From an uncultured Bacteroidia bacterium (lineage in GTDB: Bacteria; Bacteroidota; Bacteroidia; J057; CALLMJ01), in contig CAZBPK010000131.1 in NCBI GenBank assembly GCA_964493765.1, forward strand, positions 19,875-83,874: 64,000 nt of DNA. Direction: 5' to 3'. Positions 1-64,000 of this stretch are shown one piece after another (positions within the stretch are counted from its first letter, which is position 1; each line of letters begins with the position of its first letter). Under the pieces are notes generated by a model. It saw nothing but the letters and a program-made list of their open reading frames with translations, was not told the origin of the DNA and made no database searches. The position numbers and the translations under genes were made by a program.

Positions 1-254
1 TAATTCATGACCACCAAACTGAAGATGAAGTTTACTTTACTTTTGAGGAAGAAGGATATTCTGATTCTATCAATCCAGTTGTAATGAAGGAATCCAAAGT
101 TGAACAATCGCATGTTCACTTAGAGGCTACACAAAAATATTTAAGCAATATGATGGGTGATGCACCCGCTTGTAATGTCTGTGGACATATTACAGTAAGA
201 AATGGAACCTGTTATAAATGCCTAAATTGTGGCAATAGCATGGGTTGCAGTTAA
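1..254 (+). CDS. nrdJ: C-terminal fragment of class II (adenosylcobalamin-dependent) ribonucleotide reductase
   Basis: Frame open from the window edge to TAA at 252-254. Translation ...GDAPACNVCGHITVRNGTCYKCLNCGNSMGCS* matches the Cys-rich C-terminal tail typical of NrdJ. Absent from the ORF track because the 5' end lies outside the window. Confidence 0.75.
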   Translation, partial: IHDHQTEDEVYFTFEEEGYSDSINPVVMKESKVEQSHVHLEATQKYLSNMMGDAPACNVCGHITVRNGTCYKCLNCGNSMGCS

Positions 255-331
255 GATTTTTTAAGTTAAATGATTTTTCATAATTGTGAGCCAATGTATT
301 ATTGCGTTGGCTTTTTATTTTTTCTCTTTTT

Positions 332-455
332 GGGCGTGCCCCTTGCTACGCTGCGGGTCGGGGTGCTTCGGGCTTCGCTGTTCGCTTCGGCAATCCTTTG
401 CCTGCTCATACTTCCCTAACAAAGGCAGTGCTGAACCCTTCGCTTCCCTCACGCT
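332..455 (+). repeat. GC-rich structured intergenic element, copy A (124 nt)
   Basis: GGGCGTGCCCCTTGCTACGC...GGCAGTGC...TTCCCTCACGCT. Identical to copy B over its first 69 nt. Lies 77 nt downstream of the nrdJ stop, same orientation. Confidence 0.9.
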
Positions 456-571
456 CTCATTAACAATTAAAATTGTGTAATGGACTTTTGTTGAAATACA
501 ATTTTTTTGCTTGCAAATTTTTGTTTTGTATTTCCTTAGAAAATTTATGGCTTTTTTTTTAAATTATGCTG

Positions 572-579
572 TATCTTTG
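572..579 (+). promoter_or_regulatory. Bacteroidota -7 promoter box TAtcTTTG
   Basis: Exact TAnnTTTG match 9 nt upstream of ATG 588. Confidence 0.45.
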
Positions 580-587
580 CCCTTGAT

Positions 588-2456
588 ATGAATTTTTTAT
601 CCGTTGAAAAACTATCAAAATCCTTTGGTGAAAGGGTACTTTTTCAAGATTTAACATTTGGAATTGAACATGGGCAAAAAGTTGGTTTTATTGCACCTAA
701 TGGAAGTGGAAAATCAACCCTTTTAAATATAATTCTTGGTAAAACATTACCCGATTCAGGCATAGTAGCGATTAAAAAAAATTTAAAAATTGGCTATTTA
801 GAACAAAACCCTGACTTTCAATTTCATAGCAAACTTTCTGATTATCTTTATGATAGTGATTATGAACCTTGTAAAATCTGGAAATCCTATTTACACTCCT
901 TAGAAAATCCCTTAGAACCCAAAGATTACCAAATTTTAATGGATAAAATGGAACAATATCAAGTTTGGACTTATGAAAACCGTTTGAAAGAAATTTTGAA
1001 TCGCTTGGGTTTAGATTGGGAAATGTATATTGATAACCTTTCTGGAGGTCAAAAGAAAAAATTAGCATTAGCTAAATTATTGGTTAACCAACCTGATTTA
1101 TTGATTTTAGATGAGCCTACCAACCATTTGGATTTAGATATGATTGAATGGTTAGAAAATTATTTACAACAAAGTTCCATTACTTTATTTTTGGTTACTC
1201 ACGACAGATATTTTTTAGAAAATGTATGTTCAGAAATTCTTGAACTTTTTCAAGGAAAATTATATTTTTATCAAGGCAACTATCAATATTATTTAGAACA
1301 AAAATCCCATCGACATGAATTATTTTTAAAAGAAATTGAAAAAGCCCAAAACGCATATAGAAAAGAATTAGAATGGATACGTCGCCAACCTAAAGCAAGG
1401 ACTACTAAATCCAAAGCAAGAATTGATGCTTTTTATGAAATTGCAGAAAAAGCTTTCCAAAAAATTGAAAACAAAAAAGTTGAAATTGAAATTAACATGG
1501 AAAGAATGGGCTCTAAAATTTTAGAAATTCATAATATTTCCAAGTCCTATCAAAATAAAATTTTGTTTTCCCAATTTACCTATAAATTCAAGCAGGGGGA
1601 AAAAGTGGGTATTATTGGAAAAAATGGCAGTGGAAAATCTACATTTTTAAAAATTTTAATGTCTGAAATTGAGCCTGATACAGGTAAAGTGGTTTGGGGT
1701 GATACTATAAAATATGCTTACTACAGCCAAGAAGGTTTGCAAGTAGATGAAAACAAAAGAGTCATTGAAGTGGTTAAAGATATTGCTGAATATATCCCTT
1801 TGAAAAAAGGTCGTAAACTTTCAGCAATTCAATTATTAGAAAAATTTTTATTTCGTCATGAACAGCATTACACTTTGGTAAGTCAGTTAAGTGGAGGTGA
1901 GAAAAGGAGATTGTATTTGGTTACTTTACTAATGAAAAACCCTAATTTTTTGATTTTAGATGAACCTACTAATGATTTAGATATTGATACACTCTCTGCT
2001 TTAGAAGATTTTTTGGATGATTTTCCGGGTTGTATTTTAGTGGTTTCTCATGACCGATATTTTATGGATAGGGTAGTTGAACACTTGTTTGTTCTTGGTG
2101 AGTTGGATCACGGAGAAATTAAAGATTTTCCAGGTAATTATACTGAATTTTTAGCTTGGAAAGAAGTTAATCTTAATCATAGTTCGGCTAAAACTCAAGA
2201 AAATACAGTACAATCCAAAACCTCACAAAATTTAGAAGTTAAAAATGCTACCAAAAAATTAAGTTACAAAGAACAACGTGAGTTGCAACAAATAGAGAAA
2301 GAATTACCCGATTTAGAACAAAAAAAGAAAGATTTAGAACTTGCAATGAATCAAAACCTTACTTTTGAAGAATTGCAAAAAATCTCTAAAGAATATGAAT
2401 TGATCAATGAAAAAATTGAGGAGTATTCTATGAGGTGGTTAGAACTATCTGAGTAA
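588..2456 (+). CDS. ABC-F family ATPase (two ABC ATP-binding domains, no TM domain; Uup/YheS-like)
   Basis: Two Walker A motifs (GPNGSGKST, GKNGSGKST), two LSGGQ/LSGGE signatures, an inter-domain linker and a C-terminal coiled-coil tail. Confidence 0.9.
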   Translation: MNFLSVEKLSKSFGERVLFQDLTFGIEHGQKVGFIAPNGSGKSTLLNIILGKTLPDSGIVAIKKNLKIGYLEQNPDFQFHSKLSDYLYDSDYEPCKIWKSYLHSLENPLEPKDYQILMDKMEQYQVWTYENRLKEILNRLGLDWEMYIDNLSGGQKKKLALAKLLVNQPDLLILDEPTNHLDLDMIEWLENYLQQSSITLFLVTHDRYFLENVCSEILELFQGKLYFYQGNYQYYLEQKSHRHELFLKEIEKAQNAYRKELEWIRRQPKARTTKSKARIDAFYEIAEKAFQKIENKKVEIEINMERMGSKILEIHNISKSYQNKILFSQFTYKFKQGEKVGIIGKNGSGKSTFLKILMSEIEPDTGKVVWGDTIKYAYYSQEGLQVDENKRVIEVVKDIAEYIPLKKGRKLSAIQLLEKFLFRHEQHYTLVSQLSGGEKRRLYLVTLLMKNPNFLILDEPTNDLDIDTLSALEDFLDDFPGCILVVSHDRYFMDRVVEHLFVLGELDHGEIKDFPGNYTEFLAWKEVNLNHSSAKTQENTVQSKTSQNLEVKNATKKLSYKEQRELQQIEKELPDLEQKKKDLELAMNQNLTFEELQKISKEYELINEKIEEYSMRWLELSE

Positions 2457-2494
2457 TTACAGAAAATCAGAATAAAAACAAAGTTTTTAGGGAA

Positions 2495-2623
2495 AGCGTG
2501 AGGGATGCGGAGGGAGCGAAGCTGCACTGCCTTTGGCTGCGAAAAATGAGCAGTCAAAGGATTGCCGAAGCGAACAGCGAAGCCCGAAGCACCCCGACCC
2601 GCAGCGTAGCAAGGGGCACGCCC
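2495..2623 (-). repeat. GC-rich structured intergenic element, copy B (129 nt)
   Basis: The reverse complement aligns end to end with copy A. Lies 23 nt downstream of the stop of the minus-strand gene 2647-4041, same orientation. Confidence 0.9.
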
Positions 2624-2646
2624 AAATAATTTATAAAGAATAATTT

Positions 2647-4041
2647 TTAAGAATTTTCAATCCAATGGGTTTTGATATTTACTAACTCTCTGGGGATTAA
2701 GGTACTCCATAAACCTAATTGAGCTCTTGCGTCATTACCCCAGCCCGGTACGGAAACTACTCCAGGAGGTCCGTTAAGTCCTAAACAAACTACTGCTTGC
2801 ATAGCTAATTTTCCTACTTTTGGATCACTATGTTGAATTGCTAAACGCACACCCACTTCATTCAATTGATTTAAAAAGTTTTGATCTTGAATAGGCGCAG
2901 CTTCACCATGAATGCCGTTCACTCCGATGATATCAAAGCGTTTTTTTTCAATTTTGAGAGGTAAAGTACTCCAAATTTCTTGAACAGCTTGAATAAATTT
3001 TTGTGCTTTTGTATAAGCGAATGGATAAGAAAAAAAGAAAAATTGGTCGGTCATAAAACCTTCCATCAATCCAATACAAAGTTTGAGTTTTTCGGGTCTT
3101 GGTTTTCCTTTGGCACCTTTAACTTCCACTTTTCCATTTTCTAATTCAGTGATTTGAACGTGTGTAAAGTCACAGATTACGTCGGGAGTAATATAGTTTT
3201 GAGGGTCATGAACTTCATAAACCAACTGTTCTCTTAAAGTATTACGGGATAGCTTTCCACCCATAAAATCGGGTTTAAATAAATGAGCAGAACCATTTTC
3301 AAAAACGGTAGCAATAGGGTATCCTAATCTGCTTAAATTATAATCCATAGGCCACTCAGCATAAGAATTGCCCCCTGAAGCCTGCCCACCACATTCTAAT
3401 AAATGTCCAACCAAAATACCACTTGCAAGTAAATCCCAATCTTTGGAATCCAAATCACTGCCAATTTTCCAACCAAATTCATGAATTAAAATTCCTAAAG
3501 TTAAGGCGGGATCGGCAACTCTACCAGTAAGAACAATATGAGCACCTTGATTTAAAGCTTCTGCAACTTCTTTTGCACCCGTATAAACATTGGCATGAGT
3601 AACAGTAAATTGATTTTCAGAAAAGTTACGATTGTCATCTATGTTGGTTAATGGTTCTCCTTTTGATTGGATATCCCCTAATTTAGACATTAAGTCATCG
3701 CCTGTTAAACAAGCAATTTTAATATCATTAAGCCCAAGATTTTTTAAAATACTTTGAATTTTGACTGCTGCAGAAAGTGGATTTAAACCACCGGAATTGG
3801 TAACAATTTTTGCTCCTTTTTTTAGTGCGGTTGACCAAACCATTTTCGCTAAAATTTCAATATCACGGGCATAACCCATTTCAGGGTCTTTTAATTTATC
3901 TTTTTGAAGAATAGATAAAGTTAATTCTGATAAGGCATCATGAACCAAATATTGAGCAATACCGGCTTGAGCAATCATAGCACCCGCCATTGGGCTATCT
4001 CCATAAAAACCTTGCACACCAGCAATCGTTACTGATTTCAT
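2647..4041 (-). CDS. AtuA-like / DUF1446 family protein (acyclic terpene utilisation family)
   Basis: 464 aa. The N-terminus IAGVQGFYGDSP and overall length recall the DUF1446 family. Assignment is from memory of the family, not a search. Confidence 0.65.
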   Translation of the reverse strand: MKSVTIAGVQGFYGDSPMAGAMIAQAGIAQYLVHDALSELTLSILQKDKLKDPEMGYARDIEILAKMVWSTALKKGAKIVTNSGGLNPLSAAVKIQSILKNLGLNDIKIACLTGDDLMSKLGDIQSKGEPLTNIDDNRNFSENQFTVTHANVYTGAKEVAEALNQGAHIVLTGRVADPALTLGILIHEFGWKIGSDLDSKDWDLLASGILVGHLLECGGQASGGNSYAEWPMDYNLSRLGYPIATVFENGSAHLFKPDFMGGKLSRNTLREQLVYEVHDPQNYITPDVICDFTHVQITELENGKVEVKGAKGKPRPEKLKLCIGLMEGFMTDQFFFFSYPFAYTKAQKFIQAVQEIWSTLPLKIEKKRFDIIGVNGIHGEAAPIQDQNFLNQLNEVGVRLAIQHSDPKVGKLAMQAVVCLGLNGPPGVVSVPGWGNDARAQLGLWSTLIPRELVNIKTHWIENS

Positions 4042-4130
4042 TATTTTAAATTTGGCTGCAAATTAAGAATAAAAACTATACTTACAAATATATTTTTGTA
4101 TTTTTTGAGGTTGTTTTGGGAATTGGGTTT

Positions 4131-5006
4131 TTAATTAGAATCTACTTCCGCATTCATGTACCTTAAAACCAAAGTTTTTGTTGGGCTTTCCAAAAATTCA
4201 ATGGATTCTTCAGGTTCTACTAATTCATAAACTTCATTTTCTTCAAAGCCTATATAATCACCAGATTGTAAATCTTTTTTTTCAAACCATGCATATTCGA
4301 TTATGTCGTTAAAAAGTTTTTTGACTTTCATAGGGTCTGTATGATCGGAATAAAAAGCGAAATCTGGGATTCCAAAAACATGGTGCCCTTTAGAAAAAAA
4401 ACAATTGGATTTTTGATTGGAAAAAGGTGAGGATACATCTAAAGAAGTTTTAATAAATCCTGTCCAAAACAAAAAAGGTGGAGAATTTCTACAAAGGTTT
4501 ACCATATTGTTAAAAATCATTTTTGGCAATAATCCAGCAGGATGGTAAGTCCAGGCAGGTTCATTAATAATTCCAAGTAGTTTATCATTATAAAAACAAG
4601 CAGCAATTTTATAAAGTGCTATGTAATTTTCAATGGGGTTTTGTGATTTTCCCGCATAAACTAAGTTTAGGGTAGCTTGGGTAGATAAAATTTCTTCTTT
4701 AAATGAATTTTGCCAATGTGCAGTATGGATACAAGATTCCATTACATGATCAGGAAAACGTGCAGCATTGCCAAGTAACAGGATTTTATGGTCTTCAAAT
4801 TCAATAAAACCATGAATAGTTTTAGAGCTTGGGTCTTCTTCAAAATTTAATTGAATAGGTGAGTTTATGGGTTCAATTTTGGGTATAGTTTGATAAAATA
4901 TATCTGGATTTAAAGTTGGTAATGATTTTAAACCCAAAGATATTGAGGGTATAAATGGTGAATTTAATGATTTTTGAATTTGTTGAAAAAAATGAAAAAT
5001 TTTCAT
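4131..5006 (-). CDS. Hypothetical protein, last gene of a three-gene overlapping operon
   Basis: 291-aa ORF. Its ATG overlaps the upstream gene's stop (ATGA at 5003-5006). No motif recognised. Confidence 0.55.
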   Translation of the reverse strand: MKIFHFFQQIQKSLNSPFIPSISLGLKSLPTLNPDIFYQTIPKIEPINSPIQLNFEEDPSSKTIHGFIEFEDHKILLLGNAARFPDHVMESCIHTAHWQNSFKEEILSTQATLNLVYAGKSQNPIENYIALYKIAACFYNDKLLGIINEPAWTYHPAGLLPKMIFNNMVNLCRNSPPFLFWTGFIKTSLDVSSPFSNQKSNCFFSKGHHVFGIPDFAFYSDHTDPMKVKKLFNDIIEYAWFEKKDLQSGDYIGFEENEVYELVEPEESIEFLESPTKTLVLRYMNAEVDSN

Positions 5007-6028
5007 AGGGCTTTAAGAAAAGCATGTAATTTTAACCAACTATCATTTTGTATTGCGGGAAAATTAGCAATTCTGAAAGTATTATTTTTCCAATTTCCAT
5101 AACCTGCACCTAAGGTAATTTGATGATTTTTAGCTTTTTGAATGATTTCAGTTGGATTATTATCCTGAAAAGCCCAAACTGTGGTTGCTGTATTTTTAGA
5201 TTCTAACAATTGGAGATTTTGATGAGACTGAAAAAATAAATTTTTTCTACTTAGAAGAACTTTTTCTACAATACTAATTTCAGGCATTTCTTTGAGGCAT
5301 TCATTTAAACACCAAATATTTAGTAAATTAGGGGTATTGGTAGTTTGCCATTTTTTGAAATTTTTAGATAAATTCAATATTCCATTGTAATAATTCCAAT
5401 TTTTTTTGATAGCTCTTTGAACAGCATTCTGATTGACAACCATAACAGCCATTCCGGGAGGTAAACCAAAACATTTTTGCACAGAGGCAAACCAAACATC
5501 AGCAGTTTCCCAAGGCAAATCTACTCCCCCCATGCTCGCAGTTGCATCTACAACAATACAAGAATTAGGATTTTTTTCTCTTAAATTTTTTAAAAACTCA
5601 TTAGGTAATTGGCTTCCATTGGAAGTTTCTGTATGAACAACACCAATAAATGCTTCTGAACGCTCTTGAATTTCTGGTAAAGTGTTGACATCAAATGGGA
5701 TAGGTGTAGCAAAACTCATTCCTTCTTGAACATATTCAAACCATTTTTTTCCAAAATTTCCATTAAAATAGAATAAGGCTTTAGTGAAAATTAAACTATT
5801 GGCGGTTAAATTCCAAGCTTCTGAAGCGGAAGGCACAAAGTAGAGTTCAAAATCTTTGGGAAGCTTTAATTTTGTTTGAAAGGATTCATAAATAGACTGA
5901 TAAACATCCATAAAGAGCTTGTTTCTATGATAACTAGAAAGAAAATTTATGTCTAAGGATTTTTGTACCCAGATTGGAAAATTTTTATGTAGTTGAGAAG
6001 GACCAGGTAGAAAATTAAATTTTTCCAT
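5003..6028 (-). CDS. Class V PLP-dependent aminotransferase, phosphoserine-aminotransferase (SerC)-like
   Basis: N-terminal FNFLPGPSQL, DATASMGG, a PLP-lysine context SVQKCFGLPPG and C-terminal FRIANFPA resemble the SerC/class V fold. Confidence 0.7.
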   Translation of the reverse strand: MEKFNFLPGPSQLHKNFPIWVQKSLDINFLSSYHRNKLFMDVYQSIYESFQTKLKLPKDFELYFVPSASEAWNLTANSLIFTKALFYFNGNFGKKWFEYVQEGMSFATPIPFDVNTLPEIQERSEAFIGVVHTETSNGSQLPNEFLKNLREKNPNSCIVVDATASMGGVDLPWETADVWFASVQKCFGLPPGMAVMVVNQNAVQRAIKKNWNYYNGILNLSKNFKKWQTTNTPNLLNIWCLNECLKEMPEISIVEKVLLSRKNLFFQSHQNLQLLESKNTATTVWAFQDNNPTEIIQKAKNHQITLGAGYGNWKNNTFRIANFPAIQNDSWLKLHAFLKAL

Positions 6029-6434
6029 TTTTTATAAGTTGTTGAAATTCAGAATAATCTCTTATATAATCGTTTTCGTTGTATAAGCTAGAAGCAAAAA
6101 CTAACTGAACGGCATTAAAATAGTATTGCATAGTATGCCAAGCCTTTGGAGGAATATACAGTCCAATAGAAGGTTTTTCTAAAACAAATGTCTCTAATTT
6201 TCCACTGGGCAATTCTGTATTGACAACAATTCTACCTGCTGCTGCAATTAATATCATTTCAGTTTCATGATGAGCATGTCTTCCTCTAACAATGTGATCA
6301 GGAGTTTGGTAGGTCCAGAAAGTTCTTTTTACTTCAAATGGAATGGATTTCTCAAATTCAGCAATAGAAATAAATCCTTCGCCAATTTCTCCAACTGTTT
6401 GAAATTCAATTAAATAGGGTTTATTATCAGACAT
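6015..6434 (-). CDS. fdtA: WxcM/FdtA-like cupin (sugar 3,4-ketoisomerase family)
   Basis: 139 aa. Motifs FEVKRTFWTY, RGRHAHHETEMILIAAAG and YIPPKAWH are typical of FdtA/WxcM-like domains. Overlaps the downstream gene by 14 nt. Confidence 0.75.
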   Translation of the reverse strand: MSDNKPYLIEFQTVGEIGEGFISIAEFEKSIPFEVKRTFWTYQTPDHIVRGRHAHHETEMILIAAAGRIVVNTELPSGKLETFVLEKPSIGLYIPPKAWHTMQYYFNAVQLVFASSLYNENDYIRDYSEFQQLIKNGKI

Positions 6435-6455
6435 AAGTTATCAATAAAAGGTTCG

Positions 6456-6463
6456 CAAATATA
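6456..6463 (-). promoter_or_regulatory. -7 promoter box TAtaTTTG (minus strand)
   Basis: Plus-strand CAAATATA, 22 nt upstream of ATG 6434. Confidence 0.45.
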
Positions 6464-6501
6464 GTTTTATTTTGTTTTTAATTACTAATATTTAAAATTT
6501 T

Positions 6502-7620
6502 CTAAGGATTTATCAAAGGATATTCAAAACATTCATTCCCTACACAGAATTCAAAAAAATAATTTGATTTTGGAAGCCCTGAAATACTAATACTTCCTTC
6601 AAAATTTCCTTTCTTCAAAGTAATATTCTTGGATTTTAAAATCTCACCTTTTGAGTTTTTTAGACGTATGGTAGCTTTTTGAGGTTTTTGGACTTTGTAA
6701 ACATAATTGTATTCGTTAGGTTGAGTTGAGGGTTTTGGGGGAGAAACCCAAAAATTTTTAATTACTTTGGGTTCAATACAATAATCAGAAGAAGTCCAGA
6801 TATCATTTTTATAATAAGCTAATAAACGGAAGCATTTTTTTTCTGAATCAAGTTGATCGGGATTAAAAATGTATTCCATAAAATTTTGATTAGCAAAAGT
6901 ATAATTTTGAGCATTAAAACAACTCAAAGTTTTATAACCATTTTGCATTTTGATTTGCAAGGCATAGCCTAAGACATCAGGATTTTCATGTGTCCATTGT
7001 ATTTTGAGTTGGTTATTTTGGGAATCTATTTGAAGGGGTTGTTTCCAATTTGGGGTTCTGGGTAAATAATCAAAACGTAGGTATTTACAAAAATCAAAGG
7101 GATGGAACTCCTCTAATTCAAAAACACCAACAGTAAATTGGCAGATGGTTCCATCAAAACCATCAATGTAAAGCATAAGTTTTGAGTATTGTTGAGGGTT
7201 TTGAATGTTAAATTTTATTGTATCACCAACATCCTTAGTTGCACAAGCAATGAAATTTTGAGAAAGATTTTTGCAGTCATAAGTGGAATATAAAATGGAT
7301 TGAACGCCAGCAGGCGTATTACAAAGAAAGGGATAGATGATTATTTGTAAAGGTTTATGGACGTTTTGAGTTTCAATGGAGTACCATAAATCGTTTTCAA
7401 AGGTGTTAATGCAAGAGTTAGGAACAGCAGGCGGAAGTTCATTTTTGTTTAAAGTTGCAAATTGATTATTTTGGTCTTTGAGCCATTCATTAATTTTAAG
7501 TGGAGTAGGGGAGAAGCAGTCGTCGTTATTGGGTTTTTGGGCAAAAGTAATAAAAGAGAAGCAGATAGAAAAGGCAAAAATGATGGTGGTAAAGCGTGAG
7601 GGATGTGAAGGGTTTAGCAC
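6502..7620 (-). CDS. Secreted hypothetical protein (signal peptide; possible beta-sandwich C-terminal domain)
   Basis: The ORF-track start at 7755 reads through repeat copy C. There is no in-frame ATG before the hydrophobic signal segment. In-frame GTG at 7620 gives MLNPSHPSRFTTIIFAFSICFSFITFAQ|K. Confidence 0.55.
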   Translation of the reverse strand: MLNPSHPSRFTTIIFAFSICFSFITFAQKPNNDDCFSPTPLKINEWLKDQNNQFATLNKNELPPAVPNSCINTFENDLWYSIETQNVHKPLQIIIYPFLCNTPAGVQSILYSTYDCKNLSQNFIACATKDVGDTIKFNIQNPQQYSKLMLYIDGFDGTICQFTVGVFELEEFHPFDFCKYLRFDYLPRTPNWKQPLQIDSQNNQLKIQWTHENPDVLGYALQIKMQNGYKTLSCFNAQNYTFANQNFMEYIFNPDQLDSEKKCFRLLAYYKNDIWTSSDYCIEPKVIKNFWVSPPKPSTQPNEYNYVYKVQKPQKATIRLKNSKGEILKSKNITLKKGNFEGSISISGLPKSNYFFEFCVGNECFEYPLINP

Positions 7621-7721
7621 TGCCTTTTTGGGCTTTTGGAAAAAGGAAAAAAAGGATTGCCGAAGCGAACAGCGAAGCCCGAAACAGCCCGACCCAAAGC
7701 GTTTAGCGAAGGGACACGCCC
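7593..7721 (-). repeat. GC-rich structured intergenic element, copy C (129 nt)
   Basis: Reverse complement GGGCGTGTCCCTTCGC...GGCAGTGCTAAACCCTTCACATCCCTCACGCT. Lies 11 nt downstream of the gmhB stop, same orientation. Overlaps the 5' end of the next CDS. Confidence 0.9.
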
Positions 7722-7732
7722 AAAATATATAC

Positions 7733-8242
7733 CTAAACCAGAATGCTAAGAACATCAGAAATTTCTGGAAAAAAATAATCTGCGGAATACATAGGGTCTT
7801 GCACGCCCACTAATACAGTTGTAATTCCCAGCAATTTTGCTGGTGTTAAATCATGTTGTTTGTCTCCGAGCATAAAGGAAATATTAGGGTCTATATTAAA
7901 GGAATGAATAGCCCTTTCAAAAAATAAATTTTCCGGTTTTCTACAAAGGCATCGTGTTTGTTCAGGGTGATGAGGACAATAATAAACATGGTCAATTTTA
8001 GCACCAAAAGCTAGTAAACGATTTAACATAAAATCATGAATGATTTGTAAATCGGTATGAGTATAAAGCCCTTTAGAAATGCCTCCCTGATTGGTAATAA
8101 CGATAACTTTATAGTTGAGCCAATTAGCCATTGAAATAAGCTCAACAATACCGGGTTTGAATTGGAATTTTTCTAAAGAAGTAATATATCCAACTTCTTC
8201 GTTGATTACACCGTCTCTATCTAAGAACAATCCTTTGTTCAT
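7733..8242 (-). CDS. gmhB: D-glycero-D-manno-heptose 1,7-bisphosphate phosphatase (HAD-IIIA)
   Basis: FLDRDGVIN catalytic motif, ITNQGGI, Zn-finger insertion CPHHPEQTRCLCRKP and GDKQHD. Confidence 0.8.
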   Translation of the reverse strand: MNKGLFLDRDGVINEEVGYITSLEKFQFKPGIVELISMANWLNYKVIVITNQGGISKGLYTHTDLQIIHDFMLNRLLAFGAKIDHVYYCPHHPEQTRCLCRKPENLFFERAIHSFNIDPNISFMLGDKQHDLTPAKLLGITTVLVGVQDPMYSADYFFPEISDVLSILV

Positions 8243-8257
8243 GAACCATAATAAGGG

Positions 8258-9220
8258 TTATTTATTTTCGTTTTGTGGAGACTCTACGAAGGATTCCCGC
8301 ATTTTTGTATCGGCTTGAATGTTTTTCATTTTCAAATAATCAAAATAACCAAGGTTTCCAGATTTTAGAGCTTCTGCTATAGCTAAAGGAATTTGAGCTT
8401 CAGCTTCAATTAATAGGGCTTTCATTTTTTGAATATTTGCAATATATTCTTGTTCTAATGCAACAGCCATAGCTCTTCTTTCTTCTGCTTTAGCTCTTGC
8501 AACTTGCAAGTCTGCGTCGGCTTGGTCAGCTGCTAATTTAGCACCGATGTTTTCGCCTACATCAATATCTGCAATATCTATAGAAAGTAATGTGTAAGCT
8601 GTATTGCTATCTAAACCTCTTGCTAAAACTTGTTTAGAAATTGAATCTGGGTTTTCAAGAACAGTTTTATGGGATTCAGAAGAACCTATAGTAGAAACAA
8701 TCGCTTCACCAATAGGAGCAAGAATAGTTTCTACTCCAGCACCACCCACTAATCTGTGAATATCTGCTTTTAATGTTACTCTAGAATTTACTACTAATTG
8801 AATACCATCTTTGGCTACGGCGGTTACAGGTGGTGTATCAACGACTTTAGGATTTACGGAATCATGAACTGCTGTATATACGTCTCTTCCAGCTAAGTCA
8901 ATCGCGGCGGCAAGTTTAAAGTTTAAGTTAATATTGGCTTTATCTGCAGAAATTAATGCATTTACTACAGCGTTTACATTTCCTTTTGCTAAATAGTGAG
9001 TTTCTAAATCAGGTAGTGATAAACTTAAACCTGCTTTGGTTGCTTTGATTAAATTGTTTACTATTAAAGAAGGGGGCACCTGTCTTAATCTCATTCCAAT
9101 CAATTGCCCAATTCCTACATAAACACCTGAAGATAAGGCATTTATATAAACCCCAAAAGGTACAAAATAAATAAATACAAAAAAGCCAAGTAAAATTATG
9201 GCAATAAATCCAATTTCCAT
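8258..9220 (-). CDS. floA: Flotillin-like protein FloA (SPFH domain, UPF0365/YqfA family)
   Basis: N-terminal TM segment followed by GMRLRQVPP and an SPFH-type body with a Glu/Ala-rich coiled coil ([19 protein letters not shown]). Confidence 0.8.
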
Positions 9221-9226
9221 GATGAT

Positions 9227-9790
9227 TTAGTTTTTTATTAATTTCTGAGTTGTAATTCCTTCAATTGTATTAATCGTAATAAAGTAACAACCTGATTCTA
9301 AATCTATAAGATTTAAAACTGTTTGATTGGATTGAATGTCTTTATTTAGTACTTTAACGCCTAATATACTATGAATTTGTACGGAAATAATTTTGTTTTC
9401 TGATTTGATATTAACAAAGTCAGAAGTAACTGTGGGGTAAAGTTGAATATTTGAATTGCTAACTTTTTGCTTGGAGGAGGTAGAAACTGTAAAAGAACCT
9501 TGCATAGAAGTGTGAATATTGCACTGATATTGGTAAGTACCTGCTACTAAAGGAATATAATCTCCAGTTGCATTTTGAAAAGCAAAAGGATTAGCACCTT
9601 GAGGAACATTGGTAGAATGAGCCGTATGAGTTCCTGATACTTTTACAAATCTTATAGTATCTCCAATGGAAACATTGGGAATATTATTAGGAGCAAAACT
9701 AAAACTGCTCACTTGAATAGTATGAACCGTTTGGGCATTTAAGCAAAGGTTCAATAATGAAGCAATAAAATAAAGAATAGTCAATCTCAT
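9227..9790 (-). CDS. Cupredoxin (type 1 blue-copper-like) protein with T9SS type A C-terminal sorting domain
   Basis: Signal peptide. Putative Cu ligands are H in GTHTAH plus C-x2-H-x2-M in YQCNIHTSMQG. C-terminal LYPTVTSDFVNI...GCYFITINT...QKLIKN resembles a Por secretion tail. Confidence 0.7.
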   Translation of the reverse strand: MRLTILYFIASLLNLCLNAQTVHTIQVSSFSFAPNNIPNVSIGDTIRFVKVSGTHTAHSTNVPQGANPFAFQNATGDYIPLVAGTYQYQCNIHTSMQGSFTVSTSSKQKVSNSNIQLYPTVTSDFVNIKSENKIISVQIHSILGVKVLNKDIQSNQTVLNLIDLESGCYFITINTIEGITTQKLIKN

Positions 9791-9806
9791 AAAAAATAAA
9801 TTTCTA

Positions 9807-9814
9807 CAAATTTA
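9807..9814 (-). promoter_or_regulatory. -7 promoter box TAaaTTTG (minus strand)
   Basis: Plus-strand CAAATTTA, 17 nt upstream of ATG 9790. Overlaps the 3' end of the upstream CDS. Confidence 0.4.
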
Positions 9815-10681
9815 AGAATTATTTTTTTTTCTAGAATTTTTTTTATGAAATTTTTTGGGTAAAATTTTTACTTCTTTAGGAAAAACATCAGGTGTTGGAT
9901 ATTTCAGCAGCTTAAAATCATTTTCATTTATATTTTCAATGATACCATTTTGGTAAAGGCAACCTACGTAAAGTTTAGCATTTCTAGTATGAAAAACTTT
10001 ATGAAGGGTTTTTCCTGTCGCGATTAAAACAATTTCCCCAAGAGCTTTTTTTTCATAGATACCCTCTAGCTCAAAGTGTTCTTGAAATGCATTACAGATT
10101 TGTTGAAGCTCTTCAGGTATTAATTCTTTGATTATGGGTTCTTTTTTATTTTTGGATTTATTGGAACCCTTTTTTTCAATAGTTTCTAATTTTTCGGAAT
10201 TTTCAGTTTTTTTGATTTCTTGATTTTTATGTTGAGTTTTTTCTTTTTGGAGATTTTGAGCTCTGGGTAGTTTATTTAAAGAAGGTTCTAAAAGAAGAAA
10301 ATCCATGGAAATACCTTTTAGTTTTAAATACTCACTAATAGATTCATAGTAGGGTAGTGTGGCAACCAAAGTAATTTTATGAGAGTCTTTTAGAGAATGA
10401 ATGTCAAACATTATAATTCCAAGAATCCAAAAAGGGGATTGTCTTGTATCTTCGGGTAATGAAAATAATTTCACTAAGAATTTTTGTTCAAGTTCTTTTA
10501 ATTTTGAGTTTTCTTTGTTAGAAGTAAAAATCCAAAGTTCGGGATTTTCAAATGAGTCTAAGAAATTCCAATTCACATTTTTTGATTCCAGTGAGTCAAT
10601 ATCAAAAGCAACAATATGGTTCCCTTGTGTTGGGGTGTTACTACTGGAGGGTTTTGAAGAAAAAAAGTTAAATAATGCCAT
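9812..10681 (-). CDS. Hypothetical protein with a central Lys/Glu-rich linker
   Basis: 289-aa ORF with two globular halves joined by a KEKTQHKNQEIKKTENSEK low-complexity linker and a basic C-terminal tail. No motif recognised. Confidence 0.5.
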   Translation of the reverse strand: MALFNFFSSKPSSSNTPTQGNHIVAFDIDSLESKNVNWNFLDSFENPELWIFTSNKENSKLKELEQKFLVKLFSLPEDTRQSPFWILGIIMFDIHSLKDSHKITLVATLPYYESISEYLKLKGISMDFLLLEPSLNKLPRAQNLQKEKTQHKNQEIKKTENSEKLETIEKKGSNKSKNKKEPIIKELIPEELQQICNAFQEHFELEGIYEKKALGEIVLIATGKTLHKVFHTRNAKLYVGCLYQNGIIENINENDFKLLKYPTPDVFPKEVKILPKKFHKKNSRKKNNS

Positions 10682-10694
10682 AATAATTAATGAG

Positions 10695-11837
10695 TTAAAT
10701 TTTATTAAGTGCTTGTTGTAAATCGTTTATTAATAATTCAGGTTCATCTAAACCGATACTTAATCTGATTAAATTCCATTTTTCAGGTAATGGAGTAATT
10801 GTTATTCCTGGAAATATTAAACTTTCATAACTACCCCATGAACAAGCTAAAAGAAAAAGGTTTAAAGAATTACAAAATAATTCAATTTTTGAGGGGTCAG
10901 TAGTTTTTAGTTCAATACTGAATAGACCGGAACAACCTTTCATTTGTTTTTTTGCTAATTCGTATTGAGGATGATTTTTAGAAAAAGGGTAGTAAACTTT
11001 TTCAATTTTAGGATGATTTTCTAAAAAATCTACAATTTTTAAAGTTGATTGATAAACTTTTTCAAGGCGTATAGGAAGGGTTCTTAATCCTCTTAAAAGC
11101 AAAGCGGCATCATGAGCAGATAAAATTCCGCCGATATTCATAAAATCTGTATAAAAGATTTTTTCAATCATACTTTGATTTGCACAAATTACACCAGCTA
11201 CTACATCAGAATGACCAGAAATATATTTAGTTGCAGAATGGCAAACAATATCTATACCAAAATCAGAGGATTTTTGAAATAAAGGAGTAGCGTAAGAATT
11301 ATCTAAAATCGTTAATATTTTGTTTTCTTTTGCTATTGTTAGAGTTTCTTCTAAATCGGTAATTTCAAAAGTTAAGGAATTTGGAGTTTCTAAAAAAAAT
11401 AATTTTGTATTGTAATGTAAAGCTTTTTTATAAGCATTTTTTTCAGTTGGGTTTACAAAAGTCGTTTCAACTCCAAATTTTTTGAGGTATTGATTAAAAA
11501 GTTTGTAAGTCCATGAGTAAGGTTTGTGAACACAGACTACATGGTCTCCAGATTTTAGATTGGAATTTACTGCCGCCGCAATTGCAGCGCTTCCACTAGA
11601 AAAGAACAATGCATCATCATAACCTTCTAATGCAGCAATTTTTTTTCTTAAAATTTCTACAGTTGGGTTATTCCCTCGTGTATAAAAGGGATTTTTTAAC
11701 TCATTTTTAATTGCCTCACGCATTTCTTCAACATTTTCAAAACAAAAATTTGAAGTTTGAAAGATGGGAGGTGCTACTGCATTTTTATATTCTTTCCTAT
11801 TTTCCCCTAAATGATTGATAATAAAGCTTTCTTCCAT
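10695..11837 (-). CDS. Cys/Met-metabolism PLP-dependent enzyme (cystathionine gamma-synthase / beta-lyase family)
   Basis: HSATKYISGHSDVVAG PLP-lysine motif. 380 aa, typical of the family. Confidence 0.85.
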   Translation of the reverse strand: MEESFIINHLGENRKEYKNAVAPPIFQTSNFCFENVEEMREAIKNELKNPFYTRGNNPTVEILRKKIAALEGYDDALFFSSGSAAIAAAVNSNLKSGDHVVCVHKPYSWTYKLFNQYLKKFGVETTFVNPTEKNAYKKALHYNTKLFFLETPNSLTFEITDLEETLTIAKENKILTILDNSYATPLFQKSSDFGIDIVCHSATKYISGHSDVVAGVICANQSMIEKIFYTDFMNIGGILSAHDAALLLRGLRTLPIRLEKVYQSTLKIVDFLENHPKIEKVYYPFSKNHPQYELAKKQMKGCSGLFSIELKTTDPSKIELFCNSLNLFLLACSWGSYESLIFPGITITPLPEKWNLIRLSIGLDEPELLINDLQQALNKI

Positions 11838-12272
11838 TTAAGAAATGATGTTAAGGTTAGGATAATGTGCCTCTTTGTTACCAAATTCAGCAAAAGTTGT
11901 AGTTAAAAAACCTCCTCTAATATTATAAATCACTTCAATACGTAAGTATTTAGGCTCTAAACATTTAAGCAAATGCCCAAAAATTATGTCAGTTACAGGT
12001 TCTTGAAAAATAGCGTCGTTTCTAAAAGAAAAAAAGTAATATTTGAGAGCTTTTAGCTCAACGCATTTTTTATTGGGTATATATTCAATGGTAATATCTG
12101 CAATGTCTGGTAAACCTGTACCCGGACAAACCGCTGAAAATTCTTTGGTTTGAATTTTAATTAGTTGAGCATATTGATTTTCAATCTCAAAAGTTTCTAA
12201 TAGTTTAAATTTATCTTCTAAATTAAAGTTTTTACGAGTATCTGCAATAAAAATTTCAGGTTTATTTTCCAT
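11838..12272 (-). CDS. queF: NADPH-dependent 7-cyano-7-deazaguanine (preQ0) reductase
   Basis: EFSAVCPGTGLPD catalytic Cys motif and an E(L/V)K-type motif (CVELKALKYY) of unimodular QueF. Confidence 0.9.
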   Translation of the reverse strand: MENKPEIFIADTRKNFNLEDKFKLLETFEIENQYAQLIKIQTKEFSAVCPGTGLPDIADITIEYIPNKKCVELKALKYYFFSFRNDAIFQEPVTDIIFGHLLKCLEPKYLRIEVIYNIRGGFLTTTFAEFGNKEAHYPNLNIIS

Positions 12273-12286
12273 AAAATGGACAAGAA

Positions 12287-12796
12287 TTATTTGGTTAAGA
12301 CTTCACAGTTATCAGGAACAATTTTTTTTATAAAAACTAATTCATCATGAGTCAAATGATTTTTGGAAATATCAATTAATTTTAAATTATCTAATCCACG
12401 CATTTCATTGGGAAAGTAAATTAAACGGTTACTACTCATATAAAGAGTATGAAGTTCTTTTAAATCTCCAAAAGTTTCAGGGATCTTCTTGATTTTATTT
12501 TTTGATAAATTTAAAACTTGTAGATTTTTTAAACGATTAATTTCAGCTGGAATTTCTTTTATTTGATTTTTCCCTAAATTTAATTCTTGAAGATTTTCAA
12601 ATAATAGGATTTCTTTAGGAAATTCTTTAAGTTTTTGATTACTTAAATTGAGTTTATAAACTTGATTTTTATTTGCAACAGCTTTTTCTAAAGAATTAAA
12701 AACTGGTTTTTTTTCCAATTCATACTGAGAAATGGGTTTTTGAGAGTACAGGCTATGTGAGAGTATTACAAAAATGTATACAAAATATTTTAACAT
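12287..12796 (-). CDS. Leucine-rich repeat protein with signal peptide
   Basis: Signal peptide ending LYSQ, then about five LxxLxLxxNxIxxIP repeats. Confidence 0.8.
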   Translation of the reverse strand: MLKYFVYIFVILSHSLYSQKPISQYELEKKPVFNSLEKAVANKNQVYKLNLSNQKLKEFPKEILLFENLQELNLGKNQIKEIPAEINRLKNLQVLNLSKNKIKKIPETFGDLKELHTLYMSSNRLIYFPNEMRGLDNLKLIDISKNHLTHDELVFIKKIVPDNCEVLTK

Positions 12797-12816
12797 TTAA
12801 CAAAAAAATTTGACTA

Positions 12817-12824
12817 CAAAAATA
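12817..12824 (-). promoter_or_regulatory. -7 promoter box TAttTTTG (minus strand)
   Basis: Plus-strand CAAAAATA, 21 nt upstream of ATG 12796. Confidence 0.45.
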
Positions 12825-12845
12825 GAAAATAATTCACAAAACAAA

Positions 12846-13991
12846 TTATTTTTTCAAAATTTGGCTATAAAATTTTTCATAAGTTTTAACGATAATGTTT
12901 TCATCAAAATTTTGAGCAGTTCTTAGTGCATTTATAGAATAATCTGAATATTTGTCTTCTTTTAAAACATTAATTACATATTCAGACATTTTATCGATAT
13001 CTCCAACATCAGCCATAAAACCATTAAAATCCTGACGAATGACTTCAGGTAATCCACCTGCATTTGAAGCCACAACAGGAATACCACAAGCCATAGCTTC
13101 TAATGCTGCTAAACCAAAACTTTCTGATTCTGATGGCATTAAAAATACATCAGAAATAGCTAATATGTCTTCAACTTTTTCTTGTTTACCCATAAAAATT
13201 ACACAGTTTGTAAGTTGATTTTCCCTAACGAATTTTTCTAAATTGGTTCTTTCGGGTCCATCACCCACCATAATGAGTTTAGTTGGAATATGTTTTTTAA
13301 CTTTTAAATAGATTTCTAAAACATCTTGAACTCTTTTTACTTTCCTGAAATTGGAAGTATGAATTAATATTTTTTCATTATTAGGGGCAATTAATTTACG
13401 ATACATATTTCTAATATCGGGTTTAGGGCGAAACCTTTCTAAAGAAACAAAGTTCGGAATTACTTCAATATTTTGTTGAACATTAAAATAATCATAAGTA
13501 GCTTGTTTTAAATATTCAGAAACGGAAGTTACTAAATCGGATTGTTCAATTGCATATTTAATGACAGTCTTGAAAGTTTCTTCTTTTCCGACTAATGTTA
13601 TATCAGTACCATGAAGGGTTGTGATCACTGGCAAATCTATTTGATGAGATTTTAAAATTTGTTTTGCAAAAATAGCAGCTGATGCATGAGGTATGGCATA
13701 ATGAACATGAACAAAATCTAAATTATAGTGCATAGCTACATCAACAATTTTAGAAATTAATGCGGATTCATAGGGTAAATATTGAAAAAGTGGGTAATTG
13801 GGTGTAACAACTTCGTGATAATAAATATTTTGAGCAAAAAAATCTAATCGAACAGGTCTATCATAGGAAATAAAATGAATACAATGTCCAAGACTAGCTA
13901 AGATCTTTCCTAATTCTGTTGCAATTACACCACTACCTCCAAAGGTCGGGTAACAAACAATTCCTAATGTCATAAAACGAAAACTTTGCAA
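12846..13991 (-). CDS. bshA: GT4 glycosyltransferase, N-acetyl-alpha-D-glucosaminyl L-malate synthase (bacillithiol biosynthesis)
   Basis: The N-terminus GIVCYPTFGGSGVIATELG and the C-terminal E-x7-E GT4 region (SESFGLAALEAMACG) are BshA-like. The true start is probably ATG 13973 (MTLGIV...). Confidence 0.75.
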   Translation of the reverse strand: MQSFRFMTLGIVCYPTFGGSGVIATELGKILASLGHCIHFISYDRPVRLDFFAQNIYYHEVVTPNYPLFQYLPYESALISKIVDVAMHYNLDFVHVHYAIPHASAAIFAKQILKSHQIDLPVITTLHGTDITLVGKEETFKTVIKYAIEQSDLVTSVSEYLKQATYDYFNVQQNIEVIPNFVSLERFRPKPDIRNMYRKLIAPNNEKILIHTSNFRKVKRVQDVLEIYLKVKKHIPTKLIMVGDGPERTNLEKFVRENQLTNCVIFMGKQEKVEDILAISDVFLMPSESESFGLAALEAMACGIPVVASNAGGLPEVIRQDFNGFMADVGDIDKMSEYVINVLKEDKYSDYSINALRTAQNFDENIIVKTYEKFYSQILKK

Positions 13992-14246
13992 GTTTAGTAA
14001 AAAAATTGATAATCAAGAAAATATTTTAAAACTATGAAAATCAATTACTTAATTGATGAAAAACAGTAATCCACATTTATAAACCAAAAATGTTGAAAAG
14101 TGAATAACCCAATTTGAAATTATTCTATATGGAAATCAGTTAGTTAAAAATTTTTTACTACAATTTGAACATTTTATAAAAAGTCAATAGTAAACAATAA
14201 AAAAAAATGGTGCAATTTTGAAGTCGTAAACTCAATAAAAAAATAT
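13992..14246. other. Candidate replication origin (oriC) / divergent promoter region
   Basis: A 255-bp very AT-rich spacer adjacent to dnaA, at the exact point where gene orientation switches from all-minus to all-plus. Contains one 8/9 DnaA box (TAATCCACA, 14067-14075) and one 7/9 box (14099-14107, minus strand). Box support is weak. Confidence 0.3.
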
Positions 14247-15722
14247 ATGAGGGTAGAAGATATAAATTATATGATTGAAAAAACTGACACTATGCAGCAA
14301 AATTGTCAAGAAATTTGGGCTAAATGTATGGAAATGATTAAAGAAAATGTTCAGCCTGAAACTTACGATACTTGGTTTAAGCCTATTGTTCCTATAAAAA
14401 TTGAGAATAATGAAATTACACTTCAAATTCCTTCTCATTTCTTTTATGAAGTCTTGGAAGAAAAATATGTGCATTTAATTTCAAAAACTTTAAAATTTTA
14501 TATAGGTCCAGAGGCAAAGTTGATTTACACAGTTCAAATGGAAAAAGATGGAAATAATTCTTCCTCTATAAATATACCATCAACAAAAGCTGAGGTAAAA
14601 ACTCAAAATCCTTCCATTCAATTGCCGAGTTCTAATAATAAAATCATGAATCCTTTTATTATTCCAGGGCTCCAGAAACTCACAATTCAATCACAACTTA
14701 ATCCTAATTATACTTTTGAGAATTTTATTGAAGGGGAGTGTAATCAATTAGCACGTTCTGCAGGTATTGGACTAGCTACAAAACCCGGAAAAAGTGCATT
14801 TAATCCCTTATTTATATATGGTAATGTTGCTTTAGGAAAAACGCATTTAGCTCATGCAATAGGAAATGAAGTAAAAAAATTACACCCAAATAAAGTAGTT
14901 CTTTATGTTCCCTGTGAAAAATTCTTGAGCCAATTTGTGGATTCTGTCAAAAGTAACCAAATTAATGAGTTTATCAATTTTTATCAATTAATAGATGTTC
15001 TTATCGTTGATGATATACAATTATTAATTGGAAAAGAAAAAACTCAAGAAGCATTTTTTACCATTTTCAATCATTTACATCAAAATGAAAAGCAATTAAT
15101 TCTAACTTCTGATGTTGCACCCAAAGACTTAAAAGGTATTGAAGAAAGACTACTTTCAAGATTTAAATGGGGATTGAGTGCGGATTTACAAGTTCCAGAC
15201 CAAGAAACTAGAATTGCTATTCTAAAAAGTAAAATGAAAACTGAGGGTGTTGAAATGCCTGATAATATTATTGAATATGTTGCTATGCACATAAATACTA
15301 ATGTGAGAGATTTAGAAGGTTCTTTAATAGGTATTTTAGCTCAAAGTTCATTCAATAAAAAGGAAATTGATATAGAATTAGCAAAAAGTGTTATTAAAAA
15401 CTTTATTGTTAATAATCATAGAGAATTATCCATTGAATCAATAACAGCAACAGTTGCAGAATATTTTAAATTAAAACCTGAACAATTAAAAGAGAAAAGT
15501 AGAAAACGTGAAATTGTTCAAGCAAGACAAATTGCAATGTATTTTGCCAAAGAATCTACAAAATCTTCTTTAAAAACTATTGGTTTATACTTTGGTGGCA
15601 GAGATCATTCAACTGTAATTCATGCGATTACCACTGTTAATGATTTATGTTATACAGATAAACATTTTAAAGGTTATGTTGAAGACCTACGAAAAAAATT
15701 TCAAAATAATCACTTAGCATAA
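14247..15722 (+). CDS. dnaA: Chromosomal replication initiator protein DnaA
   Basis: Walker A GNVALGKTHL, DDIQ box, and a C-terminal HTH region (RQIAMYFAKE...GGRDHSTVIHA). The real start may be ATG 14292 (MQQNCQEIWAKC...). Confidence 0.95.
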   Translation: MRVEDINYMIEKTDTMQQNCQEIWAKCMEMIKENVQPETYDTWFKPIVPIKIENNEITLQIPSHFFYEVLEEKYVHLISKTLKFYIGPEAKLIYTVQMEKDGNNSSSINIPSTKAEVKTQNPSIQLPSSNNKIMNPFIIPGLQKLTIQSQLNPNYTFENFIEGECNQLARSAGIGLATKPGKSAFNPLFIYGNVALGKTHLAHAIGNEVKKLHPNKVVLYVPCEKFLSQFVDSVKSNQINEFINFYQLIDVLIVDDIQLLIGKEKTQEAFFTIFNHLHQNEKQLILTSDVAPKDLKGIEERLLSRFKWGLSADLQVPDQETRIAILKSKMKTEGVEMPDNIIEYVAMHINTNVRDLEGSLIGILAQSSFNKKEIDIELAKSVIKNFIVNNHRELSIESITATVAEYFKLKPEQLKEKSRKREIVQARQIAMYFAKESTKSSLKTIGLYFGGRDHSTVIHAITTVNDLCYTDKHFKGYVEDLRKKFQNNHLA

Positions 15723-16604
15723 ATGAAAACTGCATACATTTTTCCAGGGCAAGGCTCTCAATTCCCTGGTATGGGAAAAAATTTATTTGATAATAACAAC
15801 AATGCTAAAGTTTTATTTAAAAAAGCTGATGAAATTTTAGGATTTGAAATTTCCAAAATTATGTTTGAAGGAACAGCAGAAGAACTAAAAAAAACTTCTG
15901 TAACTCAACCAGCTATTTTTTTACATTCTACTATTTTAGCAAAATGTTTAAAAATTCAACCAAGCATGGTTGCTGGTCATTCTTTAGGTGAATTTTCTGC
16001 ATTAGTTGTAAATGGATGTTTAGAATTTGATGATGCTTTAAAATTGGTACAAATTCGTGCTAATGCAATGCAAAAAGCCTGCAATGAACAACCCTCTACT
16101 ATGGCTGCTATAGTCGGAATTGAAGATCAATTGGTGGAAGAGGTTTGTAAGTCTATTTCAGATACTATTGTGGTCCCTGCAAATTATAATTCCCCTGGTC
16201 AATTAGTAATTTCTGGAACCCTTGAAGGAGTAGAAAAAGCTATGGCATTATGCAAAGAAAAAGGTGCTAAAATCGTAAAAAAATTAGAAGTAGATGGTGC
16301 ATTCCATTCACCCCTAATGGAATCAGCCAAAAAAGAATTAGAAAAAGGTATTCTCTCTACATTATTTCAAACTCCTTCCTGTCCTATTTATCAAAATTAT
16401 ACAGCAAAACCTTCTACAGATTCCAACGAAATAAAACAAAATTTAATTGCTCAATTAACAAGTCCAGTATTATGGACTCAATCCATCCAAAATATGATTA
16501 AAGATGGGGCATCCGAATTTACAGAATTGGGACCCGGAAATGTGCTTCAAGGCTTAGTAAAAAGAATTGATAAAACGGTTTCTACAAACGGTAGAACAGA
16601 ATAA
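15723..16604 (+). CDS. fabD: Malonyl-CoA:ACP transacylase
   Basis: FPGQGSQFPGMG and the active-site motif GHSLGEFSA. Confidence 0.95.
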   Translation: MKTAYIFPGQGSQFPGMGKNLFDNNNNAKVLFKKADEILGFEISKIMFEGTAEELKKTSVTQPAIFLHSTILAKCLKIQPSMVAGHSLGEFSALVVNGCLEFDDALKLVQIRANAMQKACNEQPSTMAAIVGIEDQLVEEVCKSISDTIVVPANYNSPGQLVISGTLEGVEKAMALCKEKGAKIVKKLEVDGAFHSPLMESAKKELEKGILSTLFQTPSCPIYQNYTAKPSTDSNEIKQNLIAQLTSPVLWTQSIQNMIKDGASEFTELGPGNVLQGLVKRIDKTVSTNGRTE

Positions 16605-16698
16605 TTTTTTTATATCAAAAATAAAAATTGAACAGGATTTAAAACCCTATTTTTTATACATCAACTAATCAAAAAAACATTAACTTTGCAGTAAAATT

Positions 16699-16772
16699 GC
16701 GTTCGTAGCTCAATTGGATAGAGCATTTGACTTCGGATCAAACGGTTGAGGGTTCGAATCCTTCCGGACGCA
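16699..16772 (+). tRNA. tRNA-Arg (anticodon UCG)
   Basis: Manual cloverleaf. Acceptor GCGTTCG/CGGACGC has one G-U pair. D arm GCTC-AATTGGATA-GAGC. Anticodon stem TTTGA/TCAAA with loop CT-TCG-GA. T arm GAGGG-TTCGAAT-CCTTC. Discriminator A; no encoded CCA. Confidence 0.9.
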
Positions 16773-16792
16773 CAAATTTTACTGCAATTTTT

Positions 16793-18604
16793 ATGTCCCT
16801 TAAAATATTTTTTTTTCATTTTTTCCTTTTTTTTGCTATTTCTAGCCATTTGTTGGCTCAATTAACTCCTGAAGAACAACTTGCAGACGAGTATTTTAAT
16901 GAAGGTGAATTTGAAAAAGCTTTAGATCTTTACCAAAAACTTTTTAAAAATAAAGAAGAAATTCGTTTGGTTTTTAAAATTACTAATACCTATTCCTCTT
17001 TAAAACAATTTCCTGAACTTCATCAGTTTTTAGATAAAATCATCAAAAAAAATAGTAATGATAATCTATTGGTTGCTTTAAAAGGATTTGTATTTACTCA
17101 AGAAAAAAAAGATTCTGAAGCAAATGCAGTTTGGTCAAACTTATTAAATAAAATAACAAAAGAAGAGGATTTTCAAAAAATTGGTACTTTTCTTTTTAAA
17201 AATCGTCAATTTGAATGGTCAGAAAAGTTTTTTTTGCAAGGAAGAAAAATCTTAAAGTCTAATCAATTATTTGCAACAGAGCTTTATGAAAATTACGCTG
17301 CAATTGGAGACTTCTATAAAGCTACTTTGGAACTAATGGTTATGTTATGTGAAAACTATTTTCAACCAGATTTAATCAAAGGAAAAATTGCCGTAATGAT
17401 TGATGATAAATCTTATGAATCTATTGAAAAAGCTCTACTTCAATCGGTTACAAAATATAAAGATAATGTGACAGTTTTAGAAATCCTTTTTGATTTTTAT
17501 GTTCAATCTGAAAATTATGAAGAAGCTTTTTTACAAATTAAGCAAATTGATAGGATATTACAAGATGGTAACAATCGTATTTTTCAATATGCCAAGACTT
17601 TACAAAATAATCAAAAATATGAAGAATCCAATCAAGTTTTGGATTACATCATTAATAGACCCCAAAAATCCAGTTATCATTTACTTGCTTTACAAGAAAA
17701 AGCTGTAAATTATGAACAAATTGTTTTGGAGTCTAAACCTATTGATTTACAAAAAGTTAAAAATGCTGTTAAAAACTATGACGATTTAATCAAAGAATAC
17801 GGAAAACAATCACAAATTTTTGAAGCCATTTATAGAAAAGCCAACTTATGTATTTTTTACTTGAATGATTTACAAACAGCATTAAGTGATTTAGAAAGTA
17901 TTGAAAATTTACCCAGCTTAACTCCTCAAAATAAATCTAAAGCCAAATTATTAATTGGTGATATTTTTCTTTTACAAAATGAAATGGCAAAAGCAGAACT
18001 AAAATATACTGAAGTTGAAAAATCCAATAAAGATGCACAAATTGGAGCTTTCTCAAAGTACAAACAAGCAATGCTTTTTTATTATCGTGGTGATTTTGAA
18101 ATGTCAAAGGCTTTCTTTAAAATCCTAAAAGATAACACTTCCAATGATATTTCCAATGATGCAATAGATATGTTTTTGTTGATTCAAGATAACACAGGTT
18201 TGGATACTACTACAGAAGCTTTAAGTCGTTTTGCGAAAGCTCAGTTATTAATTTATCAAAAACAATATCCACAAGCACTTACGGTTTTAGATTCTTTACA
18301 ATTAAAATTTCCCAATCATCCTTTAAAAGATGATATTATTTGGCAGAAAGGTCAAATAGCATATAATCAAAATGATATTGAAAAAACTTTGTTTTTTTTA
18401 GACCAAATTTTAGCCAATCACTCACCGGGTGTTTATAGTGATGATGCTTTGTTTTTAAAAGCAGAAATTTATGACTACCTATTAAAAGATACTCAAAAAG
18501 CCATGGATTTATACCTCCAAATTATTACAGAATACCCTGGTTCCATATACAAAGTGAATGCAAGAAAACGAATAAGAGTATTAAGAGGAGATAAAAATCA
18601 GTAA
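16793..18604 (+). CDS. TPR-repeat protein with signal peptide
   Basis: The ORF-track start 16727 overlaps the tRNA. ATG 16793 gives the signal-like N-terminus MSLKIFFFHFFLFFAISSHLLAQ. The body is TPR-like helical repeats. Confidence 0.7.
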   Translation: MSLKIFFFHFFLFFAISSHLLAQLTPEEQLADEYFNEGEFEKALDLYQKLFKNKEEIRLVFKITNTYSSLKQFPELHQFLDKIIKKNSNDNLLVALKGFVFTQEKKDSEANAVWSNLLNKITKEEDFQKIGTFLFKNRQFEWSEKFFLQGRKILKSNQLFATELYENYAAIGDFYKATLELMVMLCENYFQPDLIKGKIAVMIDDKSYESIEKALLQSVTKYKDNVTVLEILFDFYVQSENYEEAFLQIKQIDRILQDGNNRIFQYAKTLQNNQKYEESNQVLDYIINRPQKSSYHLLALQEKAVNYEQIVLESKPIDLQKVKNAVKNYDDLIKEYGKQSQIFEAIYRKANLCIFYLNDLQTALSDLESIENLPSLTPQNKSKAKLLIGDIFLLQNEMAKAELKYTEVEKSNKDAQIGAFSKYKQAMLFYYRGDFEMSKAFFKILKDNTSNDISNDAIDMFLLIQDNTGLDTTTEALSRFAKAQLLIYQKQYPQALTVLDSLQLKFPNHPLKDDIIWQKGQIAYNQNDIEKTLFFLDQILANHSPGVYSDDALFLKAEIYDYLLKDTQKAMDLYLQIITEYPGSIYKVNARKRIRVLRGDKNQ

Positions 18605-18749
18605 AATAGATATTTATATACTATCTTTAAAACTTTGTTAGAGCATTTTTTATTGGGATTTATGAATGATTGTTGTTTTTACAAGAAGAAAATAAATTTT
18701 ATAATTTATGACTACTTAAAAAGAATTTGTGAAAATCAAACAATAATGC

Positions 18750-18757
18750 TATTTTTG
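18750..18757 (+). promoter_or_regulatory. -7 promoter box TAttTTTG
   Basis: 20 nt upstream of ATG 18777 (ftsY). Confidence 0.45.
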
Positions 18758-18776
18758 CACCGGTCAACAGCACATC

Positions 18777-19760
18777 ATGGGATTATTTGATTTTTTTAAA
18801 AAAAATAAAAAAGAAGAACAAAATCAATTAGATAAAGGTCTTGAAAAAACAAAAACCGGTTTTTTTGCAAAACTTACTAAACTTATAATAGGAAAATCCA
18901 CAATTGATGATGATGTTTTAGACCAATTAGAAGAAATTTTAATTTTAAGTGATGTAGGTGTTGATACAACCATAAAGATTATTAACAAAATCAGAGATAG
19001 AGTTGCAAAAGAAAAATACTCCACAACTGCTGAATTAGACCGTATTCTAAAAGAAGAAATTGAAAATTTATTATACGAAAATCAAGAAAAAAAATATAAT
19101 TTTGATATTGAACCACAGATTCATAATGGAAAAAAAGTACCCTATGTGATTATGGTGGTTGGAGTAAATGGAGTTGGAAAAACTACTACCATAGGCAAGC
19201 TTTCCAATCGTTTTAAAGAAGCAGGATATAAGGTAATGATTGGAGCAGCAGATACTTACAGAGCCGCTGCTGTGGACCAGCTAAAAATATGGGCAGAAAG
19301 AGTTGGGGTGCCAATTGTGGATAAAGGAATGGGTGCAGATCCTGCATCTGTTGCTTATGAAACCGTAAAAAAAGCTATTCAGGAAGAAGTAGATGTAGTT
19401 TTAGTAGATACCGCTGGTCGTTTACATAATAAAATTAACTTAATGAATGAGCTTTCAAAAATTAAAAGGGTTATGTCCAGAGATATACCTAATGCTCCTC
19501 ATGAAGTTTTGTTAGTTTTAGATGCTTCTACAGGTCAAAATGCAATTATACAAGCTCAAGAGTTCACTAAAGCTACTGAAGTTTCTGCTTTAGCTTTAAC
19601 AAAATTAGATGGAACTGCCAAAGGTGGTGTCGTAATAGGTATTAGTGATATGTTCCAAATTCCTGTAAAATATATCGGTGTGGGTGAAGGAATTAATGAT
19701 TTACAATTGTTTAACCCCAAAACTTTTGTAGATACCTTTTTTCATCAATCAAAAAACTAA
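18777..19760 (+). CDS. ftsY: Signal recognition particle receptor FtsY
   Basis: SRP GTPase motifs GVNGVGKTTTIGKL, DTAGR and TKLDGTAKGG. Confidence 0.95.
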   Translation: MGLFDFFKKNKKEEQNQLDKGLEKTKTGFFAKLTKLIIGKSTIDDDVLDQLEEILILSDVGVDTTIKIINKIRDRVAKEKYSTTAELDRILKEEIENLLYENQEKKYNFDIEPQIHNGKKVPYVIMVVGVNGVGKTTTIGKLSNRFKEAGYKVMIGAADTYRAAAVDQLKIWAERVGVPIVDKGMGADPASVAYETVKKAIQEEVDVVLVDTAGRLHNKINLMNELSKIKRVMSRDIPNAPHEVLLVLDASTGQNAIIQAQEFTKATEVSALALTKLDGTAKGGVVIGISDMFQIPVKYIGVGEGINDLQLFNPKTFVDTFFHQSKN

Positions 19761-19777
19761 TTCAATTTTTTTATCAA

Positions 19778-21118
19778 GTGTCTGAATTTAAAACCAATAA
19801 GCTTAATTTATTTTCCGCTACCAACTTAGTGGTTGCAAACATTATAGGTGCAGGAATTTTCACCATTTCGGGTTATACATTAGGAAGTGTTCCATCGGTT
19901 TTTGGATTATTATTTATATGGTTTATCGGTGGAATTTTAGCTTTATGTGGTGCATTAGTTTATGGAGAATTAACTTCTATCATGCCTAAATCAGGTGGTG
20001 AATATTATTATTTAAGCAGAATTTATCACCCAATATTTGGATTTTTATCCGGATTTATTTCATTAACGGCTGGTTTTGCTGCACCTGTTGCTGCAGCTTC
20101 ATTAGCGTTTGGAAAATATTTAAGTGCTGTGATTTATGGTCAATCTGATGACTTTTTAACCAAAATCTTGGCAATTTTTATAATTATTACTCTGTCTATT
20201 ATTCATTCCACTAGCCTAAATTTAGGTTCTAAAATTCAAAATGTTTTAACAGCTATCAAAGTTACATTGCTTTTGTTTTTTGTTATTTCTGGATTATTGA
20301 TTACTCCTAATCCTCAAAATATCAGCATTTTACCAAAATTAGAAGATTGGAGTTTAATATTGTCATCTGGATTTGCTATCAGCTTAATTTATATATCATT
20401 TGCTTATTCTGGTTGGAATGCTGCTGCATACATGTCCGAAGAAGTGGAAAATCCTCAAAAAAATGTGCCTAAAGCACTTTTTACCGGTACTATTATAGTG
20501 ATGGCTTTATATCTTTTAGTAAATTTTGTTTTTGTTTATAGTTCTTCTATTCCTGATTTACAATTTAAAGCGGAAGTAGGTGATGTAGCCGCTAGAAACA
20601 TTTTTGGTGAACAGGGTGGAAGGATTGTAAGTACCATGATAGCTTTAGCTTTGACTTCATCAATAAGTGCCATGATAATGGCAGGTCCTCGTGTCATACA
20701 AGCCATGGGCAAAGATTTTCCAATATTTGGTACTTTTGCTCAAAATAACAACAATGGTATTCCTTTTTTTGCTATCTTAGCTCAATCCACTATTTCTATT
20801 TTGGTAGTTTTAAGCTCAGAGTTGAGTAATATCTTGAACTACATTGGTTTTACTTTGAGCATATTTACAGTTTTTACTGTGATTGGTTTAATGATTTATC
20901 GTTTTAAGAACCCTGATTCTCAACATACTGTAAGAACACCATTCTACCCAATACCCCCTTTATTATTTTTAAGTTTATCTACTTGGATGATTGCTTACAA
21001 TCTTATTGAAAAGCCTACAGAATCTATGATTGGGTTATCAACTTTAATATTGGGAATTGCCATCTATTATTTTACTGGTCAAAATAAAATTCAGTTTCAA
21101 TCTAATAAAGAAGTTTAA
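19778..21118 (+). CDS. APC-family amino acid permease
   Basis: About 12 predicted TM helices. N-terminal IGAGIF motif. GTG start. Confidence 0.8.
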   Translation: MSEFKTNKLNLFSATNLVVANIIGAGIFTISGYTLGSVPSVFGLLFIWFIGGILALCGALVYGELTSIMPKSGGEYYYLSRIYHPIFGFLSGFISLTAGFAAPVAAASLAFGKYLSAVIYGQSDDFLTKILAIFIIITLSIIHSTSLNLGSKIQNVLTAIKVTLLLFFVISGLLITPNPQNISILPKLEDWSLILSSGFAISLIYISFAYSGWNAAAYMSEEVENPQKNVPKALFTGTIIVMALYLLVNFVFVYSSSIPDLQFKAEVGDVAARNIFGEQGGRIVSTMIALALTSSISAMIMAGPRVIQAMGKDFPIFGTFAQNNNNGIPFFAILAQSTISILVVLSSELSNILNYIGFTLSIFTVFTVIGLMIYRFKNPDSQHTVRTPFYPIPPLLFLSLSTWMIAYNLIEKPTESMIGLSTLILGIAIYYFTGQNKIQFQSNKEV

Positions 21119-21121
21119 AAC

Positions 21122-21808
21122 ATGTTTGCTCATTATAATCAATGTGTAAAAAGACCTTCCTATAATTTCGTTATGGGAGCTACGCTATTAGTGATTTATG
21201 AACTTACATTAGCCATTTTTCCAACAGGAACTGCAAATGGTGTAGATGTACTTTTTCAATCTTTTTTAAGGTTAATCCCTTTTTCAACGTTAATAATCAG
21301 CGTTTTACTCATTGTTACAGGAGTTTATTTTGTATATAATGACCGAAAGGAAGGTTTTGAATTACGCGGTGATATGATGAGTTTGATGTTTTTGGAATCT
21401 ACTTTTTGGGCATTTTTAGTTCTTTTTACTGTTCCTATGTTGGTTGGTAAACTATTGCTTCAGCAAATTGGTATTCATCAATTAAATTTTTTCCAAAAAA
21501 TTGGATTTTCTTGTGGAGCAGGTTTTTATGAAGAATTTTTCTTTAGGTTATTGTTAGTCAGTGGATTACAAACCTTTTTACAAACCAAAGGTTTTGAATC
21601 AAGAAACATTATGATCATTTTCATGGGAGCGTTTTTATTTTCTATGGCACACTATGTCGGTGCTTATGGTGATGCCTTTACCATGAATAGTTTTTTACAA
21701 CGTTTTTTCTTTGGTTTGTTTATGAATTTTTTGTTTGTTACTCGTGGATTTGGAATCACTGCATGCACTCATGCTTTGTATGATATAATTGTTTTTAATT
21801 TAAGATAA
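21122..21808 (+). CDS. CPBP-family intramembrane glutamic endopeptidase (CAAX protease-like)
   Basis: Motifs EEFFFR, FSMAH and HALYD within a polytopic membrane protein. Confidence 0.75.
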   Translation: MFAHYNQCVKRPSYNFVMGATLLVIYELTLAIFPTGTANGVDVLFQSFLRLIPFSTLIISVLLIVTGVYFVYNDRKEGFELRGDMMSLMFLESTFWAFLVLFTVPMLVGKLLLQQIGIHQLNFFQKIGFSCGAGFYEEFFFRLLLVSGLQTFLQTKGFESRNIMIIFMGAFLFSMAHYVGAYGDAFTMNSFLQRFFFGLFMNFLFVTRGFGITACTHALYDIIVFNLR

Positions 21809-21885
21809 CTTGTGAAAAGTAACCATCTTCCATTTAATTTTTTTAATAAATTTTTAATCAATATTTTTGGAACATATTTTGCTAT

Positions 21886-21893
21886 TATATTTG
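21886..21893 (+). promoter_or_regulatory. -7 promoter box TAtaTTTG
   Basis: 17 nt upstream of ATG 21910. Confidence 0.45.
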
Positions 21894-21909
21894 TCAAAAA
21901 TTCACTTGT

Positions 21910-22398
21910 ATGAAAAAATATATCCCTTATTTCTTAATAATTCTTTGGTTAGGATTTTATTCATTAACTACTGCTCAAAACAAAGAAGGTTTTGCTCAAA
22001 CATTCCCTAATTTTCAATTTGTAAAACCCAATGGAGAGCTATTTACTAATCAAAACTTACAAAAAGGAAAGGCAACCATAGTAATATTTTTTGATCCAGA
22101 TTGTGACCATTGTCAAAAACAAGCCGATTGGATAGCTGCTAGTCCTGAAAGTTTTAAAAATGCACAATTATTATGGGTATCAACTGCTGAAGCTGATGCA
22201 ATTAATATCTTTCACAAAACAAGATTTGGAAAATATCCGAATGCAGTATTTTTTGCAAAAGACAAAAACTATAAGTTTGATAGTATTTTTGGATACAGCG
22301 TCGCTCCAACAATTTTAGTATATTCTTCAACAGGTCAATTACAAAAATCCTTTAAAAATGAAGTTGCAGTAACGGAATTGGTGAAATATATAAAATAA
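21910..22398 (+). CDS. TlpA/redoxin-like thiol-disulfide oxidoreductase with signal peptide
   Basis: Thioredoxin-fold CxxC motif (FFDPDCDHCQKQ). Signal peptide ending TTAQ. Confidence 0.75.
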   Translation: MKKYIPYFLIILWLGFYSLTTAQNKEGFAQTFPNFQFVKPNGELFTNQNLQKGKATIVIFFDPDCDHCQKQADWIAASPESFKNAQLLWVSTAEADAINIFHKTRFGKYPNAVFFAKDKNYKFDSIFGYSVAPTILVYSSTGQLQKSFKNEVAVTELVKYIK

Positions 22399-22430
22399 TT
22401 TTGGCTGTATTTCTAGCGATTCTCAAAATT

Positions 22431-22462
22431 GAAATGGGTTGTCAAAATAGACAACCCATTTC
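22431..22462. terminator. 13-bp perfect stem-loop between convergent genes
   Basis: GAAATGGGTTGTC-aaaata-GACAACCCATTTC, 33 nt after stop 22398. The flanking T-run is poor, so function as an intrinsic terminator is uncertain. Confidence 0.45.
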
Positions 22463-22504
22463 AATTTCTATAAAAAACATTCCTAAAATTACAGTTATGA
22501 CATA

Positions 22505-22534
22505 TAAAAAAATCCCTACTAAACTTTAGTAGGG
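22505..22534 (-). terminator. Rho-independent terminator of lysS
   Basis: On the minus strand: CCCTACTAAAGTTTAGTAGGG hairpin followed by ATTTTTTT, 22 nt after the lysS stop. Confidence 0.65.
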
Positions 22535-22556
22535 AATAATTGAGAGCAATTTGTAT

Positions 22557-24230
22557 TTAATCAAACCAAGCTGATATAAACTCAAGAGAAACATCAGGAT
22601 GATGTTCTTTGAGTTTTTCATAAATATCATTTGGTGTTTGATTCATAATCATAGTTGAATTCAAGAAACCTGCTTTTATTAGCAATTCTTGATACTCGGG
22701 AGAAATTAATAATCCTTTGAATGGATTGTTAGTGGGCTCTGGTTTCATGTGAGGGAAAAATAAAACATCTTGAATAGAATGTTGATTGGTCATAATCATG
22801 GTGAGCCTATCTATACCCACACCCAAACCAGCAGTTGGAGGCATTCCATATTCTAAAGCACGAAGAAAATCTTCATCAAGTTCCATAGCTTCTTCGTCGC
22901 CTCTTTCTTTTAATTTTAATTGTTCTAAAAATCTTTCTCTTTGGTCGATAGGGTCATTTAATTCTGAATAAGCATTGCAGATTTCCTTTCCATTACATAT
23001 TACCTCAAAACGCTCTACAAGTCCGGGTTTAGAGCGATGCTTTTTTGCTAATGGGCTCATTTCTAATGGATAATCTAGAATAAAAGTAGGTTGAATTAAT
23101 TTGGGTTCTACATATTCTCCAAAAATTTCGTCAATTAATCTACCTCTATCCATGGAATCATCAGTTTCAATTTTGAGTTGATGAGCAACATTTCGTACAC
23201 CTGCTTCATCTAATTCAGATATATCATGTCCAGTATATTCCTGTATAGCTTCATACATGGTGTAACGTTTCCAAGGGCGTTTAAAATCAATTACATTAGT
23301 ACCCACTTGAACTTGAGTAGTACCATGTAAATCTAAAGCAATCCTTTCCACCATTTCTTCTACTAAGTCCATCATCCACAAATAATCTTTATAGGCTACG
23401 TAAAGTTCAACTTGTGTAAATTCAGGATTATGAAAACGGGACATTCCCTCATTTCTGAAGTCTTTAGAAAATTCATAAACACCATCAAAACCGCCTACAA
23501 TTAATCTTTTGAGATATAATTCATTAGCAATTCTTAAATAAAGAGTTGTGTCTAAAGCATTATGATGAGTTTTGAAAGGTCTTGCTGCTGCACCTCCATG
23601 AATGGGCTGTAATATTGGTGTTTCTACTTCCAAATAGCCTTTGTTATTTAGATAATTACGGATTGAATTTACTAATTTTGTTCGTTTAATAAATACATCT
23701 TTCACTTGAGGGTGAACAATCATATCCAAATAACGCATTCGATAGCGCAGTTCTAAATCAGAAAAAACATCAAATATTTTGCCATCTTTTTCTTTAGGTA
23801 TAGGAATAGGTTTTAAAGTTTTGGATAGAATTTGAAATTTAGAAACATGAATAGAGGTTTCACCAGTTTTAGTTTTAAATACATATCCCTCAACTCCAAC
23901 AATATCTCCAAGCGAAGTTAATTTTTTAAATATATCTTCATAAATACTTTCTACTTGTAGTTCTTTAACAGAATCTTTACTGATATAAATTTGAATTTTT
24001 CCTGTAGAATCTTGAAGGGTGGCAAATGCTGCTTTACCCATTATTCTTTTGGTCATAATTCTACCAGCAACACTTACAACTTGTTTCTTTTCTATAAAAA
24101 CTTCATGATTTTCATGAATTTCTTTGGAATGGTGAGTAACAACAAATTCATCTGCTGGATAAGGATTAACCCCTTTTTCTATTAACTCTTTTAGTTCTGC
24201 TCTACGAACTAATTCCTGATCACTTAACAT
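22557..24230 (-). CDS. lysS: Lysyl-tRNA synthetase (class II) with C-terminal extension
   Basis: OB-fold N-terminal domain and class II motifs ([14 protein letters not shown]). About 55 extra C-terminal residues. Confidence 0.95.
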
Positions 24231-24339
24231 CTCTATTTTCCTATAACAAATTATTGCAAATTTCGTTTAAAAAAATCATTAAAACAATTTTTTTTCGTAA
24301 TTTCAGAATGATATTTTTTATAATTAGCCAAAAAAGTTA

Positions 24340-24347
24340 TAATTTTG
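24340..24347 (+). promoter_or_regulatory. -7 promoter box TAatTTTG
   Basis: 17 nt upstream of ATG 24364. Confidence 0.45.
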
Positions 24348-24363
24348 GGATAAATTTTAAGTC

Positions 24364-25044
24364 ATGAAAATAACCAAAAATTTATTTTATTTTCTTTTTG
24401 TAACCAGTTTGATAATTGGAATAGCATTATTTTTTGATATTTTTAATTATCAACCAAGACAAAATTTAATTATGGCTTTTAAAGCATTTCAAAAAAAAGA
24501 TATTCACGAATTTGAAAAATATGCTGATTTAGACAGTGTTTCTATGTCATTAATTGACGAACTTTTTGTTTTAGAGAAGGATTTAGTGGGTGAATCCATT
24601 TATGATATTTTAACCATGCTTCATGGAAGCCCTAATGGAAAGCCATTAGTAAAAAAAGCAGTAGCAAAAGGATTAAAAGAAGCAGTTAAAATCGCAATAA
24701 AAAATAATCACGTGGAAGAAAAACATCCTAAAAATTTTGGATTTGGCGATGTGATTTCTGTGAAAGAAAAAGAAAAAGTGAATGATGCTTTAGTTCTAAC
24801 TTATACGTTTAAACATCATACCCAAGATTTACCGGTTCATTTTAGAATGAGAAAAATTAATGGTGAATGGAAACTTGTAGGAATAACTCATTTTAAAGAT
24901 GCTATAAAAGTTTATAATCCATTAAGAAAGAAAACTGCTGAAGAAAAAGAAGAAAGAAAAAAACAAAAAGAAGAGAAAAAGAAAAACAAAAACAAACAAC
25001 ATCATGATAATTCCTCTAATGAAACTTCATCAGAAGATGTTTAA
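24364..25044 (+). CDS. Membrane-anchored hypothetical protein with Lys/Glu-rich tail
   Basis: N-terminal TM helix and a C-terminal EEKEERKKQKEEKKKNKNK low-complexity region. Confidence 0.5.
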   Translation: MKITKNLFYFLFVTSLIIGIALFFDIFNYQPRQNLIMAFKAFQKKDIHEFEKYADLDSVSMSLIDELFVLEKDLVGESIYDILTMLHGSPNGKPLVKKAVAKGLKEAVKIAIKNNHVEEKHPKNFGFGDVISVKEKEKVNDALVLTYTFKHHTQDLPVHFRMRKINGEWKLVGITHFKDAIKVYNPLRKKTAEEKEERKKQKEEKKKNKNKQHHDNSSNETSSEDV

Positions 25045-25048
25045 TTTT

Positions 25049-25390
25049 TTACTTTTTTAATCCATATTCATTTTTTGATAACCATTCTTTAACTTTGGTA
25101 ACCAAATCTCCTTGAAGCCATATTTGAGATTCTTGAATACTTCCACCCACACCAAATTGCGATTTTAGCTTTTTGGATAAGCACTCTAAATCTTCTAAAT
25201 TTCCTATAAAATTATCAATAATTGTGATTTTTTTCCCCGGCTTGATTTTGGTATCTAAAAAAACTTTAAGTTTTTGTTTTTGTGGAATTAACGTTTCAAT
25301 GGTTTCCACTGAATCTTGATTTTCAAGCTCTTTCATAAAGTCAGTATTCGTTGAATAGACAAAACCATTTTGAGAAGTCTTTTTTTTCAT
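25049..25390 (-). CDS. yciH: SUI1/YciH-family translation initiation factor
   Basis: 113 aa. KKITIIDNF...LSKKLKSQFGVGGS...LQGD is characteristic of the SUI1 fold. Confidence 0.8.
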   Translation of the reverse strand: MKKKTSQNGFVYSTNTDFMKELENQDSVETIETLIPQKQKLKVFLDTKIKPGKKITIIDNFIGNLEDLECLSKKLKSQFGVGGSIQESQIWLQGDLVTKVKEWLSKNEYGLKK

Positions 25391-25408
25391 CTGAATATGT
25401 GTTTAATG

Positions 25409-25416
25409 CAAAATTA
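25409..25416 (-). promoter_or_regulatory. -7 promoter box TAatTTTG (minus strand)
   Basis: Plus-strand CAAAATTA, 19 nt upstream of ATG 25390. Confidence 0.45.
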
Positions 25417-25472
25417 GAAAATAATTTTAATGATAATTTTCTTTTAGCTTTAAATGTTAGAATTGAAAAATA

Positions 25473-26153
25473 TCAATTATCGTTACTTGTAGATTCTTTG
25501 ATTTCGGTAAAACTTATAGTCAATAAATCAAATGTTTCAAAGAGCGTTTTTAAATCAGGATTTTCTTGAAAAAACTTATGAATTTTTTGCTCTGTTGAAT
25601 TCGGTGAGTTTAAAAACGCTTGAGCTTTAGAAGGGTCTATAACAATATTCAATTGAACAGTAGGATTATTCAATAAATTTCGTACATGATTTAAAATTTC
25701 ATCTTTTGAGTTTTCCAAACTTTGTTTTTCAAAATTATTAAAAACCACTTGTTGCCAAATATTTTCATGAACCGTATAATCCTGCCTATCTAAAATGGTA
25801 CGAATACTTTGCTTAGATTCTATAAATTTTAATAAATTTTGATAAGCAGCATCAAAAGCATCTTTTTTTATTGGAACAGGTTTATAGTTAATAATTTCTT
25901 CTTCTACTTTGTTTTCCTTTACTAACTCTACTTTTTTGTCAATATCTTCAAGACTTTTAATGGAGGAAAGTGGAGAAAAAGAATGTAAAGGATTTTTAAA
26001 TGATGGATTAATTTTGGGATTTTTTTCTTGAATAGTTGGGTTTTCTACTATGTTCGTAGAAGTATTTTCAATTTTTTGAATATTTTGGGTAATCTCTTCA
26101 TTTTTTTGAGGAGTTGAAGAGAGGGTTGTATTACTTAAACTACTTTTTTTTTT
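25473..26153 (-). CDS. dnaX: dnaX tau-specific C-terminal extension, readable only in the -1 frame relative to the dnaX core
   Basis: I checked every codon by hand. The -1 frame is open from 26165 to the TGA at 25473-25475 (230 sense codons), with no ATG/GTG/TTG in its first 139 codons. It opens 4 codons before the A10 run. Translation: KKKSSLSNTTLSSTPQKNEE...SPLSSIKSLEDIDKK... Confidence 0.7.
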   Translation of the reverse strand, partial: KKKSSLSNTTLSSTPQKNEEITQNIQKIENTSTNIVENPTIQEKNPKINPSFKNPLHSFSPLSSIKSLEDIDKKVELVKENKVEEEIINYKPVPIKKDAFDAAYQNLLKFIESKQSIRTILDRQDYTVHENIWQQVVFNNFEKQSLENSKDEILNHVRNLLNNPTVQLNIVIDPSKAQAFLNSPNSTEQKIHKFFQENPDLKTLFETFDLLTISFTEIKESTSNDN

Positions 26154-27304
26154 AGTTGTAGTTCGTCATTGTCCATGATTAACTGAATGGCATTCCACAA
26201 ATTGGATAATTTAATCAACAAAAGTTCAACCAACAAATTAGGAGATTGAGAACTACGAATTTTTTGTTCAACTTCAGTAACTAACTGAAAAGCATTGATT
26301 AAATAACTTTCTGAGAAAGCTTGGGATTGCTGGATATAATTTTTTTTATGTAAATCTGTAACTTCCATCAACTTCATGGTTTCAGGATTTTTAGAAACAA
26401 TTAAATTTCTAACATGCTCTAATAAACCAGTAACAAAAGTAACAGAGTCAAAACCTTTTTCTAAAATTTGATTAAAAAGTAAAATGGCATTTTTGTAATT
26501 TCTTTGATGGATATAAGAGAAAATTTCAAAATAAATATCTTCATCTAAGATACTCAAATTTTCATGAACAATTTTTAAGGTTACATTTTTTTTAGAGAAA
26601 TTGACGACTTGGTCAAATATACTCAGTGCATCTCTTAAACCACCATCAGCTTTAATAGCAATCAATTGTAAAGCATCTAACTCATATTGAACATTTTCTT
26701 TTTCAGCAATGGATTTTAGATGATTAGTGATATAATCTACTTTAATACGTTTAAAATCAAATTTTTGGCAACGAGAAAGAATGGTAGGTAAAATTTTATG
26801 TTTTTCAGTTGTAGCTAAAATAAAGAGGGCATGAGGAGGTGGTTCTTCAAGAGTTTTCAAAAAGGCATTAAATGCAGCTGTACTCAACATATGAACCTCA
26901 TCAATGATATATACACTTTTTGTACCCATTTGCGGTGCAACTCTTACACTATCAATTAATGAACGAATATCTTCTACACTATTATTAGAAGCAGCGTCTA
27001 ATTCAAAAATGTTTAAACTTCTGTTTTCATTAAATGCTTTACAACTATCACATTCATTACAGGGATCTCCTTCTGGTGTAAGATGAAAACAATTAATAGC
27101 TTTTGCCAAAATTCTTGCACAAGTAGTTTTACCCACACCTCTTGGACCACAAAATAAAAAAGCATGTGCCAACTGATGAGTAAGCAAAGCATTCCTTAAA
27201 GTATCTGTAACATGCTCTTGCCCAACCACCGTTGAAAATGTACCTGGTCTATATTTTCTTGCTGAGACAACAAAGTTTTCCATCTCGTTACAAAAGTATA
27301 ACAA
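26135..27304 (-). CDS. dnaX: DNA polymerase III subunit gamma/tau, zero-frame (gamma-like) product
   Basis: Walker A GPRGVGKTT, Zn module CNECDSC and SRC motif LSRCQKF. The true start is probably ATG 27283 (MENFVVSARKYRPGTF), because a -7 box sits at 27291-27298, downstream of the TTG at 27304. Confidence 0.9.
   Translation of the reverse strand: MLYFCNEMENFVVSARKYRPGTFSTVVGQEHVTDTLRNALLTHQLAHAFLFCGPRGVGKTTCARILAKAINCFHLTPEGDPCNECDSCKAFNENRSLNIFELDAASNNSVEDIRSLIDSVRVAPQMGTKSVYIIDEVHMLSTAAFNAFLKTLEEPPPHALFILATTEKHKILPTILSRCQKFDFKRIKVDYITNHLKSIAEKENVQYELDALQLIAIKADGGLRDALSIFDQVVNFSKKNVTLKIVHENLSILDEDIYFEIFSYIHQRNYKNAILLFNQILEKGFDSVTFVTGLLEHVRNLIVSKNPETMKLMEVTDLHKKNYIQQSQAFSESYLINAFQLVTEVEQKIRSSQSPNLLVELLLIKLSNLWNAIQLIMDNDELQLKKKVV
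26144..26153 (-). promoter_or_regulatory. dnaX: A10 homopolymer: candidate -1 ribosomal frameshift / transcriptional slippage site in dnaX
   Basis: Minus strand CTA AAA AAA AAA GTA GTT TAA. The zero frame stops 2 codons after the run, and the -1 frame continues for 227 codons. An 8-bp stem TCTCTTCA/TGAAGAGA (26115-26122 / 26093-26100) lies 21 nt downstream. Confidence 0.6.
27291..27298 (-). promoter_or_regulatory. -7 promoter box TActTTTG (minus strand)
   Basis: Plus-strand CAAAAGTA, 8 nt upstream of ATG 27283. Implies a near-leaderless dnaX mRNA. Confidence 0.4.
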
Positions 27305-27462
27305 AAATTTGAACCAATAAAATTCAGTTTTCTACATTTTATATTTTAACTAAAAGCACATAGTGCATGATTTTTTCTAAATCTCTACGCTAAAGCTAGC
27401 ATTAACTTTTATTAGGAATTGTCAAATTTAATTTTGCCTTAATTATGAATAACAAAATCCTA

Positions 27463-27470
27463 TAATTTTG
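27463..27470 (+). promoter_or_regulatory. -7 promoter box TAatTTTG
   Basis: 11 nt upstream of ATG 27481. Confidence 0.45.
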
Positions 27471-27480
27471 GACACTAAAA

Positions 27481-29856
27481 ATGCGAATCTGTTTTTCTGA
27501 ATTAGCTCATATCTTAAAAATTCCTTATCCCTACAATGAAAATCCTGAAATTGAAAAATTTTATATTGATACTCGAGAAATTTTTTATTCTCGAAATGCA
27601 GTTTTTATAGCGCTTAAAGGTTCAAGAGACGGTAACCAGTTTGTTTTAGATGCATATAAAAAGGGGATTCGCTATTTTATAATAACAAAAATTCAGGATA
27701 ACTTCCCAAATGATGCTTATTATTTACTGGTAGAAGATAGTTTAAATGCTTTACAAACCATTGCACATCATTATAGAAATCAATTTCAAATTTCTGCTAT
27801 AGGAATTACGGGTAGTAATGGAAAGACTATTGTAAAAGAATGGTTAAATATTTTTTTGAGTACTAAATGGAAAATATGTAAAAGTCCTAAAAGTTATAAT
27901 TCACAAATTGGAGTACCTCTTTCTGTTCTAGAACTTAATGAAAATCATCAATTAGGTATATTTGAAGCGGGTATTTCCCAACCTCATGAAATGGAAAACT
28001 TGGAATGGATTATACAACCTAATGAAGGAGTCCTTACTCACATGGGCGATGCCCATCAAGAACACTTTGATAGCTATGAACAAAAGCTTTTAGAAAAGTT
28101 CAAACTTTTTAAAAATTGTCATTCCATTTATGCAACTCTAAATGATGAACTCACTTTTAATCTTTTAATTCAAAAATTTCCTTTTGTTGTTACCATAAGC
28201 AAAAACTTGTGTACTACATATAACTATGATTATCATTATCCTATTTTGAAACTAAAAAAACAAGAGAAAATTTATGAATTTCAAGTAAATTTTTCTGACC
28301 CTTCCAACTTAGAAAATCTTGCTTTATGTTTAATGATTGGATTAGAAAAAAACATCTCTACTGATGTATTACAAAACCATATTCCTTTACTACCAACCTT
28401 ACCTATGCGTTTAGAATTAATATCTGATAATCAAGAATTTACTTTTATAATTGATACATGGTCATCAGATTTTGATTCATTACAACAAGCATTATATTTA
28501 GTCAATCAAACTCAAACTTTTTCTAAAAAAAAATTAGTATTAACCGATTTTGAAAATCTTAAAATTGATTCAGAACTTTTTCAGTACATTTTAAAAATCT
28601 TTTCAAAAAACAATTTATATTTAATTGGAAGAACTTTTTATCCTTTGAATAATGATTATAAAGTATTTGAAAACGTAGAAGCATTTATTCAAAATGTAGT
28701 TTGGGAAGAATTCGTAAATTCTGTGATATTACTTAAAGGATCAAGAACTTACGAATTAGAAAGAGTTTATCATTATTTAAACTTAAAAGCAAGTACAACC
28801 TATTTTAAAATTAATTTACAACAACTCAAAAAAAATTTAGGGATTTATAAGAGTTTACTTAAACCACAAACAAAAATGATGGTTATGTTAAAGGCTGATT
28901 CTTATGGAAGTGGATCTTGGGAAATTGCAAAAAGTTTAGAAAATTTAGTGGATTATATTGGAGTTGCCTACACCGTAGAAGGAGTTCAATTGAGAAAAAA
29001 AGGCATTAATACTCCAATTATGGTCATGAATCCCGATTTTAATAGTTTGCATTTATTAGAAAAATATAATTTAGAACCCGCTGTTGGCTCTTTTGAATTA
29101 TTAAACACTTTGACTCAATATTCACTTCATATACATTTAGAAATTGAAACAGGTATGAATCGTTTAGGATTTGCTTTTTGTGAGTTAGCTTTAGTGATTT
29201 CTTACCTTAAAAATGGTTCTTTAAAATTAAAATCTGTATTTACTCATCTCGCTTCGACAGATAATTCAGTTGATGATGATTTTACACATGAACAAATTCA
29301 AAAATTTATAGATGTTAAAAATTATTTTGTTAAACAAGGCTTTAACCCAATTTATCATTGCCTTAATACGTCTGGTATAGAAAGATTTACTGATTATCAA
29401 ATGGATATGGTTAGATTAGGTATTGGGCTTTATGGAATTTCAAGTAATTTAAAAGAATTACAAGAAATTGGTAAAATGTACAGTAAAATTACAAGAATTC
29501 ATGAAGTAAAAAAAGGTGAAAGTATTGGATATAACAAAAGTTATGTAGCTAAAGAAAATATGCTCGTAGCTACTATTCCTGTAGGTTATGCTGATGGATT
29601 AAGAAGAAATTTGAGTAATGGAAATTGGTTCTTTCAGGTTCAAAATTTATTGTGCCCAATCGTAGGGAAAATTTGTATGGACATGACCATGATTGACATA
29701 ACCAATGTTCCTCATGCAAAAGTAAATGATGAAGTTTTAATTTTTGGTGAATATCCTTTAACAATAAAAAACTTGGCAGAAAAGGTTAATACTATACCTT
29801 ATGAGTGCTTGGTAAGTATTCCTTCAAGAGTGAAAAGAATTTTTGTAGAAGAGTAA
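27481..29856 (+). CDS. murF: Bifunctional UDP-MurNAc-tripeptide:D-Ala-D-Ala ligase (MurF) / alanine racemase (Alr)
   Basis: The N-terminal ~430 aa carry the Mur ligase P-loop GITGSNGKT. The C-terminal ~360 aa carry the alanine racemase PLP-lysine region MVMLKADSYGSG and a C-terminal beta domain. Confidence 0.9.
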   Translation: MRICFSELAHILKIPYPYNENPEIEKFYIDTREIFYSRNAVFIALKGSRDGNQFVLDAYKKGIRYFIITKIQDNFPNDAYYLLVEDSLNALQTIAHHYRNQFQISAIGITGSNGKTIVKEWLNIFLSTKWKICKSPKSYNSQIGVPLSVLELNENHQLGIFEAGISQPHEMENLEWIIQPNEGVLTHMGDAHQEHFDSYEQKLLEKFKLFKNCHSIYATLNDELTFNLLIQKFPFVVTISKNLCTTYNYDYHYPILKLKKQEKIYEFQVNFSDPSNLENLALCLMIGLEKNISTDVLQNHIPLLPTLPMRLELISDNQEFTFIIDTWSSDFDSLQQALYLVNQTQTFSKKKLVLTDFENLKIDSELFQYILKIFSKNNLYLIGRTFYPLNNDYKVFENVEAFIQNVVWEEFVNSVILLKGSRTYELERVYHYLNLKASTTYFKINLQQLKKNLGIYKSLLKPQTKMMVMLKADSYGSGSWEIAKSLENLVDYIGVAYTVEGVQLRKKGINTPIMVMNPDFNSLHLLEKYNLEPAVGSFELLNTLTQYSLHIHLEIETGMNRLGFAFCELALVISYLKNGSLKLKSVFTHLASTDNSVDDDFTHEQIQKFIDVKNYFVKQGFNPIYHCLNTSGIERFTDYQMDMVRLGIGLYGISSNLKELQEIGKMYSKITRIHEVKKGESIGYNKSYVAKENMLVATIPVGYADGLRRNLSNGNWFFQVQNLLCPIVGKICMDMTMIDITNVPHAKVNDEVLIFGEYPLTIKNLAEKVNTIPYECLVSIPSRVKRIFVEE

Positions 29857-29906
29857 AATAAAATCTTTTCAACTGAAAATAATTCTCCAAGTAAAAAGTA
29901 TACTTT

Positions 29907-31007
29907 TTATTCTTTGAAAATTAATTTATATCCCAAATGATGGTTTTCGTTATGAATTTCTAAAATATATTGCCCTTCTTGTAATTCTGTAACATTAATA
30001 TGATTGGAATAAACCTTACCTAATTTTATAAGCTTGCCTTGAAGATTGTAAATTCTATAATCTAAATTTTGGAAATCTGATTGAATTGAAACAAAATCCT
30101 TGCAGGGATTGGGATAAACCTTGAAAAATGATGTTATAGTATGGGTAGTTCTAGTGGTAAAGGGTTGTCCAACATAAACCATTAAATAGGAATTATTAGA
30201 AATTTTTACTACAGAAGGATCACCACCTTGAATATTGGTGTAAATATAACCATTCCAATTTGTAAAATTAGAGGTAGAATTATACCATATCCCTGACCCA
30301 CCTCCATAAAATCTACATTCATTGGAATCTTCTAACATCAAATTTCCTGTCCATAAATAATTTGTTGGTGCAGTTATATTAGATTGTTGATTAAAATGAA
30401 TTCCGTCATTGGAAGTAAAATGGAAAGCGCCATTTTGAGTATTATTAGGAGCAGTATAATGCCAAATTCCTTTAAAATAAATTACTGCAGGGTCTATAAG
30501 GGCTTTATCAGGAAGGTCAGTTCTTGGGTTAGGCTCAAAATAATAGTTAATACCATCAATGGAAATCGCAGAATATGAATTAATAATTGAGTCTTGACCC
30601 GGAGGAGGCAACATTCTACTTGAACTGAAAAATAATCTCAAACTATCATTATTGATGACAACTAATGTTGGGTCAAATGGTCTTTGGTAACCACTTGGTA
30701 GCTGATGAACAATAATTGGGGTTGGGTCTGTCCATGAAGAACCATTATCGTAAGAAAATTTTACTGCAACTTTATCCCATGTAGGACTTGGGTTGGGGAG
30801 TCTAAACCATTGAAAAACACAAATTAATGTATCACCTTTCCATTTAATGATTGAAGGTACACCCGAAGAATCCTGAAAGATGCTAGGTGTGTTAAAATTA
30901 ATACCATCTGATGAGCTAGCAATCAACAAAGCATTATTCCATGGACCTTGTCCCTGAGCAATTAACAAATTGATATTTAGGATAAGAACAAATAACCAAG
31001 ATTTCAT
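29907..31007 (-). CDS. BNR/Asp-box repeat (sialidase-like beta-propeller) protein with T9SS type A C-terminal domain
   Basis: Signal peptide. Asp-box-like motifs SSSDGINF, SYDNGSSW and TSNDGIHF. C-terminal VYPNPCKDFVSIQ...GQYILEI...KLIFKE sorting domain. Confidence 0.65.
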   Translation of the reverse strand: MKSWLFVLILNINLLIAQGQGPWNNALLIASSSDGINFNTPSIFQDSSGVPSIIKWKGDTLICVFQWFRLPNPSPTWDKVAVKFSYDNGSSWTDPTPIIVHQLPSGYQRPFDPTLVVINNDSLRLFFSSSRMLPPPGQDSIINSYSAISIDGINYYFEPNPRTDLPDKALIDPAVIYFKGIWHYTAPNNTQNGAFHFTSNDGIHFNQQSNITAPTNYLWTGNLMLEDSNECRFYGGGSGIWYNSTSNFTNWNGYIYTNIQGGDPSVVKISNNSYLMVYVGQPFTTRTTHTITSFFKVYPNPCKDFVSIQSDFQNLDYRIYNLQGKLIKLGKVYSNHINVTELQEGQYILEIHNENHHLGYKLIFKE

Positions 31008-31027
31008 GATGTTTAATTTTCTGAAAA

Positions 31028-31035
31028 CAAATTTA
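31028..31035 (-). promoter_or_regulatory. -7 promoter box TAaaTTTG (minus strand)
   Basis: Plus-strand CAAATTTA, 21 nt upstream of ATG 31007. Confidence 0.45.
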
Positions 31036-31148
31036 ATCTATTTTTCCATTCAAGTTCAAATTTTTTCAATTGATTGAAAAATTTTTTTTATGCTATTGCT
31101 ATATTAAATAATTTTAATATTTTTACGACAAATTATTGTTGAATAAAT

Positions 31149-34100
31149 ATGTTGATAAAAATTCCGAATACACTCAACAAGAATTGGCTGCTAATAAATT
31201 TATTGGTATTTATTACAGCGGGTTCTCTGAATGCACAAGATCCTTGTGGTGCAGGAAGGATATGGTATGTAAAGCCTAATGGTTGCACGGGAGGACCGGG
31301 CTGTGGCTCTAGAACAAATCCCGCAGAGTTGGTTTGGGCAATTAACCAAGCCAGCATCTCAGCAACAAGCGGTTCTCCTCATGCCATTAGATTGGCAACA
31401 GGAAGTTACGTATACAATAACGTAATTGAACTGAAAAGTGATATTTATATTGAAGGGGGTTACTCTGAAGCTGACGATTGGAAAAAAACAAATAGTTCAG
31501 TAACAGATATTCGCAGAACTAATGCTAATGTAGAAACTGCTTTTCCGCCAAGACTCATTTTATTTAGGGGAGTGAATATCACGAATTTTAGGTTGCATGA
31601 TTTGTATATCCATGTGGATGATGCTCCTAACCTAGCATTCGTTAATGATGGTATTTCTGTTTATGGAATTTATCTTAATAGTTGCAATGACTATCATATT
31701 GTAAGATGTGAAATTACGACAGGAAGGGGTTCTGATGGGAAACCGGGTCCTAATGGTAATCAAGGAGGGAACGGGGGTTTTGGAGGTTTTGGAGGTAACG
31801 GAGGCGAATCGGGAGGGGTTTGCAGTGCTTTTGGAGGCGGTGGAACACCCGGTTCAGCGGGATTTGGAGGTGCGGGAGGAGCAGTTGGTACGGGAGGTGT
31901 AGCCTCTAATCCTAATCAAAGTGGTGGAAATGGAGGCGCAGGCGGAAACGGAGGCGCAGGCGGTCAAGGTTCTCCCACTAACTCAGCCAACTCAGGACAA
32001 AATGGAAATCCAGGAGGTGGCGGAGGAAATGGGGTTGCTGTAGGCGGTGGAGGGGGCGCAGGCGGAACCGGTTTCGGTGGTGGAACCCAAGGTTTCGTTA
32101 CCTCAGGACCTGCAACATGCTGTGACCCCGCTAGACCCAAAGGTGGAAATGGACAACCCGGTACTAATGGTACACCAGGCTTTAATGGAGCCGATGCTTC
32201 TACGTTTGGAATTATTTATTCTAGTGGATATTATGCCCCTAACTGGGGAAGAGGTGGTGGCGGTGGTGCTGGTGGTTCAGGAGGAGGTGGCGGCTCTGGT
32301 GGCGCCGGAAACAATTCAGCATGTCAAGGTTTTGCATGTTTTTCATGCTGCTGCTTAGGAGACAATGGGGGCGGCGGCGGCGGTGGCGGCGGCGGTGGTG
32401 CTGGAGGCGGCGCAGGTGCTGGTGGTTACGGTGGTGGTAGTTCTTTTGGTATATTTTTATGGAATAATGGCGTATCTTCAAGAATTATAGACTGCGGAAT
32501 TACCACAGGTGGAGCAGGTATAGGTGGAAATGGCGGTTTAGGTGCCAATGGGGGAACCGGTGGTGGAGGAAGAACAGGTGGAGGAGCAGTACAAAAAGGG
32601 GGACCCGGAGGAGATGGTGCTGGAGGTGCTAGTGGAGCCAAAGGAGGTAATGGCGGTAGAGGATTAGATGGCGTCTCTTGGGCTATCGCTAACCAAGGAG
32701 GAGGTACACTCCCTACTATCTCAGGATTTGGATGCACTGTTAACTCTGACCCTAACTGCGGAGCCGTTCCCAATAATCCCTACGTAATCAACGTAGAACT
32801 CCTTGAAGGTTGTACTTTCTCTGAAATTACAACCTCCAAATTATCAGGTCCAGGCTCTTCTTATAGCTTCCCTACTGGAAACGTACTAGCTACATCAGGA
32901 AATACCTCCGTAGTATATTATACCTCCACGGGAAGAAAAACGGTTACTGTAGTTGGTTCTGGTGCTAATCCTACCGTTTCTTATACACAATTTGTAGACA
33001 TTTTCACTGATAGATTATTACCCGGTATTGCCAGCCTAGATGCTAATTTAGGTATAGATACCAGCGCAGTATGTGCTTATGGAAGCTTAAATTTCCAACA
33101 TATAGAAGCCTTAGGAAGATTTAACGATGCCAATACTTTAGAATGGCTGTGGGATTTTCCCGGAGGAACTATGGCGAATGGCTCTCCTGTTCCTTTATCA
33201 GTTAGGCAATTAAAAGACCCCGGACAAATTTATTTCAGAACCCCCGGTACTTATACTATTTCGTTACGTGTAAAACATAACTGCTGTGGCTGGTCTAGCC
33301 CTATCACTAAAGTTATTAAAGTACAACCTATTCCACAAGTGTATATTACAGGACCTCGTTTAGTATGTATTGGTTCGCCTGCCACTTTTACGGCTAATGC
33401 CACTTTGCCCGTTTCCTTAGACCCTGACCCTGAGTTTCAGTGGAACATTAATGGTATCCCCATGACAGGATTTGTAGCCCAGTCCGCTAACGGGCATATT
33501 TTTACAACATCTTCCTTAAATAATAATGATGTCCTAGGCGTACAAATACGCTCTTCCAATCCTTTCTTGTGTACTAATCCTGGTCCTACGGTCATTATGC
33601 CGAACTTCCCTTTATCTGCGGATACCCATCAAGTAACCATTACAGACCCTTCCGTGGGGGGCTTTGCTTATATTGGAAATAATCCTATCGTCCAGCAAGC
33701 AGATGTATGTTTTGGTTCTACACAGATTGTAAACATTTTAGGGCAATCTCCAGCGCCTTTGGCTACTATACAATGGCAAATTTCTACAGATGGTATCAAC
33801 TATACGGATATTCCTGGGGGAATTTTGCCGACTTTAACCACTCTACCTATTACTAATGACCCTACTTATTTCCGAGCGAAAGTAACTAATGGGGGCTGTC
33901 CACCAGCGTTTTCTACACCTGCACAATTTAATTTATTGCCTGGTGCTATTGCAGGAACAGTTACTGTTGACCCTGCTACGGATACAATTTGTGCAGGAGC
34001 CACAGCTACTATGACCGTATCAGGCTATTCAGGAACTATTGAATGGCAATATACTACAGACCCTAACGTGCCCAGTTCTTGGATTACTACCGCTCAAACG

Positions 34101-37100
34101 AATGCCAATGCTTCTTTCTCTAATTTATTGGTTACCACATATTTCCGTGTAAAAGCTACTGCCCCCGGTACTTGTAACGTCGTCTATTCTAACATAGATA
34201 CCGTTTATGTAGTGCCACAACCTATTGCGGGAACAATTATCGCTTCGCAAAATCCTGTTTGTGCAGGACAAACTACCTTGCTCACTTTAACAGGTTACCA
34301 AGCCGATTCTATACAGTGGCAACAACTTGTAGGTAGTTCCTGGACCAACGTAGGAACCAATAATGATGTATATTTGACCAACGCTATTACCTCTAATGCT
34401 TTCTTTAGAGCCAAAGTATTTAACGCTAATTGTGGTCCTGTGACTACCCCCGTATTTACAGTAAATGTTTTACCCGGTTCTGTTGCCTCAGTTACTATTG
34501 CCGCTTCACAAACTACGTTCTGTCAAGGACAATCAATTACTTTTACGGCTACTGCAGTCAATGCTTCTTCTTCACCTAGTTACCAATGGTACGTGAATGG
34601 AATCCCCGTTGTAGCTAGTGGAAATACATATACTGCTAACAATTTACAAAATGGAGACCAAGTCCAAGTAGAAATGACTTTAACAGGAAGTTGTGGTTCA
34701 GGAACTTTCCCTTCTAATATTATTACGGTGAATGTCAATCCTGTACCTACGGTAAATATTACTTCTGCTACTTCGGGAGTATTATGCCAAGGAAGTTCTC
34801 TAACTTTTAATGCTACTCCTAATCCTGCTATTTCAACTGTGATTTGGTATGTAAACAATAATAATACAGGCGTAACAGGAAATACCTTTACTTCTTCTAG
34901 CTTAATGAACGGAGACGTAGTAAGTGCTTATGCAGTTTCTGCAGCCAATTGTACTTCTGCTGTATCCAATCTAATCAATGTAACCTTAAGCCCAACGCCT
35001 TCCATTGTAATATCTGCTTCTGCTACACAAATTTGCCAAGGTGAACAAGTTCTGTTTACTTCTACCCCTATCAATGCAGGTTTTTCGCCTACTTATCAAT
35101 GGCAAATCAATACTGGTTCAGGCTTTGTGAACATTCCAGGGGCAACAGGAGCAACTTATAGCTCTAATACTTTAACCAATGGAAATGTCATTCGTTGTAT
35201 TATTACCTCTGCTGATGGTTGCACAGGAACAGGCTCTATTTCTAATCCTATTGCGATTACCGTAGGAGATTACCCCACCATTACAATTACGGCAAGCCAA
35301 ACGACTATTTGCCAAGGGGATAACGTAACCTTTAGTGTTACTAACGTAACAAACGCAGGACCTAACCCCACTTATCAATGGAAAATCAATGGCGCTAACG
35401 TAGGCTCTAATAACCCCACTTTCACTACCAATCAATTGAATAATGGCGATGTGGTTTATTGTGTAATTACTTCTACACAAGGCTGTTCAGGACCGCAATC
35501 CGTTTCTAATTCTATTATCATGAATGTCAATCCTATTCCGAGTATATCCATTATAGCCTCAGCCAATCCCATCTGTCAAGGGCAGTCTGTAACTTTTGTG
35601 GCTACCGTAGCTAATGGCGGACCTAACCCCAGTTATCAATGGCAATTAAACGGCTCTAATGTAGGAGCCAATACTTCTTCTATCACACTCAATAACTTGA
35701 ACGATGGAGATATTATCACTTGCACGGTGGTCTCTACTGCAGGTTGTTCTGGACCCAATTCTACTTCTGCACCTATTGTTATGGACGTTCTTCCTTTACC
35801 TTCCGTGATTATATCTGCCAATACTACTACTATATGCCCTGGTGATGCAGTAACATTTGTAGCGAATCCCGCAAATGCAGGAGCCAATCCTACTTATTTA
35901 TGGGATATCAATGGCGTAACACAAGCCACAGGTTCGCCCGTATTTACTACTACTAATTTGAATAATGGAGACCAAGTTACTTGTACTATGATTTCTGATT
36001 TAGGTTGCCAAGGACCCGCTTCTAATATTATTACCATTACAGTAAATCCTATTCCTACGGTAACCGTGAGTGCTTCTTCCACTAGTATTTGCTCAGGGCA
36101 ATCGGTTACTTTTACGGCTACGGTAACTAATGGTGGTACTTCGCCTACTTATATATGGCGCTTAAATAACAATATCACAGGAACCAATTCTCCTTCATTC
36201 GTGAGTTCTAGTTTAAATAATGGAGACGTAATTACATGTCAAGTAATTTCTACCGATGGTTGTACAGGAACAGGTTCTACAAGTACGCCCATAGTGATTA
36301 CGGTAAATCCTACACCCACAGTAAGTTTAAATGCTGTTCCAGGAACAACAGTTTGTGCGGGACAAACCATCAATTTCATTGCAACAGGTAACCCTGCCGC
36401 AGGGGCAACTTATGAATGGACTATCAATGGCGTAGTACAAGCAGGACAAACAGGCTCTGCTTTCTCTACTAACGCTTTGAATAATGGAGACGTAGTCGGA
36501 GTAAGTATAATATCTTCAGCAGGTTGCACTAACGCTAATCCCGCAACTTTAAGCGTAACCATTTTACCTGAACCTACGGTTTCTATTTCTGCAAGTGCTA
36601 ACCCCATTTGCCAAGGACAATCGGTTACCTTCACAGCCATTCCTCAAAATGGTGGTATTACACCCGCCTATACGTGGAAAGTCAATGGTATTATTGTAGG
36701 AACCAATTCCCCTACTTATACTGCTTCTAATTTAAACAATGGCGATGTGGTTACTTGTACCATTACTTCGCAACAAGGTTGTTCGGGAAGCAATTCAGTT
36801 TCTAATGCTATTACAATGGTAGTCAATGGATTACCCACTGTAAGTATTGCGGGACCGAATAACATTTGTGCAGGGGCTACTGCTACTTATACCGCTACTC
36901 CTAATAATGCGGGACCGAATCCTAGTTATCAATGGTTTGTCAATGGAATTGCACAGCCCGGAAGCAACAACCCTGTATTTACTACCAATACGCTAACAAA
37001 CGGAAGCCAAGTTCAATGTGTAATTACAAGCACAGACGGTTGTTCAGGGGCAGGCTCGGCTTCAAATATTATTTTTGTGAATGTTAATTCTACTCCTACC

Positions 37101-40100
37101 GTAAACATAACGGCTTCAGCTACAACGGTATGTCCTGGAACCTCAGTAACCTTTACCGCAACCGCTTCTACCACTTCTACTTATCAATGGCAAATCAACG
37201 GAGTAGATGTTCCTAATGCTACAGGTAATACCTTTACAACCAATACTTTACAAAATGGAGATGTAGTTACTTGTGTGGTAACGAGTATCAATGGTTGTTC
37301 AGGACCACAGTCTTTATCTAATCCTATAGCCATTACAGTTCAAGGCTCTGCCACAGTAAGTATCAGTGCAACCGATACCACAATATGCGCTGGTCAAATG
37401 GTAGTATTTACCGCTACAGCGAACGGTGCTGGTCCTAATCCTAGTTTCCAATGGAAAATTAATAACCAAAATGTAGGCGTGAATAGCCCCATCTTCCAAT
37501 CTAATACTTTACAAGATGGAGATGTAGTAACCGTTCAGGTGACTTCTACGGGCGGCTGTTCAGGGGCTACTTCTTTTGCACCACCGATTATTATGTCTGT
37601 TACTCCAACCCCATCCGCTCAAATTTCTGCTTCCTCTACTACCATCTGTCAAGGAGATAATGTCACATTTACGGCTAATGTAATCAATGGCGGCTCTAAT
37701 CCTACTTATAGCTGGTTAGTGAACGGCATCCAACAAGGAACTTTGCCAGTATTTAGTACTAATACTTTGAATAATAACGATGTAGTAACATTAGTAGTAA
37801 GTGTCAATGGTTGTACATCAGCACCTTCTAATGCAATTGTAATGACCGTAAATCCTATTCCTACGGTTACGCTGTTAGCTTCTGCTACTACAATTTGCAC
37901 TACTTCTACGGTGAACTTTACGGCTGTTCCTAATAATGCAGGTAGTAATCCTAGTTATCAATGGTTTTTAAATGGTAATCCTATTGTTGGAGTAACAGGA
38001 AATACTTACAGCACGAATACATTAAATAATGGGGATTCGGTGAGTGTTCAAGTAACATCTAGTGCAGGTTGTACAGGCAGTGCATCAGCACAAGGCGTAG
38101 TAATTACAGTCAATCCTGGAGCCAATGGCAACTTTACCATTGCAAGCCCAGATACACAATGTGTCAATAATCAATCATTTAATTTTGTAGCACCACCGGC
38201 TTCACCACAAGCGACTTATTTCTGGACTTTCAGCCCTGATGGTAATCCTTTAGCCGCAAATACGGCTTCTGTAAACGGTGTTTCTTTTGGCTCGCCCGGC
38301 TTGAAAACTATCACCTTACAAATTACAGACCCTGCTATTTCTAATTGTACGACTACTGTAAGTAAACAAGTGATGGTTCTTCCTGCACCATTAGCAAGCT
38401 TTGTTCAACCTGCTGACCAATGTATCACGGGCAATAATTTTACTTTTATTAACAATGGAACTTCTGCACCCGGCGCAATCTACAACTGGAACTTTGGTCC
38501 TTTAGCTCAACCTTCTACTTCCTTAGACCCCAATCCTACTAATATAGTGTTCACTCAACCAGGCACTTATCCTGTAACCTTAACAGTAACTTATAATGGC
38601 TGTTCTGATGATACAACTATCAATGTAACGGTAGAACCCGTTCCTGTCATCAATTTGGGGCAAGATATCGGTATATGTGTTAATGACCCATTCCCTGTGT
38701 TAGATGCAGGTATAGCTAATGCAAGTTATGAATGGTTCTTAGATGGAATGCCTTTTGGGGGCAATACGCAAACGTTACAAACTACCCAAGCAGGTACGTA
38801 TTCTGTAAGAGTAACAACGCCTGCAGGCTGTGTGGCTACCGATGCAATTGTAATTTCTGTAACCAATGGCTTACAAGTCAATCTAGGTCCTGATGTATAT
38901 GTATGTAAAACTGACCCCCGACCTATCTTAGATGCAGGCATTCCTAATGCGTCTCAATATATCTGGTCATGGAACGGAAACGCTCTACCCCAAAATACAC
39001 AGTTTATTACTGCCGATAGTGCGGGAGTTTATACCGTAGAAGTAATTTCTGCGAGTGGTTGTACAGGTTCTGATGTAGTGATGGTTTACTTACTAGATAG
39101 CCTAAAAGTAGATTTAGGACCAGACCTAACTATTTGTGTAAGTGATCCTCGCCCTACCTTAGACGCAGGTACTATTCCCGGGGCTACTTATGTATGGACT
39201 CTGAACGGTGTGTTCTTATCCAATAGTCCAACCATTGTGGCTAATCAATCTGGTACCTACGTAGCAACTATCGTTAGTCCTTCAGGATGTGTAGGTAAAG
39301 ATGAAATTGTCATTGATATTGTTCCTACTTTAAATGTTAATTTAGGACCTGATATTTATTTCTGTCCTACTTCACCGATTGTATCTATTAATGCACCTGT
39401 TATCCCTGGAGCTAGTTATTCATGGACATTAAATGGTCAACCAATTCCTGTTAATGGCTCTAACTTATTGGATAGTAGAGTAGGATTATATGAAGTCAAA
39501 ATTGTAACTCCCGGTGGCTGTTTAGGTAGTGGTTCGGTAAGAGCCTACAGCATACCTGCGCCTTCAGCATTATTCACAACAAGTGAAGGAGGCTTCCCCA
39601 TCAGTGTATCTAGTTCTAACCCAAGAGTGGAATTTGTAAATCTATCTTCCAATTTTGATAGAGTGCTATGGAACTTTGGGGATAGTACTACTACAAGTTT
39701 AGATACAACTGTCAACCCTGTGCATTATTTCCCACCTTTCCCCGGAGAGTATTATGTTACTTTATACGTTTATAATGGTAACTGTGTAGATTCTATTCAA
39801 TTGGGTCCAATCAAAGTGAGTCCAGTAGAGGAAGCCTTTATTCCTAACGCATTTACTCCTAATAACGATAACATCAATGATGAGTTATATTTCCCTTACT
39901 TAGGTTATAAAACCTATACGCTTGAAATTTATAACCGTTGGGGTCAGTTAGTATTCACCAATGACGGAGACCCTAATCGTTACTGGAAAGGTTTTGACCG
40001 AGAAGGAAAACGATGTGCAGAAGGAGTTTACAGCTATGTTTTCAAAGGAATTAAAGATAACGGCGAAAATGTAGAAATTGTAGGTAGTATTACATTATTA

Positions 40101-40106
40101 AGATAA
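31149..40106 (+). CDS. Giant (2985 aa) cell-surface adhesin-like protein with T9SS type B (gliding-motility-associated) C-terminal domain
   Basis: Domain order: signal-like N-terminus, a beta-helix-like region, ~330 aa of Gly-rich sequence, PKD-like domains, 3+14+4 tandem Ig-like modules, and a C-terminal IPNAFTPNNDNINDELYF...YNRWGQLVF...GVYSYVF domain. Confidence 0.9.
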   Translation: MLIKIPNTLNKNWLLINLLVFITAGSLNAQDPCGAGRIWYVKPNGCTGGPGCGSRTNPAELVWAINQASISATSGSPHAIRLATGSYVYNNVIELKSDIYIEGGYSEADDWKKTNSSVTDIRRTNANVETAFPPRLILFRGVNITNFRLHDLYIHVDDAPNLAFVNDGISVYGIYLNSCNDYHIVRCEITTGRGSDGKPGPNGNQGGNGGFGGFGGNGGESGGVCSAFGGGGTPGSAGFGGAGGAVGTGGVASNPNQSGGNGGAGGNGGAGGQGSPTNSANSGQNGNPGGGGGNGVAVGGGGGAGGTGFGGGTQGFVTSGPATCCDPARPKGGNGQPGTNGTPGFNGADASTFGIIYSSGYYAPNWGRGGGGGAGGSGGGGGSGGAGNNSACQGFACFSCCCLGDNGGGGGGGGGGGAGGGAGAGGYGGGSSFGIFLWNNGVSSRIIDCGITTGGAGIGGNGGLGANGGTGGGGRTGGGAVQKGGPGGDGAGGASGAKGGNGGRGLDGVSWAIANQGGGTLPTISGFGCTVNSDPNCGAVPNNPYVINVELLEGCTFSEITTSKLSGPGSSYSFPTGNVLATSGNTSVVYYTSTGRKTVTVVGSGANPTVSYTQFVDIFTDRLLPGIASLDANLGIDTSAVCAYGSLNFQHIEALGRFNDANTLEWLWDFPGGTMANGSPVPLSVRQLKDPGQIYFRTPGTYTISLRVKHNCCGWSSPITKVIKVQPIPQVYITGPRLVCIGSPATFTANATLPVSLDPDPEFQWNINGIPMTGFVAQSANGHIFTTSSLNNNDVLGVQIRSSNPFLCTNPGPTVIMPNFPLSADTHQVTITDPSVGGFAYIGNNPIVQQADVCFGSTQIVNILGQSPAPLATIQWQISTDGINYTDIPGGILPTLTTLPITNDPTYFRAKVTNGGCPPAFSTPAQFNLLPGAIAGTVTVDPATDTICAGATATMTVSGYSGTIEWQYTTDPNVPSSWITTAQTNANASFSNLLVTTYFRVKATAPGTCNVVYSNIDTVYVVPQPIAGTIIASQNPVCAGQTTLLTLTGYQADSIQWQQLVGSSWTNVGTNNDVYLTNAITSNAFFRAKVFNANCGPVTTPVFTVNVLPGSVASVTIAASQTTFCQGQSITFTATAVNASSSPSYQWYVNGIPVVASGNTYTANNLQNGDQVQVEMTLTGSCGSGTFPSNIITVNVNPVPTVNITSATSGVLCQGSSLTFNATPNPAISTVIWYVNNNNTGVTGNTFTSSSLMNGDVVSAYAVSAANCTSAVSNLINVTLSPTPSIVISASATQICQGEQVLFTSTPINAGFSPTYQWQINTGSGFVNIPGATGATYSSNTLTNGNVIRCIITSADGCTGTGSISNPIAITVGDYPTITITASQTTICQGDNVTFSVTNVTNAGPNPTYQWKINGANVGSNNPTFTTNQLNNGDVVYCVITSTQGCSGPQSVSNSIIMNVNPIPSISIIASANPICQGQSVTFVATVANGGPNPSYQWQLNGSNVGANTSSITLNNLNDGDIITCTVVSTAGCSGPNSTSAPIVMDVLPLPSVIISANTTTICPGDAVTFVANPANAGANPTYLWDINGVTQATGSPVFTTTNLNNGDQVTCTMISDLGCQGPASNIITITVNPIPTVTVSASSTSICSGQSVTFTATVTNGGTSPTYIWRLNNNITGTNSPSFVSSSLNNGDVITCQVISTDGCTGTGSTSTPIVITVNPTPTVSLNAVPGTTVCAGQTINFIATGNPAAGATYEWTINGVVQAGQTGSAFSTNALNNGDVVGVSIISSAGCTNANPATLSVTILPEPTVSISASANPICQGQSVTFTAIPQNGGITPAYTWKVNGIIVGTNSPTYTASNLNNGDVVTCTITSQQGCSGSNSVSNAITMVVNGLPTVSIAGPNNICAGATATYTATPNNAGPNPSYQWFVNGIAQPGSNNPVFTTNTLTNGSQVQCVITSTDGCSGAGSASNIIFVNVNSTPTVNITASATTVCPGTSVTFTATASTTSTYQWQINGVDVPNATGNTFTTNTLQNGDVVTCVVTSINGCSGPQSLSNPIAITVQGSATVSISATDTTICAGQMVVFTATANGAGPNPSFQWKINNQNVGVNSPIFQSNTLQDGDVVTVQVTSTGGCSGATSFAPPIIMSVTPTPSAQISASSTTICQGDNVTFTANVINGGSNPTYSWLVNGIQQGTLPVFSTNTLNNNDVVTLVVSVNGCTSAPSNAIVMTVNPIPTVTLLASATTICTTSTVNFTAVPNNAGSNPSYQWFLNGNPIVGVTGNTYSTNTLNNGDSVSVQVTSSAGCTGSASAQGVVITVNPGANGNFTIASPDTQCVNNQSFNFVAPPASPQATYFWTFSPDGNPLAANTASVNGVSFGSPGLKTITLQITDPAISNCTTTVSKQVMVLPAPLASFVQPADQCITGNNFTFINNGTSAPGAIYNWNFGPLAQPSTSLDPNPTNIVFTQPGTYPVTLTVTYNGCSDDTTINVTVEPVPVINLGQDIGICVNDPFPVLDAGIANASYEWFLDGMPFGGNTQTLQTTQAGTYSVRVTTPAGCVATDAIVISVTNGLQVNLGPDVYVCKTDPRPILDAGIPNASQYIWSWNGNALPQNTQFITADSAGVYTVEVISASGCTGSDVVMVYLLDSLKVDLGPDLTICVSDPRPTLDAGTIPGATYVWTLNGVFLSNSPTIVANQSGTYVATIVSPSGCVGKDEIVIDIVPTLNVNLGPDIYFCPTSPIVSINAPVIPGASYSWTLNGQPIPVNGSNLLDSRVGLYEVKIVTPGGCLGSGSVRAYSIPAPSALFTTSEGGFPISVSSSNPRVEFVNLSSNFDRVLWNFGDSTTTSLDTTVNPVHYFPPFPGEYYVTLYVYNGNCVDSIQLGPIKVSPVEEAFIPNAFTPNNDNINDELYFPYLGYKTYTLEIYNRWGQLVFTNDGDPNRYWKGFDREGKRCAEGVYSYVFKGIKDNGENVEIVGSITLLR
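31720..32705 (+). repeat. Glycine-rich low-complexity region (GGxGG / GxGGxG repeats), local GC island
   Basis: The translation is dominated by GGNGGAGG, GGFGG and GGGGGGGGGG runs. The DNA is visibly GC-rich because of GGN codons, and it spawns Pro-rich antisense shadow ORFs (32239-32773). Confidence 0.85.
33620..34478 (+). repeat. 3 tandem ~95-aa Ig-like modules (I(Q/E)WQ...F(F/Y)R(A/V)K type)
   Basis: Recurring pattern C-x-G-x(n)-IQWQ/IEWQ-x(n)-YFRAKV/YFRVKA/FFRAKV-x(n)-C. Confidence 0.7.
34480..38117 (+). repeat. 14 tandem ~86-aa (~260 bp) Ig-like modules
   Basis: Each unit follows the pattern P(T/S)VxIxAS...IC(Q/A/P)G..VTFTA....G.NP(S/T)YQW.(I/V)NG.......F....L.NGD.V.C.(I/V)TS..GC.G......I...VNP. 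I counted 14 units by eye in the translation. Confidence 0.85.
38640..39560 (+). repeat. 4 tandem ~77-aa modules (NLGPD...C...DP.P.LDAG...Y.W..NG...G.Y.V......GC..D type)
   Basis: Four consecutive units are visible in the translation, from VPVINLGQDIGIC to VRAYSIPA. Confidence 0.75.
39828..40103 (+). other. T9SS type B C-terminal sorting domain (gliding motility-associated CTD) of the giant protein
   Basis: The motif series FIPNAFTPNNDNINDELYF, YNRWGQLVF, YWKG and GVYSYVF is characteristic of the CHU_C/type B CTD family. Confidence 0.8.
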
Positions 40107-40130
40107 TTACTGTCAATAGTTTTAAAGAAA

Positions 40131-40164
40131 ATGGCAACTTTTTATAAGTTGCCATTTTTATTTT
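40131..40164 (+). terminator. Rho-independent terminator of the giant gene
   Basis: ATGGCAACTT-tttat-AAGTTGCCAT followed by TTTTATTTT, 25 nt after the stop. Confidence 0.7.
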
Positions 40165-40192
40165 GTAAAGTTTGATAAAAGATTAAAGATAA

Positions 40193-40319
40193 GGGCGTGT
40201 CCCTTGCTACGCTGCGGGTCGGGCTGCTTTGGGTTTCACTTCGTTTCAGCAATCCTTTGGCTGCTCAAAATTTGCACCCAAAGGCAGTGCCACTTTGTGC
40301 CCTACGCATCCCTCACGCT
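40193..40319 (+). repeat. GC-rich structured intergenic element, copy D (127 nt)
   Basis: GGGCGTGTCCCTTGCTACGCTGCGGGTCGGGCTGC...GGCAGTGCCACTTTGTGCCCTACGCATCCCTCACGCT. Sits between two terminator hairpins. Confidence 0.9.
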
Positions 40320-40334
40320 TGGCTTTTACTCATT

Positions 40335-40365
40335 AAAAAAGTCCGTACTAAATACGGACTTTTTA
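40335..40365. terminator. Bidirectional rho-independent terminator (pnp on minus strand; possibly copy D on plus strand)
   Basis: AAAAAA-GTCCGTA-ctaaa-TACGGAC-TTTTTATT. The A-run and T-run flank an 8-bp stem. It is 24 nt after the pnp stop and 16 nt after repeat copy D. Confidence 0.7.
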
Positions 40366-40388
40366 TTGTTTTTAATTTACAATATAAA

Positions 40389-42560
40389 CTATTTTTTGTT
40401 TTTATTTTCAAAAAAATTCTTTTTGGGTGATTGAAAATCCGTTGAACTTTGATCATTTTCTTTTTCAAGGAGTGCTTTTCTGCTAACTCTCAATTTGTTG
40501 GTTTTTAAATCCACTTGAATTACTTTAACTGGAAATTCTTCCCCTAATTTTATTACTTCCTCAACTGAATTAATTCTTTGGTGAGAAACTTCTGAAATAT
40601 GAAGCCATGCTTCTTTACCTGGGAACAACTCTACAAATGCACCATCTTTCCCAAAACCTTTAACTTTCCCATCAAAAACATCACCAACATTAGGGACAGT
40701 TGTAAGACCTTTCACCCATTTTAAAGCGCTGTTTAAAGCATTCAAATCAGGTGAAGAGATTGTAACAATACCAGCGTTGTTGATTTCTTCTATATGAATA
40801 GTAGTACCTGTAACTCTTTGAATTTCTTGAATGGTTTTTCCACCTTGACCAATTACAGCACCAATAGTATTAACAGGTATAGTAAGTTTTTCTATTCTGG
40901 GTGCTAAAGGAGAGAGTTCTTTACGCGGCTCTGAAATAGTTTTTAACATTTCAGATAAAATATGTTCTCTTCCTTTTTTGGCTTGCATCAAAGCTTTATG
41001 TAAAATTTCAAAGTTTAAACCTCTAATTTTAATATCCATTTGACAAGCGGTTAATCCTTTGGGGGTTCCTGCAGTTTTAAAGTCCATATCCCCAAGATGA
41101 TCCTCATCACCCAAAATATCAGACAAAACAGCGTACTTTTCCCCATCAGTAACTAAACCCATTGCAATACCTGAAACTACACCTTTGATTTTGATACCAG
41201 AATCCATTAAAGCTAAACAACCCGCACATACAGATGCCATGGAGCTAGAACCATTTGATTCCAATATTTCAGATACTACACGAATTGTATATTCATTTTC
41301 ATCTGGTACTACAACTTTCAATGAACGTTCAGCTAAATTTCCATGACCAACTTCCCTTCTGGATTGAGGACCTAACCTTTTGATTTCTCCAGTAGAGAAA
41401 GGTGGAAAATTATAGTGAAGCATAAAACTTTTTGAAGATTCTTCTGATACGGTATCAACAGTTTGCTCATCTAATTTAGAACCCAAGGTAACAGTAGCTA
41501 AACTTTGAGTTTCACCTCTTGTAAAAATTGCGGATCCATGTGCCTGAGGTAAATAGCTGACTTCGCACCAAATCGGGCGAATCTCTTCTAATTTCCTTCC
41601 ATCTAAACGTTTATTTTCATCAAGAATCAACCTTCTAACAATATCCTTTTCAATTTCGTAAAAATGTTGTTTGAATTCAAATTCTTTATCAAATTCTGGA
41701 TTTTGCTCTTTAAAGAAATTAAGAGTATCTTCTTTAATTTTTTTGAATGCTTCACTTCTCTTTTCTTTAGGTAAGGAAGAGGAAGCTATATCATATAAAG
41801 GTTGAGCTACTTTGTTTCTAATTTCATGATAAAATTCTTGTGAGAACACAGGTTTTTCGTATTCTCTAACCGTTTTACCAACATTTTTACGAAATTCTTC
41901 TAATGCTTTGCAAATATTTTGAATTTCTAAATGTGCTAGTTTTAAAGCATCTAACATTACTTCTTCAGAAACTTCACGCATTTCTCCTTCTACCATTACA
42001 ATAGAATCAACGGTTCCACCAACCATTAAATCTAAATCGCATCCATTCATTTGAGAAAATGTTGGATTGATGATAAAATTTTGATTTTCATCACGGATTA
42101 CTCTAACAGTTGCTACAGGATCGGGAAAAGGAATATCAGAAGCCATTAAAGCTGCAGAAGCTGCAATGGTAGCTAAAGAATCGGGTTGTATCTGCCTATC
42201 CAAAGACAAAGTGTAAATAATTACTTGTATTTCTGCATGATAATCTTCTGGAAACATCGGACGTAATGTCCTATCAACAATACGAGAAGTTAATATTTCA
42301 CGTTCATTGAGTTTGCTTTCACGCTTAAAAAAACCTCCTGGAAATCTACCAACTGCATAATACTTTTCTTGGTATTCTACAGAAAGTGGTAAAAAATCAG
42401 TTTCAGGATTAATATTTTTGCTAGCACAAACAGAAGCAAACAAAATATTGTTTCCTATTTTTAAGGTAACAGAACCATCAGCTTGTTTTGCTAACTTACC
42501 TGTTTCAATTTCTAATTGAGTTTGATTAGTTAGCGTTATAGTTTTTTGAATAATATTCAT
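40389..42560 (-). CDS. pnp: Polyribonucleotide nucleotidyltransferase (PNPase)
   Basis: Two RNase PH domains, then KH (GGKTIQEI) and S1 (GDVFDGKVKGFGKDGAFVEL) domains. Confidence 0.95.
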   Translation of the reverse strand: MNIIQKTITLTNQTQLEIETGKLAKQADGSVTLKIGNNILFASVCASKNINPETDFLPLSVEYQEKYYAVGRFPGGFFKRESKLNEREILTSRIVDRTLRPMFPEDYHAEIQVIIYTLSLDRQIQPDSLATIAASAALMASDIPFPDPVATVRVIRDENQNFIINPTFSQMNGCDLDLMVGGTVDSIVMVEGEMREVSEEVMLDALKLAHLEIQNICKALEEFRKNVGKTVREYEKPVFSQEFYHEIRNKVAQPLYDIASSSLPKEKRSEAFKKIKEDTLNFFKEQNPEFDKEFEFKQHFYEIEKDIVRRLILDENKRLDGRKLEEIRPIWCEVSYLPQAHGSAIFTRGETQSLATVTLGSKLDEQTVDTVSEESSKSFMLHYNFPPFSTGEIKRLGPQSRREVGHGNLAERSLKVVVPDENEYTIRVVSEILESNGSSSMASVCAGCLALMDSGIKIKGVVSGIAMGLVTDGEKYAVLSDILGDEDHLGDMDFKTAGTPKGLTACQMDIKIRGLNFEILHKALMQAKKGREHILSEMLKTISEPRKELSPLAPRIEKLTIPVNTIGAVIGQGGKTIQEIQRVTGTTIHIEEINNAGIVTISSPDLNALNSALKWVKGLTTVPNVGDVFDGKVKGFGKDGAFVELFPGKEAWLHISEVSHQRINSVEEVIKLGEEFPVKVIQVDLKTNKLRVSRKALLEKENDQSSTDFQSPKKNFFENKNKK

Positions 42561-42574
42561 GAAGTCTTAAAGAA

Positions 42575-42850
42575 TTAACGGCGGATACCTAATCTATTAA
42601 TGATTGAACGGTATCTTTCAATGTCTTTTCTTTTAAGGTAATCTAATAATGCTCTTCTTTTACCGACTAACTTTAATAAACCTTGTTTTGTAGAATTATC
42701 TTTTGGGTGATCTTTTAAATGCTGAGTTAAGTACTCAATTCTGTAAGTAAATAGTGCTATTTGGCTTTCTGGAGAACCTGTATCATTTGCATTTTTGCTT
42801 GCACTGTAATCTTTAAATATTTCTGCTTTAATTTCTTGATTAATGAACAT
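42575..42850 (-). CDS. rpsO: 30S ribosomal protein S15
   Basis: GSPESQIALFTYRIEYLTQHLKDHPKDNSTKQGLLKLVGKRRALLDYL. Conserved rpsO-pnp gene order. Confidence 0.95.
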   Translation of the reverse strand: MFINQEIKAEIFKDYSASKNANDTGSPESQIALFTYRIEYLTQHLKDHPKDNSTKQGLLKLVGKRRALLDYLKRKDIERYRSIINRLGIRR

Positions 42851-42867
42851 TTTTTCTTTTTAAAACG

Positions 42868-42875
42868 CAAAATTA
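42868..42875 (-). promoter_or_regulatory. -7 promoter box TAatTTTG (minus strand)
   Basis: Plus-strand CAAAATTA, 18 nt upstream of ATG 42850 (rpsO). Confidence 0.45.
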
Positions 42876-42951
42876 CTGTTTATGTTTATAACTACCAAAT
42901 AAAATTTAAAAATTTTGAGTTTAATTGTGGAAAAATTGTTGCTATGATTAT

Positions 42952-43629
42952 TCATAATTTGGATTGCATACAAAATGAGTAATATCCAAACTTGGAAACA
43001 ATAAAATGATCTAATAACTTTATGTCCATTAATTTTCCCATTTCTTTAATTTTTTCTGTAATAAGAATATCATTTTTAGAGGGTTCTAATATTCCAGAAG
43101 GATGATTATGAGCAATTACGATAGAAGTAGCCGAATGCTCTAAAGCTATTTTAAAAATAATTCTAGGGTCTACAGATGAACTCGTTATCCCACCTTTTCC
43201 TATCATGTATTCATGGATACATTCATTACTGTTGTTCAAATAAGCAACCCAAAATTGTTCATGTTCTAAATCTTGAAGTTTATTTTTAAAAAACTCACCA
43301 GCATTTTCTACAGAATTAAAAATTTGTTTTTTATAATAACGTTCATTTTTTCGTTTGGACAATTCAAAGGCTGCTAATATAGTTGTTGCTTTGGCTAAAC
43401 CTATCCCAGGTAATTCACACAACTCTTTGATAGAACTTTTGGCCATTTTTTCTAAACTCATTTCTTTTAAAATTACTCTTGCTAAATCAACAGCCGATAA
43501 TTCACGATTTCCTGATCCTAATAAAATGGCTAATAATTCTGCATCTCCCAGACTGGATATACCTTTTTGCAAGGATTTCTCTCTGGGTCTTTCCTCAACT
43601 GTCCATTCTTTAATACTTAATTTTTTCAT
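42952..43629 (-). CDS. radC: RadC-family JAB/MPN domain protein (UPF0758)
   Basis: N-terminal HhH region (LLAILLGSG) and JAMM motif HNHPSG. Confidence 0.85.
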   Translation of the reverse strand: MKKLSIKEWTVEERPREKSLQKGISSLGDAELLAILLGSGNRELSAVDLARVILKEMSLEKMAKSSIKELCELPGIGLAKATTILAAFELSKRKNERYYKKQIFNSVENAGEFFKNKLQDLEHEQFWVAYLNNSNECIHEYMIGKGGITSSSVDPRIIFKIALEHSATSIVIAHNHPSGILEPSKNDILITEKIKEMGKLMDIKLLDHFIVSKFGYYSFCMQSKL

Positions 43630-43764
43630 GCTTCAAAATTGTTACCTAGTTTAAATTTATCATTGGAAAAAATTTAGTTTTTGTAACATGATAAACGCAT
43701 ATTCAGAAAAACTTGGGAAAAGAAAAAATATAGTTTATTTTTACCGAAAATTTAAACAATCATA

Positions 43765-44979
43765 ATGTCTGAACATTTAAACGAAAATTCTTTTCATTTT
43801 GAAGATGAGCAATATTTATTAGAATTAGAATCAGAACTTCAAGAAATTGAAAAACAGTTAGAAAAAACTCCTGATAACTTAGAACTTTTATTCAAAAAAG
43901 CGGATATTTTTTATAAAAGATGGGAATGGGATTATGCTTTAGAAACCGTTAATGAAATTTTAGAAAAATATCCTGATTCTAATGAAGCAAAGTTTAAATA
44001 TGCTATTTTAAAGGATATGATTGGAGAACATGAAGAGGCTATTTCCATTTTTCAAGAATTATTAGAAAAAGACCCACAAAATACTGATTTACTTTTCAAT
44101 TTAGCTTATACACATTACCGTTTAGAAGATTATGAAACTGCAGAAAAATATGTTGAATCATTACTAAATTTTGAACCTACCACAGATATTTTATACTTTT
44201 GTTCAGGATTTTATTCAGATTTAGGAGAATTAGGAAAGGCTATGGATATTATGGAATCTATTGTAGAAAAAGAACCTGATAATCCCGTATTTTTACATGA
44301 ATTAGCTAGTTTATATAACATGGATGGTATGTTTTCAGATGCTGTTAAAGTTATGAAAAAAGCTATACAGTTGGATCCTGAAAATGTTTTGTATTTGATT
44401 CATTATGCTCAATATTTGGTGGATACTGGTGAAATTCCTAAAGCTCTTGAAACTTTAGAAAAAGCCATATCATTAGAACCAGAAAATCCTTATGTATATG
44501 CAGAAAATGCTAATCTTTTAAATTTAATTGGTGAATCTAGTCAAGCTATGTCTAACATAAACAAAGCCATTGAATTAGAACCAGAAAATCCTACTTTTCA
44601 TACTCAAAAAGCTTTGATTTTTATGTTGAATGAGCAATATAACGAAGCAATTCAAGAAATTAATATTTCCTTGAATGATGAACCTAATGATATTCAAGTT
44701 TTAGCTGCTAAAGCTCAATGTTTAACTCTATTAGGGGCTTTTAATGAGTCTAATCAAATATTAACTCAAATTATTCAAGATGACCCTTATAATCTGGTTT
44801 TAATGGCATTTATAGCCTATAATTATTTTCAGTTAAACCAAAAAAACGAATCTCAAATGTGGATTCAGAGTATTCTTAATGAAGATAATGAATTTTTTGC
44901 TTATGCAGATAAAGAACATCCATTTATGGATAAAATTTTATCAAATAACGCATTTCAAATGTTTTGCAATCAAAATTAA
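43765..44979 (+). CDS. TPR-repeat protein
   Basis: About ten 34-aa repeats, with the recurrent A...A(I/L)..(D/E)P.N pattern. Confidence 0.75.
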   Translation: MSEHLNENSFHFEDEQYLLELESELQEIEKQLEKTPDNLELLFKKADIFYKRWEWDYALETVNEILEKYPDSNEAKFKYAILKDMIGEHEEAISIFQELLEKDPQNTDLLFNLAYTHYRLEDYETAEKYVESLLNFEPTTDILYFCSGFYSDLGELGKAMDIMESIVEKEPDNPVFLHELASLYNMDGMFSDAVKVMKKAIQLDPENVLYLIHYAQYLVDTGEIPKALETLEKAISLEPENPYVYAENANLLNLIGESSQAMSNINKAIELEPENPTFHTQKALIFMLNEQYNEAIQEINISLNDEPNDIQVLAAKAQCLTLLGAFNESNQILTQIIQDDPYNLVLMAFIAYNYFQLNQKNESQMWIQSILNEDNEFFAYADKEHPFMDKILSNNAFQMFCNQN

Positions 44980-44994
44980 AATTTTATACTTACC

Positions 44995-46794
44995 ATGAAT
45001 ATATTTGTTGTCAATGCAGGTTCATCTTCCATCAAATGTGAATTAATTAATGCCAAATCCCAAAAAAGGATTAGTAAATTTAGTGTTGAAAGGTTAAATT
45101 CAGAACAACCTATTCTTAAATATTCAGGACAAGAAATTTCTTTAAATTCAAAAGGAATGGAAAATGTTTTTCCTGAAGCTTTAAAATACTGGCAAGCACA
45201 ATGTTCTGAAAATATTGATGCAGTTGCCCATCGTGTAGTTCATGGTGGTGAAAAATTGTTTGAACCTACTATTGTAACCCATGAAGTAAAAAAAATATTA
45301 GAAGAAACTTGTGTACTTGCACCCCTTCATAATCCTGTAAACTTAAAAGGTATTGAAGTTACCGAAAATTATTTTCTAAATATTCCTCAAATTGCTGTAT
45401 TTGATACTGGTTTTCATTCAACCATTCCTAGAAGAGCAAGACTTTACGCAATTCCTAAAAATCTTACCGAAAAATACCATATAAGAAGATTTGGTTTTCA
45501 CGGCATTTCCCACCAATTTGTTGCACAAAAAGCAGCAGATTTCTTGGATACACCATTAAAAAATTTACGATTAATCACTTGTCATTTAGGAAATGGATGT
45601 TCTATTACAGCTATTGAATACGGTAGTTCGGTTGAAACCAGTACTGGAATGACACCCTTAGAAGGCTTAGTCATGGGAACACGTTCTGGAGATATTGATT
45701 TTGGTGCTGCTGCATTCATTGCTCAAAAAGAAGGGTTATCCATTATTGAATTAGAAAAACTTTTGAATAATGAAAGTGGCTTAAAAGGTTTAAGTGGTAT
45801 TGGCAACGACATGCGTGATATTTTAAAAGCCGCTCAAGATGGAAATGAAGACGCTAGAATGGCGATTCAAGTTTTTGCTCATAGACTTAGAAAATATATT
45901 GGTGCTTATGCCGCTGTTATGGGTGGTGTTGATGCAATTATTTTTACTGGTGGTATTGGTGAAAATAGCCCTGAAATTAGACATAGAGTTTGTCAAAGAT
46001 TAGATTTTCTTGGGGCAATTATCAATGAAGATTTGAATCGAGAAAATAATCCTAATTCAGAAAATCCAGTTATTTTATTTTCAGAACCTCATTCTCGCGT
46101 TAAACTTCTTTCTATTTTAACCGATGAACAGCTTTCCATTGCTAAACAAGCCTATGATTTATTAATGAAAAATGCTCAATTAAATCAACAAAAATCTATT
46201 CCTATTGCTGTTTCTGCTCGTCACATTCATTTAACTCAAGAAGCTGTTGAGATTCTATTTGGTAAAGGTTACCAATTAACCGAATTAAGACCTTTGTCTC
46301 AACCCGGTCAATTTGCTGCTAAAGAAACCGTTACATTAATTGGACCCAGAAATAAAATAGAAAATGTGAGAATTTTAGGACCTTGCAGAAATCTTAATCA
46401 AGTGGAAATTTCTAGAACTGATGAATTCTTATTGGGAATTGATGCTCCTGTAAGAGAATCTGGAAACGTTGCTAATTCTCCGGGTATTACACTTCAAGGA
46501 CCTGCTGGGACTTTAACGCTTCATGAAGGTGTGATTTGTGCTTGGAGGCATATTCACATGCACCCAGAAGACGCTTTAGATTTTGGAGTTGACGATAGAG
46601 ACTTGGTTTCAGTGGAAATACACTCCGGTGAAAAATCTTTGATTTTTAATAACGTTTTAATTCGTGTTTCTGATAAATTCAAATTAGAAATGCATATCGA
46701 TACCGATGAAGCCAACGCTGCCGAAGTCAATCAAGGGTTTACTGGGGAATTATTTTTGACAGGTGCAGGTGCTACCTTAATTAAAAGAAAGTAA
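44995..46794 (+). CDS. ackA: Fusion protein: acetate/propionate kinase (AckA) + PduL-type phosphate acyltransferase
   Basis: Residues 1 to ~392 carry AckA motifs (VVNAGSSSIKCEL, HRVVHGG, FHGISH, GGIGENS). Residues ~400-599 align along their length with PduL as I recall it (VSARHIHL, QPGQFAAKETVTL, QVEISRTD, WRHIHM, EMHIDTDEANAA). Confidence 0.85.
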   Translation: MNIFVVNAGSSSIKCELINAKSQKRISKFSVERLNSEQPILKYSGQEISLNSKGMENVFPEALKYWQAQCSENIDAVAHRVVHGGEKLFEPTIVTHEVKKILEETCVLAPLHNPVNLKGIEVTENYFLNIPQIAVFDTGFHSTIPRRARLYAIPKNLTEKYHIRRFGFHGISHQFVAQKAADFLDTPLKNLRLITCHLGNGCSITAIEYGSSVETSTGMTPLEGLVMGTRSGDIDFGAAAFIAQKEGLSIIELEKLLNNESGLKGLSGIGNDMRDILKAAQDGNEDARMAIQVFAHRLRKYIGAYAAVMGGVDAIIFTGGIGENSPEIRHRVCQRLDFLGAIINEDLNRENNPNSENPVILFSEPHSRVKLLSILTDEQLSIAKQAYDLLMKNAQLNQQKSIPIAVSARHIHLTQEAVEILFGKGYQLTELRPLSQPGQFAAKETVTLIGPRNKIENVRILGPCRNLNQVEISRTDEFLLGIDAPVRESGNVANSPGITLQGPAGTLTLHEGVICAWRHIHMHPEDALDFGVDDRDLVSVEIHSGEKSLIFNNVLIRVSDKFKLEMHIDTDEANAAEVNQGFTGELFLTGAGATLIKRK

Positions 46795-46820
46795 AAGTTT
46801 TAGTAAGTTTATAATCATTT

Positions 46821-46948
46821 GGGCGTGCCCCTTGCTTCGCTACGGGTCGGGCTGTTGCGGGCTTCGCTATCGCTTCGGCAATCCTTTGGTTGCTCATACT
46901 TCACAACCAAAGGCAGTGCCACTTCGTGCCCTCCACATCCCTCACGCT
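46821..46948 (+). repeat. GC-rich structured intergenic element, copy E (128 nt)
   Basis: GGGCGTGCCCCTTGCTTCGCTACGGGTCGGGCTGT...GGCAGTGCCACTTCGTGCCCTCCACATCCCTCACGCT. Lies 26 nt after the ackA-pduL stop, same orientation. Confidence 0.9.
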
Positions 46949-47002
46949 TATCCCCTAATTAAATAGCCAAAACCTTTCTTGCTTTTACTTTATATTTTCT
47001 TT

Positions 47003-47809
47003 CTACTTTAATTTGAAAGTAATTGTAACTTTAGTTTTTTGGATTTTATCTTGTTCTATGGGTTCAAATTTCCATTTATAAATGGCTTTAATTCCAGCAT
47101 TTTTAAGTTCTGCATTAGAACTCAAAGTCAATGCTTTTACATTTTTTACCGTCCCGTTGGGAGCAATGGTAAATTCGTAGGTAATTTTAGCCTCTGCTTC
47201 AACTTCATAAACAGGTTTGGGTAAACTTATCGGTTTTCTACCCTGTAAACCTTCTTCTCCAGAACCAAAAGCATATAATCCATCATTATCTAAAATTCTT
47301 ACATCATCTCTACCATGGTTGCCTACTTGGTCACTATTTCCATGATTTGAACCTCCAGATGAATTGGAATTGCTATTTGTATTTGTATTTGTGGCTGGGT
47401 TATCGTTTTTTACTATTTCTTTAGGTTTCTCTTGATTTTGGTTTTTTTTATCTTTTTCCTTAGTTTCTTTTACAGGAGGAGAGGTAACCTCTGATTCTTC
47501 TGCTTCCCCTGATAAAGTGGCTTTTTCATTAGATGGAGAGGTTTTTACATTTTCTATTGCATTAGCTTTTCCTTCTCCTGGGTTGGGTGATGGGTCTTCA
47601 AAATTATTAACATTACCTGAACCTTCTACCCAATTTCCAAAATCTACTCCCCCTGAGCCTTCAGATAACACTTCAAACAAGGGTGGGTCAGTAGTTTCAA
47701 CAAAGGTCCATAGAAAACTTAGGATTAACAATAAAATAGCAAAAGTTACTGTTATACCTGCACTTTTTTGTTTAATTTTTTGATATTCTTGAAAAGGTAA
47801 TAATTCCAC
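47003..47809 (-). CDS. TonB-family C-terminal domain protein (energy transducer-like)
   Basis: N-terminal TM anchor, a low-complexity Pro/Glu/Lys/Asn linker, and a C-terminal TonB_C-like region (ITYEFTIAPNGTVKNVKAL...AGIKAIYKWKFEP). GTG start. Confidence 0.6.
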   Translation of the reverse strand: MELLPFQEYQKIKQKSAGITVTFAILLLILSFLWTFVETTDPPLFEVLSEGSGGVDFGNWVEGSGNVNNFEDPSPNPGEGKANAIENVKTSPSNEKATLSGEAEESEVTSPPVKETKEKDKKNQNQEKPKEIVKNDNPATNTNTNSNSNSSGGSNHGNSDQVGNHGRDDVRILDNDGLYAFGSGEEGLQGRKPISLPKPVYEVEAEAKITYEFTIAPNGTVKNVKALTLSSNAELKNAGIKAIYKWKFEPIEQDKIQKTKVTITFKLK

Positions 47810-47821
47810 AGCATAAAACTA

Positions 47822-47829
47822 CAAATTTA
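47822..47829 (-). promoter_or_regulatory. -7 promoter box TAaaTTTG (minus strand)
   Basis: Plus-strand CAAATTTA, 13 nt upstream of GTG 47809. Confidence 0.4.
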
Positions 47830-47982
47830 TTCTTGAATGAAATTATTGTTTATTTTGCTTAACTTACAAACTATTGAAATTGAAATTTTTAAAATATATA
47901 CTTTGTCTAAAAAATGATTTTTTAATGGTGTTTAAAAAAACAAATTAAAAAGATTATATTTTTAGATTCCAAAAAAATTAGC

Positions 47983-47990
47983 TATTTTTG
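47983..47990 (+). promoter_or_regulatory. -7 promoter box TAttTTTG
   Basis: 9 nt upstream of ATG 47999. Confidence 0.45.
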
Positions 47991-47998
47991 CAAAGGAA

Positions 47999-48757
47999 AT
48001 GGAATATAGATTAGTAAAAGAAGCGGGTTTTGATTATGTTGAGGAAGGTAATGGAGAACCTATTATTTTATTACACGGGCTTTTTGGAGCTTTAAGTAAT
48101 TGGACTTCTGTACTTAAATATTTTAAACAAAATTTTACAGTTGTAATTCCTTTAATGCCAATATATACAGCTTCTTTGGTTGAACCTAGTATTGAAGGTC
48201 TTACAGGTTTTATCAGCGATTTTATCCAATTCAAAAAATTTGATAAAGTAAACTTAATTGGAAACTCATTAGGTGGACATATAGCTTTATTTTATACTCT
48301 AAATAATCCCCATAAAACTTCTAAAATGGTTTTAACAGGAAGTTCAGGTTTATTTGAAGCCGGAATGGGACAATCTTTTCCTAGAAGGTCAAGCAGAGAT
48401 TTTATAAGAGAAAGAGTTGAATATACATTTTATAGTCCCAAAACTACTACTCAAGAATTAGTAAATGAAGTTTTTGAAATTGTAAATGATAATAATAAAG
48501 CTTTGAGAATCATAAAAATGGCAAGAAGTGCCCAAAGGCAAAATTTAGCTCATAAACTCAAAGAAATTCAATGTCCAACGCTTCTTATTTGGGGCTTAAA
48601 CGATAATATTACACCTGTTCCTGTTGCTCATGAATTTCATCGAAACATTAAAAATTCTCAATTAGCATTTATTGATCATTGTGGGCACGCCGCTATGATG
48701 GAACAGCCAGAACGGTTTAATCTCATAACAGAAAAGTTTCTTTTAAAAAAATCATAA
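47999..48757 (+). CDS. Alpha/beta-fold hydrolase
   Basis: HG oxyanion motif (LLHGLFG), nucleophile elbow GNSLGG, and a C-terminal His (CGHAAMMEQP). Confidence 0.8.
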   Translation: MEYRLVKEAGFDYVEEGNGEPIILLHGLFGALSNWTSVLKYFKQNFTVVIPLMPIYTASLVEPSIEGLTGFISDFIQFKKFDKVNLIGNSLGGHIALFYTLNNPHKTSKMVLTGSSGLFEAGMGQSFPRRSSRDFIRERVEYTFYSPKTTTQELVNEVFEIVNDNNKALRIIKMARSAQRQNLAHKLKEIQCPTLLIWGLNDNITPVPVAHEFHRNIKNSQLAFIDHCGHAAMMEQPERFNLITEKFLLKKS

Positions 48758-48760
48758 ATT

Positions 48761-49615
48761 ATGGATAATTTAACACCGTTAAACGCTTTGGTACCCAATT
48801 GGTTGCCTCAAATTCTTAAAAATAATAATCAATTTTTTCTTATTGCTGGTCCTTGCGCAGTAGAAAGTGAAGAGATTTGTTTTACGGTTGCTGAAAAACT
48901 TTTATCAATATGCCAGCCTTTAGGTATTCCTTTAATTTTTAAAGGTTCTTACAGAAAAGCTAATAGAACTAAATTGGATTCTTTTCAAGGTATTGGTGAT
49001 GAAAAAGCTTTAAATATATTAAGAAAAGTCAAAGAACATTTCCATTTACCCGTATTAACCGATGTTCATGAAAGTCATGAATGTGAAATGGCTGCAAATT
49101 TTGTAGATGTTCTGCAAATCCCTGCATTTTTATGTCGTCAAACAGATTTGTTAGTTGCCGCAGCAAAAACTAATAAAGTGGTAAATATCAAAAAAGGTCA
49201 GTTTGTTGCTGCAAAAACTATGGACTATGCAGTAGAAAAAGTACGAGCTTCTGGTAATTCTAAAGTAATTTTAACAGAAAGAGGAAATATGTATGGGTAC
49301 AGTGATTTAGTGGTGGATTATAGAAATATTCCATGGATGCAAGAATCTGGTTGCCCTGTGGTATTAGATATAACCCATTCTTTACAACAACCTAATCAAT
49401 CTTCTGGTGTTACTGGTGGGCGTCCTCAATTAGTTGAACTTATTGCTAAAGCTGGTATTGCTGCTGGTGTTAATGGAATTTTCTTAGAAACACATCCTAA
49501 CCCAAAAGAAGCAAAATCTGATGGTGCTAACATGATCCCTTTAGACCAAGTTGAAAAATTGTTAAATAAATTAGTGATTATTAGAAAAGCATATTTAGAT
49601 TCCTTGAATATTTAA
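48761..49615 (+). CDS. kdsA: 3-deoxy-8-phosphooctulonate (KDO-8-P) synthase
   Basis: IAGPCAVES, KGSYRKANRT, QIPAFLCRQTDL and ITHSLQ motifs. Confidence 0.9.
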   Translation: MDNLTPLNALVPNWLPQILKNNNQFFLIAGPCAVESEEICFTVAEKLLSICQPLGIPLIFKGSYRKANRTKLDSFQGIGDEKALNILRKVKEHFHLPVLTDVHESHECEMAANFVDVLQIPAFLCRQTDLLVAAAKTNKVVNIKKGQFVAAKTMDYAVEKVRASGNSKVILTERGNMYGYSDLVVDYRNIPWMQESGCPVVLDITHSLQQPNQSSGVTGGRPQLVELIAKAGIAAGVNGIFLETHPNPKEAKSDGANMIPLDQVEKLLNKLVIIRKAYLDSLNI

Positions 49616-49620
49616 AAACC

Positions 49621-50388
49621 ATGATTTTACCATTCTCAAAATACCATTCCACTGGCAACGATTTTATCATGATAGATAATCGTAATTTAGCTACTCAGCT
49701 CTCTCCTAAACAAGTTTATAATTTATGTCATAGAAGATTTGGAATTGGTGCTGATGGTTTAATATTTATTCAAAACCATAAAGATGCTGATTTCGAAATG
49801 GTGTATTTTAATGCTGATGGGAATTTAGGTTCATTTTGTGGAAATGGTTCAAGGTCTGCAGTTTTATTTGCAAAAAATATAGGTGCTATTGCTCGTTCCA
49901 AAGTGAAATTTATGGCTTATGATGGCTTACATGAAGCAGAAATATTCAATAATGGAATTAGAGTCTTAATGAATCCTTACAAAAACTATAAAAAACTCAA
50001 TGAAAGAGAATTTTTTTTAGATACTGGTTCTCCTCATCATGTAATGTTCGTTGAAGATGTTTTTAACTTTCCTGTACTAAATAAAGGAAAAGAGATTCGT
50101 GATTTTGAAAGATATCAACCTAATGGAACGAATGTAAATTTTGTTGGGGAGATAAAAGAAGGAATATTTGTTCGCACTTATGAAAGGGGCGTGGAAGATG
50201 AAACATTTAGTTGTGGTACTGGGGTAACTGCTGCAGCAATCTGTTTTTTAAAAATGAAAAATCATGAGCACGGTGAAGTGAATGTTTTTACCATGGGGGG
50301 TGATTTGAGGGTTATTATCAATTCAGAATTAGAAATCTTTTTACAAGGACCTGCTGTTGAGGTTTATACAGGTTTTGTAAATTTATAA
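49621..50388 (+). CDS. dapF: Diaminopimelate epimerase
   Basis: Two catalytic Cys motifs (FCGNGSR and FSCGTGVTA). N-terminal FSKYHSTGNDFIMID. Confidence 0.9.
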   Translation: MILPFSKYHSTGNDFIMIDNRNLATQLSPKQVYNLCHRRFGIGADGLIFIQNHKDADFEMVYFNADGNLGSFCGNGSRSAVLFAKNIGAIARSKVKFMAYDGLHEAEIFNNGIRVLMNPYKNYKKLNEREFFLDTGSPHHVMFVEDVFNFPVLNKGKEIRDFERYQPNGTNVNFVGEIKEGIFVRTYERGVEDETFSCGTGVTAAAICFLKMKNHEHGEVNVFTMGGDLRVIINSELEIFLQGPAVEVYTGFVNL

Positions 50389-50463
50389 TTTGATATTAAA
50401 ACGAATTTTTTTAGCGGGGTAAATTTTTAACCCTATTTTTTTTAATCATTTTTCTAAATTGAC

Positions 50464-50471
50464 TATCTTTG
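50464..50471 (+). promoter_or_regulatory. -7 promoter box TAtcTTTG
   Basis: 18 nt upstream of GTG 50489. Confidence 0.4.
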
Positions 50472-50488
50472 CACCAATTTTATAAAAA

Positions 50489-51334
50489 GTGAAGCTATAT
50501 ACCATAGAAACAGGTAGGTTTAAATTAGATGGTGGGGCTATGTTTGGTGTAGTTCCCAAAACTATATGGTCTAAAACCAATCCTTCTGATTCCAATAATA
50601 TGATTGAATTAGCAATGCGTTGTTTGTTAATAGAAGATGGTGATAAACTAATTTTAATTGACAATGGAATTGGAAATAAGTACAATTCAAAATTCCAATC
50701 TATTTATTCTGTTGACCATGAATCCTCAAATTTAGAAAAAAGTTTAAATTCTTTGGGTTTTCAAAAAAATGATATTACCGATGTAATTTTAACTCATTTA
50801 CATTTCGATCATGCTGGCGGTTCTACAGAATGGGATAGTAATCAAAATCCTATTCTTGCTTTTCCTTATGCAAATTATTGGGTGCAAGAAAAACATTTTA
50901 GATGGGCTTTGAACCCTAATGACCGTGAAAAAGCCAGTTTTTTTGCTGAAAATATTCAACCTTTACAAGTTTCTCAACAATTAAAATTGGTAAAAGGTGA
51001 AACACAATTTAATGAATACATTCAACTTCTTTTAGTTAATGGACATACTGAGGCCCAACAGCTCCCTTTAATTACTTATAAAAATTATCAAATCCTTTTT
51101 GCTGGTGATTTATTCCCTACTTATGGGCATTTGCCTCTCCCTTATGTGATGGGTTATGATGTTAGACCCTTGGTTACTTTAGAAGAAAGAAAACTTTTTT
51201 TGGAAGAGTGTGTCAATGAAAATATTGTGATTTTCTATGAACATGATCCATACCATGAATGCGGCTTAGTAGGAATTGATGAAAAAGGTAAATATTTCTC
51301 TAAAGAAACATTTCCTTTAACCAATTTAACCTAA
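50489..51334 (+). CDS. MBL-fold metallo-hydrolase
   Basis: HLHFDHAGG (HxHxDH) motif plus downstream His/Asp ligands. Confidence 0.8.
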   Translation: MKLYTIETGRFKLDGGAMFGVVPKTIWSKTNPSDSNNMIELAMRCLLIEDGDKLILIDNGIGNKYNSKFQSIYSVDHESSNLEKSLNSLGFQKNDITDVILTHLHFDHAGGSTEWDSNQNPILAFPYANYWVQEKHFRWALNPNDREKASFFAENIQPLQVSQQLKLVKGETQFNEYIQLLLVNGHTEAQQLPLITYKNYQILFAGDLFPTYGHLPLPYVMGYDVRPLVTLEERKLFLEECVNENIVIFYEHDPYHECGLVGIDEKGKYFSKETFPLTNLT

Positions 51335-51753
51335 TGAAAGGTAGAATAGTTTCCATTGATTATGGTCTCAAAAGAACAGGTATAGCTTGGACTGACCCTC
51401 TTCAATTGATTGCTTCGCCTGTTGATTGTATTGATACGGATAAACTTAAAAATTGGTTGTTAGAAAAATCAAAATCTGAGAATTTCCATAGTTTTGTTTT
51501 AGGGTTTCCAACCAATTGGAATCAAACAGATACCCATATTACTGAAGAAGTAAGAGTTTTTCATCAATGGTTATTAGAAACTTTTCCTAATACAAAAGTT
51601 CATTTGTGGGATGAAAGATTTAGTTCTAAAATTGCGAAGAAAGCCATGTTAGAAGCTAATTTTTCTAAGAAAAAACGTTCAGATAAGAGACTTATTAATG
51701 CTATTGCGGCTACCATTTTATTACAAGAGTTTTTAGAAAATCAAAAATTATGA
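51334..51753 (+). CDS. ruvX: Holliday junction resolvase-like / pre-16S rRNA nuclease RuvX (YqgF)
   Basis: SIDYGLKRTGIA N-terminus, DERFSS motif. TAATG overlap with the upstream gene. Confidence 0.85.
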   Translation: MKGRIVSIDYGLKRTGIAWTDPLQLIASPVDCIDTDKLKNWLLEKSKSENFHSFVLGFPTNWNQTDTHITEEVRVFHQWLLETFPNTKVHLWDERFSSKIAKKAMLEANFSKKKRSDKRLINAIAATILLQEFLENQKL

Positions 51754-52568
51754 AAATGAAAATAACAGAGCAAGACTCTCTTTATGAGAATTTACACGAA
51801 AAAGATACACTAACTTTACTTCAAGAAATCAATGAAGAAGACAAAAAAGTAGCTTATTGTGTAGAAAAAGCTATCCCTCAAATTCATAAAGCAGTAGATG
51901 CTATATTTTTGAATATGGATAAAGGAGGAAAATTATTTTATATTGGAGCAGGAACTAGCGGTAGATTAGGAATTGTAGATGCATCTGAGTGTCCTCCGAC
52001 TTTTGGTGTTCCTTATGATTTAGTCAATGGTGTAATAGCAGGAGGAGATTCCGCTATACGTAAAGCTGTAGAAGGTGCTGAAGATGATACTCACCAAGCT
52101 TGGCAAGATTTATTCATTAAAGGTATTCAAAAAAATGATTGTTTAATCGGAATCTCTGCAAGTGGAACTACACCTTATGTATTAGGAGGTTTGATAGAAG
52201 CAAAAAAAAATGGTATTTTGACAGCTTGTATTACCAATAACCTTGACACACCAATTTCAAAATCGGTTGATTTCCCTATTGAAGTTCCCGTTGGTCCTGA
52301 ATATTTAACAGGTTCTACAAGAATGAAATCAGGTACTGCTCAAAAAATGATTTTAAATATGATTTCTACTTCCCTCATGATTAAATTAGGTCATGTTTTA
52401 GGAAACCAAATGATAGATATGCAACTATCCAATGAAAAACTTAAAATCAGAGCTTTACAAATGCTAATGAAGTTATCAAACTTGAATGAACATGAAGCTT
52501 TAGAGTATTTGAAAAAATATAAAAATGTAAGAAATGCTTACACAGCTTGGAAAAGTCTGAATGACTAA
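51750..52568 (+). CDS. murQ: N-acetylmuramic acid 6-phosphate etherase (SIS domain)
   Basis: FYIGAGTSGRLG..DASECPPTFG and TGSTRMKSGTAQK. ATGA overlap with ruvX. Confidence 0.9.
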   Translation: MKMKITEQDSLYENLHEKDTLTLLQEINEEDKKVAYCVEKAIPQIHKAVDAIFLNMDKGGKLFYIGAGTSGRLGIVDASECPPTFGVPYDLVNGVIAGGDSAIRKAVEGAEDDTHQAWQDLFIKGIQKNDCLIGISASGTTPYVLGGLIEAKKNGILTACITNNLDTPISKSVDFPIEVPVGPEYLTGSTRMKSGTAQKMILNMISTSLMIKLGHVLGNQMIDMQLSNEKLKIRALQMLMKLSNLNEHEALEYLKKYKNVRNAYTAWKSLND

Positions 52569-52652
52569 GTATATTAAAAAATAATAAAATTTTTGAGTTT
52601 AACAAAATAAAGTTGTATTTTTACCCGTTAAACAAGTAATAAAATTTACTGA

Positions 52653-54086
52653 ATGAAACACTTCAACTCTTACGATGATGACTTCGGTTTTCAATCCAAT
52701 GAAATTAATGAATATCAAATAAAATTTGAATCTATGTTAGAAAAAAATGAGTTTTCTTTCATGGATTCAGACCAAATTGAAGACCTATATCAATTTTATT
52801 GGATACATTCCAAAAAAGAGCTTTGCGATGAATTGCTCAATTTTGCCATAGAAATACACCCTTTAAACTCTGTTTTTTATGAGTATAAGTTTAATCAACT
52901 AATCTATTCAGAAAAATTACAAGAGGCTTTAGAATGGATTGAATATGCCATTGGCTATTTTCCTAGTAATTTCCCTATTTTAATGTTAAAAGGTAATGTT
53001 TTAAGAAAACTTTATCGTTATGAACAAGCTATTGAATGGTATTTGCAAATTATAGAATTGGCTGAAGATAAATCAGAAATTTATTATGCATTAGGTATGA
53101 GTCATTATGCACTTCAAAATCATGAAGATTTTATGTATTATTTGAATTTGGCTTTTAACGAAAAAAATGAAGATATTCAATTTTCTATTTTCAATCATAC
53201 CTTAACAACCTTTGATTACTCAACAAGTATTGAAATTTTAAATAATTTCATTGATTCGGATCCTTTTCATGCAGAATCATGGTATTATTTATGCCTTGTT
53301 TATTTCTACAATGGAAATTGGTCTGAGTCTTTGAAAGCAATTGATTATGCAATAGTTATCAATGAAAATAATATAGATTATTATATCCAAAAAGTTGAAA
53401 TCTTAATTAGCAATAATCAATTTCAAAATGCTTTAATGGTTTTATTTGAAGCACTCCAAATTGACGAAGAAAATGAAAATATTTTATTTTACTTAGGAGT
53501 TTGTTACCAAAATCTTGATAATTATGATGAAGGAAGAAAATTCTTTAAAAAATGTATAGATATTGATGATAGCTACTTTGATGCTTATGAGGGTTTAGCT
53601 GATTGTTTATATGAGCTAGAAAGATATAATGAAGCTCTTCATTATTACAAAGTTTACCTTGACAATACTGTCAATTTAGAAGTTTCACTTAAATATATTG
53701 ATTTAGAAATTGAATTAGAAAATTTTGGTTATGCTTTGGTTTATATTCAGGAACTTGAAAATTTATTTAATGATGATTTTTTAGAAATTGAATTGATTTT
53801 ACGAAAAACTTATATTGAATTTTTAAAAGAAAACGAGTTTATTTCTCACATCTTAAGAGAGAATTTTTATAGAGAATGTAAAGATGATGATAGTTCCTCT
53901 AAACTGATGTTTCAATCGGCTGCATTAAGTTTTGCGAATGGTTCTCGGAATATTGGATTTTTTTATTTAGAGAATGCACTTTTAAAATATCCAGAAAATT
54001 ATGAATATTTATACGATTATAATCCTGATTTATCAGAAGATGTTGAAATTCAATTAATTATAGAAAGTTATAAAAATACCAAATAA
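52653..54086 (+). CDS. TPR-like helical-repeat hypothetical protein
   Basis: 477 aa, rich in Tyr/Glu/Asn/Leu, with ~34-aa helical periodicity (A...Y......P.N-type repeats). Confidence 0.5.
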   Translation: MKHFNSYDDDFGFQSNEINEYQIKFESMLEKNEFSFMDSDQIEDLYQFYWIHSKKELCDELLNFAIEIHPLNSVFYEYKFNQLIYSEKLQEALEWIEYAIGYFPSNFPILMLKGNVLRKLYRYEQAIEWYLQIIELAEDKSEIYYALGMSHYALQNHEDFMYYLNLAFNEKNEDIQFSIFNHTLTTFDYSTSIEILNNFIDSDPFHAESWYYLCLVYFYNGNWSESLKAIDYAIVINENNIDYYIQKVEILISNNQFQNALMVLFEALQIDEENENILFYLGVCYQNLDNYDEGRKFFKKCIDIDDSYFDAYEGLADCLYELERYNEALHYYKVYLDNTVNLEVSLKYIDLEIELENFGYALVYIQELENLFNDDFLEIELILRKTYIEFLKENEFISHILRENFYRECKDDDSSSKLMFQSAALSFANGSRNIGFFYLENALLKYPENYEYLYDYNPDLSEDVEIQLIIESYKNTK

Positions 54087-54088
54087 AA

Positions 54089-54856
54089 ATGAACTTTGTA
54101 AATTTTGAAATTCCTAATTTACCTAAAAGAGAGCAAAAACCTAATAGAAACCTTGGTATTACCATGGTAATGGATAAAGGTTTATCTTTAAGAGAAGTTG
54201 AAAATTTGTTAGAAATTGGTCATGATTATATTGATTTAATCAAATTAGGTTGGGCGACTTCTTATGTAACCCCTAAACTAAAAGAAAAAATTGCATTGTA
54301 TCATTCCGCTAATATTCCTGTTTATTTTGGAGGCACTTTATTAGAGATTTTTTATGTGCGAAAAAGTGAGCATTTGTTTGAAAAAATATTAGAAGATTAT
54401 AAAATTACCCATGTAGAAATTTCTTCTGGAAGTTTAGATTTATCTGATAACGAAAAACTTGGCTTAATTTCTAAATATTCCAAAAACTATACCGTTCTAT
54501 CGGAAGTGGGTTCTAAAGACCCAAACAAAGAAATGGCTCCTTATAAATGGGTGGAATGTATCAAAAATGAACTACAAGCTGGTTCATGGAAAGTAATTAC
54601 AGAAGCACGAGAGGGTGGTAATGTGGGTGTTTTTCGTTCTGGAGGCGAGGTTCGTGATGGGCTTGTTGATGAAATTTTACATTCCATTCCTTATGAAAAC
54701 CTTATTTTTGAAGCTCCCAAAAAAGAACAACAAGTTTTTTTTATTAAACTTTTAGGTTCTAATGTTAATTTAGGCAATATTGCAACTAATGATGTTATTG
54801 GTTTGGAAACCCTAAGACTTGGTCTTAGAAGTGATACCTTCTTCACATTTTTGTAA
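54089..54856 (+). CDS. comA: (2R)-phospho-3-sulfolactate synthase (ComA family)
   Basis: Collinear similarity to archaeal ComA as I recall it: DKGL, YID..K.GWGTS, GGTL.E, EIS.GS, EAPKK.QQ, GS.VNL.NIA and LETLR.GLR.DTF. Confidence 0.8.
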   Translation: MNFVNFEIPNLPKREQKPNRNLGITMVMDKGLSLREVENLLEIGHDYIDLIKLGWATSYVTPKLKEKIALYHSANIPVYFGGTLLEIFYVRKSEHLFEKILEDYKITHVEISSGSLDLSDNEKLGLISKYSKNYTVLSEVGSKDPNKEMAPYKWVECIKNELQAGSWKVITEAREGGNVGVFRSGGEVRDGLVDEILHSIPYENLIFEAPKKEQQVFFIKLLGSNVNLGNIATNDVIGLETLRLGLRSDTFFTFL

Positions 54857-54937
54857 TTCATTGTGAGAATATTGGTTCCTCCAAATTAAATTTCCCAAAA
54901 AAATTTTGAAGAAATTATTCATTTTCTCTGAAATTTA

Positions 54938-54945
54938 TATTTTTG
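54938..54945 (+). promoter_or_regulatory. -7 promoter box TAttTTTG
   Basis: 15 nt upstream of ATG 54960. It lies inside the ORF-track extension that starts at 54906, which argues for the 54960 start. Confidence 0.45.
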
Positions 54946-54959
54946 CACTAAAATTATTT

Positions 54960-57008
54960 ATGAAAAATACCAAGTTATTTTATTGGATAGGTCTTATCAG
55001 TTTAATGATAAGTTGTAATTCTACAAAAAATGAAAATACTACACCTGAAAAATTTGAATTTGTTGCAGACCGATTCGCAGATATTCAGGTTTTACGTTAT
55101 AAAATTGATGGTTTTGAAAAATTAACACCTCAACAAAAAGAACTGGTTTATTACCTTTATGAAGCAGGGCTTTCTGGTAGAGATATCATTTGGGACCAAC
55201 ACTATAAACATAATTTAGCCATTAGAAAAACTTTGGAAGCTATTATTTCTCATTTTCAAGGGGATAAAAATTCTGATGACTATCAAAAATTTATGACTTA
55301 TGCTAAAAGAGTTTTCTTTTCTAATGGAATTCATCATCATTATGATAACTTCAAAATTATACCAGAATGTTCACAAGAATTTTTTCAATCGTTAATAGAA
55401 AAAACGCCAGATGATGCTTTACCAAAAGATTTTGGTGATAAAAAATCTTTTACAGAATTCATTCTTAATGAAATTTACAATCCAAAAGTTGCTGCACTAA
55501 AAATTAATCAAGATATAAAACAAGATATTGTTGCTACTTCATCAGTAAATTTTTATGAAGGATTAACTCAGAAAGAAGTAGAAGCTTATTATAGCAAAGT
55601 TATTGATCCCAAAGATCCACGACCCATTTCTTATGGATTAAATTCTAAGTTGGTAAAAGAAAATGGTAAAATTGTTGAAAAAGTATGGAAAGTTGGTGGT
55701 ATGTATTCACCGGCAATTGAAAAAATTGTATATTGGTTAGAAAAAGCAGTGAATGTTGCTGAAAATGATATTCAAAAGCAAGCTTTTCAAAAATTAATTG
55801 AGTATTACAAAACGGGTGATTTGAAAAAATTTGATGAGTATAATATTTTATGGGTTCAAGATACATCAGGGGTTGTTGATGCGATTAATGGCTTTATTGA
55901 GGTTTATAATGATCCATTAGGTTATAGAGGAAGTTATGAATCCGTAGTTTCCATAAAAGATTTTGAAACTAGCAAAAGAATTGCAGCTATTGCAAAAGAA
56001 GCTCAATATTTTGAGGATAATTCTCCTATTTTGCCTCAACACAAAAAGAAAAATGTAACAGGAATTTCTGCAAAAGTGATTACTGTCGTTGGTGAGTCTG
56101 GCGATGCATCTCCATCTACACCCATAGGTATTAATTTACCCAATGCCGATTGGATTCGTAAAGAACATGGTTCAAAATCCGTAAACCTTGGCAATATTGT
56201 TGATGCTTATGACAACTCTGCCGCAGGAAATGGTATGTTAGAAGAATTTTGTTTCTCTAAAGAAGAAATTGATTTAGCTAAAAAATATGCTAATTATTCC
56301 GATAAACTTCATACGGATATGCACGAAGTGATTGGTCATGCTTCGGGTCAATTAGAAGATGGAGTAGATATTCCCGCTAAAACGCTTAAAAATTATGCCT
56401 CTACCCTAGAAGAAGCTCGTGCTGATTTAGTTGCTCTGTATTTTATGTATGATGATAAACTCATTCAAATGGGTATCATGGAAAGTAAAGACGTAGCTAA
56501 AGCTGAGTACGATAAATACATTCGTAACGGTTTAATGACTCAATTAGTGAGAATTAAACTGGGTAATAACCTTGAAGAAGCTCACATGAGAAATCGTCAA
56601 TTAGTTGCAAAATGGGTTTTTGAAAAAGGACAAAAAGAAAATGTAATTGAAAAAGTCAAAAAAGATGGAAAAACCTATTTCGTTGTTCGTGATTATGAAA
56701 AACTTAGAGTTCTTTTCGGTGAATTGTTAAAAGAAATACAAAGAATTAAATCTCAAGGTGATTTTAAAGCAGGACAAGCTCTAGTTGAAAATTATGGTGT
56801 TAAAATTGATCAAGAAATTCATAAAGAAGTACTTGAAAGATACTCTAAACTCAATATTGCACCTTATAGAGGTTTTATTAATCCTAAATTAGTTCCAGTA
56901 AAAGAGGGTGATAAAATTAAAGATGTAAAAATAGAATATCCCAAAGACTTCTTACAGCAAATGCTTGAATACGGTAACAATTATGGTGTTTTACCTGTAA
57001 AAAATTAA
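54960..57008 (+). CDS. Dipeptidyl-peptidase III-like M49 metallopeptidase, lipoprotein
   Basis: Lipobox LMISC after MKNTKLFYWIGLIS. M49 zinc motifs HEVIGH and EEARAD. Confidence 0.8.
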   Translation: MKNTKLFYWIGLISLMISCNSTKNENTTPEKFEFVADRFADIQVLRYKIDGFEKLTPQQKELVYYLYEAGLSGRDIIWDQHYKHNLAIRKTLEAIISHFQGDKNSDDYQKFMTYAKRVFFSNGIHHHYDNFKIIPECSQEFFQSLIEKTPDDALPKDFGDKKSFTEFILNEIYNPKVAALKINQDIKQDIVATSSVNFYEGLTQKEVEAYYSKVIDPKDPRPISYGLNSKLVKENGKIVEKVWKVGGMYSPAIEKIVYWLEKAVNVAENDIQKQAFQKLIEYYKTGDLKKFDEYNILWVQDTSGVVDAINGFIEVYNDPLGYRGSYESVVSIKDFETSKRIAAIAKEAQYFEDNSPILPQHKKKNVTGISAKVITVVGESGDASPSTPIGINLPNADWIRKEHGSKSVNLGNIVDAYDNSAAGNGMLEEFCFSKEEIDLAKKYANYSDKLHTDMHEVIGHASGQLEDGVDIPAKTLKNYASTLEEARADLVALYFMYDDKLIQMGIMESKDVAKAEYDKYIRNGLMTQLVRIKLGNNLEEAHMRNRQLVAKWVFEKGQKENVIEKVKKDGKTYFVVRDYEKLRVLFGELLKEIQRIKSQGDFKAGQALVENYGVKIDQEIHKEVLERYSKLNIAPYRGFINPKLVPVKEGDKIKDVKIEYPKDFLQQMLEYGNNYGVLPVKN

Positions 57009-57029
57009 CTTTTCATTATATTTGAACAT

Positions 57030-57063
57030 ATTACAGACTTTAGTAGTAACTAAAGTCTGTAAT
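57030..57063 (+). terminator. Stem-loop terminator after the M49 peptidase gene
   Basis: 14-bp perfect stem ATTACAGACTTTAG-tagtaa-CTAAAGTCTGTAAT followed by ATTTT, 22 nt after the stop. Confidence 0.6.
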
Positions 57064-57114
57064 ATTTTAGAGACCAATAGATTAAAAAAATATTTACTTT
57101 TCCTATTTTTTTAG

Positions 57115-57122
57115 TATTTTTG
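57115..57122 (+). promoter_or_regulatory. -7 promoter box TAttTTTG
   Basis: 5 nt upstream of ATG 57127. Implies a leaderless mtaB transcript. Confidence 0.4.
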
Positions 57123-57126
57123 CCTA

Positions 57127-58455
57127 ATGTTTGAACATTTACAAGTTGCCTTTCATACTTTAGGATGTAAATTAAATTTTTCAGAAACCTCAACATTAAT
57201 TCGTCAATTTGAGGAAAAAAAATTTCAAATTACAAATTTTGATTTATTTGCAGATGTATATGTAATAAATACTTGTTCTGTTACAGAAAATGCAGACAAA
57301 GAATGCCAAAAATTGGTTCGTAAAGTTTTACGTCAAAACCCGAATGCTTATATTATCATTACAGGTTGTTACGCACAGTTAAAACCTGAGGAGATTTCTC
57401 AGATTGATGGTGTTGATATGGTTTTGGGTGCAAAAGAAAAATTTCATTTATTTGAAATTATACAATCTTTTGAAAAACGTGATTACGGGCATACTTTTGT
57501 AGGTGGTTTAGAAGATTTGAATGAATTTAAACCTTCTTTTTCCTCCGAAGAAAGAACAAGAGCTTTTTTAAAAGTTCAAGATGGTTGCGACTATCCATGT
57601 ACCTATTGTACCATTCCTTTGGCAAGAGGAAAAAGTAGAAGCCCTTATATTTCACAGATTTTAGAACTTGCACAAAAAATTATTGATAATGGTCATCAAG
57701 AAATCGTATTGACAGGTGTAAATGTTGGAGATTTTTATAATGATAAAAAAGAAACTTTTTTTGATTTAATTCAAGCATTGGATAAATTAAACATTCCAAG
57801 AATAAGAATTTCCTCTATCGAGCCCAATTTATTGACAAACGAAATTATAGAGTTTGTGGCTCAATCTAATCATTTTATGCCTCATTTTCATATTCCCCTA
57901 CAAAGTGGAAGCCCTAAAATATTACGATTAATGAAAAGACGATATAAACGTGAAGTTTACGAAAGTAGAGTAGTAAAAATTAAAGAAATAATGCCTCATG
58001 CTTGTATCGGTGTGGATGTGATTGTAGGATTTCCTGAGGAAAACAATGAGAATTTTCAAGAAACTTATGAATTTTTGCATGAACTTCCTGTAAGTTATTT
58101 TCATGTTTTTAGTTATTCCAAAAGAGCCAATACAGAAGCCTCAGCAATGCCCAATCATGTTCCTAATTCCATTAAAAATGAAAGAAGTAAAGTTTTAAGA
58201 AATCTATCAGAAAAAAAACGCCATGAATTTGCCACTCAATTTTTGAATACAGAGAGAGAGGTTTTAGTTGAAGGTAAAATATCTAATGGTAAAGTCATGG
58301 GACATACCGATAATTATTTAAAAGTTTGGTTGCCTAAAAATTATGAAGGTATTCAAAAAGTAAAATTAGTCAAACATATTGAAAGTGATTCTTTTGAGGG
58401 AGAAATTATCCACAAATCAAACTTAATAGAAAAAAATATCGTTAATTCGCTATAA
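57127..58455 (+). CDS. mtaB: tRNA t6A37 methylthiotransferase (radical SAM, MiaB-like)
   Basis: N-terminal UPF0004 Cys triad (GCKLN, NTCSV, GC), radical SAM motif CDYPCTYC, and a C-terminal TRAM-like domain. Confidence 0.85.
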   Translation: MFEHLQVAFHTLGCKLNFSETSTLIRQFEEKKFQITNFDLFADVYVINTCSVTENADKECQKLVRKVLRQNPNAYIIITGCYAQLKPEEISQIDGVDMVLGAKEKFHLFEIIQSFEKRDYGHTFVGGLEDLNEFKPSFSSEERTRAFLKVQDGCDYPCTYCTIPLARGKSRSPYISQILELAQKIIDNGHQEIVLTGVNVGDFYNDKKETFFDLIQALDKLNIPRIRISSIEPNLLTNEIIEFVAQSNHFMPHFHIPLQSGSPKILRLMKRRYKREVYESRVVKIKEIMPHACIGVDVIVGFPEENNENFQETYEFLHELPVSYFHVFSYSKRANTEASAMPNHVPNSIKNERSKVLRNLSEKKRHEFATQFLNTEREVLVEGKISNGKVMGHTDNYLKVWLPKNYEGIQKVKLVKHIESDSFEGEIIHKSNLIEKNIVNSL

Positions 58456-58462
58456 TTTTTAT

Positions 58463-59107
58463 ATGGAAACTGGAATATTACATTCTCATCATTTAGTCGT
58501 TGTAATTTATACACTTTTTGTTTTACTCAATTTCATAGTAGTTTTAGCAAAAAGAAGAAACGCATTATTAGCCATCAAAGCAAAAACAAGAATCATTAGA
58601 GTAATTTTTGAAGTATTGTTATTGGGTACGGGAATTTTCTTGATGGTAAAGTCTCCCGCAGGTTTATCGGATTACATCATTGTAAAATGGGTTGCTTTAA
58701 TTTTGGGAATAGTATTTTTTATCATAGGAACCAAAAAAATGAATGCTGTATTAATGTTTCTTTCTACGTTAATGTTTGTTTATACATACTTTTTGGGCAG
58801 CACAAGAGACATTATATTAAAACCTGAAGAAATGCGTGTTCATGAGGCTTATTTAGCTGCTCCTGACGAACAAACAAAAGGTAAAGATATTTACACAATT
58901 GCTTGTTTAAGATGCCATGGTGAAGATGGAAAAGCTGGATTTCGAAAAGCTAAGAATTTAGCCATTAGTGAATTAAATAATGATGCCATTGCAGGTTACA
59001 TCAAAATGGGTCGTGGAATTATGCCTTCTTATAGTTACATGAAAGAGGAAGAAATTCAAGTTTTAGTTCAATATGTTAACAGTTTAAAAGATTTAGACAA
59101 AAAGTAA
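58463..59107 (+). CDS. Membrane protein (4 TM, SirB-like) fused to a C-terminal class I cytochrome c domain
   Basis: Four hydrophobic helices, then the CLRCHG heme-binding CxxCH motif and a distal Met (GIMPSY). Confidence 0.7.
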   Translation: METGILHSHHLVVVIYTLFVLLNFIVVLAKRRNALLAIKAKTRIIRVIFEVLLLGTGIFLMVKSPAGLSDYIIVKWVALILGIVFFIIGTKKMNAVLMFLSTLMFVYTYFLGSTRDIILKPEEMRVHEAYLAAPDEQTKGKDIYTIACLRCHGEDGKAGFRKAKNLAISELNNDAIAGYIKMGRGIMPSYSYMKEEEIQVLVQYVNSLKDLDKK

Positions 59108-59112
59108 ACTTT

Positions 59113-60102
59113 ATGATAGCAGTTATACCTGTTGCTGGTGCAGGCACTCACATGCGTCCACATACACATACACAACCTAAACCTCTTATACCAGTTGCTG
59201 GAGAACCTATCTTAGGTCATATCATAAAAAATTTACATCAAGCTGGAATTCATGATTTTATTTTTATAGTTGGTTACTTAGGAGACAAAATTAAGTCTTA
59301 TATTGAAAACCACTTCAAAAATATTATCAATTACGAATTTGTTGTTCAAGAACCACGTTTAGGTTTAGCTCATGCTATTTCTGTTTGTGAAAATTTACTA
59401 ATCCATCAAAACGAGTTCATTATTTCTTTAGGTGATATTATAGTTGATGCTGATTTTCAAGAAATTATCAATTATGATGGTAATTTAATCACTTTAAATA
59501 CTGTCAATAATCCTTGTGATTATGGTATCGCAGTAGTTGATGAATATAATCGTGTAATTCATTTAGCAGAAAAACCCAAAATTCCGAAAAGTAATTTAGC
59601 CTTAGTAGGAATTTATAAAATCAAAGATGTGAAAGAGTTTTTCTTGGGTATAAAAGAAATCCTGCAAACTAAAAATCATGGAGAATATCATTTAACAGAT
59701 GTCCTAACTTATATGGTAAATAAGGGCAAATCCATACAAGGTTATAAAGTAAATAATTGGTATGATTGTGGAAAAAAGGAAGCATTACTTCAGTCTAATC
59801 GTTTGTTAATGAAAAATTTACCTAGTTTTACTTATCCAACTCATATTAATTCTGTAATTATTCCACCCGTAACTATTCACCAGTCAGCTTTAATTGAAGA
59901 TTCTATTATAGGACCTTTTGTTGCCATCGGAGAAAATGCTGTGGTTAAAAAATCTATAGTAGAAGATGCAATTATTGGTTCTTTCGCTACTTTAGATAGA
60001 ATTATTCTAAAAAATTCTATAGTTGGGAATGATTCTAGTTTAAAAGGTCGTTCTCAATCCGTGAATATTGGAGATAGTACTGAAATCAATTTTAATGATT
60101 AA
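59113..60102 (+). CDS. Sugar-phosphate nucleotidyltransferase with C-terminal left-handed beta-helix
   Basis: N-terminal IPVAGAGTHMRP...KPL signature. C-terminal hexapeptide-like repeats (IIGPFVAIGENAVV, IIGSFATL, IVGNDSSL). Confidence 0.75.
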   Translation: MIAVIPVAGAGTHMRPHTHTQPKPLIPVAGEPILGHIIKNLHQAGIHDFIFIVGYLGDKIKSYIENHFKNIINYEFVVQEPRLGLAHAISVCENLLIHQNEFIISLGDIIVDADFQEIINYDGNLITLNTVNNPCDYGIAVVDEYNRVIHLAEKPKIPKSNLALVGIYKIKDVKEFFLGIKEILQTKNHGEYHLTDVLTYMVNKGKSIQGYKVNNWYDCGKKEALLQSNRLLMKNLPSFTYPTHINSVIIPPVTIHQSALIEDSIIGPFVAIGENAVVKKSIVEDAIIGSFATLDRIILKNSIVGNDSSLKGRSQSVNIGDSTEINFND

Positions 60103-60128
60103 GAAAGATTTTTTAATTTTGCTTTTTT

Positions 60129-60548
60129 ATGAGTTTTGTTTCCGATATAGATAAACAATTTTATCACCTTGAAGGTGAAGTATTGGCTTTTCAATTAGAA
60201 AGCCAATACACGCTTTTTAAAATTATAAAAATTGACACAATACCTTTAAAAAAAGGCAAAACTTATAATATAGCTGGAATTGAATTAATTGCTCCAGAAG
60301 ATGATTTTTTTATTTGTGTTGCAATAAATATAGCTAAAACCCAATTTCAGACCTTAGAAGAAGCATCACTAGCACTAAAAAACGGTGAAGTAGAGTGGGT
60401 TTTGCAAATGTCTCCTATGAGACCTAGCGGTATTTATTCAACACCTATTTACAAAACCCAACAATTTGTAAAAGTTTTGGAAGAGGAAATTCATGCTTTT
60501 GAAATGTGGAAATTAGAATTTTCAAATGGAAAAGCAGGGGTATGGTAA
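60129..60548 (+). CDS. Hypothetical protein
   Basis: 139-aa ORF in an operon context. No motif recognised. Confidence 0.45.
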   Translation: MSFVSDIDKQFYHLEGEVLAFQLESQYTLFKIIKIDTIPLKKGKTYNIAGIELIAPEDDFFICVAINIAKTQFQTLEEASLALKNGEVEWVLQMSPMRPSGIYSTPIYKTQQFVKVLEEEIHAFEMWKLEFSNGKAGVW

Positions 60549-61768
60549 ATCTTAATATCTATTTACAATACTTTAAAGATCAATCACTTGCAAACCAAAT
60601 TGCAATGATAAGTTCTATTCTTTTGGTAATAGGATTATCAACTTCTCCTGCATTCATGAGCATTGGAAGTGCTGGCTTTATTCTAGCTTTATTGGTGGAT
60701 TTTAAAAAATTAAAAAATCATCTTTCTGAAATCAAATATCCCATATTCTGGGCTTTGTTTTTACTTTTTTTCCTCCATTTTATTCATTTTTCTTCCCAAA
60801 CTAACCAAAATCAATTATGGACAGAATTAAGAATCAAATTACCTTTTTTGCTTATACCTATTGGTTTTTTATTTTATAAACCTAAAAAACAAGATTTTAT
60901 AATTATTTCCTTTTTTTTCATAACTACCATAACCATTGCTTCATTTCTAACTCTTATAAATTACTTTCTTCATTTTGAGGAGATGAACCAAAGAATTTTA
61001 GAATCCAAAGAAATACCTGTTTTTACGAAAGTTACACATATTTATTTTAGTGTAATGTTAGCCTTTGCTATCTTATTAAGTTTTTATTTATACCAACTTT
61101 TGAATTCAAAAATTTATTTATATACGAGCTTATTTTTGTTTTTTTGTATTCATATTTTTACCTCTAGAACGGGCTTAGTAGCATTTTATTTTTCGGCTTT
61201 TGTCAGTTTTCTATATTATATAGTAAAAAATAAAAAATTTTTAATAGGCATAATAGGAATTTTTTTGATTATTATTTTACCGATTACAGCATATTTTGTG
61301 CTTCCTTCTTTTAAAAATCGTGTTTTAAATACCTATGAAGATATTCAAAGATACTACAATAAAGGGGATATTAACCACCGTTCAATTTCTATGAGATTAG
61401 TCGCATGGGAAATGTCCTACCATACTTTTCGAAAAAATCCCTTTCTGGGTGTTGGAATGGAAAATATTAGTCAAAAAATTTATGAGGAATATTCTAAAAA
61501 TTCAGTTAATTTGAAAGAAGAAAATTGGCTTCATGATGTACATAATCAATTTTTAGAGTATTTATTAGGATTGGGATTATTGGGACTCAGTGTTTTTTTG
61601 TTTTGGTATTTTTATCCTCTGTTATTTATGCCTAATTACTTGTTAATCCAATTTTTATCAGTTTTTTTTGGAGCAATGTTTGCAGAATCCATGTTGGAGA
61701 GGCAGGTTGGAGTTTGCTTTGGTATTTTTTGGTATTATTTTTTAGTAACTGGAAATTTCTCAGATTAA
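60542..61768 (+). CDS. O-antigen ligase / Wzy_C-family polytopic membrane protein
   Basis: At least 10 TM helices, SRTGLVAF, and a periplasmic loop with HDVHNQFLEYLLGLGLLG. ATG 60542 (ATGGTAA overlap) is preferred over the track start 60506. Confidence 0.7.
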   Translation: MVNLNIYLQYFKDQSLANQIAMISSILLVIGLSTSPAFMSIGSAGFILALLVDFKKLKNHLSEIKYPIFWALFLLFFLHFIHFSSQTNQNQLWTELRIKLPFLLIPIGFLFYKPKKQDFIIISFFFITTITIASFLTLINYFLHFEEMNQRILESKEIPVFTKVTHIYFSVMLAFAILLSFYLYQLLNSKIYLYTSLFLFFCIHIFTSRTGLVAFYFSAFVSFLYYIVKNKKFLIGIIGIFLIIILPITAYFVLPSFKNRVLNTYEDIQRYYNKGDINHRSISMRLVAWEMSYHTFRKNPFLGVGMENISQKIYEEYSKNSVNLKEENWLHDVHNQFLEYLLGLGLLGLSVFLFWYFYPLLFMPNYLLIQFLSVFFGAMFAESMLERQVGVCFGIFWYYFLVTGNFSD

Positions 61769-61806
61769 ATAGTTCATTTATAGTTCATTTATAGTTCATT
61801 TATAGT
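61769..61806. repeat. 11-bp tandem repeat (ATAGTTCATTT x3.4)
   Basis: Three perfect units plus 5 nt, directly after the stop codon at 61766-61768. Confidence 0.9.
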
Positions 61807-61886
61807 AGCTTCAATTTCTATTCATTTTTAAACTTAAAAACTCGTATCCATTCTGTCTTTCAAATTATTTTGATTTTGTTAATTGA

Positions 61887-61894
61887 TAAATTTG
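61887..61894 (+). promoter_or_regulatory. -7 promoter box TAaaTTTG
   Basis: 24 nt upstream of ATG 61918. It lies inside the ORF-track extension from 61870. Confidence 0.4.
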
Positions 61895-61917
61895 TATATT
61901 TAACTAATTTTACATTC

Positions 61918-62766
61918 ATGTTAAAATCCTTTCTCACAATTTTTCTATTGGCTTTTCAACTATTATATTCACAATCAAAACTTTATACCAAAGAGGAACT
62001 TTTCAAGGCTCCTAGATTTATTCGTATTAAAGACGCCTTGAAAATGCCTGAAAAAGCTTGGAGATTAGATTTGAGTTATCATGAACTAACCGAAGTTTCT
62101 GAAGATATCCAAAATATTACAGAATTACAATGGCTTAATCTTTCCCGAAATCGTATAAAGTTTTTACCTAATGCTATCGGAAAATGTACAAATCTTCAAT
62201 ACTTGGAAATGGATTTTAATGATATTCAGAAAGTTCCTTCATCATTTTGTGATTTAGTTCATTTAAAAGAACTGTTAATGAATAACAACCAAATGGTCAT
62301 TTTACCAGAATGTGTTAAAAACTTTCAAAATCTTGAAATTTGGGATTTAAGTTATAATTATTTGCAGTTTTTGCCTGATGGAATAGGGGAACTGAAAAAT
62401 CTTAAAAAACTCAATTTAAGATTTAGTGGAATAGAAAAACTTCCTGAATCCATAGGAAATCTAGAAAATTTAGAATACCTTCATTTGGCGTCTAATAGAC
62501 TAACCTATCTGCCTAATTCTTTTAGTAATCTTAAAAAATTGAAATTTCTAGATTTAAGTTATAATCCTTTAAAGGAATTGCCCGTGAATTTTGCAAAATT
62601 AGAAAGTTTAGAAGAACTGATTATCCGAAATACTAAAATTACAAAATTTCCTGATTTTTCTTTGTTGAAGAATTTAAAAAAACTCGATTTAAAAGGGAAT
62701 GCACTTTCTAAATTAGAAATTCAAGAAATTCAGAAGCAAGTTCCTAATACAAAAATTATTTATTGA
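61918..62766 (+). CDS. Leucine-rich repeat protein with signal peptide (paralog of 12287-12796)
   Basis: MLKSFLTIFLLAFQLLYSQ signal peptide, then about 9 LxxLxLxxNxLxxLP repeats. Shares the LYSQ signal end and the ...VP(D/N) C-terminal tail with the other LRR gene. Confidence 0.8.
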   Translation: MLKSFLTIFLLAFQLLYSQSKLYTKEELFKAPRFIRIKDALKMPEKAWRLDLSYHELTEVSEDIQNITELQWLNLSRNRIKFLPNAIGKCTNLQYLEMDFNDIQKVPSSFCDLVHLKELLMNNNQMVILPECVKNFQNLEIWDLSYNYLQFLPDGIGELKNLKKLNLRFSGIEKLPESIGNLENLEYLHLASNRLTYLPNSFSNLKKLKFLDLSYNPLKELPVNFAKLESLEELIIRNTKITKFPDFSLLKNLKKLDLKGNALSKLEIQEIQKQVPNTKIIY

Positions 62767-62767
62767 T

Positions 62768-63856
62768 ATGCTCAAAATTAGTGGGAATAAAATTTATTGG
62801 AACAAAAAATTTCAGAAAGGCACTTTAATCAAAACAGAAAATGCGGCGGAATTTATTCCTGAAATTTTAGAGGGAGAATTTTATGAAGGTTTGATTTGCC
62901 CAGGTTTAGTGAATGCTCATTGCCATCTAGAACTTTCTCATTTAAAAAACGTTGCTCATCAAGTAAAGGGCAAAGGAATGGCTTTTTTTATTACTTGGGT
63001 ACAAAAAATGAGAAATCATTCATTAGATATTCAAGAAGAAGCGATACAAGATACTCTTGAAAGTTTTCAAAAAGAAGGAACCTTTTTTATCGGAGATATT
63101 TGTAATTCATTAGTTACTCAAAAGATAAAAAAAGAGTATCAGACTATATATTTTCGTAATTTTTGGGAAGTTTTTGGTTTAAATCCCGAAATATCAGAAG
63201 AAAAATGGCAACAAATTCAAGAAGATGCTCAAAAATTACAAGCTTTTATTAGTTTACATGCTCCATATAGCTGTTCAAAAAATTTAATAGAAAAGGTACA
63301 TAATTTATTGCCCAAGCTACAAAGCATTCATATGGCGGAGTCACAGGAAGAACTAGAATATTTCCGAGAGAACTCTTCAAAATTATGGAATACTTTTAAA
63401 ATCATGGGTATTCCTTCCGCTTTTTTAGAGCATAAGTTGCCTTTTTCTGAGGCTATACTTTCAAAAAAAACGAGGCAATATCTTTTGGTTCATAATGTAT
63501 TTTTGGATACTACCAAAATTTCTGAAGAGATTTTAGAACATTGTTATTTTTGTATTTGCCCAACTTCTAATATGTTTTTACATAACCAAACGATTTCTGA
63601 AGATTTTCTTCACTCTTGGAAACATAAAATTTGCTTGGGTACGGATAGTTATGCTTCTAATGATGAACTTTCTGTTTTGAAGGAAATGAATTACTGGAAA
63701 AAACTCGATAATGATGCTGAAAATATTGTTCTAATGGCAACTCATAATGGTTATAATGCTCTGCTAATTCCTGACGATGTTCTTCATAGTTACCTTAATA
63801 TTGTGCATATTTATGAAGACAAAAATTTCTTCCAAACTCAAGTTTTATGTGGATAG
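62768..63856 (+). CDS. Amidohydrolase-superfamily metal-dependent hydrolase (deaminase/chlorohydrolase-like)
   Basis: HxH motif (LVNAHCHLELSHL), with later His (SIHMAES) and Asp (LGTDSYASN) ligand motifs. Confidence 0.7.
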   Translation: MLKISGNKIYWNKKFQKGTLIKTENAAEFIPEILEGEFYEGLICPGLVNAHCHLELSHLKNVAHQVKGKGMAFFITWVQKMRNHSLDIQEEAIQDTLESFQKEGTFFIGDICNSLVTQKIKKEYQTIYFRNFWEVFGLNPEISEEKWQQIQEDAQKLQAFISLHAPYSCSKNLIEKVHNLLPKLQSIHMAESQEELEYFRENSSKLWNTFKIMGIPSAFLEHKLPFSEAILSKKTRQYLLVHNVFLDTTKISEEILEHCYFCICPTSNMFLHNQTISEDFLHSWKHKICLGTDSYASNDELSVLKEMNYWKKLDNDAENIVLMATHNGYNALLIPDDVLHSYLNIVHIYEDKNFFQTQVLCG

Positions 63857-64000
63857 TAATCTTTTTTGTTCCTGTTTTGTATTATTGTATTTATTTGATT
63901 TATCATACCCTTAAATTTATTGCTTATCAACCTAAATACATTGAAAATCAATTTTTTGTAAGTGTTATTATTCCCGTAAGAAATGAACAAAAGAATATCA
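63847..64000 (+). CDS. N-terminal fragment of a family 2 glycosyltransferase
   Basis: ATG 63847 overlaps the upstream stop. MWIVIFFVPVLYYCIYLIY (TM helix) is followed by VSVIIPVRNEQKNI, the typical GT2 start. Runs off the window. Confidence 0.6.
   Translation, partial: MWIVIFFVPVLYYCIYLIYHTLKFIAYQPKYIENQFFVSVIIPVRNEQKNI

Follow-up and report, generated by a model that had tools for sequence, protein, structure and literature searches.

A 64,000-nt stretch of a contig from an uncultured Bacteroidia bacterium, referred to here as the window, carries five copies of a GC-rich structured element, each beginning shortly after the stop codon of a gene on the same strand. This arrangement raises the question of whether the element belongs to the RNA of its upstream genes, is a small RNA gene in its own right, or is a miniature mobile repeat.

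Five structured copies in the window

All five elements listed in the initial annotation are present and correct in every sequence detail: copy A (332–455, + strand, 124 nt) between nrdJ and an ABC-F gene (588–2456), copy B (2495–2623, − strand, 129 nt) between the convergent ABC-F (+) and AtuA (−) genes, copy C (7593–7721, − strand, 129 nt or 43 codons) inserted in frame within the 5′ part of the coding region of a gene at 6502–7755 (−), copy D (40193–40319, + strand, 127 nt) between convergent adhesin (+) and PNPase (−) genes, and copy E (46821–46948, + strand, 128 nt) between convergent AckA-PTAC (+) and TonB-like (−) genes. Strands follow the orientation of that annotation; the Rfam orientation of the Flavo-1 motif is the opposite strand. 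CM R1 scored 59.3, 62.7, 60.7 and 69 bits on copies A, B, D and E, respectively. Mean column identity across the alignment of the five copies is 83%, and copies A and B are indeed identical over their first 69 nt. The sequence GGGCGTGYCCCTT occurs five times in the window versus 0.34 expected from shuffles, the 3′ end ATCCCTCACGCT is found at the same five places, and an exhaustive nhmmer scan of the window returned no sixth copy. The description of GC-rich elements in an AT-rich genome also holds, with 53–63% G+C in the elements and about 30% in the window.

The copies start 77, 23, 11, 86 and 26 nt (A–E) past a co-oriented stop codon, matching the reported range of 11–86 nt, and the names given to neighbouring genes (AtuA, a HAD-type gmhB-like gene, an adhesin with a CHU_C domain and AckA-PTAC) were confirmed. 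Because B, D and E (three of five) lie between convergent genes, co-orientation with an upstream gene is automatic for them; only copies A and C are informative on this point. Downstream of the nrdJ stop codon (252–254), a terminator-like hairpin with a T-run (288–323, hairpin 288–313, + strand) directly precedes copy A. Two terminator-like hairpins bracket copy D, one with a T-run after the adhesin gene (40127–40169, hairpin 40127–40159, + strand) and one palindromic and without assigned strand before the PNPase gene (40336–40374, hairpin 40336–40364).

The full element folds as a three-way junction of a closing helix P1, an optional hairpin P2 and a long hairpin arm. From the 5′ side, a T-rich flank is followed by the P1 5′ strand (GCGTG), P2 where present (CCC…GGG), a TC linker, the long irregular hairpin, a T and the P1 3′ strand (CACGC); the long hairpin opens with P3 (GGGCTRT/AYAGCCC-like) and closes in a variable terminal hairpin. 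In copy E (+ strand), GCGTG at 46823–46827 pairs with CACGC at 46943–46947, with equivalents in all five copies; P2 (CCCC…GGG) occupies 46828–46846, its length and sequence being variable and its presence optional across the wider family; and the long hairpin (P3 GGGCTGT/ACATCCC and beyond) spans 46849–46941, corresponding to the Rfam Flavo-1 region on the opposite strand plus an extra inner shell.

The conserved fold that had been proposed is supported. The termini are complementary (GGCGTG/CACGCT), the last pair of P3 (alignment columns 38/119) is C:G in three window copies and U:A in two, and the central hairpin is kept through compensatory changes among the five. P3 covaries in both 37 and 150 sequences: pair 60/179 is AU in 14, GC in 13 and UA in 6 of the 37; its equivalent in the 150, pair 84/299, is AU in 73, GC in 59 and UA in 10; and pair 81/302 is GC in 98 and CG in 48 of the 150. 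Divergent family members carry compensatory P1 variants (GTGTT/AACAC, GCGTT/AACGC, GCGGC/GCCGC and GCGCC/GGCGC), and P2 and the terminal hairpin remain hairpins through changes of both sequence and length. Conservation is concentrated in junctions and loops, and the stems covary.

Relationship to the Flavo-1 motif

The Flavo-1 motif (Rfam RF01705) was described by Weinberg et al. in 2010 from Bacteroidota plus some Spirochaetes (PMC2864571). The window elements are an expanded, lineage-specific subfamily of this catalogued motif, whereas the initial annotation had recognised no known RNA family in them. The Rfam model itself misses them: no window copy reaches the RF01705 threshold, and the three copies tested (A, C and E) gave no match even at E ≤ 10. 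The connection runs through other Bacteroidota, whose copies share the 5′ module GGGCGTGYCCC…GGGTCGGGCT and the 3′ end ATCCCTCACGC with the window. RF01705 scores 50–64 bits on copies in L013, L018, L019, L038, L045 and L063, on the strand opposite to ours, and these same copies have the window-type 5′ module and 3′ end. A profile built from nine RF01705-positive elements alone retrieves all five window copies over their whole length, and no others, at E values of 6e-8 to 2e-4.

The Flavo-1 seed alignment contains GCGUGAGGGAU… and …AUAGCCCGACC (PMC2864571), and on the Rfam strand the window copies likewise have blocks GCGUGAGGGAU… and …AGCCCGACCC on either side of a long, internally looped hairpin whose tip varies. 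Multiple copies and taxonomic range (Bacteroidota and a few Spirochaetes) also agree, with full-length copies at the Spirochaetes loci L006, L043 and L077. Differences lie in extent: RF01705 covers the long hairpin only, without closing helix P1 or hairpin P2, and the window copies measure 124–129 nt against 76 model positions because their long arm is extended by an additional inner shell (GGGC…GCCC) and by a hairpin, GCAATCCTTT…AAAGGCAGTGC.

Dispersal, decay and independence of neighbouring genes

Copies of the element are dispersed, lie mostly between genes and, at orthologous sites, can be present, absent, truncated or decayed. CM R1 gave 214 matches in 656 kb of fetched genome loci; density ranges from a single copy in a locus, as in many species, to about one per 2–3 kb in SKYG108 loci, copies number in the hundreds per genome and form within-genome subfamilies, and core sequences are conserved across a phylum. 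Orthologous copies in an ~88–93% relative are truncated or decayed: sites A, B and C hold relics in L088 and L095, among them a 5′-truncated one (site A in L088) and a heavily mutated one (site B in L095). Site E is also filled in L111, a relative with ~73% nucleotide identity; the short-read contigs L087 and L111 both terminate within this copy. Paralogs within the window are 83–91% identical versus 65–85% for orthologs. The element also mediates deletions and rearrangements between copies and accepts nested insertions: L013 and L020 differ by a deletion between two direct copies, a synteny break falls inside a copy, and SKYG108 has head-to-head palindromic forms (inverted dimers). L091 and L090, two strains with 99.2% identity, differ by a 272-nt stretch with a copy, carried by the former and absent in the latter; this stretch includes 23 and 36 nt of extra flank beyond the element. 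An insertion that is recent and cleanly bounded by the element's own ends was not found, which counts against the selfish reading given next. We consider it probable (roughly 60%) that the window set is a lineage-specific expanded Flavo-1 subfamily of structured repeats that would behave as non-autonomous, REP/REPIN-like selfish elements.

A structural site in double- or single-stranded DNA that the host maintains, for example for binding or recombination, and that is spread and homogenised mainly by gene conversion, would account for paralogs being closer to each other than orthologs, for the sharing of A, B and C with a relative of 86–89% identity, and for the occupied site E at ~73% identity and the phylum-wide core; these last two could also reflect a host function under purifying selection and count against the selfish reading. 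We nevertheless regard such a site as unlikely, given wholesale decay in one lineage whose neighbouring genes show no visible loss, an empty site in one relative, density that varies greatly among genomes, and copies in distantly related Spirochaetes.

Copy C is not simply intergenic. It starts 11 nt past the gmhB-like stop codon, yet lies within the ancestral reading frame of the downstream gene. The original ATG of that gene (7753–7755, − strand) is overlapped by the end of the gmhB-like gene; it is retained both in L095 (5857) and in L096 (6001), whose site is empty. A GTG within the copy (7618–7620, − strand), in frame with the gene at 6502–7755 (−), is a candidate new start codon, and the gene caller picked the equivalent GTG as the start of the ortholog P0121. 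Site C lacks the element in L096/L097 and is filled in L095, where the reading frame is kept despite indels of −3 and +12 nt. This is the one case in which the element has become part of a coding region, in frame. The relative with the empty site (L096) is only about 80% identical and so provides no clean recent insertion either.

Element orientation shows no dependence on neighbouring genes. Across the family, copies flanked by co-directional genes point the same way as these in 30 cases and the opposite way in 33, and the window-type subfamily in metagenomes gives 3 versus 3, so that neither constant co-orientation with the upstream gene nor orientation-biased insertion, both suggested at first, is supported. 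These counts weigh against the reading first preferred, in which the element acts in cis in the 3′ UTR of the upstream gene as an mRNA stabiliser, processing site or terminator. Such a role would fit the five of five window copies that begin 11–86 nt past a same-strand stop codon and the excess of convergent over divergent placements across the family (41 versus 15), and E. coli REPs do stabilise upstream mRNA. It is nonetheless improbable, since terminator-like hairpins precede copies A and D, copy C is within a coding region, and orthologous copies decay where flanking genes stay conserved.

The chances of an independent small RNA gene ('Gene; sRNA' in Rfam), transcribed from the Rfam strand and acting in trans or by binding protein, seem similarly slim. 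Covariation and variable-length stems are a hallmark of structured RNAs, and Flavo-1 is scored 'y, COV V' in Weinberg's table (PMC2864571). In 150 of 187 cases folding is more favourable on the Rfam strand (mean difference 3.3 kcal/mol), which has purine-rich, symmetric internal loops (GAA/GGA and GGA/GUA), but interior G-U pairs are commoner on the opposite strand (388 versus 169). However, the five window copies have no common promoter-like flank on either strand, and no terminator follows the element on either strand: on one strand it comes after a T-run (91–92% of copies have T at positions −1 to −3), which on the other is an A-run behind it. Copies are truncated, decayed, nested and recombined, and their hundreds per genome, with subfamilies, also speak against such a gene. 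Published transcriptomics of F. psychrophilum, in which Flavo-1 matches lie sense or antisense to transcribed regions and many are untranscribed (PMC9723704), likewise argues against both RNA roles.

Least probable is a classical MITE, whose movement would depend on a DDE transposase recognising terminal inverted repeats of the double-stranded DNA: short length, lack of coding capacity, many copies, variable presence and the loosely inverted ends TTTG(GG)CGTG and CACGCAAA would fit, but target-site duplication does not exceed the shuffled-pair control, the ends match in inverted form over only about 5 bp plus a T/A run, the conserved parts are junctions and loops between covarying stems, and no parental IS was seen.

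Comparison with known repeats and a proposed mechanism

Of the roles first proposed, that of a Correia- or RPE-like miniature element is best supported, without its orientation bias. Correia elements, the analogue initially suggested, carry terminal inverted repeats of 26 bp together with a TA duplication; the window element has neither, although it shares with Correia/NEMIS repeats of Neisseria a length of roughly 100–150 nt, a structured intergenic nature and frequent placement by gene ends. Rickettsia palindromic elements are palindromic repeats inserted in frame in protein-coding genes, and copy C, with its frame kept, resembles them in its mode of insertion; only one of five window copies is in a gene, and the host phylum differs.

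PATEs derived from IS200/IS605 resemble the window element in lacking target-site duplication, in having a fixed short sequence at a single side (TTT in the element) and in their subterminal hairpins, and recognition of a folded single strand is plausible for the window element as well. In contrast to PATEs, its two subterminal hairpins are unlike each other, and no full-length IS with its ends, tnpA or tnpB was seen. Copies A (+) and B (−), 2 kb apart, are oppositely oriented, so there is no strict replication-strand bias.

With REP/REPIN sequences and their RAYT (TnpA_REP) enzymes, the family has in common an extragenic, structured and high-copy nature with within-genome subfamilies, the lack of target-site duplication, inverted dimers, decay in some lineages and homogeneity in others, and occasional in-frame insertion into genes, as reported for REPs (PMC6006769). 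It differs in lacking the GT[AG]G foot, in being a three-way junction of 90–130 nt rather than a hairpin of 20–40 nt, and in that no RAYT was found near its copies. The 'atypical REPs' of Bacteroidetes RAYT subclass 2.6 were rejected as relatives, their sequences being unrelated to Flavo-1.

Under the REP/REPIN-like reading, the conserved junction and loop sequences would be recognised as a folded single strand by a putative trans-acting factor. An HUH/Y1-type ssDNA enzyme is the most plausible candidate, because there is neither target-site duplication nor a long terminal inverted repeat. Against this reading, the loci yielded no transposase or RAYT, with an IS200 TnpA query giving no tblastn match; a search for class-2 HUH/Y motifs in 1.5 Mb of loci came up empty, and no protein family recurs beside copies. 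We read the overall behaviour as that of a structured selfish intergenic repeat kept at the DNA level, not of a gene-linked 3′-UTR RNA. In genomes that keep the factor, copies may stay homogeneous through new copying or gene conversion; in those that lose it, they would decay.

Identity and fold of the repeat

The five G+C-rich repeats recorded in the initial annotation lie where it had placed them, at 332–455(+), 2495–2623(−), 7593–7721(−), 40193–40319(+) and 46821–46948(+) (copies A to E, 124–129 nt), and align with a mean column identity of 83%. The shared 5′ motif, GGGCGTGYCCCTT, is present five times where 0.34 occurrences would be expected, the 3′ motif is found at the same five places, and the elements contain 53–63% G+C, compared with ~30% for the window as a whole. 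An exhaustive nhmmer scan of the window detected no sixth or degenerate copy.

Contrary to the initial view that this was an unknown family, sequence comparison identifies the element as a subfamily of Flavo-1 (RF01705) with an extended three-way-junction anatomy; RF01705-positive elements are homologous to the window copies, though the Rfam model itself misses the latter. At the RF01705 gathering threshold (42 bits), an Rfam scan of the window returned a tRNA only and no Flavo-1 match, and copies E, A and C searched at E ≤ 10 gave no match, only noise. The types found in SKYG108, a copy-rich Bacteroidia metagenome-assembled genome (MAG), are likewise missed (loci L001 and L014 scanned). The link surfaced only on scanning other subfamilies, not the window copies: at gathering, 18 loci of diverse taxa gave 12 Flavo-1 matches (42–64 bits), all on the strand opposite to the orientation used here. 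Positive copies in this score range are those in L013, L018, L019, L038, L045, L051, L063 and L069 (loci from other genomes or metagenomes), and those in L013, L018, L019, L038, L045 and L063 had been gathered as elements with window-type ends before the Rfam scan. To avoid circularity, the linking nhmmer profile was built from nine RF01705-positive full-length elements only. It retrieves precisely the five window copies, each over its full length (E = 6e-8 to 2e-4), the next-best match (E = 0.13) lying inside copy C. Because a profile made solely from RF01705-positive elements recovers copies that RF01705 misses, the window type is a divergent, expanded Flavo-1 subfamily.

The shared blocks GGGTCGGGCT and ATCCCTCACGC correspond to Weinberg's …AGCCCGACC and GCGUGAGGGAU. 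Weinberg's seed sequences contain GCGUGAGGGAU… and …AUAGCCCGACC (PMC2864571); reverse-complemented, these give ATCCCTCACGC and GGTCGGGCT of the window. The published taxonomic range of Flavo-1 comprises Flavobacteria, other Bacteroidetes and, rarely, Spirochaetes (PMC2864571); this range is matched here, with a CHU_C type IX secretion domain encoded in the window, Bacteroidia MAGs as the window's relatives and further copies in Spirochaetes loci. The Flavo-1 hairpin is retained, with covariation in P3, the start of the long irregular arm, and a variable terminal hairpin. In contrast to canonical Flavo-1, the window copies replace or expand the inner loops, and their long arm adds a GGGC…GCCC shell and a GCAATCCTTT…AAAGGCAGTGC hairpin. 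Literature searches with sequence strings gave chance matches only (16S fragments, primers), and keyword searches for MITEs or REPs in Bacteroidetes found nothing describing this element. A tRNA-like identity was rejected, ARAGORN giving tRNA-Arg only. This tRNA-Arg (TCG) gene, at 16699–16773(+), is the sole Rfam or ARAGORN match in the window.

In the present orientation, a T-rich flank is followed by GG, the 5′ strand of the closing helix P1 (GCGTG), the optional P2 hairpin (CCC…GGG), TC, the long arm beginning with P3 (GGGCTRT opposite an AYAGCCC-like strand), T and the 3′ strand of P1 (CACGC). RF01705 models the long hairpin alone, GGGAUUGNAGCGGAAAUCC…GAUUGUAGCGGAAAGCCCGA in the Rfam alignment. 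The full element is a three-way junction of P1, P2 and long arm, of which the catalogued motif is only the long arm. The three structural observations made initially, namely complementary termini, a covarying C:G/U:A pair and a compensated central hairpin, are correct in both alignment and folds, and the conserved fold they pointed to is borne out by P3 covariation and by compensated variants of P1. Pair 60/179 in P3 is AU in 14, GC in 13 and UA in 6 of 37 hand-picked sequences; in 150 model-aligned sequences, pair 84/299 is AU in 73, GC in 59 and UA in 10, and pair 81/302 is GC in 98 and CG in 48, all counts including inherited changes and the larger alignment being fitted to the model. The 150-sequence covariation scores were reached by no shuffle. 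Neither P1 nor the base of P2 varies in the pattern-selected loci, which is uninformative, since those loci were chosen by this very pattern. Flavo-1 matches that were not selected by pattern carry compensated P1 variants: GTGTT/AACAC (L069), GCGTT/AACGC (L045), GCGGC/GCCGC (L051) and GCGCC/GGCGC (L019). P2 ranges from 3 bp up to perfect hairpins of at least 11 bp and is missing from some copies. As regards the strand, MFE favours that of Rfam, which folds better and has purine-rich, symmetric loops; interior G–U pairs, however, are commoner on the strand used here, opposite to the MFE preference.

Distribution and genomic setting

A scan of species-representative genomes with the 5′ module as pattern returned at least 86 loci. 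Among the matches listed, most come from SKYG108, the other hosts being Flavobacterium, Chryseobacterium, Epilithonimonas, Aquimarina, Saprospiraceae, Chitinophagales, Porphyromonadaceae and three spirochaete genomes. The 3′ end, CCTCACGC, lies 70–210 nt downstream in nearly all listed loci, though it was outside the search pattern, and a covariance model of the conserved core found 214 copies in 656 kb of these loci. The window does not come from SKYG108; the nearest foreign copy among the matches listed is that of L054. Phage collections yielded no match. A 50–63 nt stretch resembling the 5′ module with a minimal P3/P1 was seen upstream of parB in the Xanthomonas hortorum plasmid pB07007 (NZ_CP016879.1, 29401–29463; L094 3001–3063) and also in 21 related plasmids. 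It has 85% identity over 50 nt, scores 28 bits with CM R1, the covariance model of the element core, and has no Rfam match; homology to the element, as opposed to a chance match, is uncertain.

Within the window, the names given initially to the neighbouring genes were confirmed. Genes are convergent around copies B, D and E, so that either orientation matches one neighbour and only copies A and C are informative; both are co-oriented with the upstream gene (2/2, p = 0.25). A gene-linked orientation, as initially claimed, is not supported across the family: between co-directional genes, 30 copies are gene-oriented and 33 opposite, a further 41 lie between convergent and 15 between divergent genes (crude ORF call; loci listed), and the window-type subfamily in metagenomes is divided 3 versus 3. 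Terminator scans place a terminator-like hairpin with a T-run at 288–313, upstream of copy A, and terminator-like hairpins at 40127–40159 and 40336–40364, bracketing copy D; copies A and D probably do not form part of the main transcripts. The hairpins flagged beside copies A and D are separate from the elements, which themselves do not have the form of an intrinsic terminator (a G+C-rich hairpin, then a U-run): the element comes after the T-run and is itself followed by purines. No promoter-like motif common to the flanks of the five window copies was found on inspection of both strands.

Three further features of the window were recorded. A single 599-aa ORF at 44995–46794(+) combines acetate kinase with a PTAC (PduL-type phosphotransacylase) domain. 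The 491-aa ORF at 14247–15722(+) is, by synteny and length, the counterpart of the DnaA gene called in L095, a contig of the related ERZ6863929 MAG; cumulative GC skew has no turning point there. Inside the gene for a 2985-aa adhesin (31149–40106), the stretch 31791–32666 has a G+C content far above the ~30% window mean (47% in the 32–34 kb bin, with 50-nt G+C-rich islands inside); it is unrelated to the repeat and probably represents a repetitive domain region of this T9SS adhesin.

The flanks of the family are strongly biased, with T at −1 to −3 in 91–92% of copies and A at +1 in 86%. Position +1 is T in all five copies of the window subfamily, so it belongs to the element. Head-to-head palindromic forms in SKYG108, composed of two 5′ modules (for example L082 2437–2472, L070 3817–3858, L014 5897–5939 and L058 6520–6611), are bordered by a T-run at one end and by an A-run at the opposite end, so the T-run may also be element rather than target; these short perfect palindromes resemble REPIN dimers. 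A check for target-site duplications gave flank-pair matches no better than a shuffled-pair control, and the termini are complementary over 5–6 bp. Also in SKYG108, an A+T-rich repeat with internal inverted repeats (…TTTACCTTGTTT…GATTATCAAATACTTACAAGGTTAAAA…) often lies directly 3′ of the G+C-rich element, giving a composite unit (for example L001 1823–2000 and L022 5668–5840).

Every orphan 5′ module proved to be a contig end, a longer variant (of up to ~340 nt) or a palindromic form, and none was an IS. All-against-all clustering of 519 ORFs from 86 loci revealed no protein family recurring beside copies. At three loci, two from spirochaetes and one from Chryseobacterium (L006 574–1821, L043 5604–6788, L078 2763–3911), an AAA_14 + DUF4143 ATPase gene adjoins a copy; these ATPases were rejected as a linked protein given their ~22% mutual identity and varying arrangement, and the adjacency is probably coincidence. 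RAYTs are usually single-copy. A tblastn search for a Y1 transposase/RAYT with an approximate IS200 TnpA query gave no match in the window and 1.5 Mb of loci, and no class-2 HUH/Y motif was found in the 1.5 Mb of loci.

Orthologous sites, turnover and a coding copy

Syntenic contigs of relatives were found via homologs of two window proteins. In the ERZ6863929 MAG (86–89% nucleotide identity), site A holds a copy without its 5′ half, site B a heavily mutated relic and site C a diverged copy (29 bits); sites A and B of the 93% relative are not empty but carry relics. Site C is empty in the KatS3mg035 MAG (~80% identity), and site E is occupied in a ~73% relative. Paralogs in the window are 83–91% identical and orthologous pairs 65–85%. 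That paralogs are closer than orthologs points to homogenisation or turnover in the window lineage and decay in the other lineage. A serious alternative to mobility is a static element, maintained by the host and kept uniform through gene conversion.

Changes between close relatives were found around copies. Strains L090 and L091, 99.2% identical, differ by a 272-nt stretch in which a copy is accompanied by flanks of 23 and 36 nt containing a ~14-nt inverted match, and their synteny stops inside another degenerate copy. A deletion between two direct copies distinguishes L013 from L020: L013 has an 860-nt array (6372–7232) of four direct copies, belonging to two subtypes, and L020, from a related genome, has a single hybrid-position copy (1528–1614), the outcome that recombination between adjacent copies would give. 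Copies are also places where short-read contigs end. Among near-identical metagenome contigs, pairs that align in several segments differ in their CRISPR spacers or in the copy number of a nested module, and none has a clean empty site. The latter, a second G+C-rich module (CCCCTCCTAACATTGGAGGGGTGTCCGAAGGACGGGGTGGTTTCGCC), sits at a fixed loop position in Flavo-1-type elements of ~77% relatives (L090 16236–16385; L091 7901–8114; L136 4285–4467; L151 and L196 ~2700–2970), in one to two or more copies whose number differs between near-identical strains; an nhmmer scan found none in the window. The CRISPR arrays, with the repeat ATTTCAATCCACGAGGCTCTTGCAAGCCTCGAC, occur in the metagenome contigs L099 (2300–2750), L132 (2150–2720) and L163 (11150–11400), where spacers differ between near-identical contigs of this kind; they are unrelated to the element.

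Copy C lies in a coding region. The ORF at 6502–7755(−) runs open through all 129 nt of the copy (7593–7721) from an ancestral ATG that overlaps the end of the gmhB-like gene, a layout also present in L095 and in L096, the contig with the empty site. The N-terminus reads MFLAFWFRYIF-(43 element codons)-FTTIIFAF… in the window, MFLVSWFNFFI-(element)-FITHSIF… in L095 and, with no element, MCLVSCFRSLF-LKKHTP-IFFIWGL… in L096. In the L095 ortholog, the element has indels of −3 and +12 nt and the frame is still open. A GTG at 7618–7620, inside copy C, is an alternative start, and it was at the equivalent GTG that the gene caller began the ortholog P0121. The product is predicted to be secreted and has no Pfam match; the repeat sits between the conserved start and the signal-peptide core, a place taken in orthologs that lack the element by a short lysine-rich n-region. 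Copy C contributes coding sequence whichever start is used. Rickettsia palindromic elements contribute coding sequence, and the in-frame insertion with frame kept is a likeness to them confined to copy C.

A candidate class of mobile DNA

The best fit for these observations is a REP/REPIN-like structured repeat that is recognised as a folded single strand. With REP/REPIN-RAYT systems the element shares an extragenic location, high copy number, homogeneity within a genome and the absence of target-site duplication. By contrast with REPs, it has no 5′ GT[AG]G/CGTC foot on a 20–40 nt imperfect palindrome, being a three-way junction of 124–129 nt that starts GGGCGTG. 'Atypical REPs' have been published for the Bacteroidetes-specific RAYT subclass 2.6 (PMC6006769); as relatives these were rejected, their similarity to the element being no higher than that of shuffles. 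IS200/IS605-derived PATEs may offer another parallel in the T at −1 to −3 without duplication, but the T-run may be the element's own. Tentatively, with a probability of about 0.3, we propose that Flavo-1 is a phylum-wide class of non-autonomous mobile DNA with a three-way-junction fold, which a candidate single-strand-specific enzyme would copy without target-site duplication, and which would stay homogeneous where the enzyme is present, decay elsewhere and occasionally be co-opted for coding. Copy C may exemplify such co-option: it adds 43 codons in frame and might also provide a new GTG start and the n-region of a signal peptide.

Of the roles considered initially, the miniature element gains support, and the sRNA or 3′-UTR option does not. 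An independent sRNA or 3′-UTR element is at odds with the random orientation, the positions beyond terminators, the relics and the nested insertions, and with the published transcriptome of F. psychrophilum, which gives no support for a consistent Flavo-1 transcript (PMC9723704). A DDE-type MITE does not fit, there being neither target-site duplication nor real terminal inverted repeats (at least ~10 bp).

Flavo-1 entered the catalogues in 2010 as an sRNA whose function was unknown, and in fifteen years none has been assigned to it despite its abundance. It is among the most abundant 'sRNA' matches in Rfam-based annotation (PMC9029176), and whole subfamilies, including the window type and the very abundant SKYG108 types, escape the Rfam model. 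The elements act like REP-type selfish repeats in that they break assemblies, mediate deletions or rearrangements and can enter coding regions. If this holds, labelling Flavo-1 as an sRNA gene would mislead the annotation of Bacteroidota genomes, an extension of the Rfam model would be called for, and the hunt for a mobilising or maintaining enzyme in Bacteroidota would become concrete and testable.
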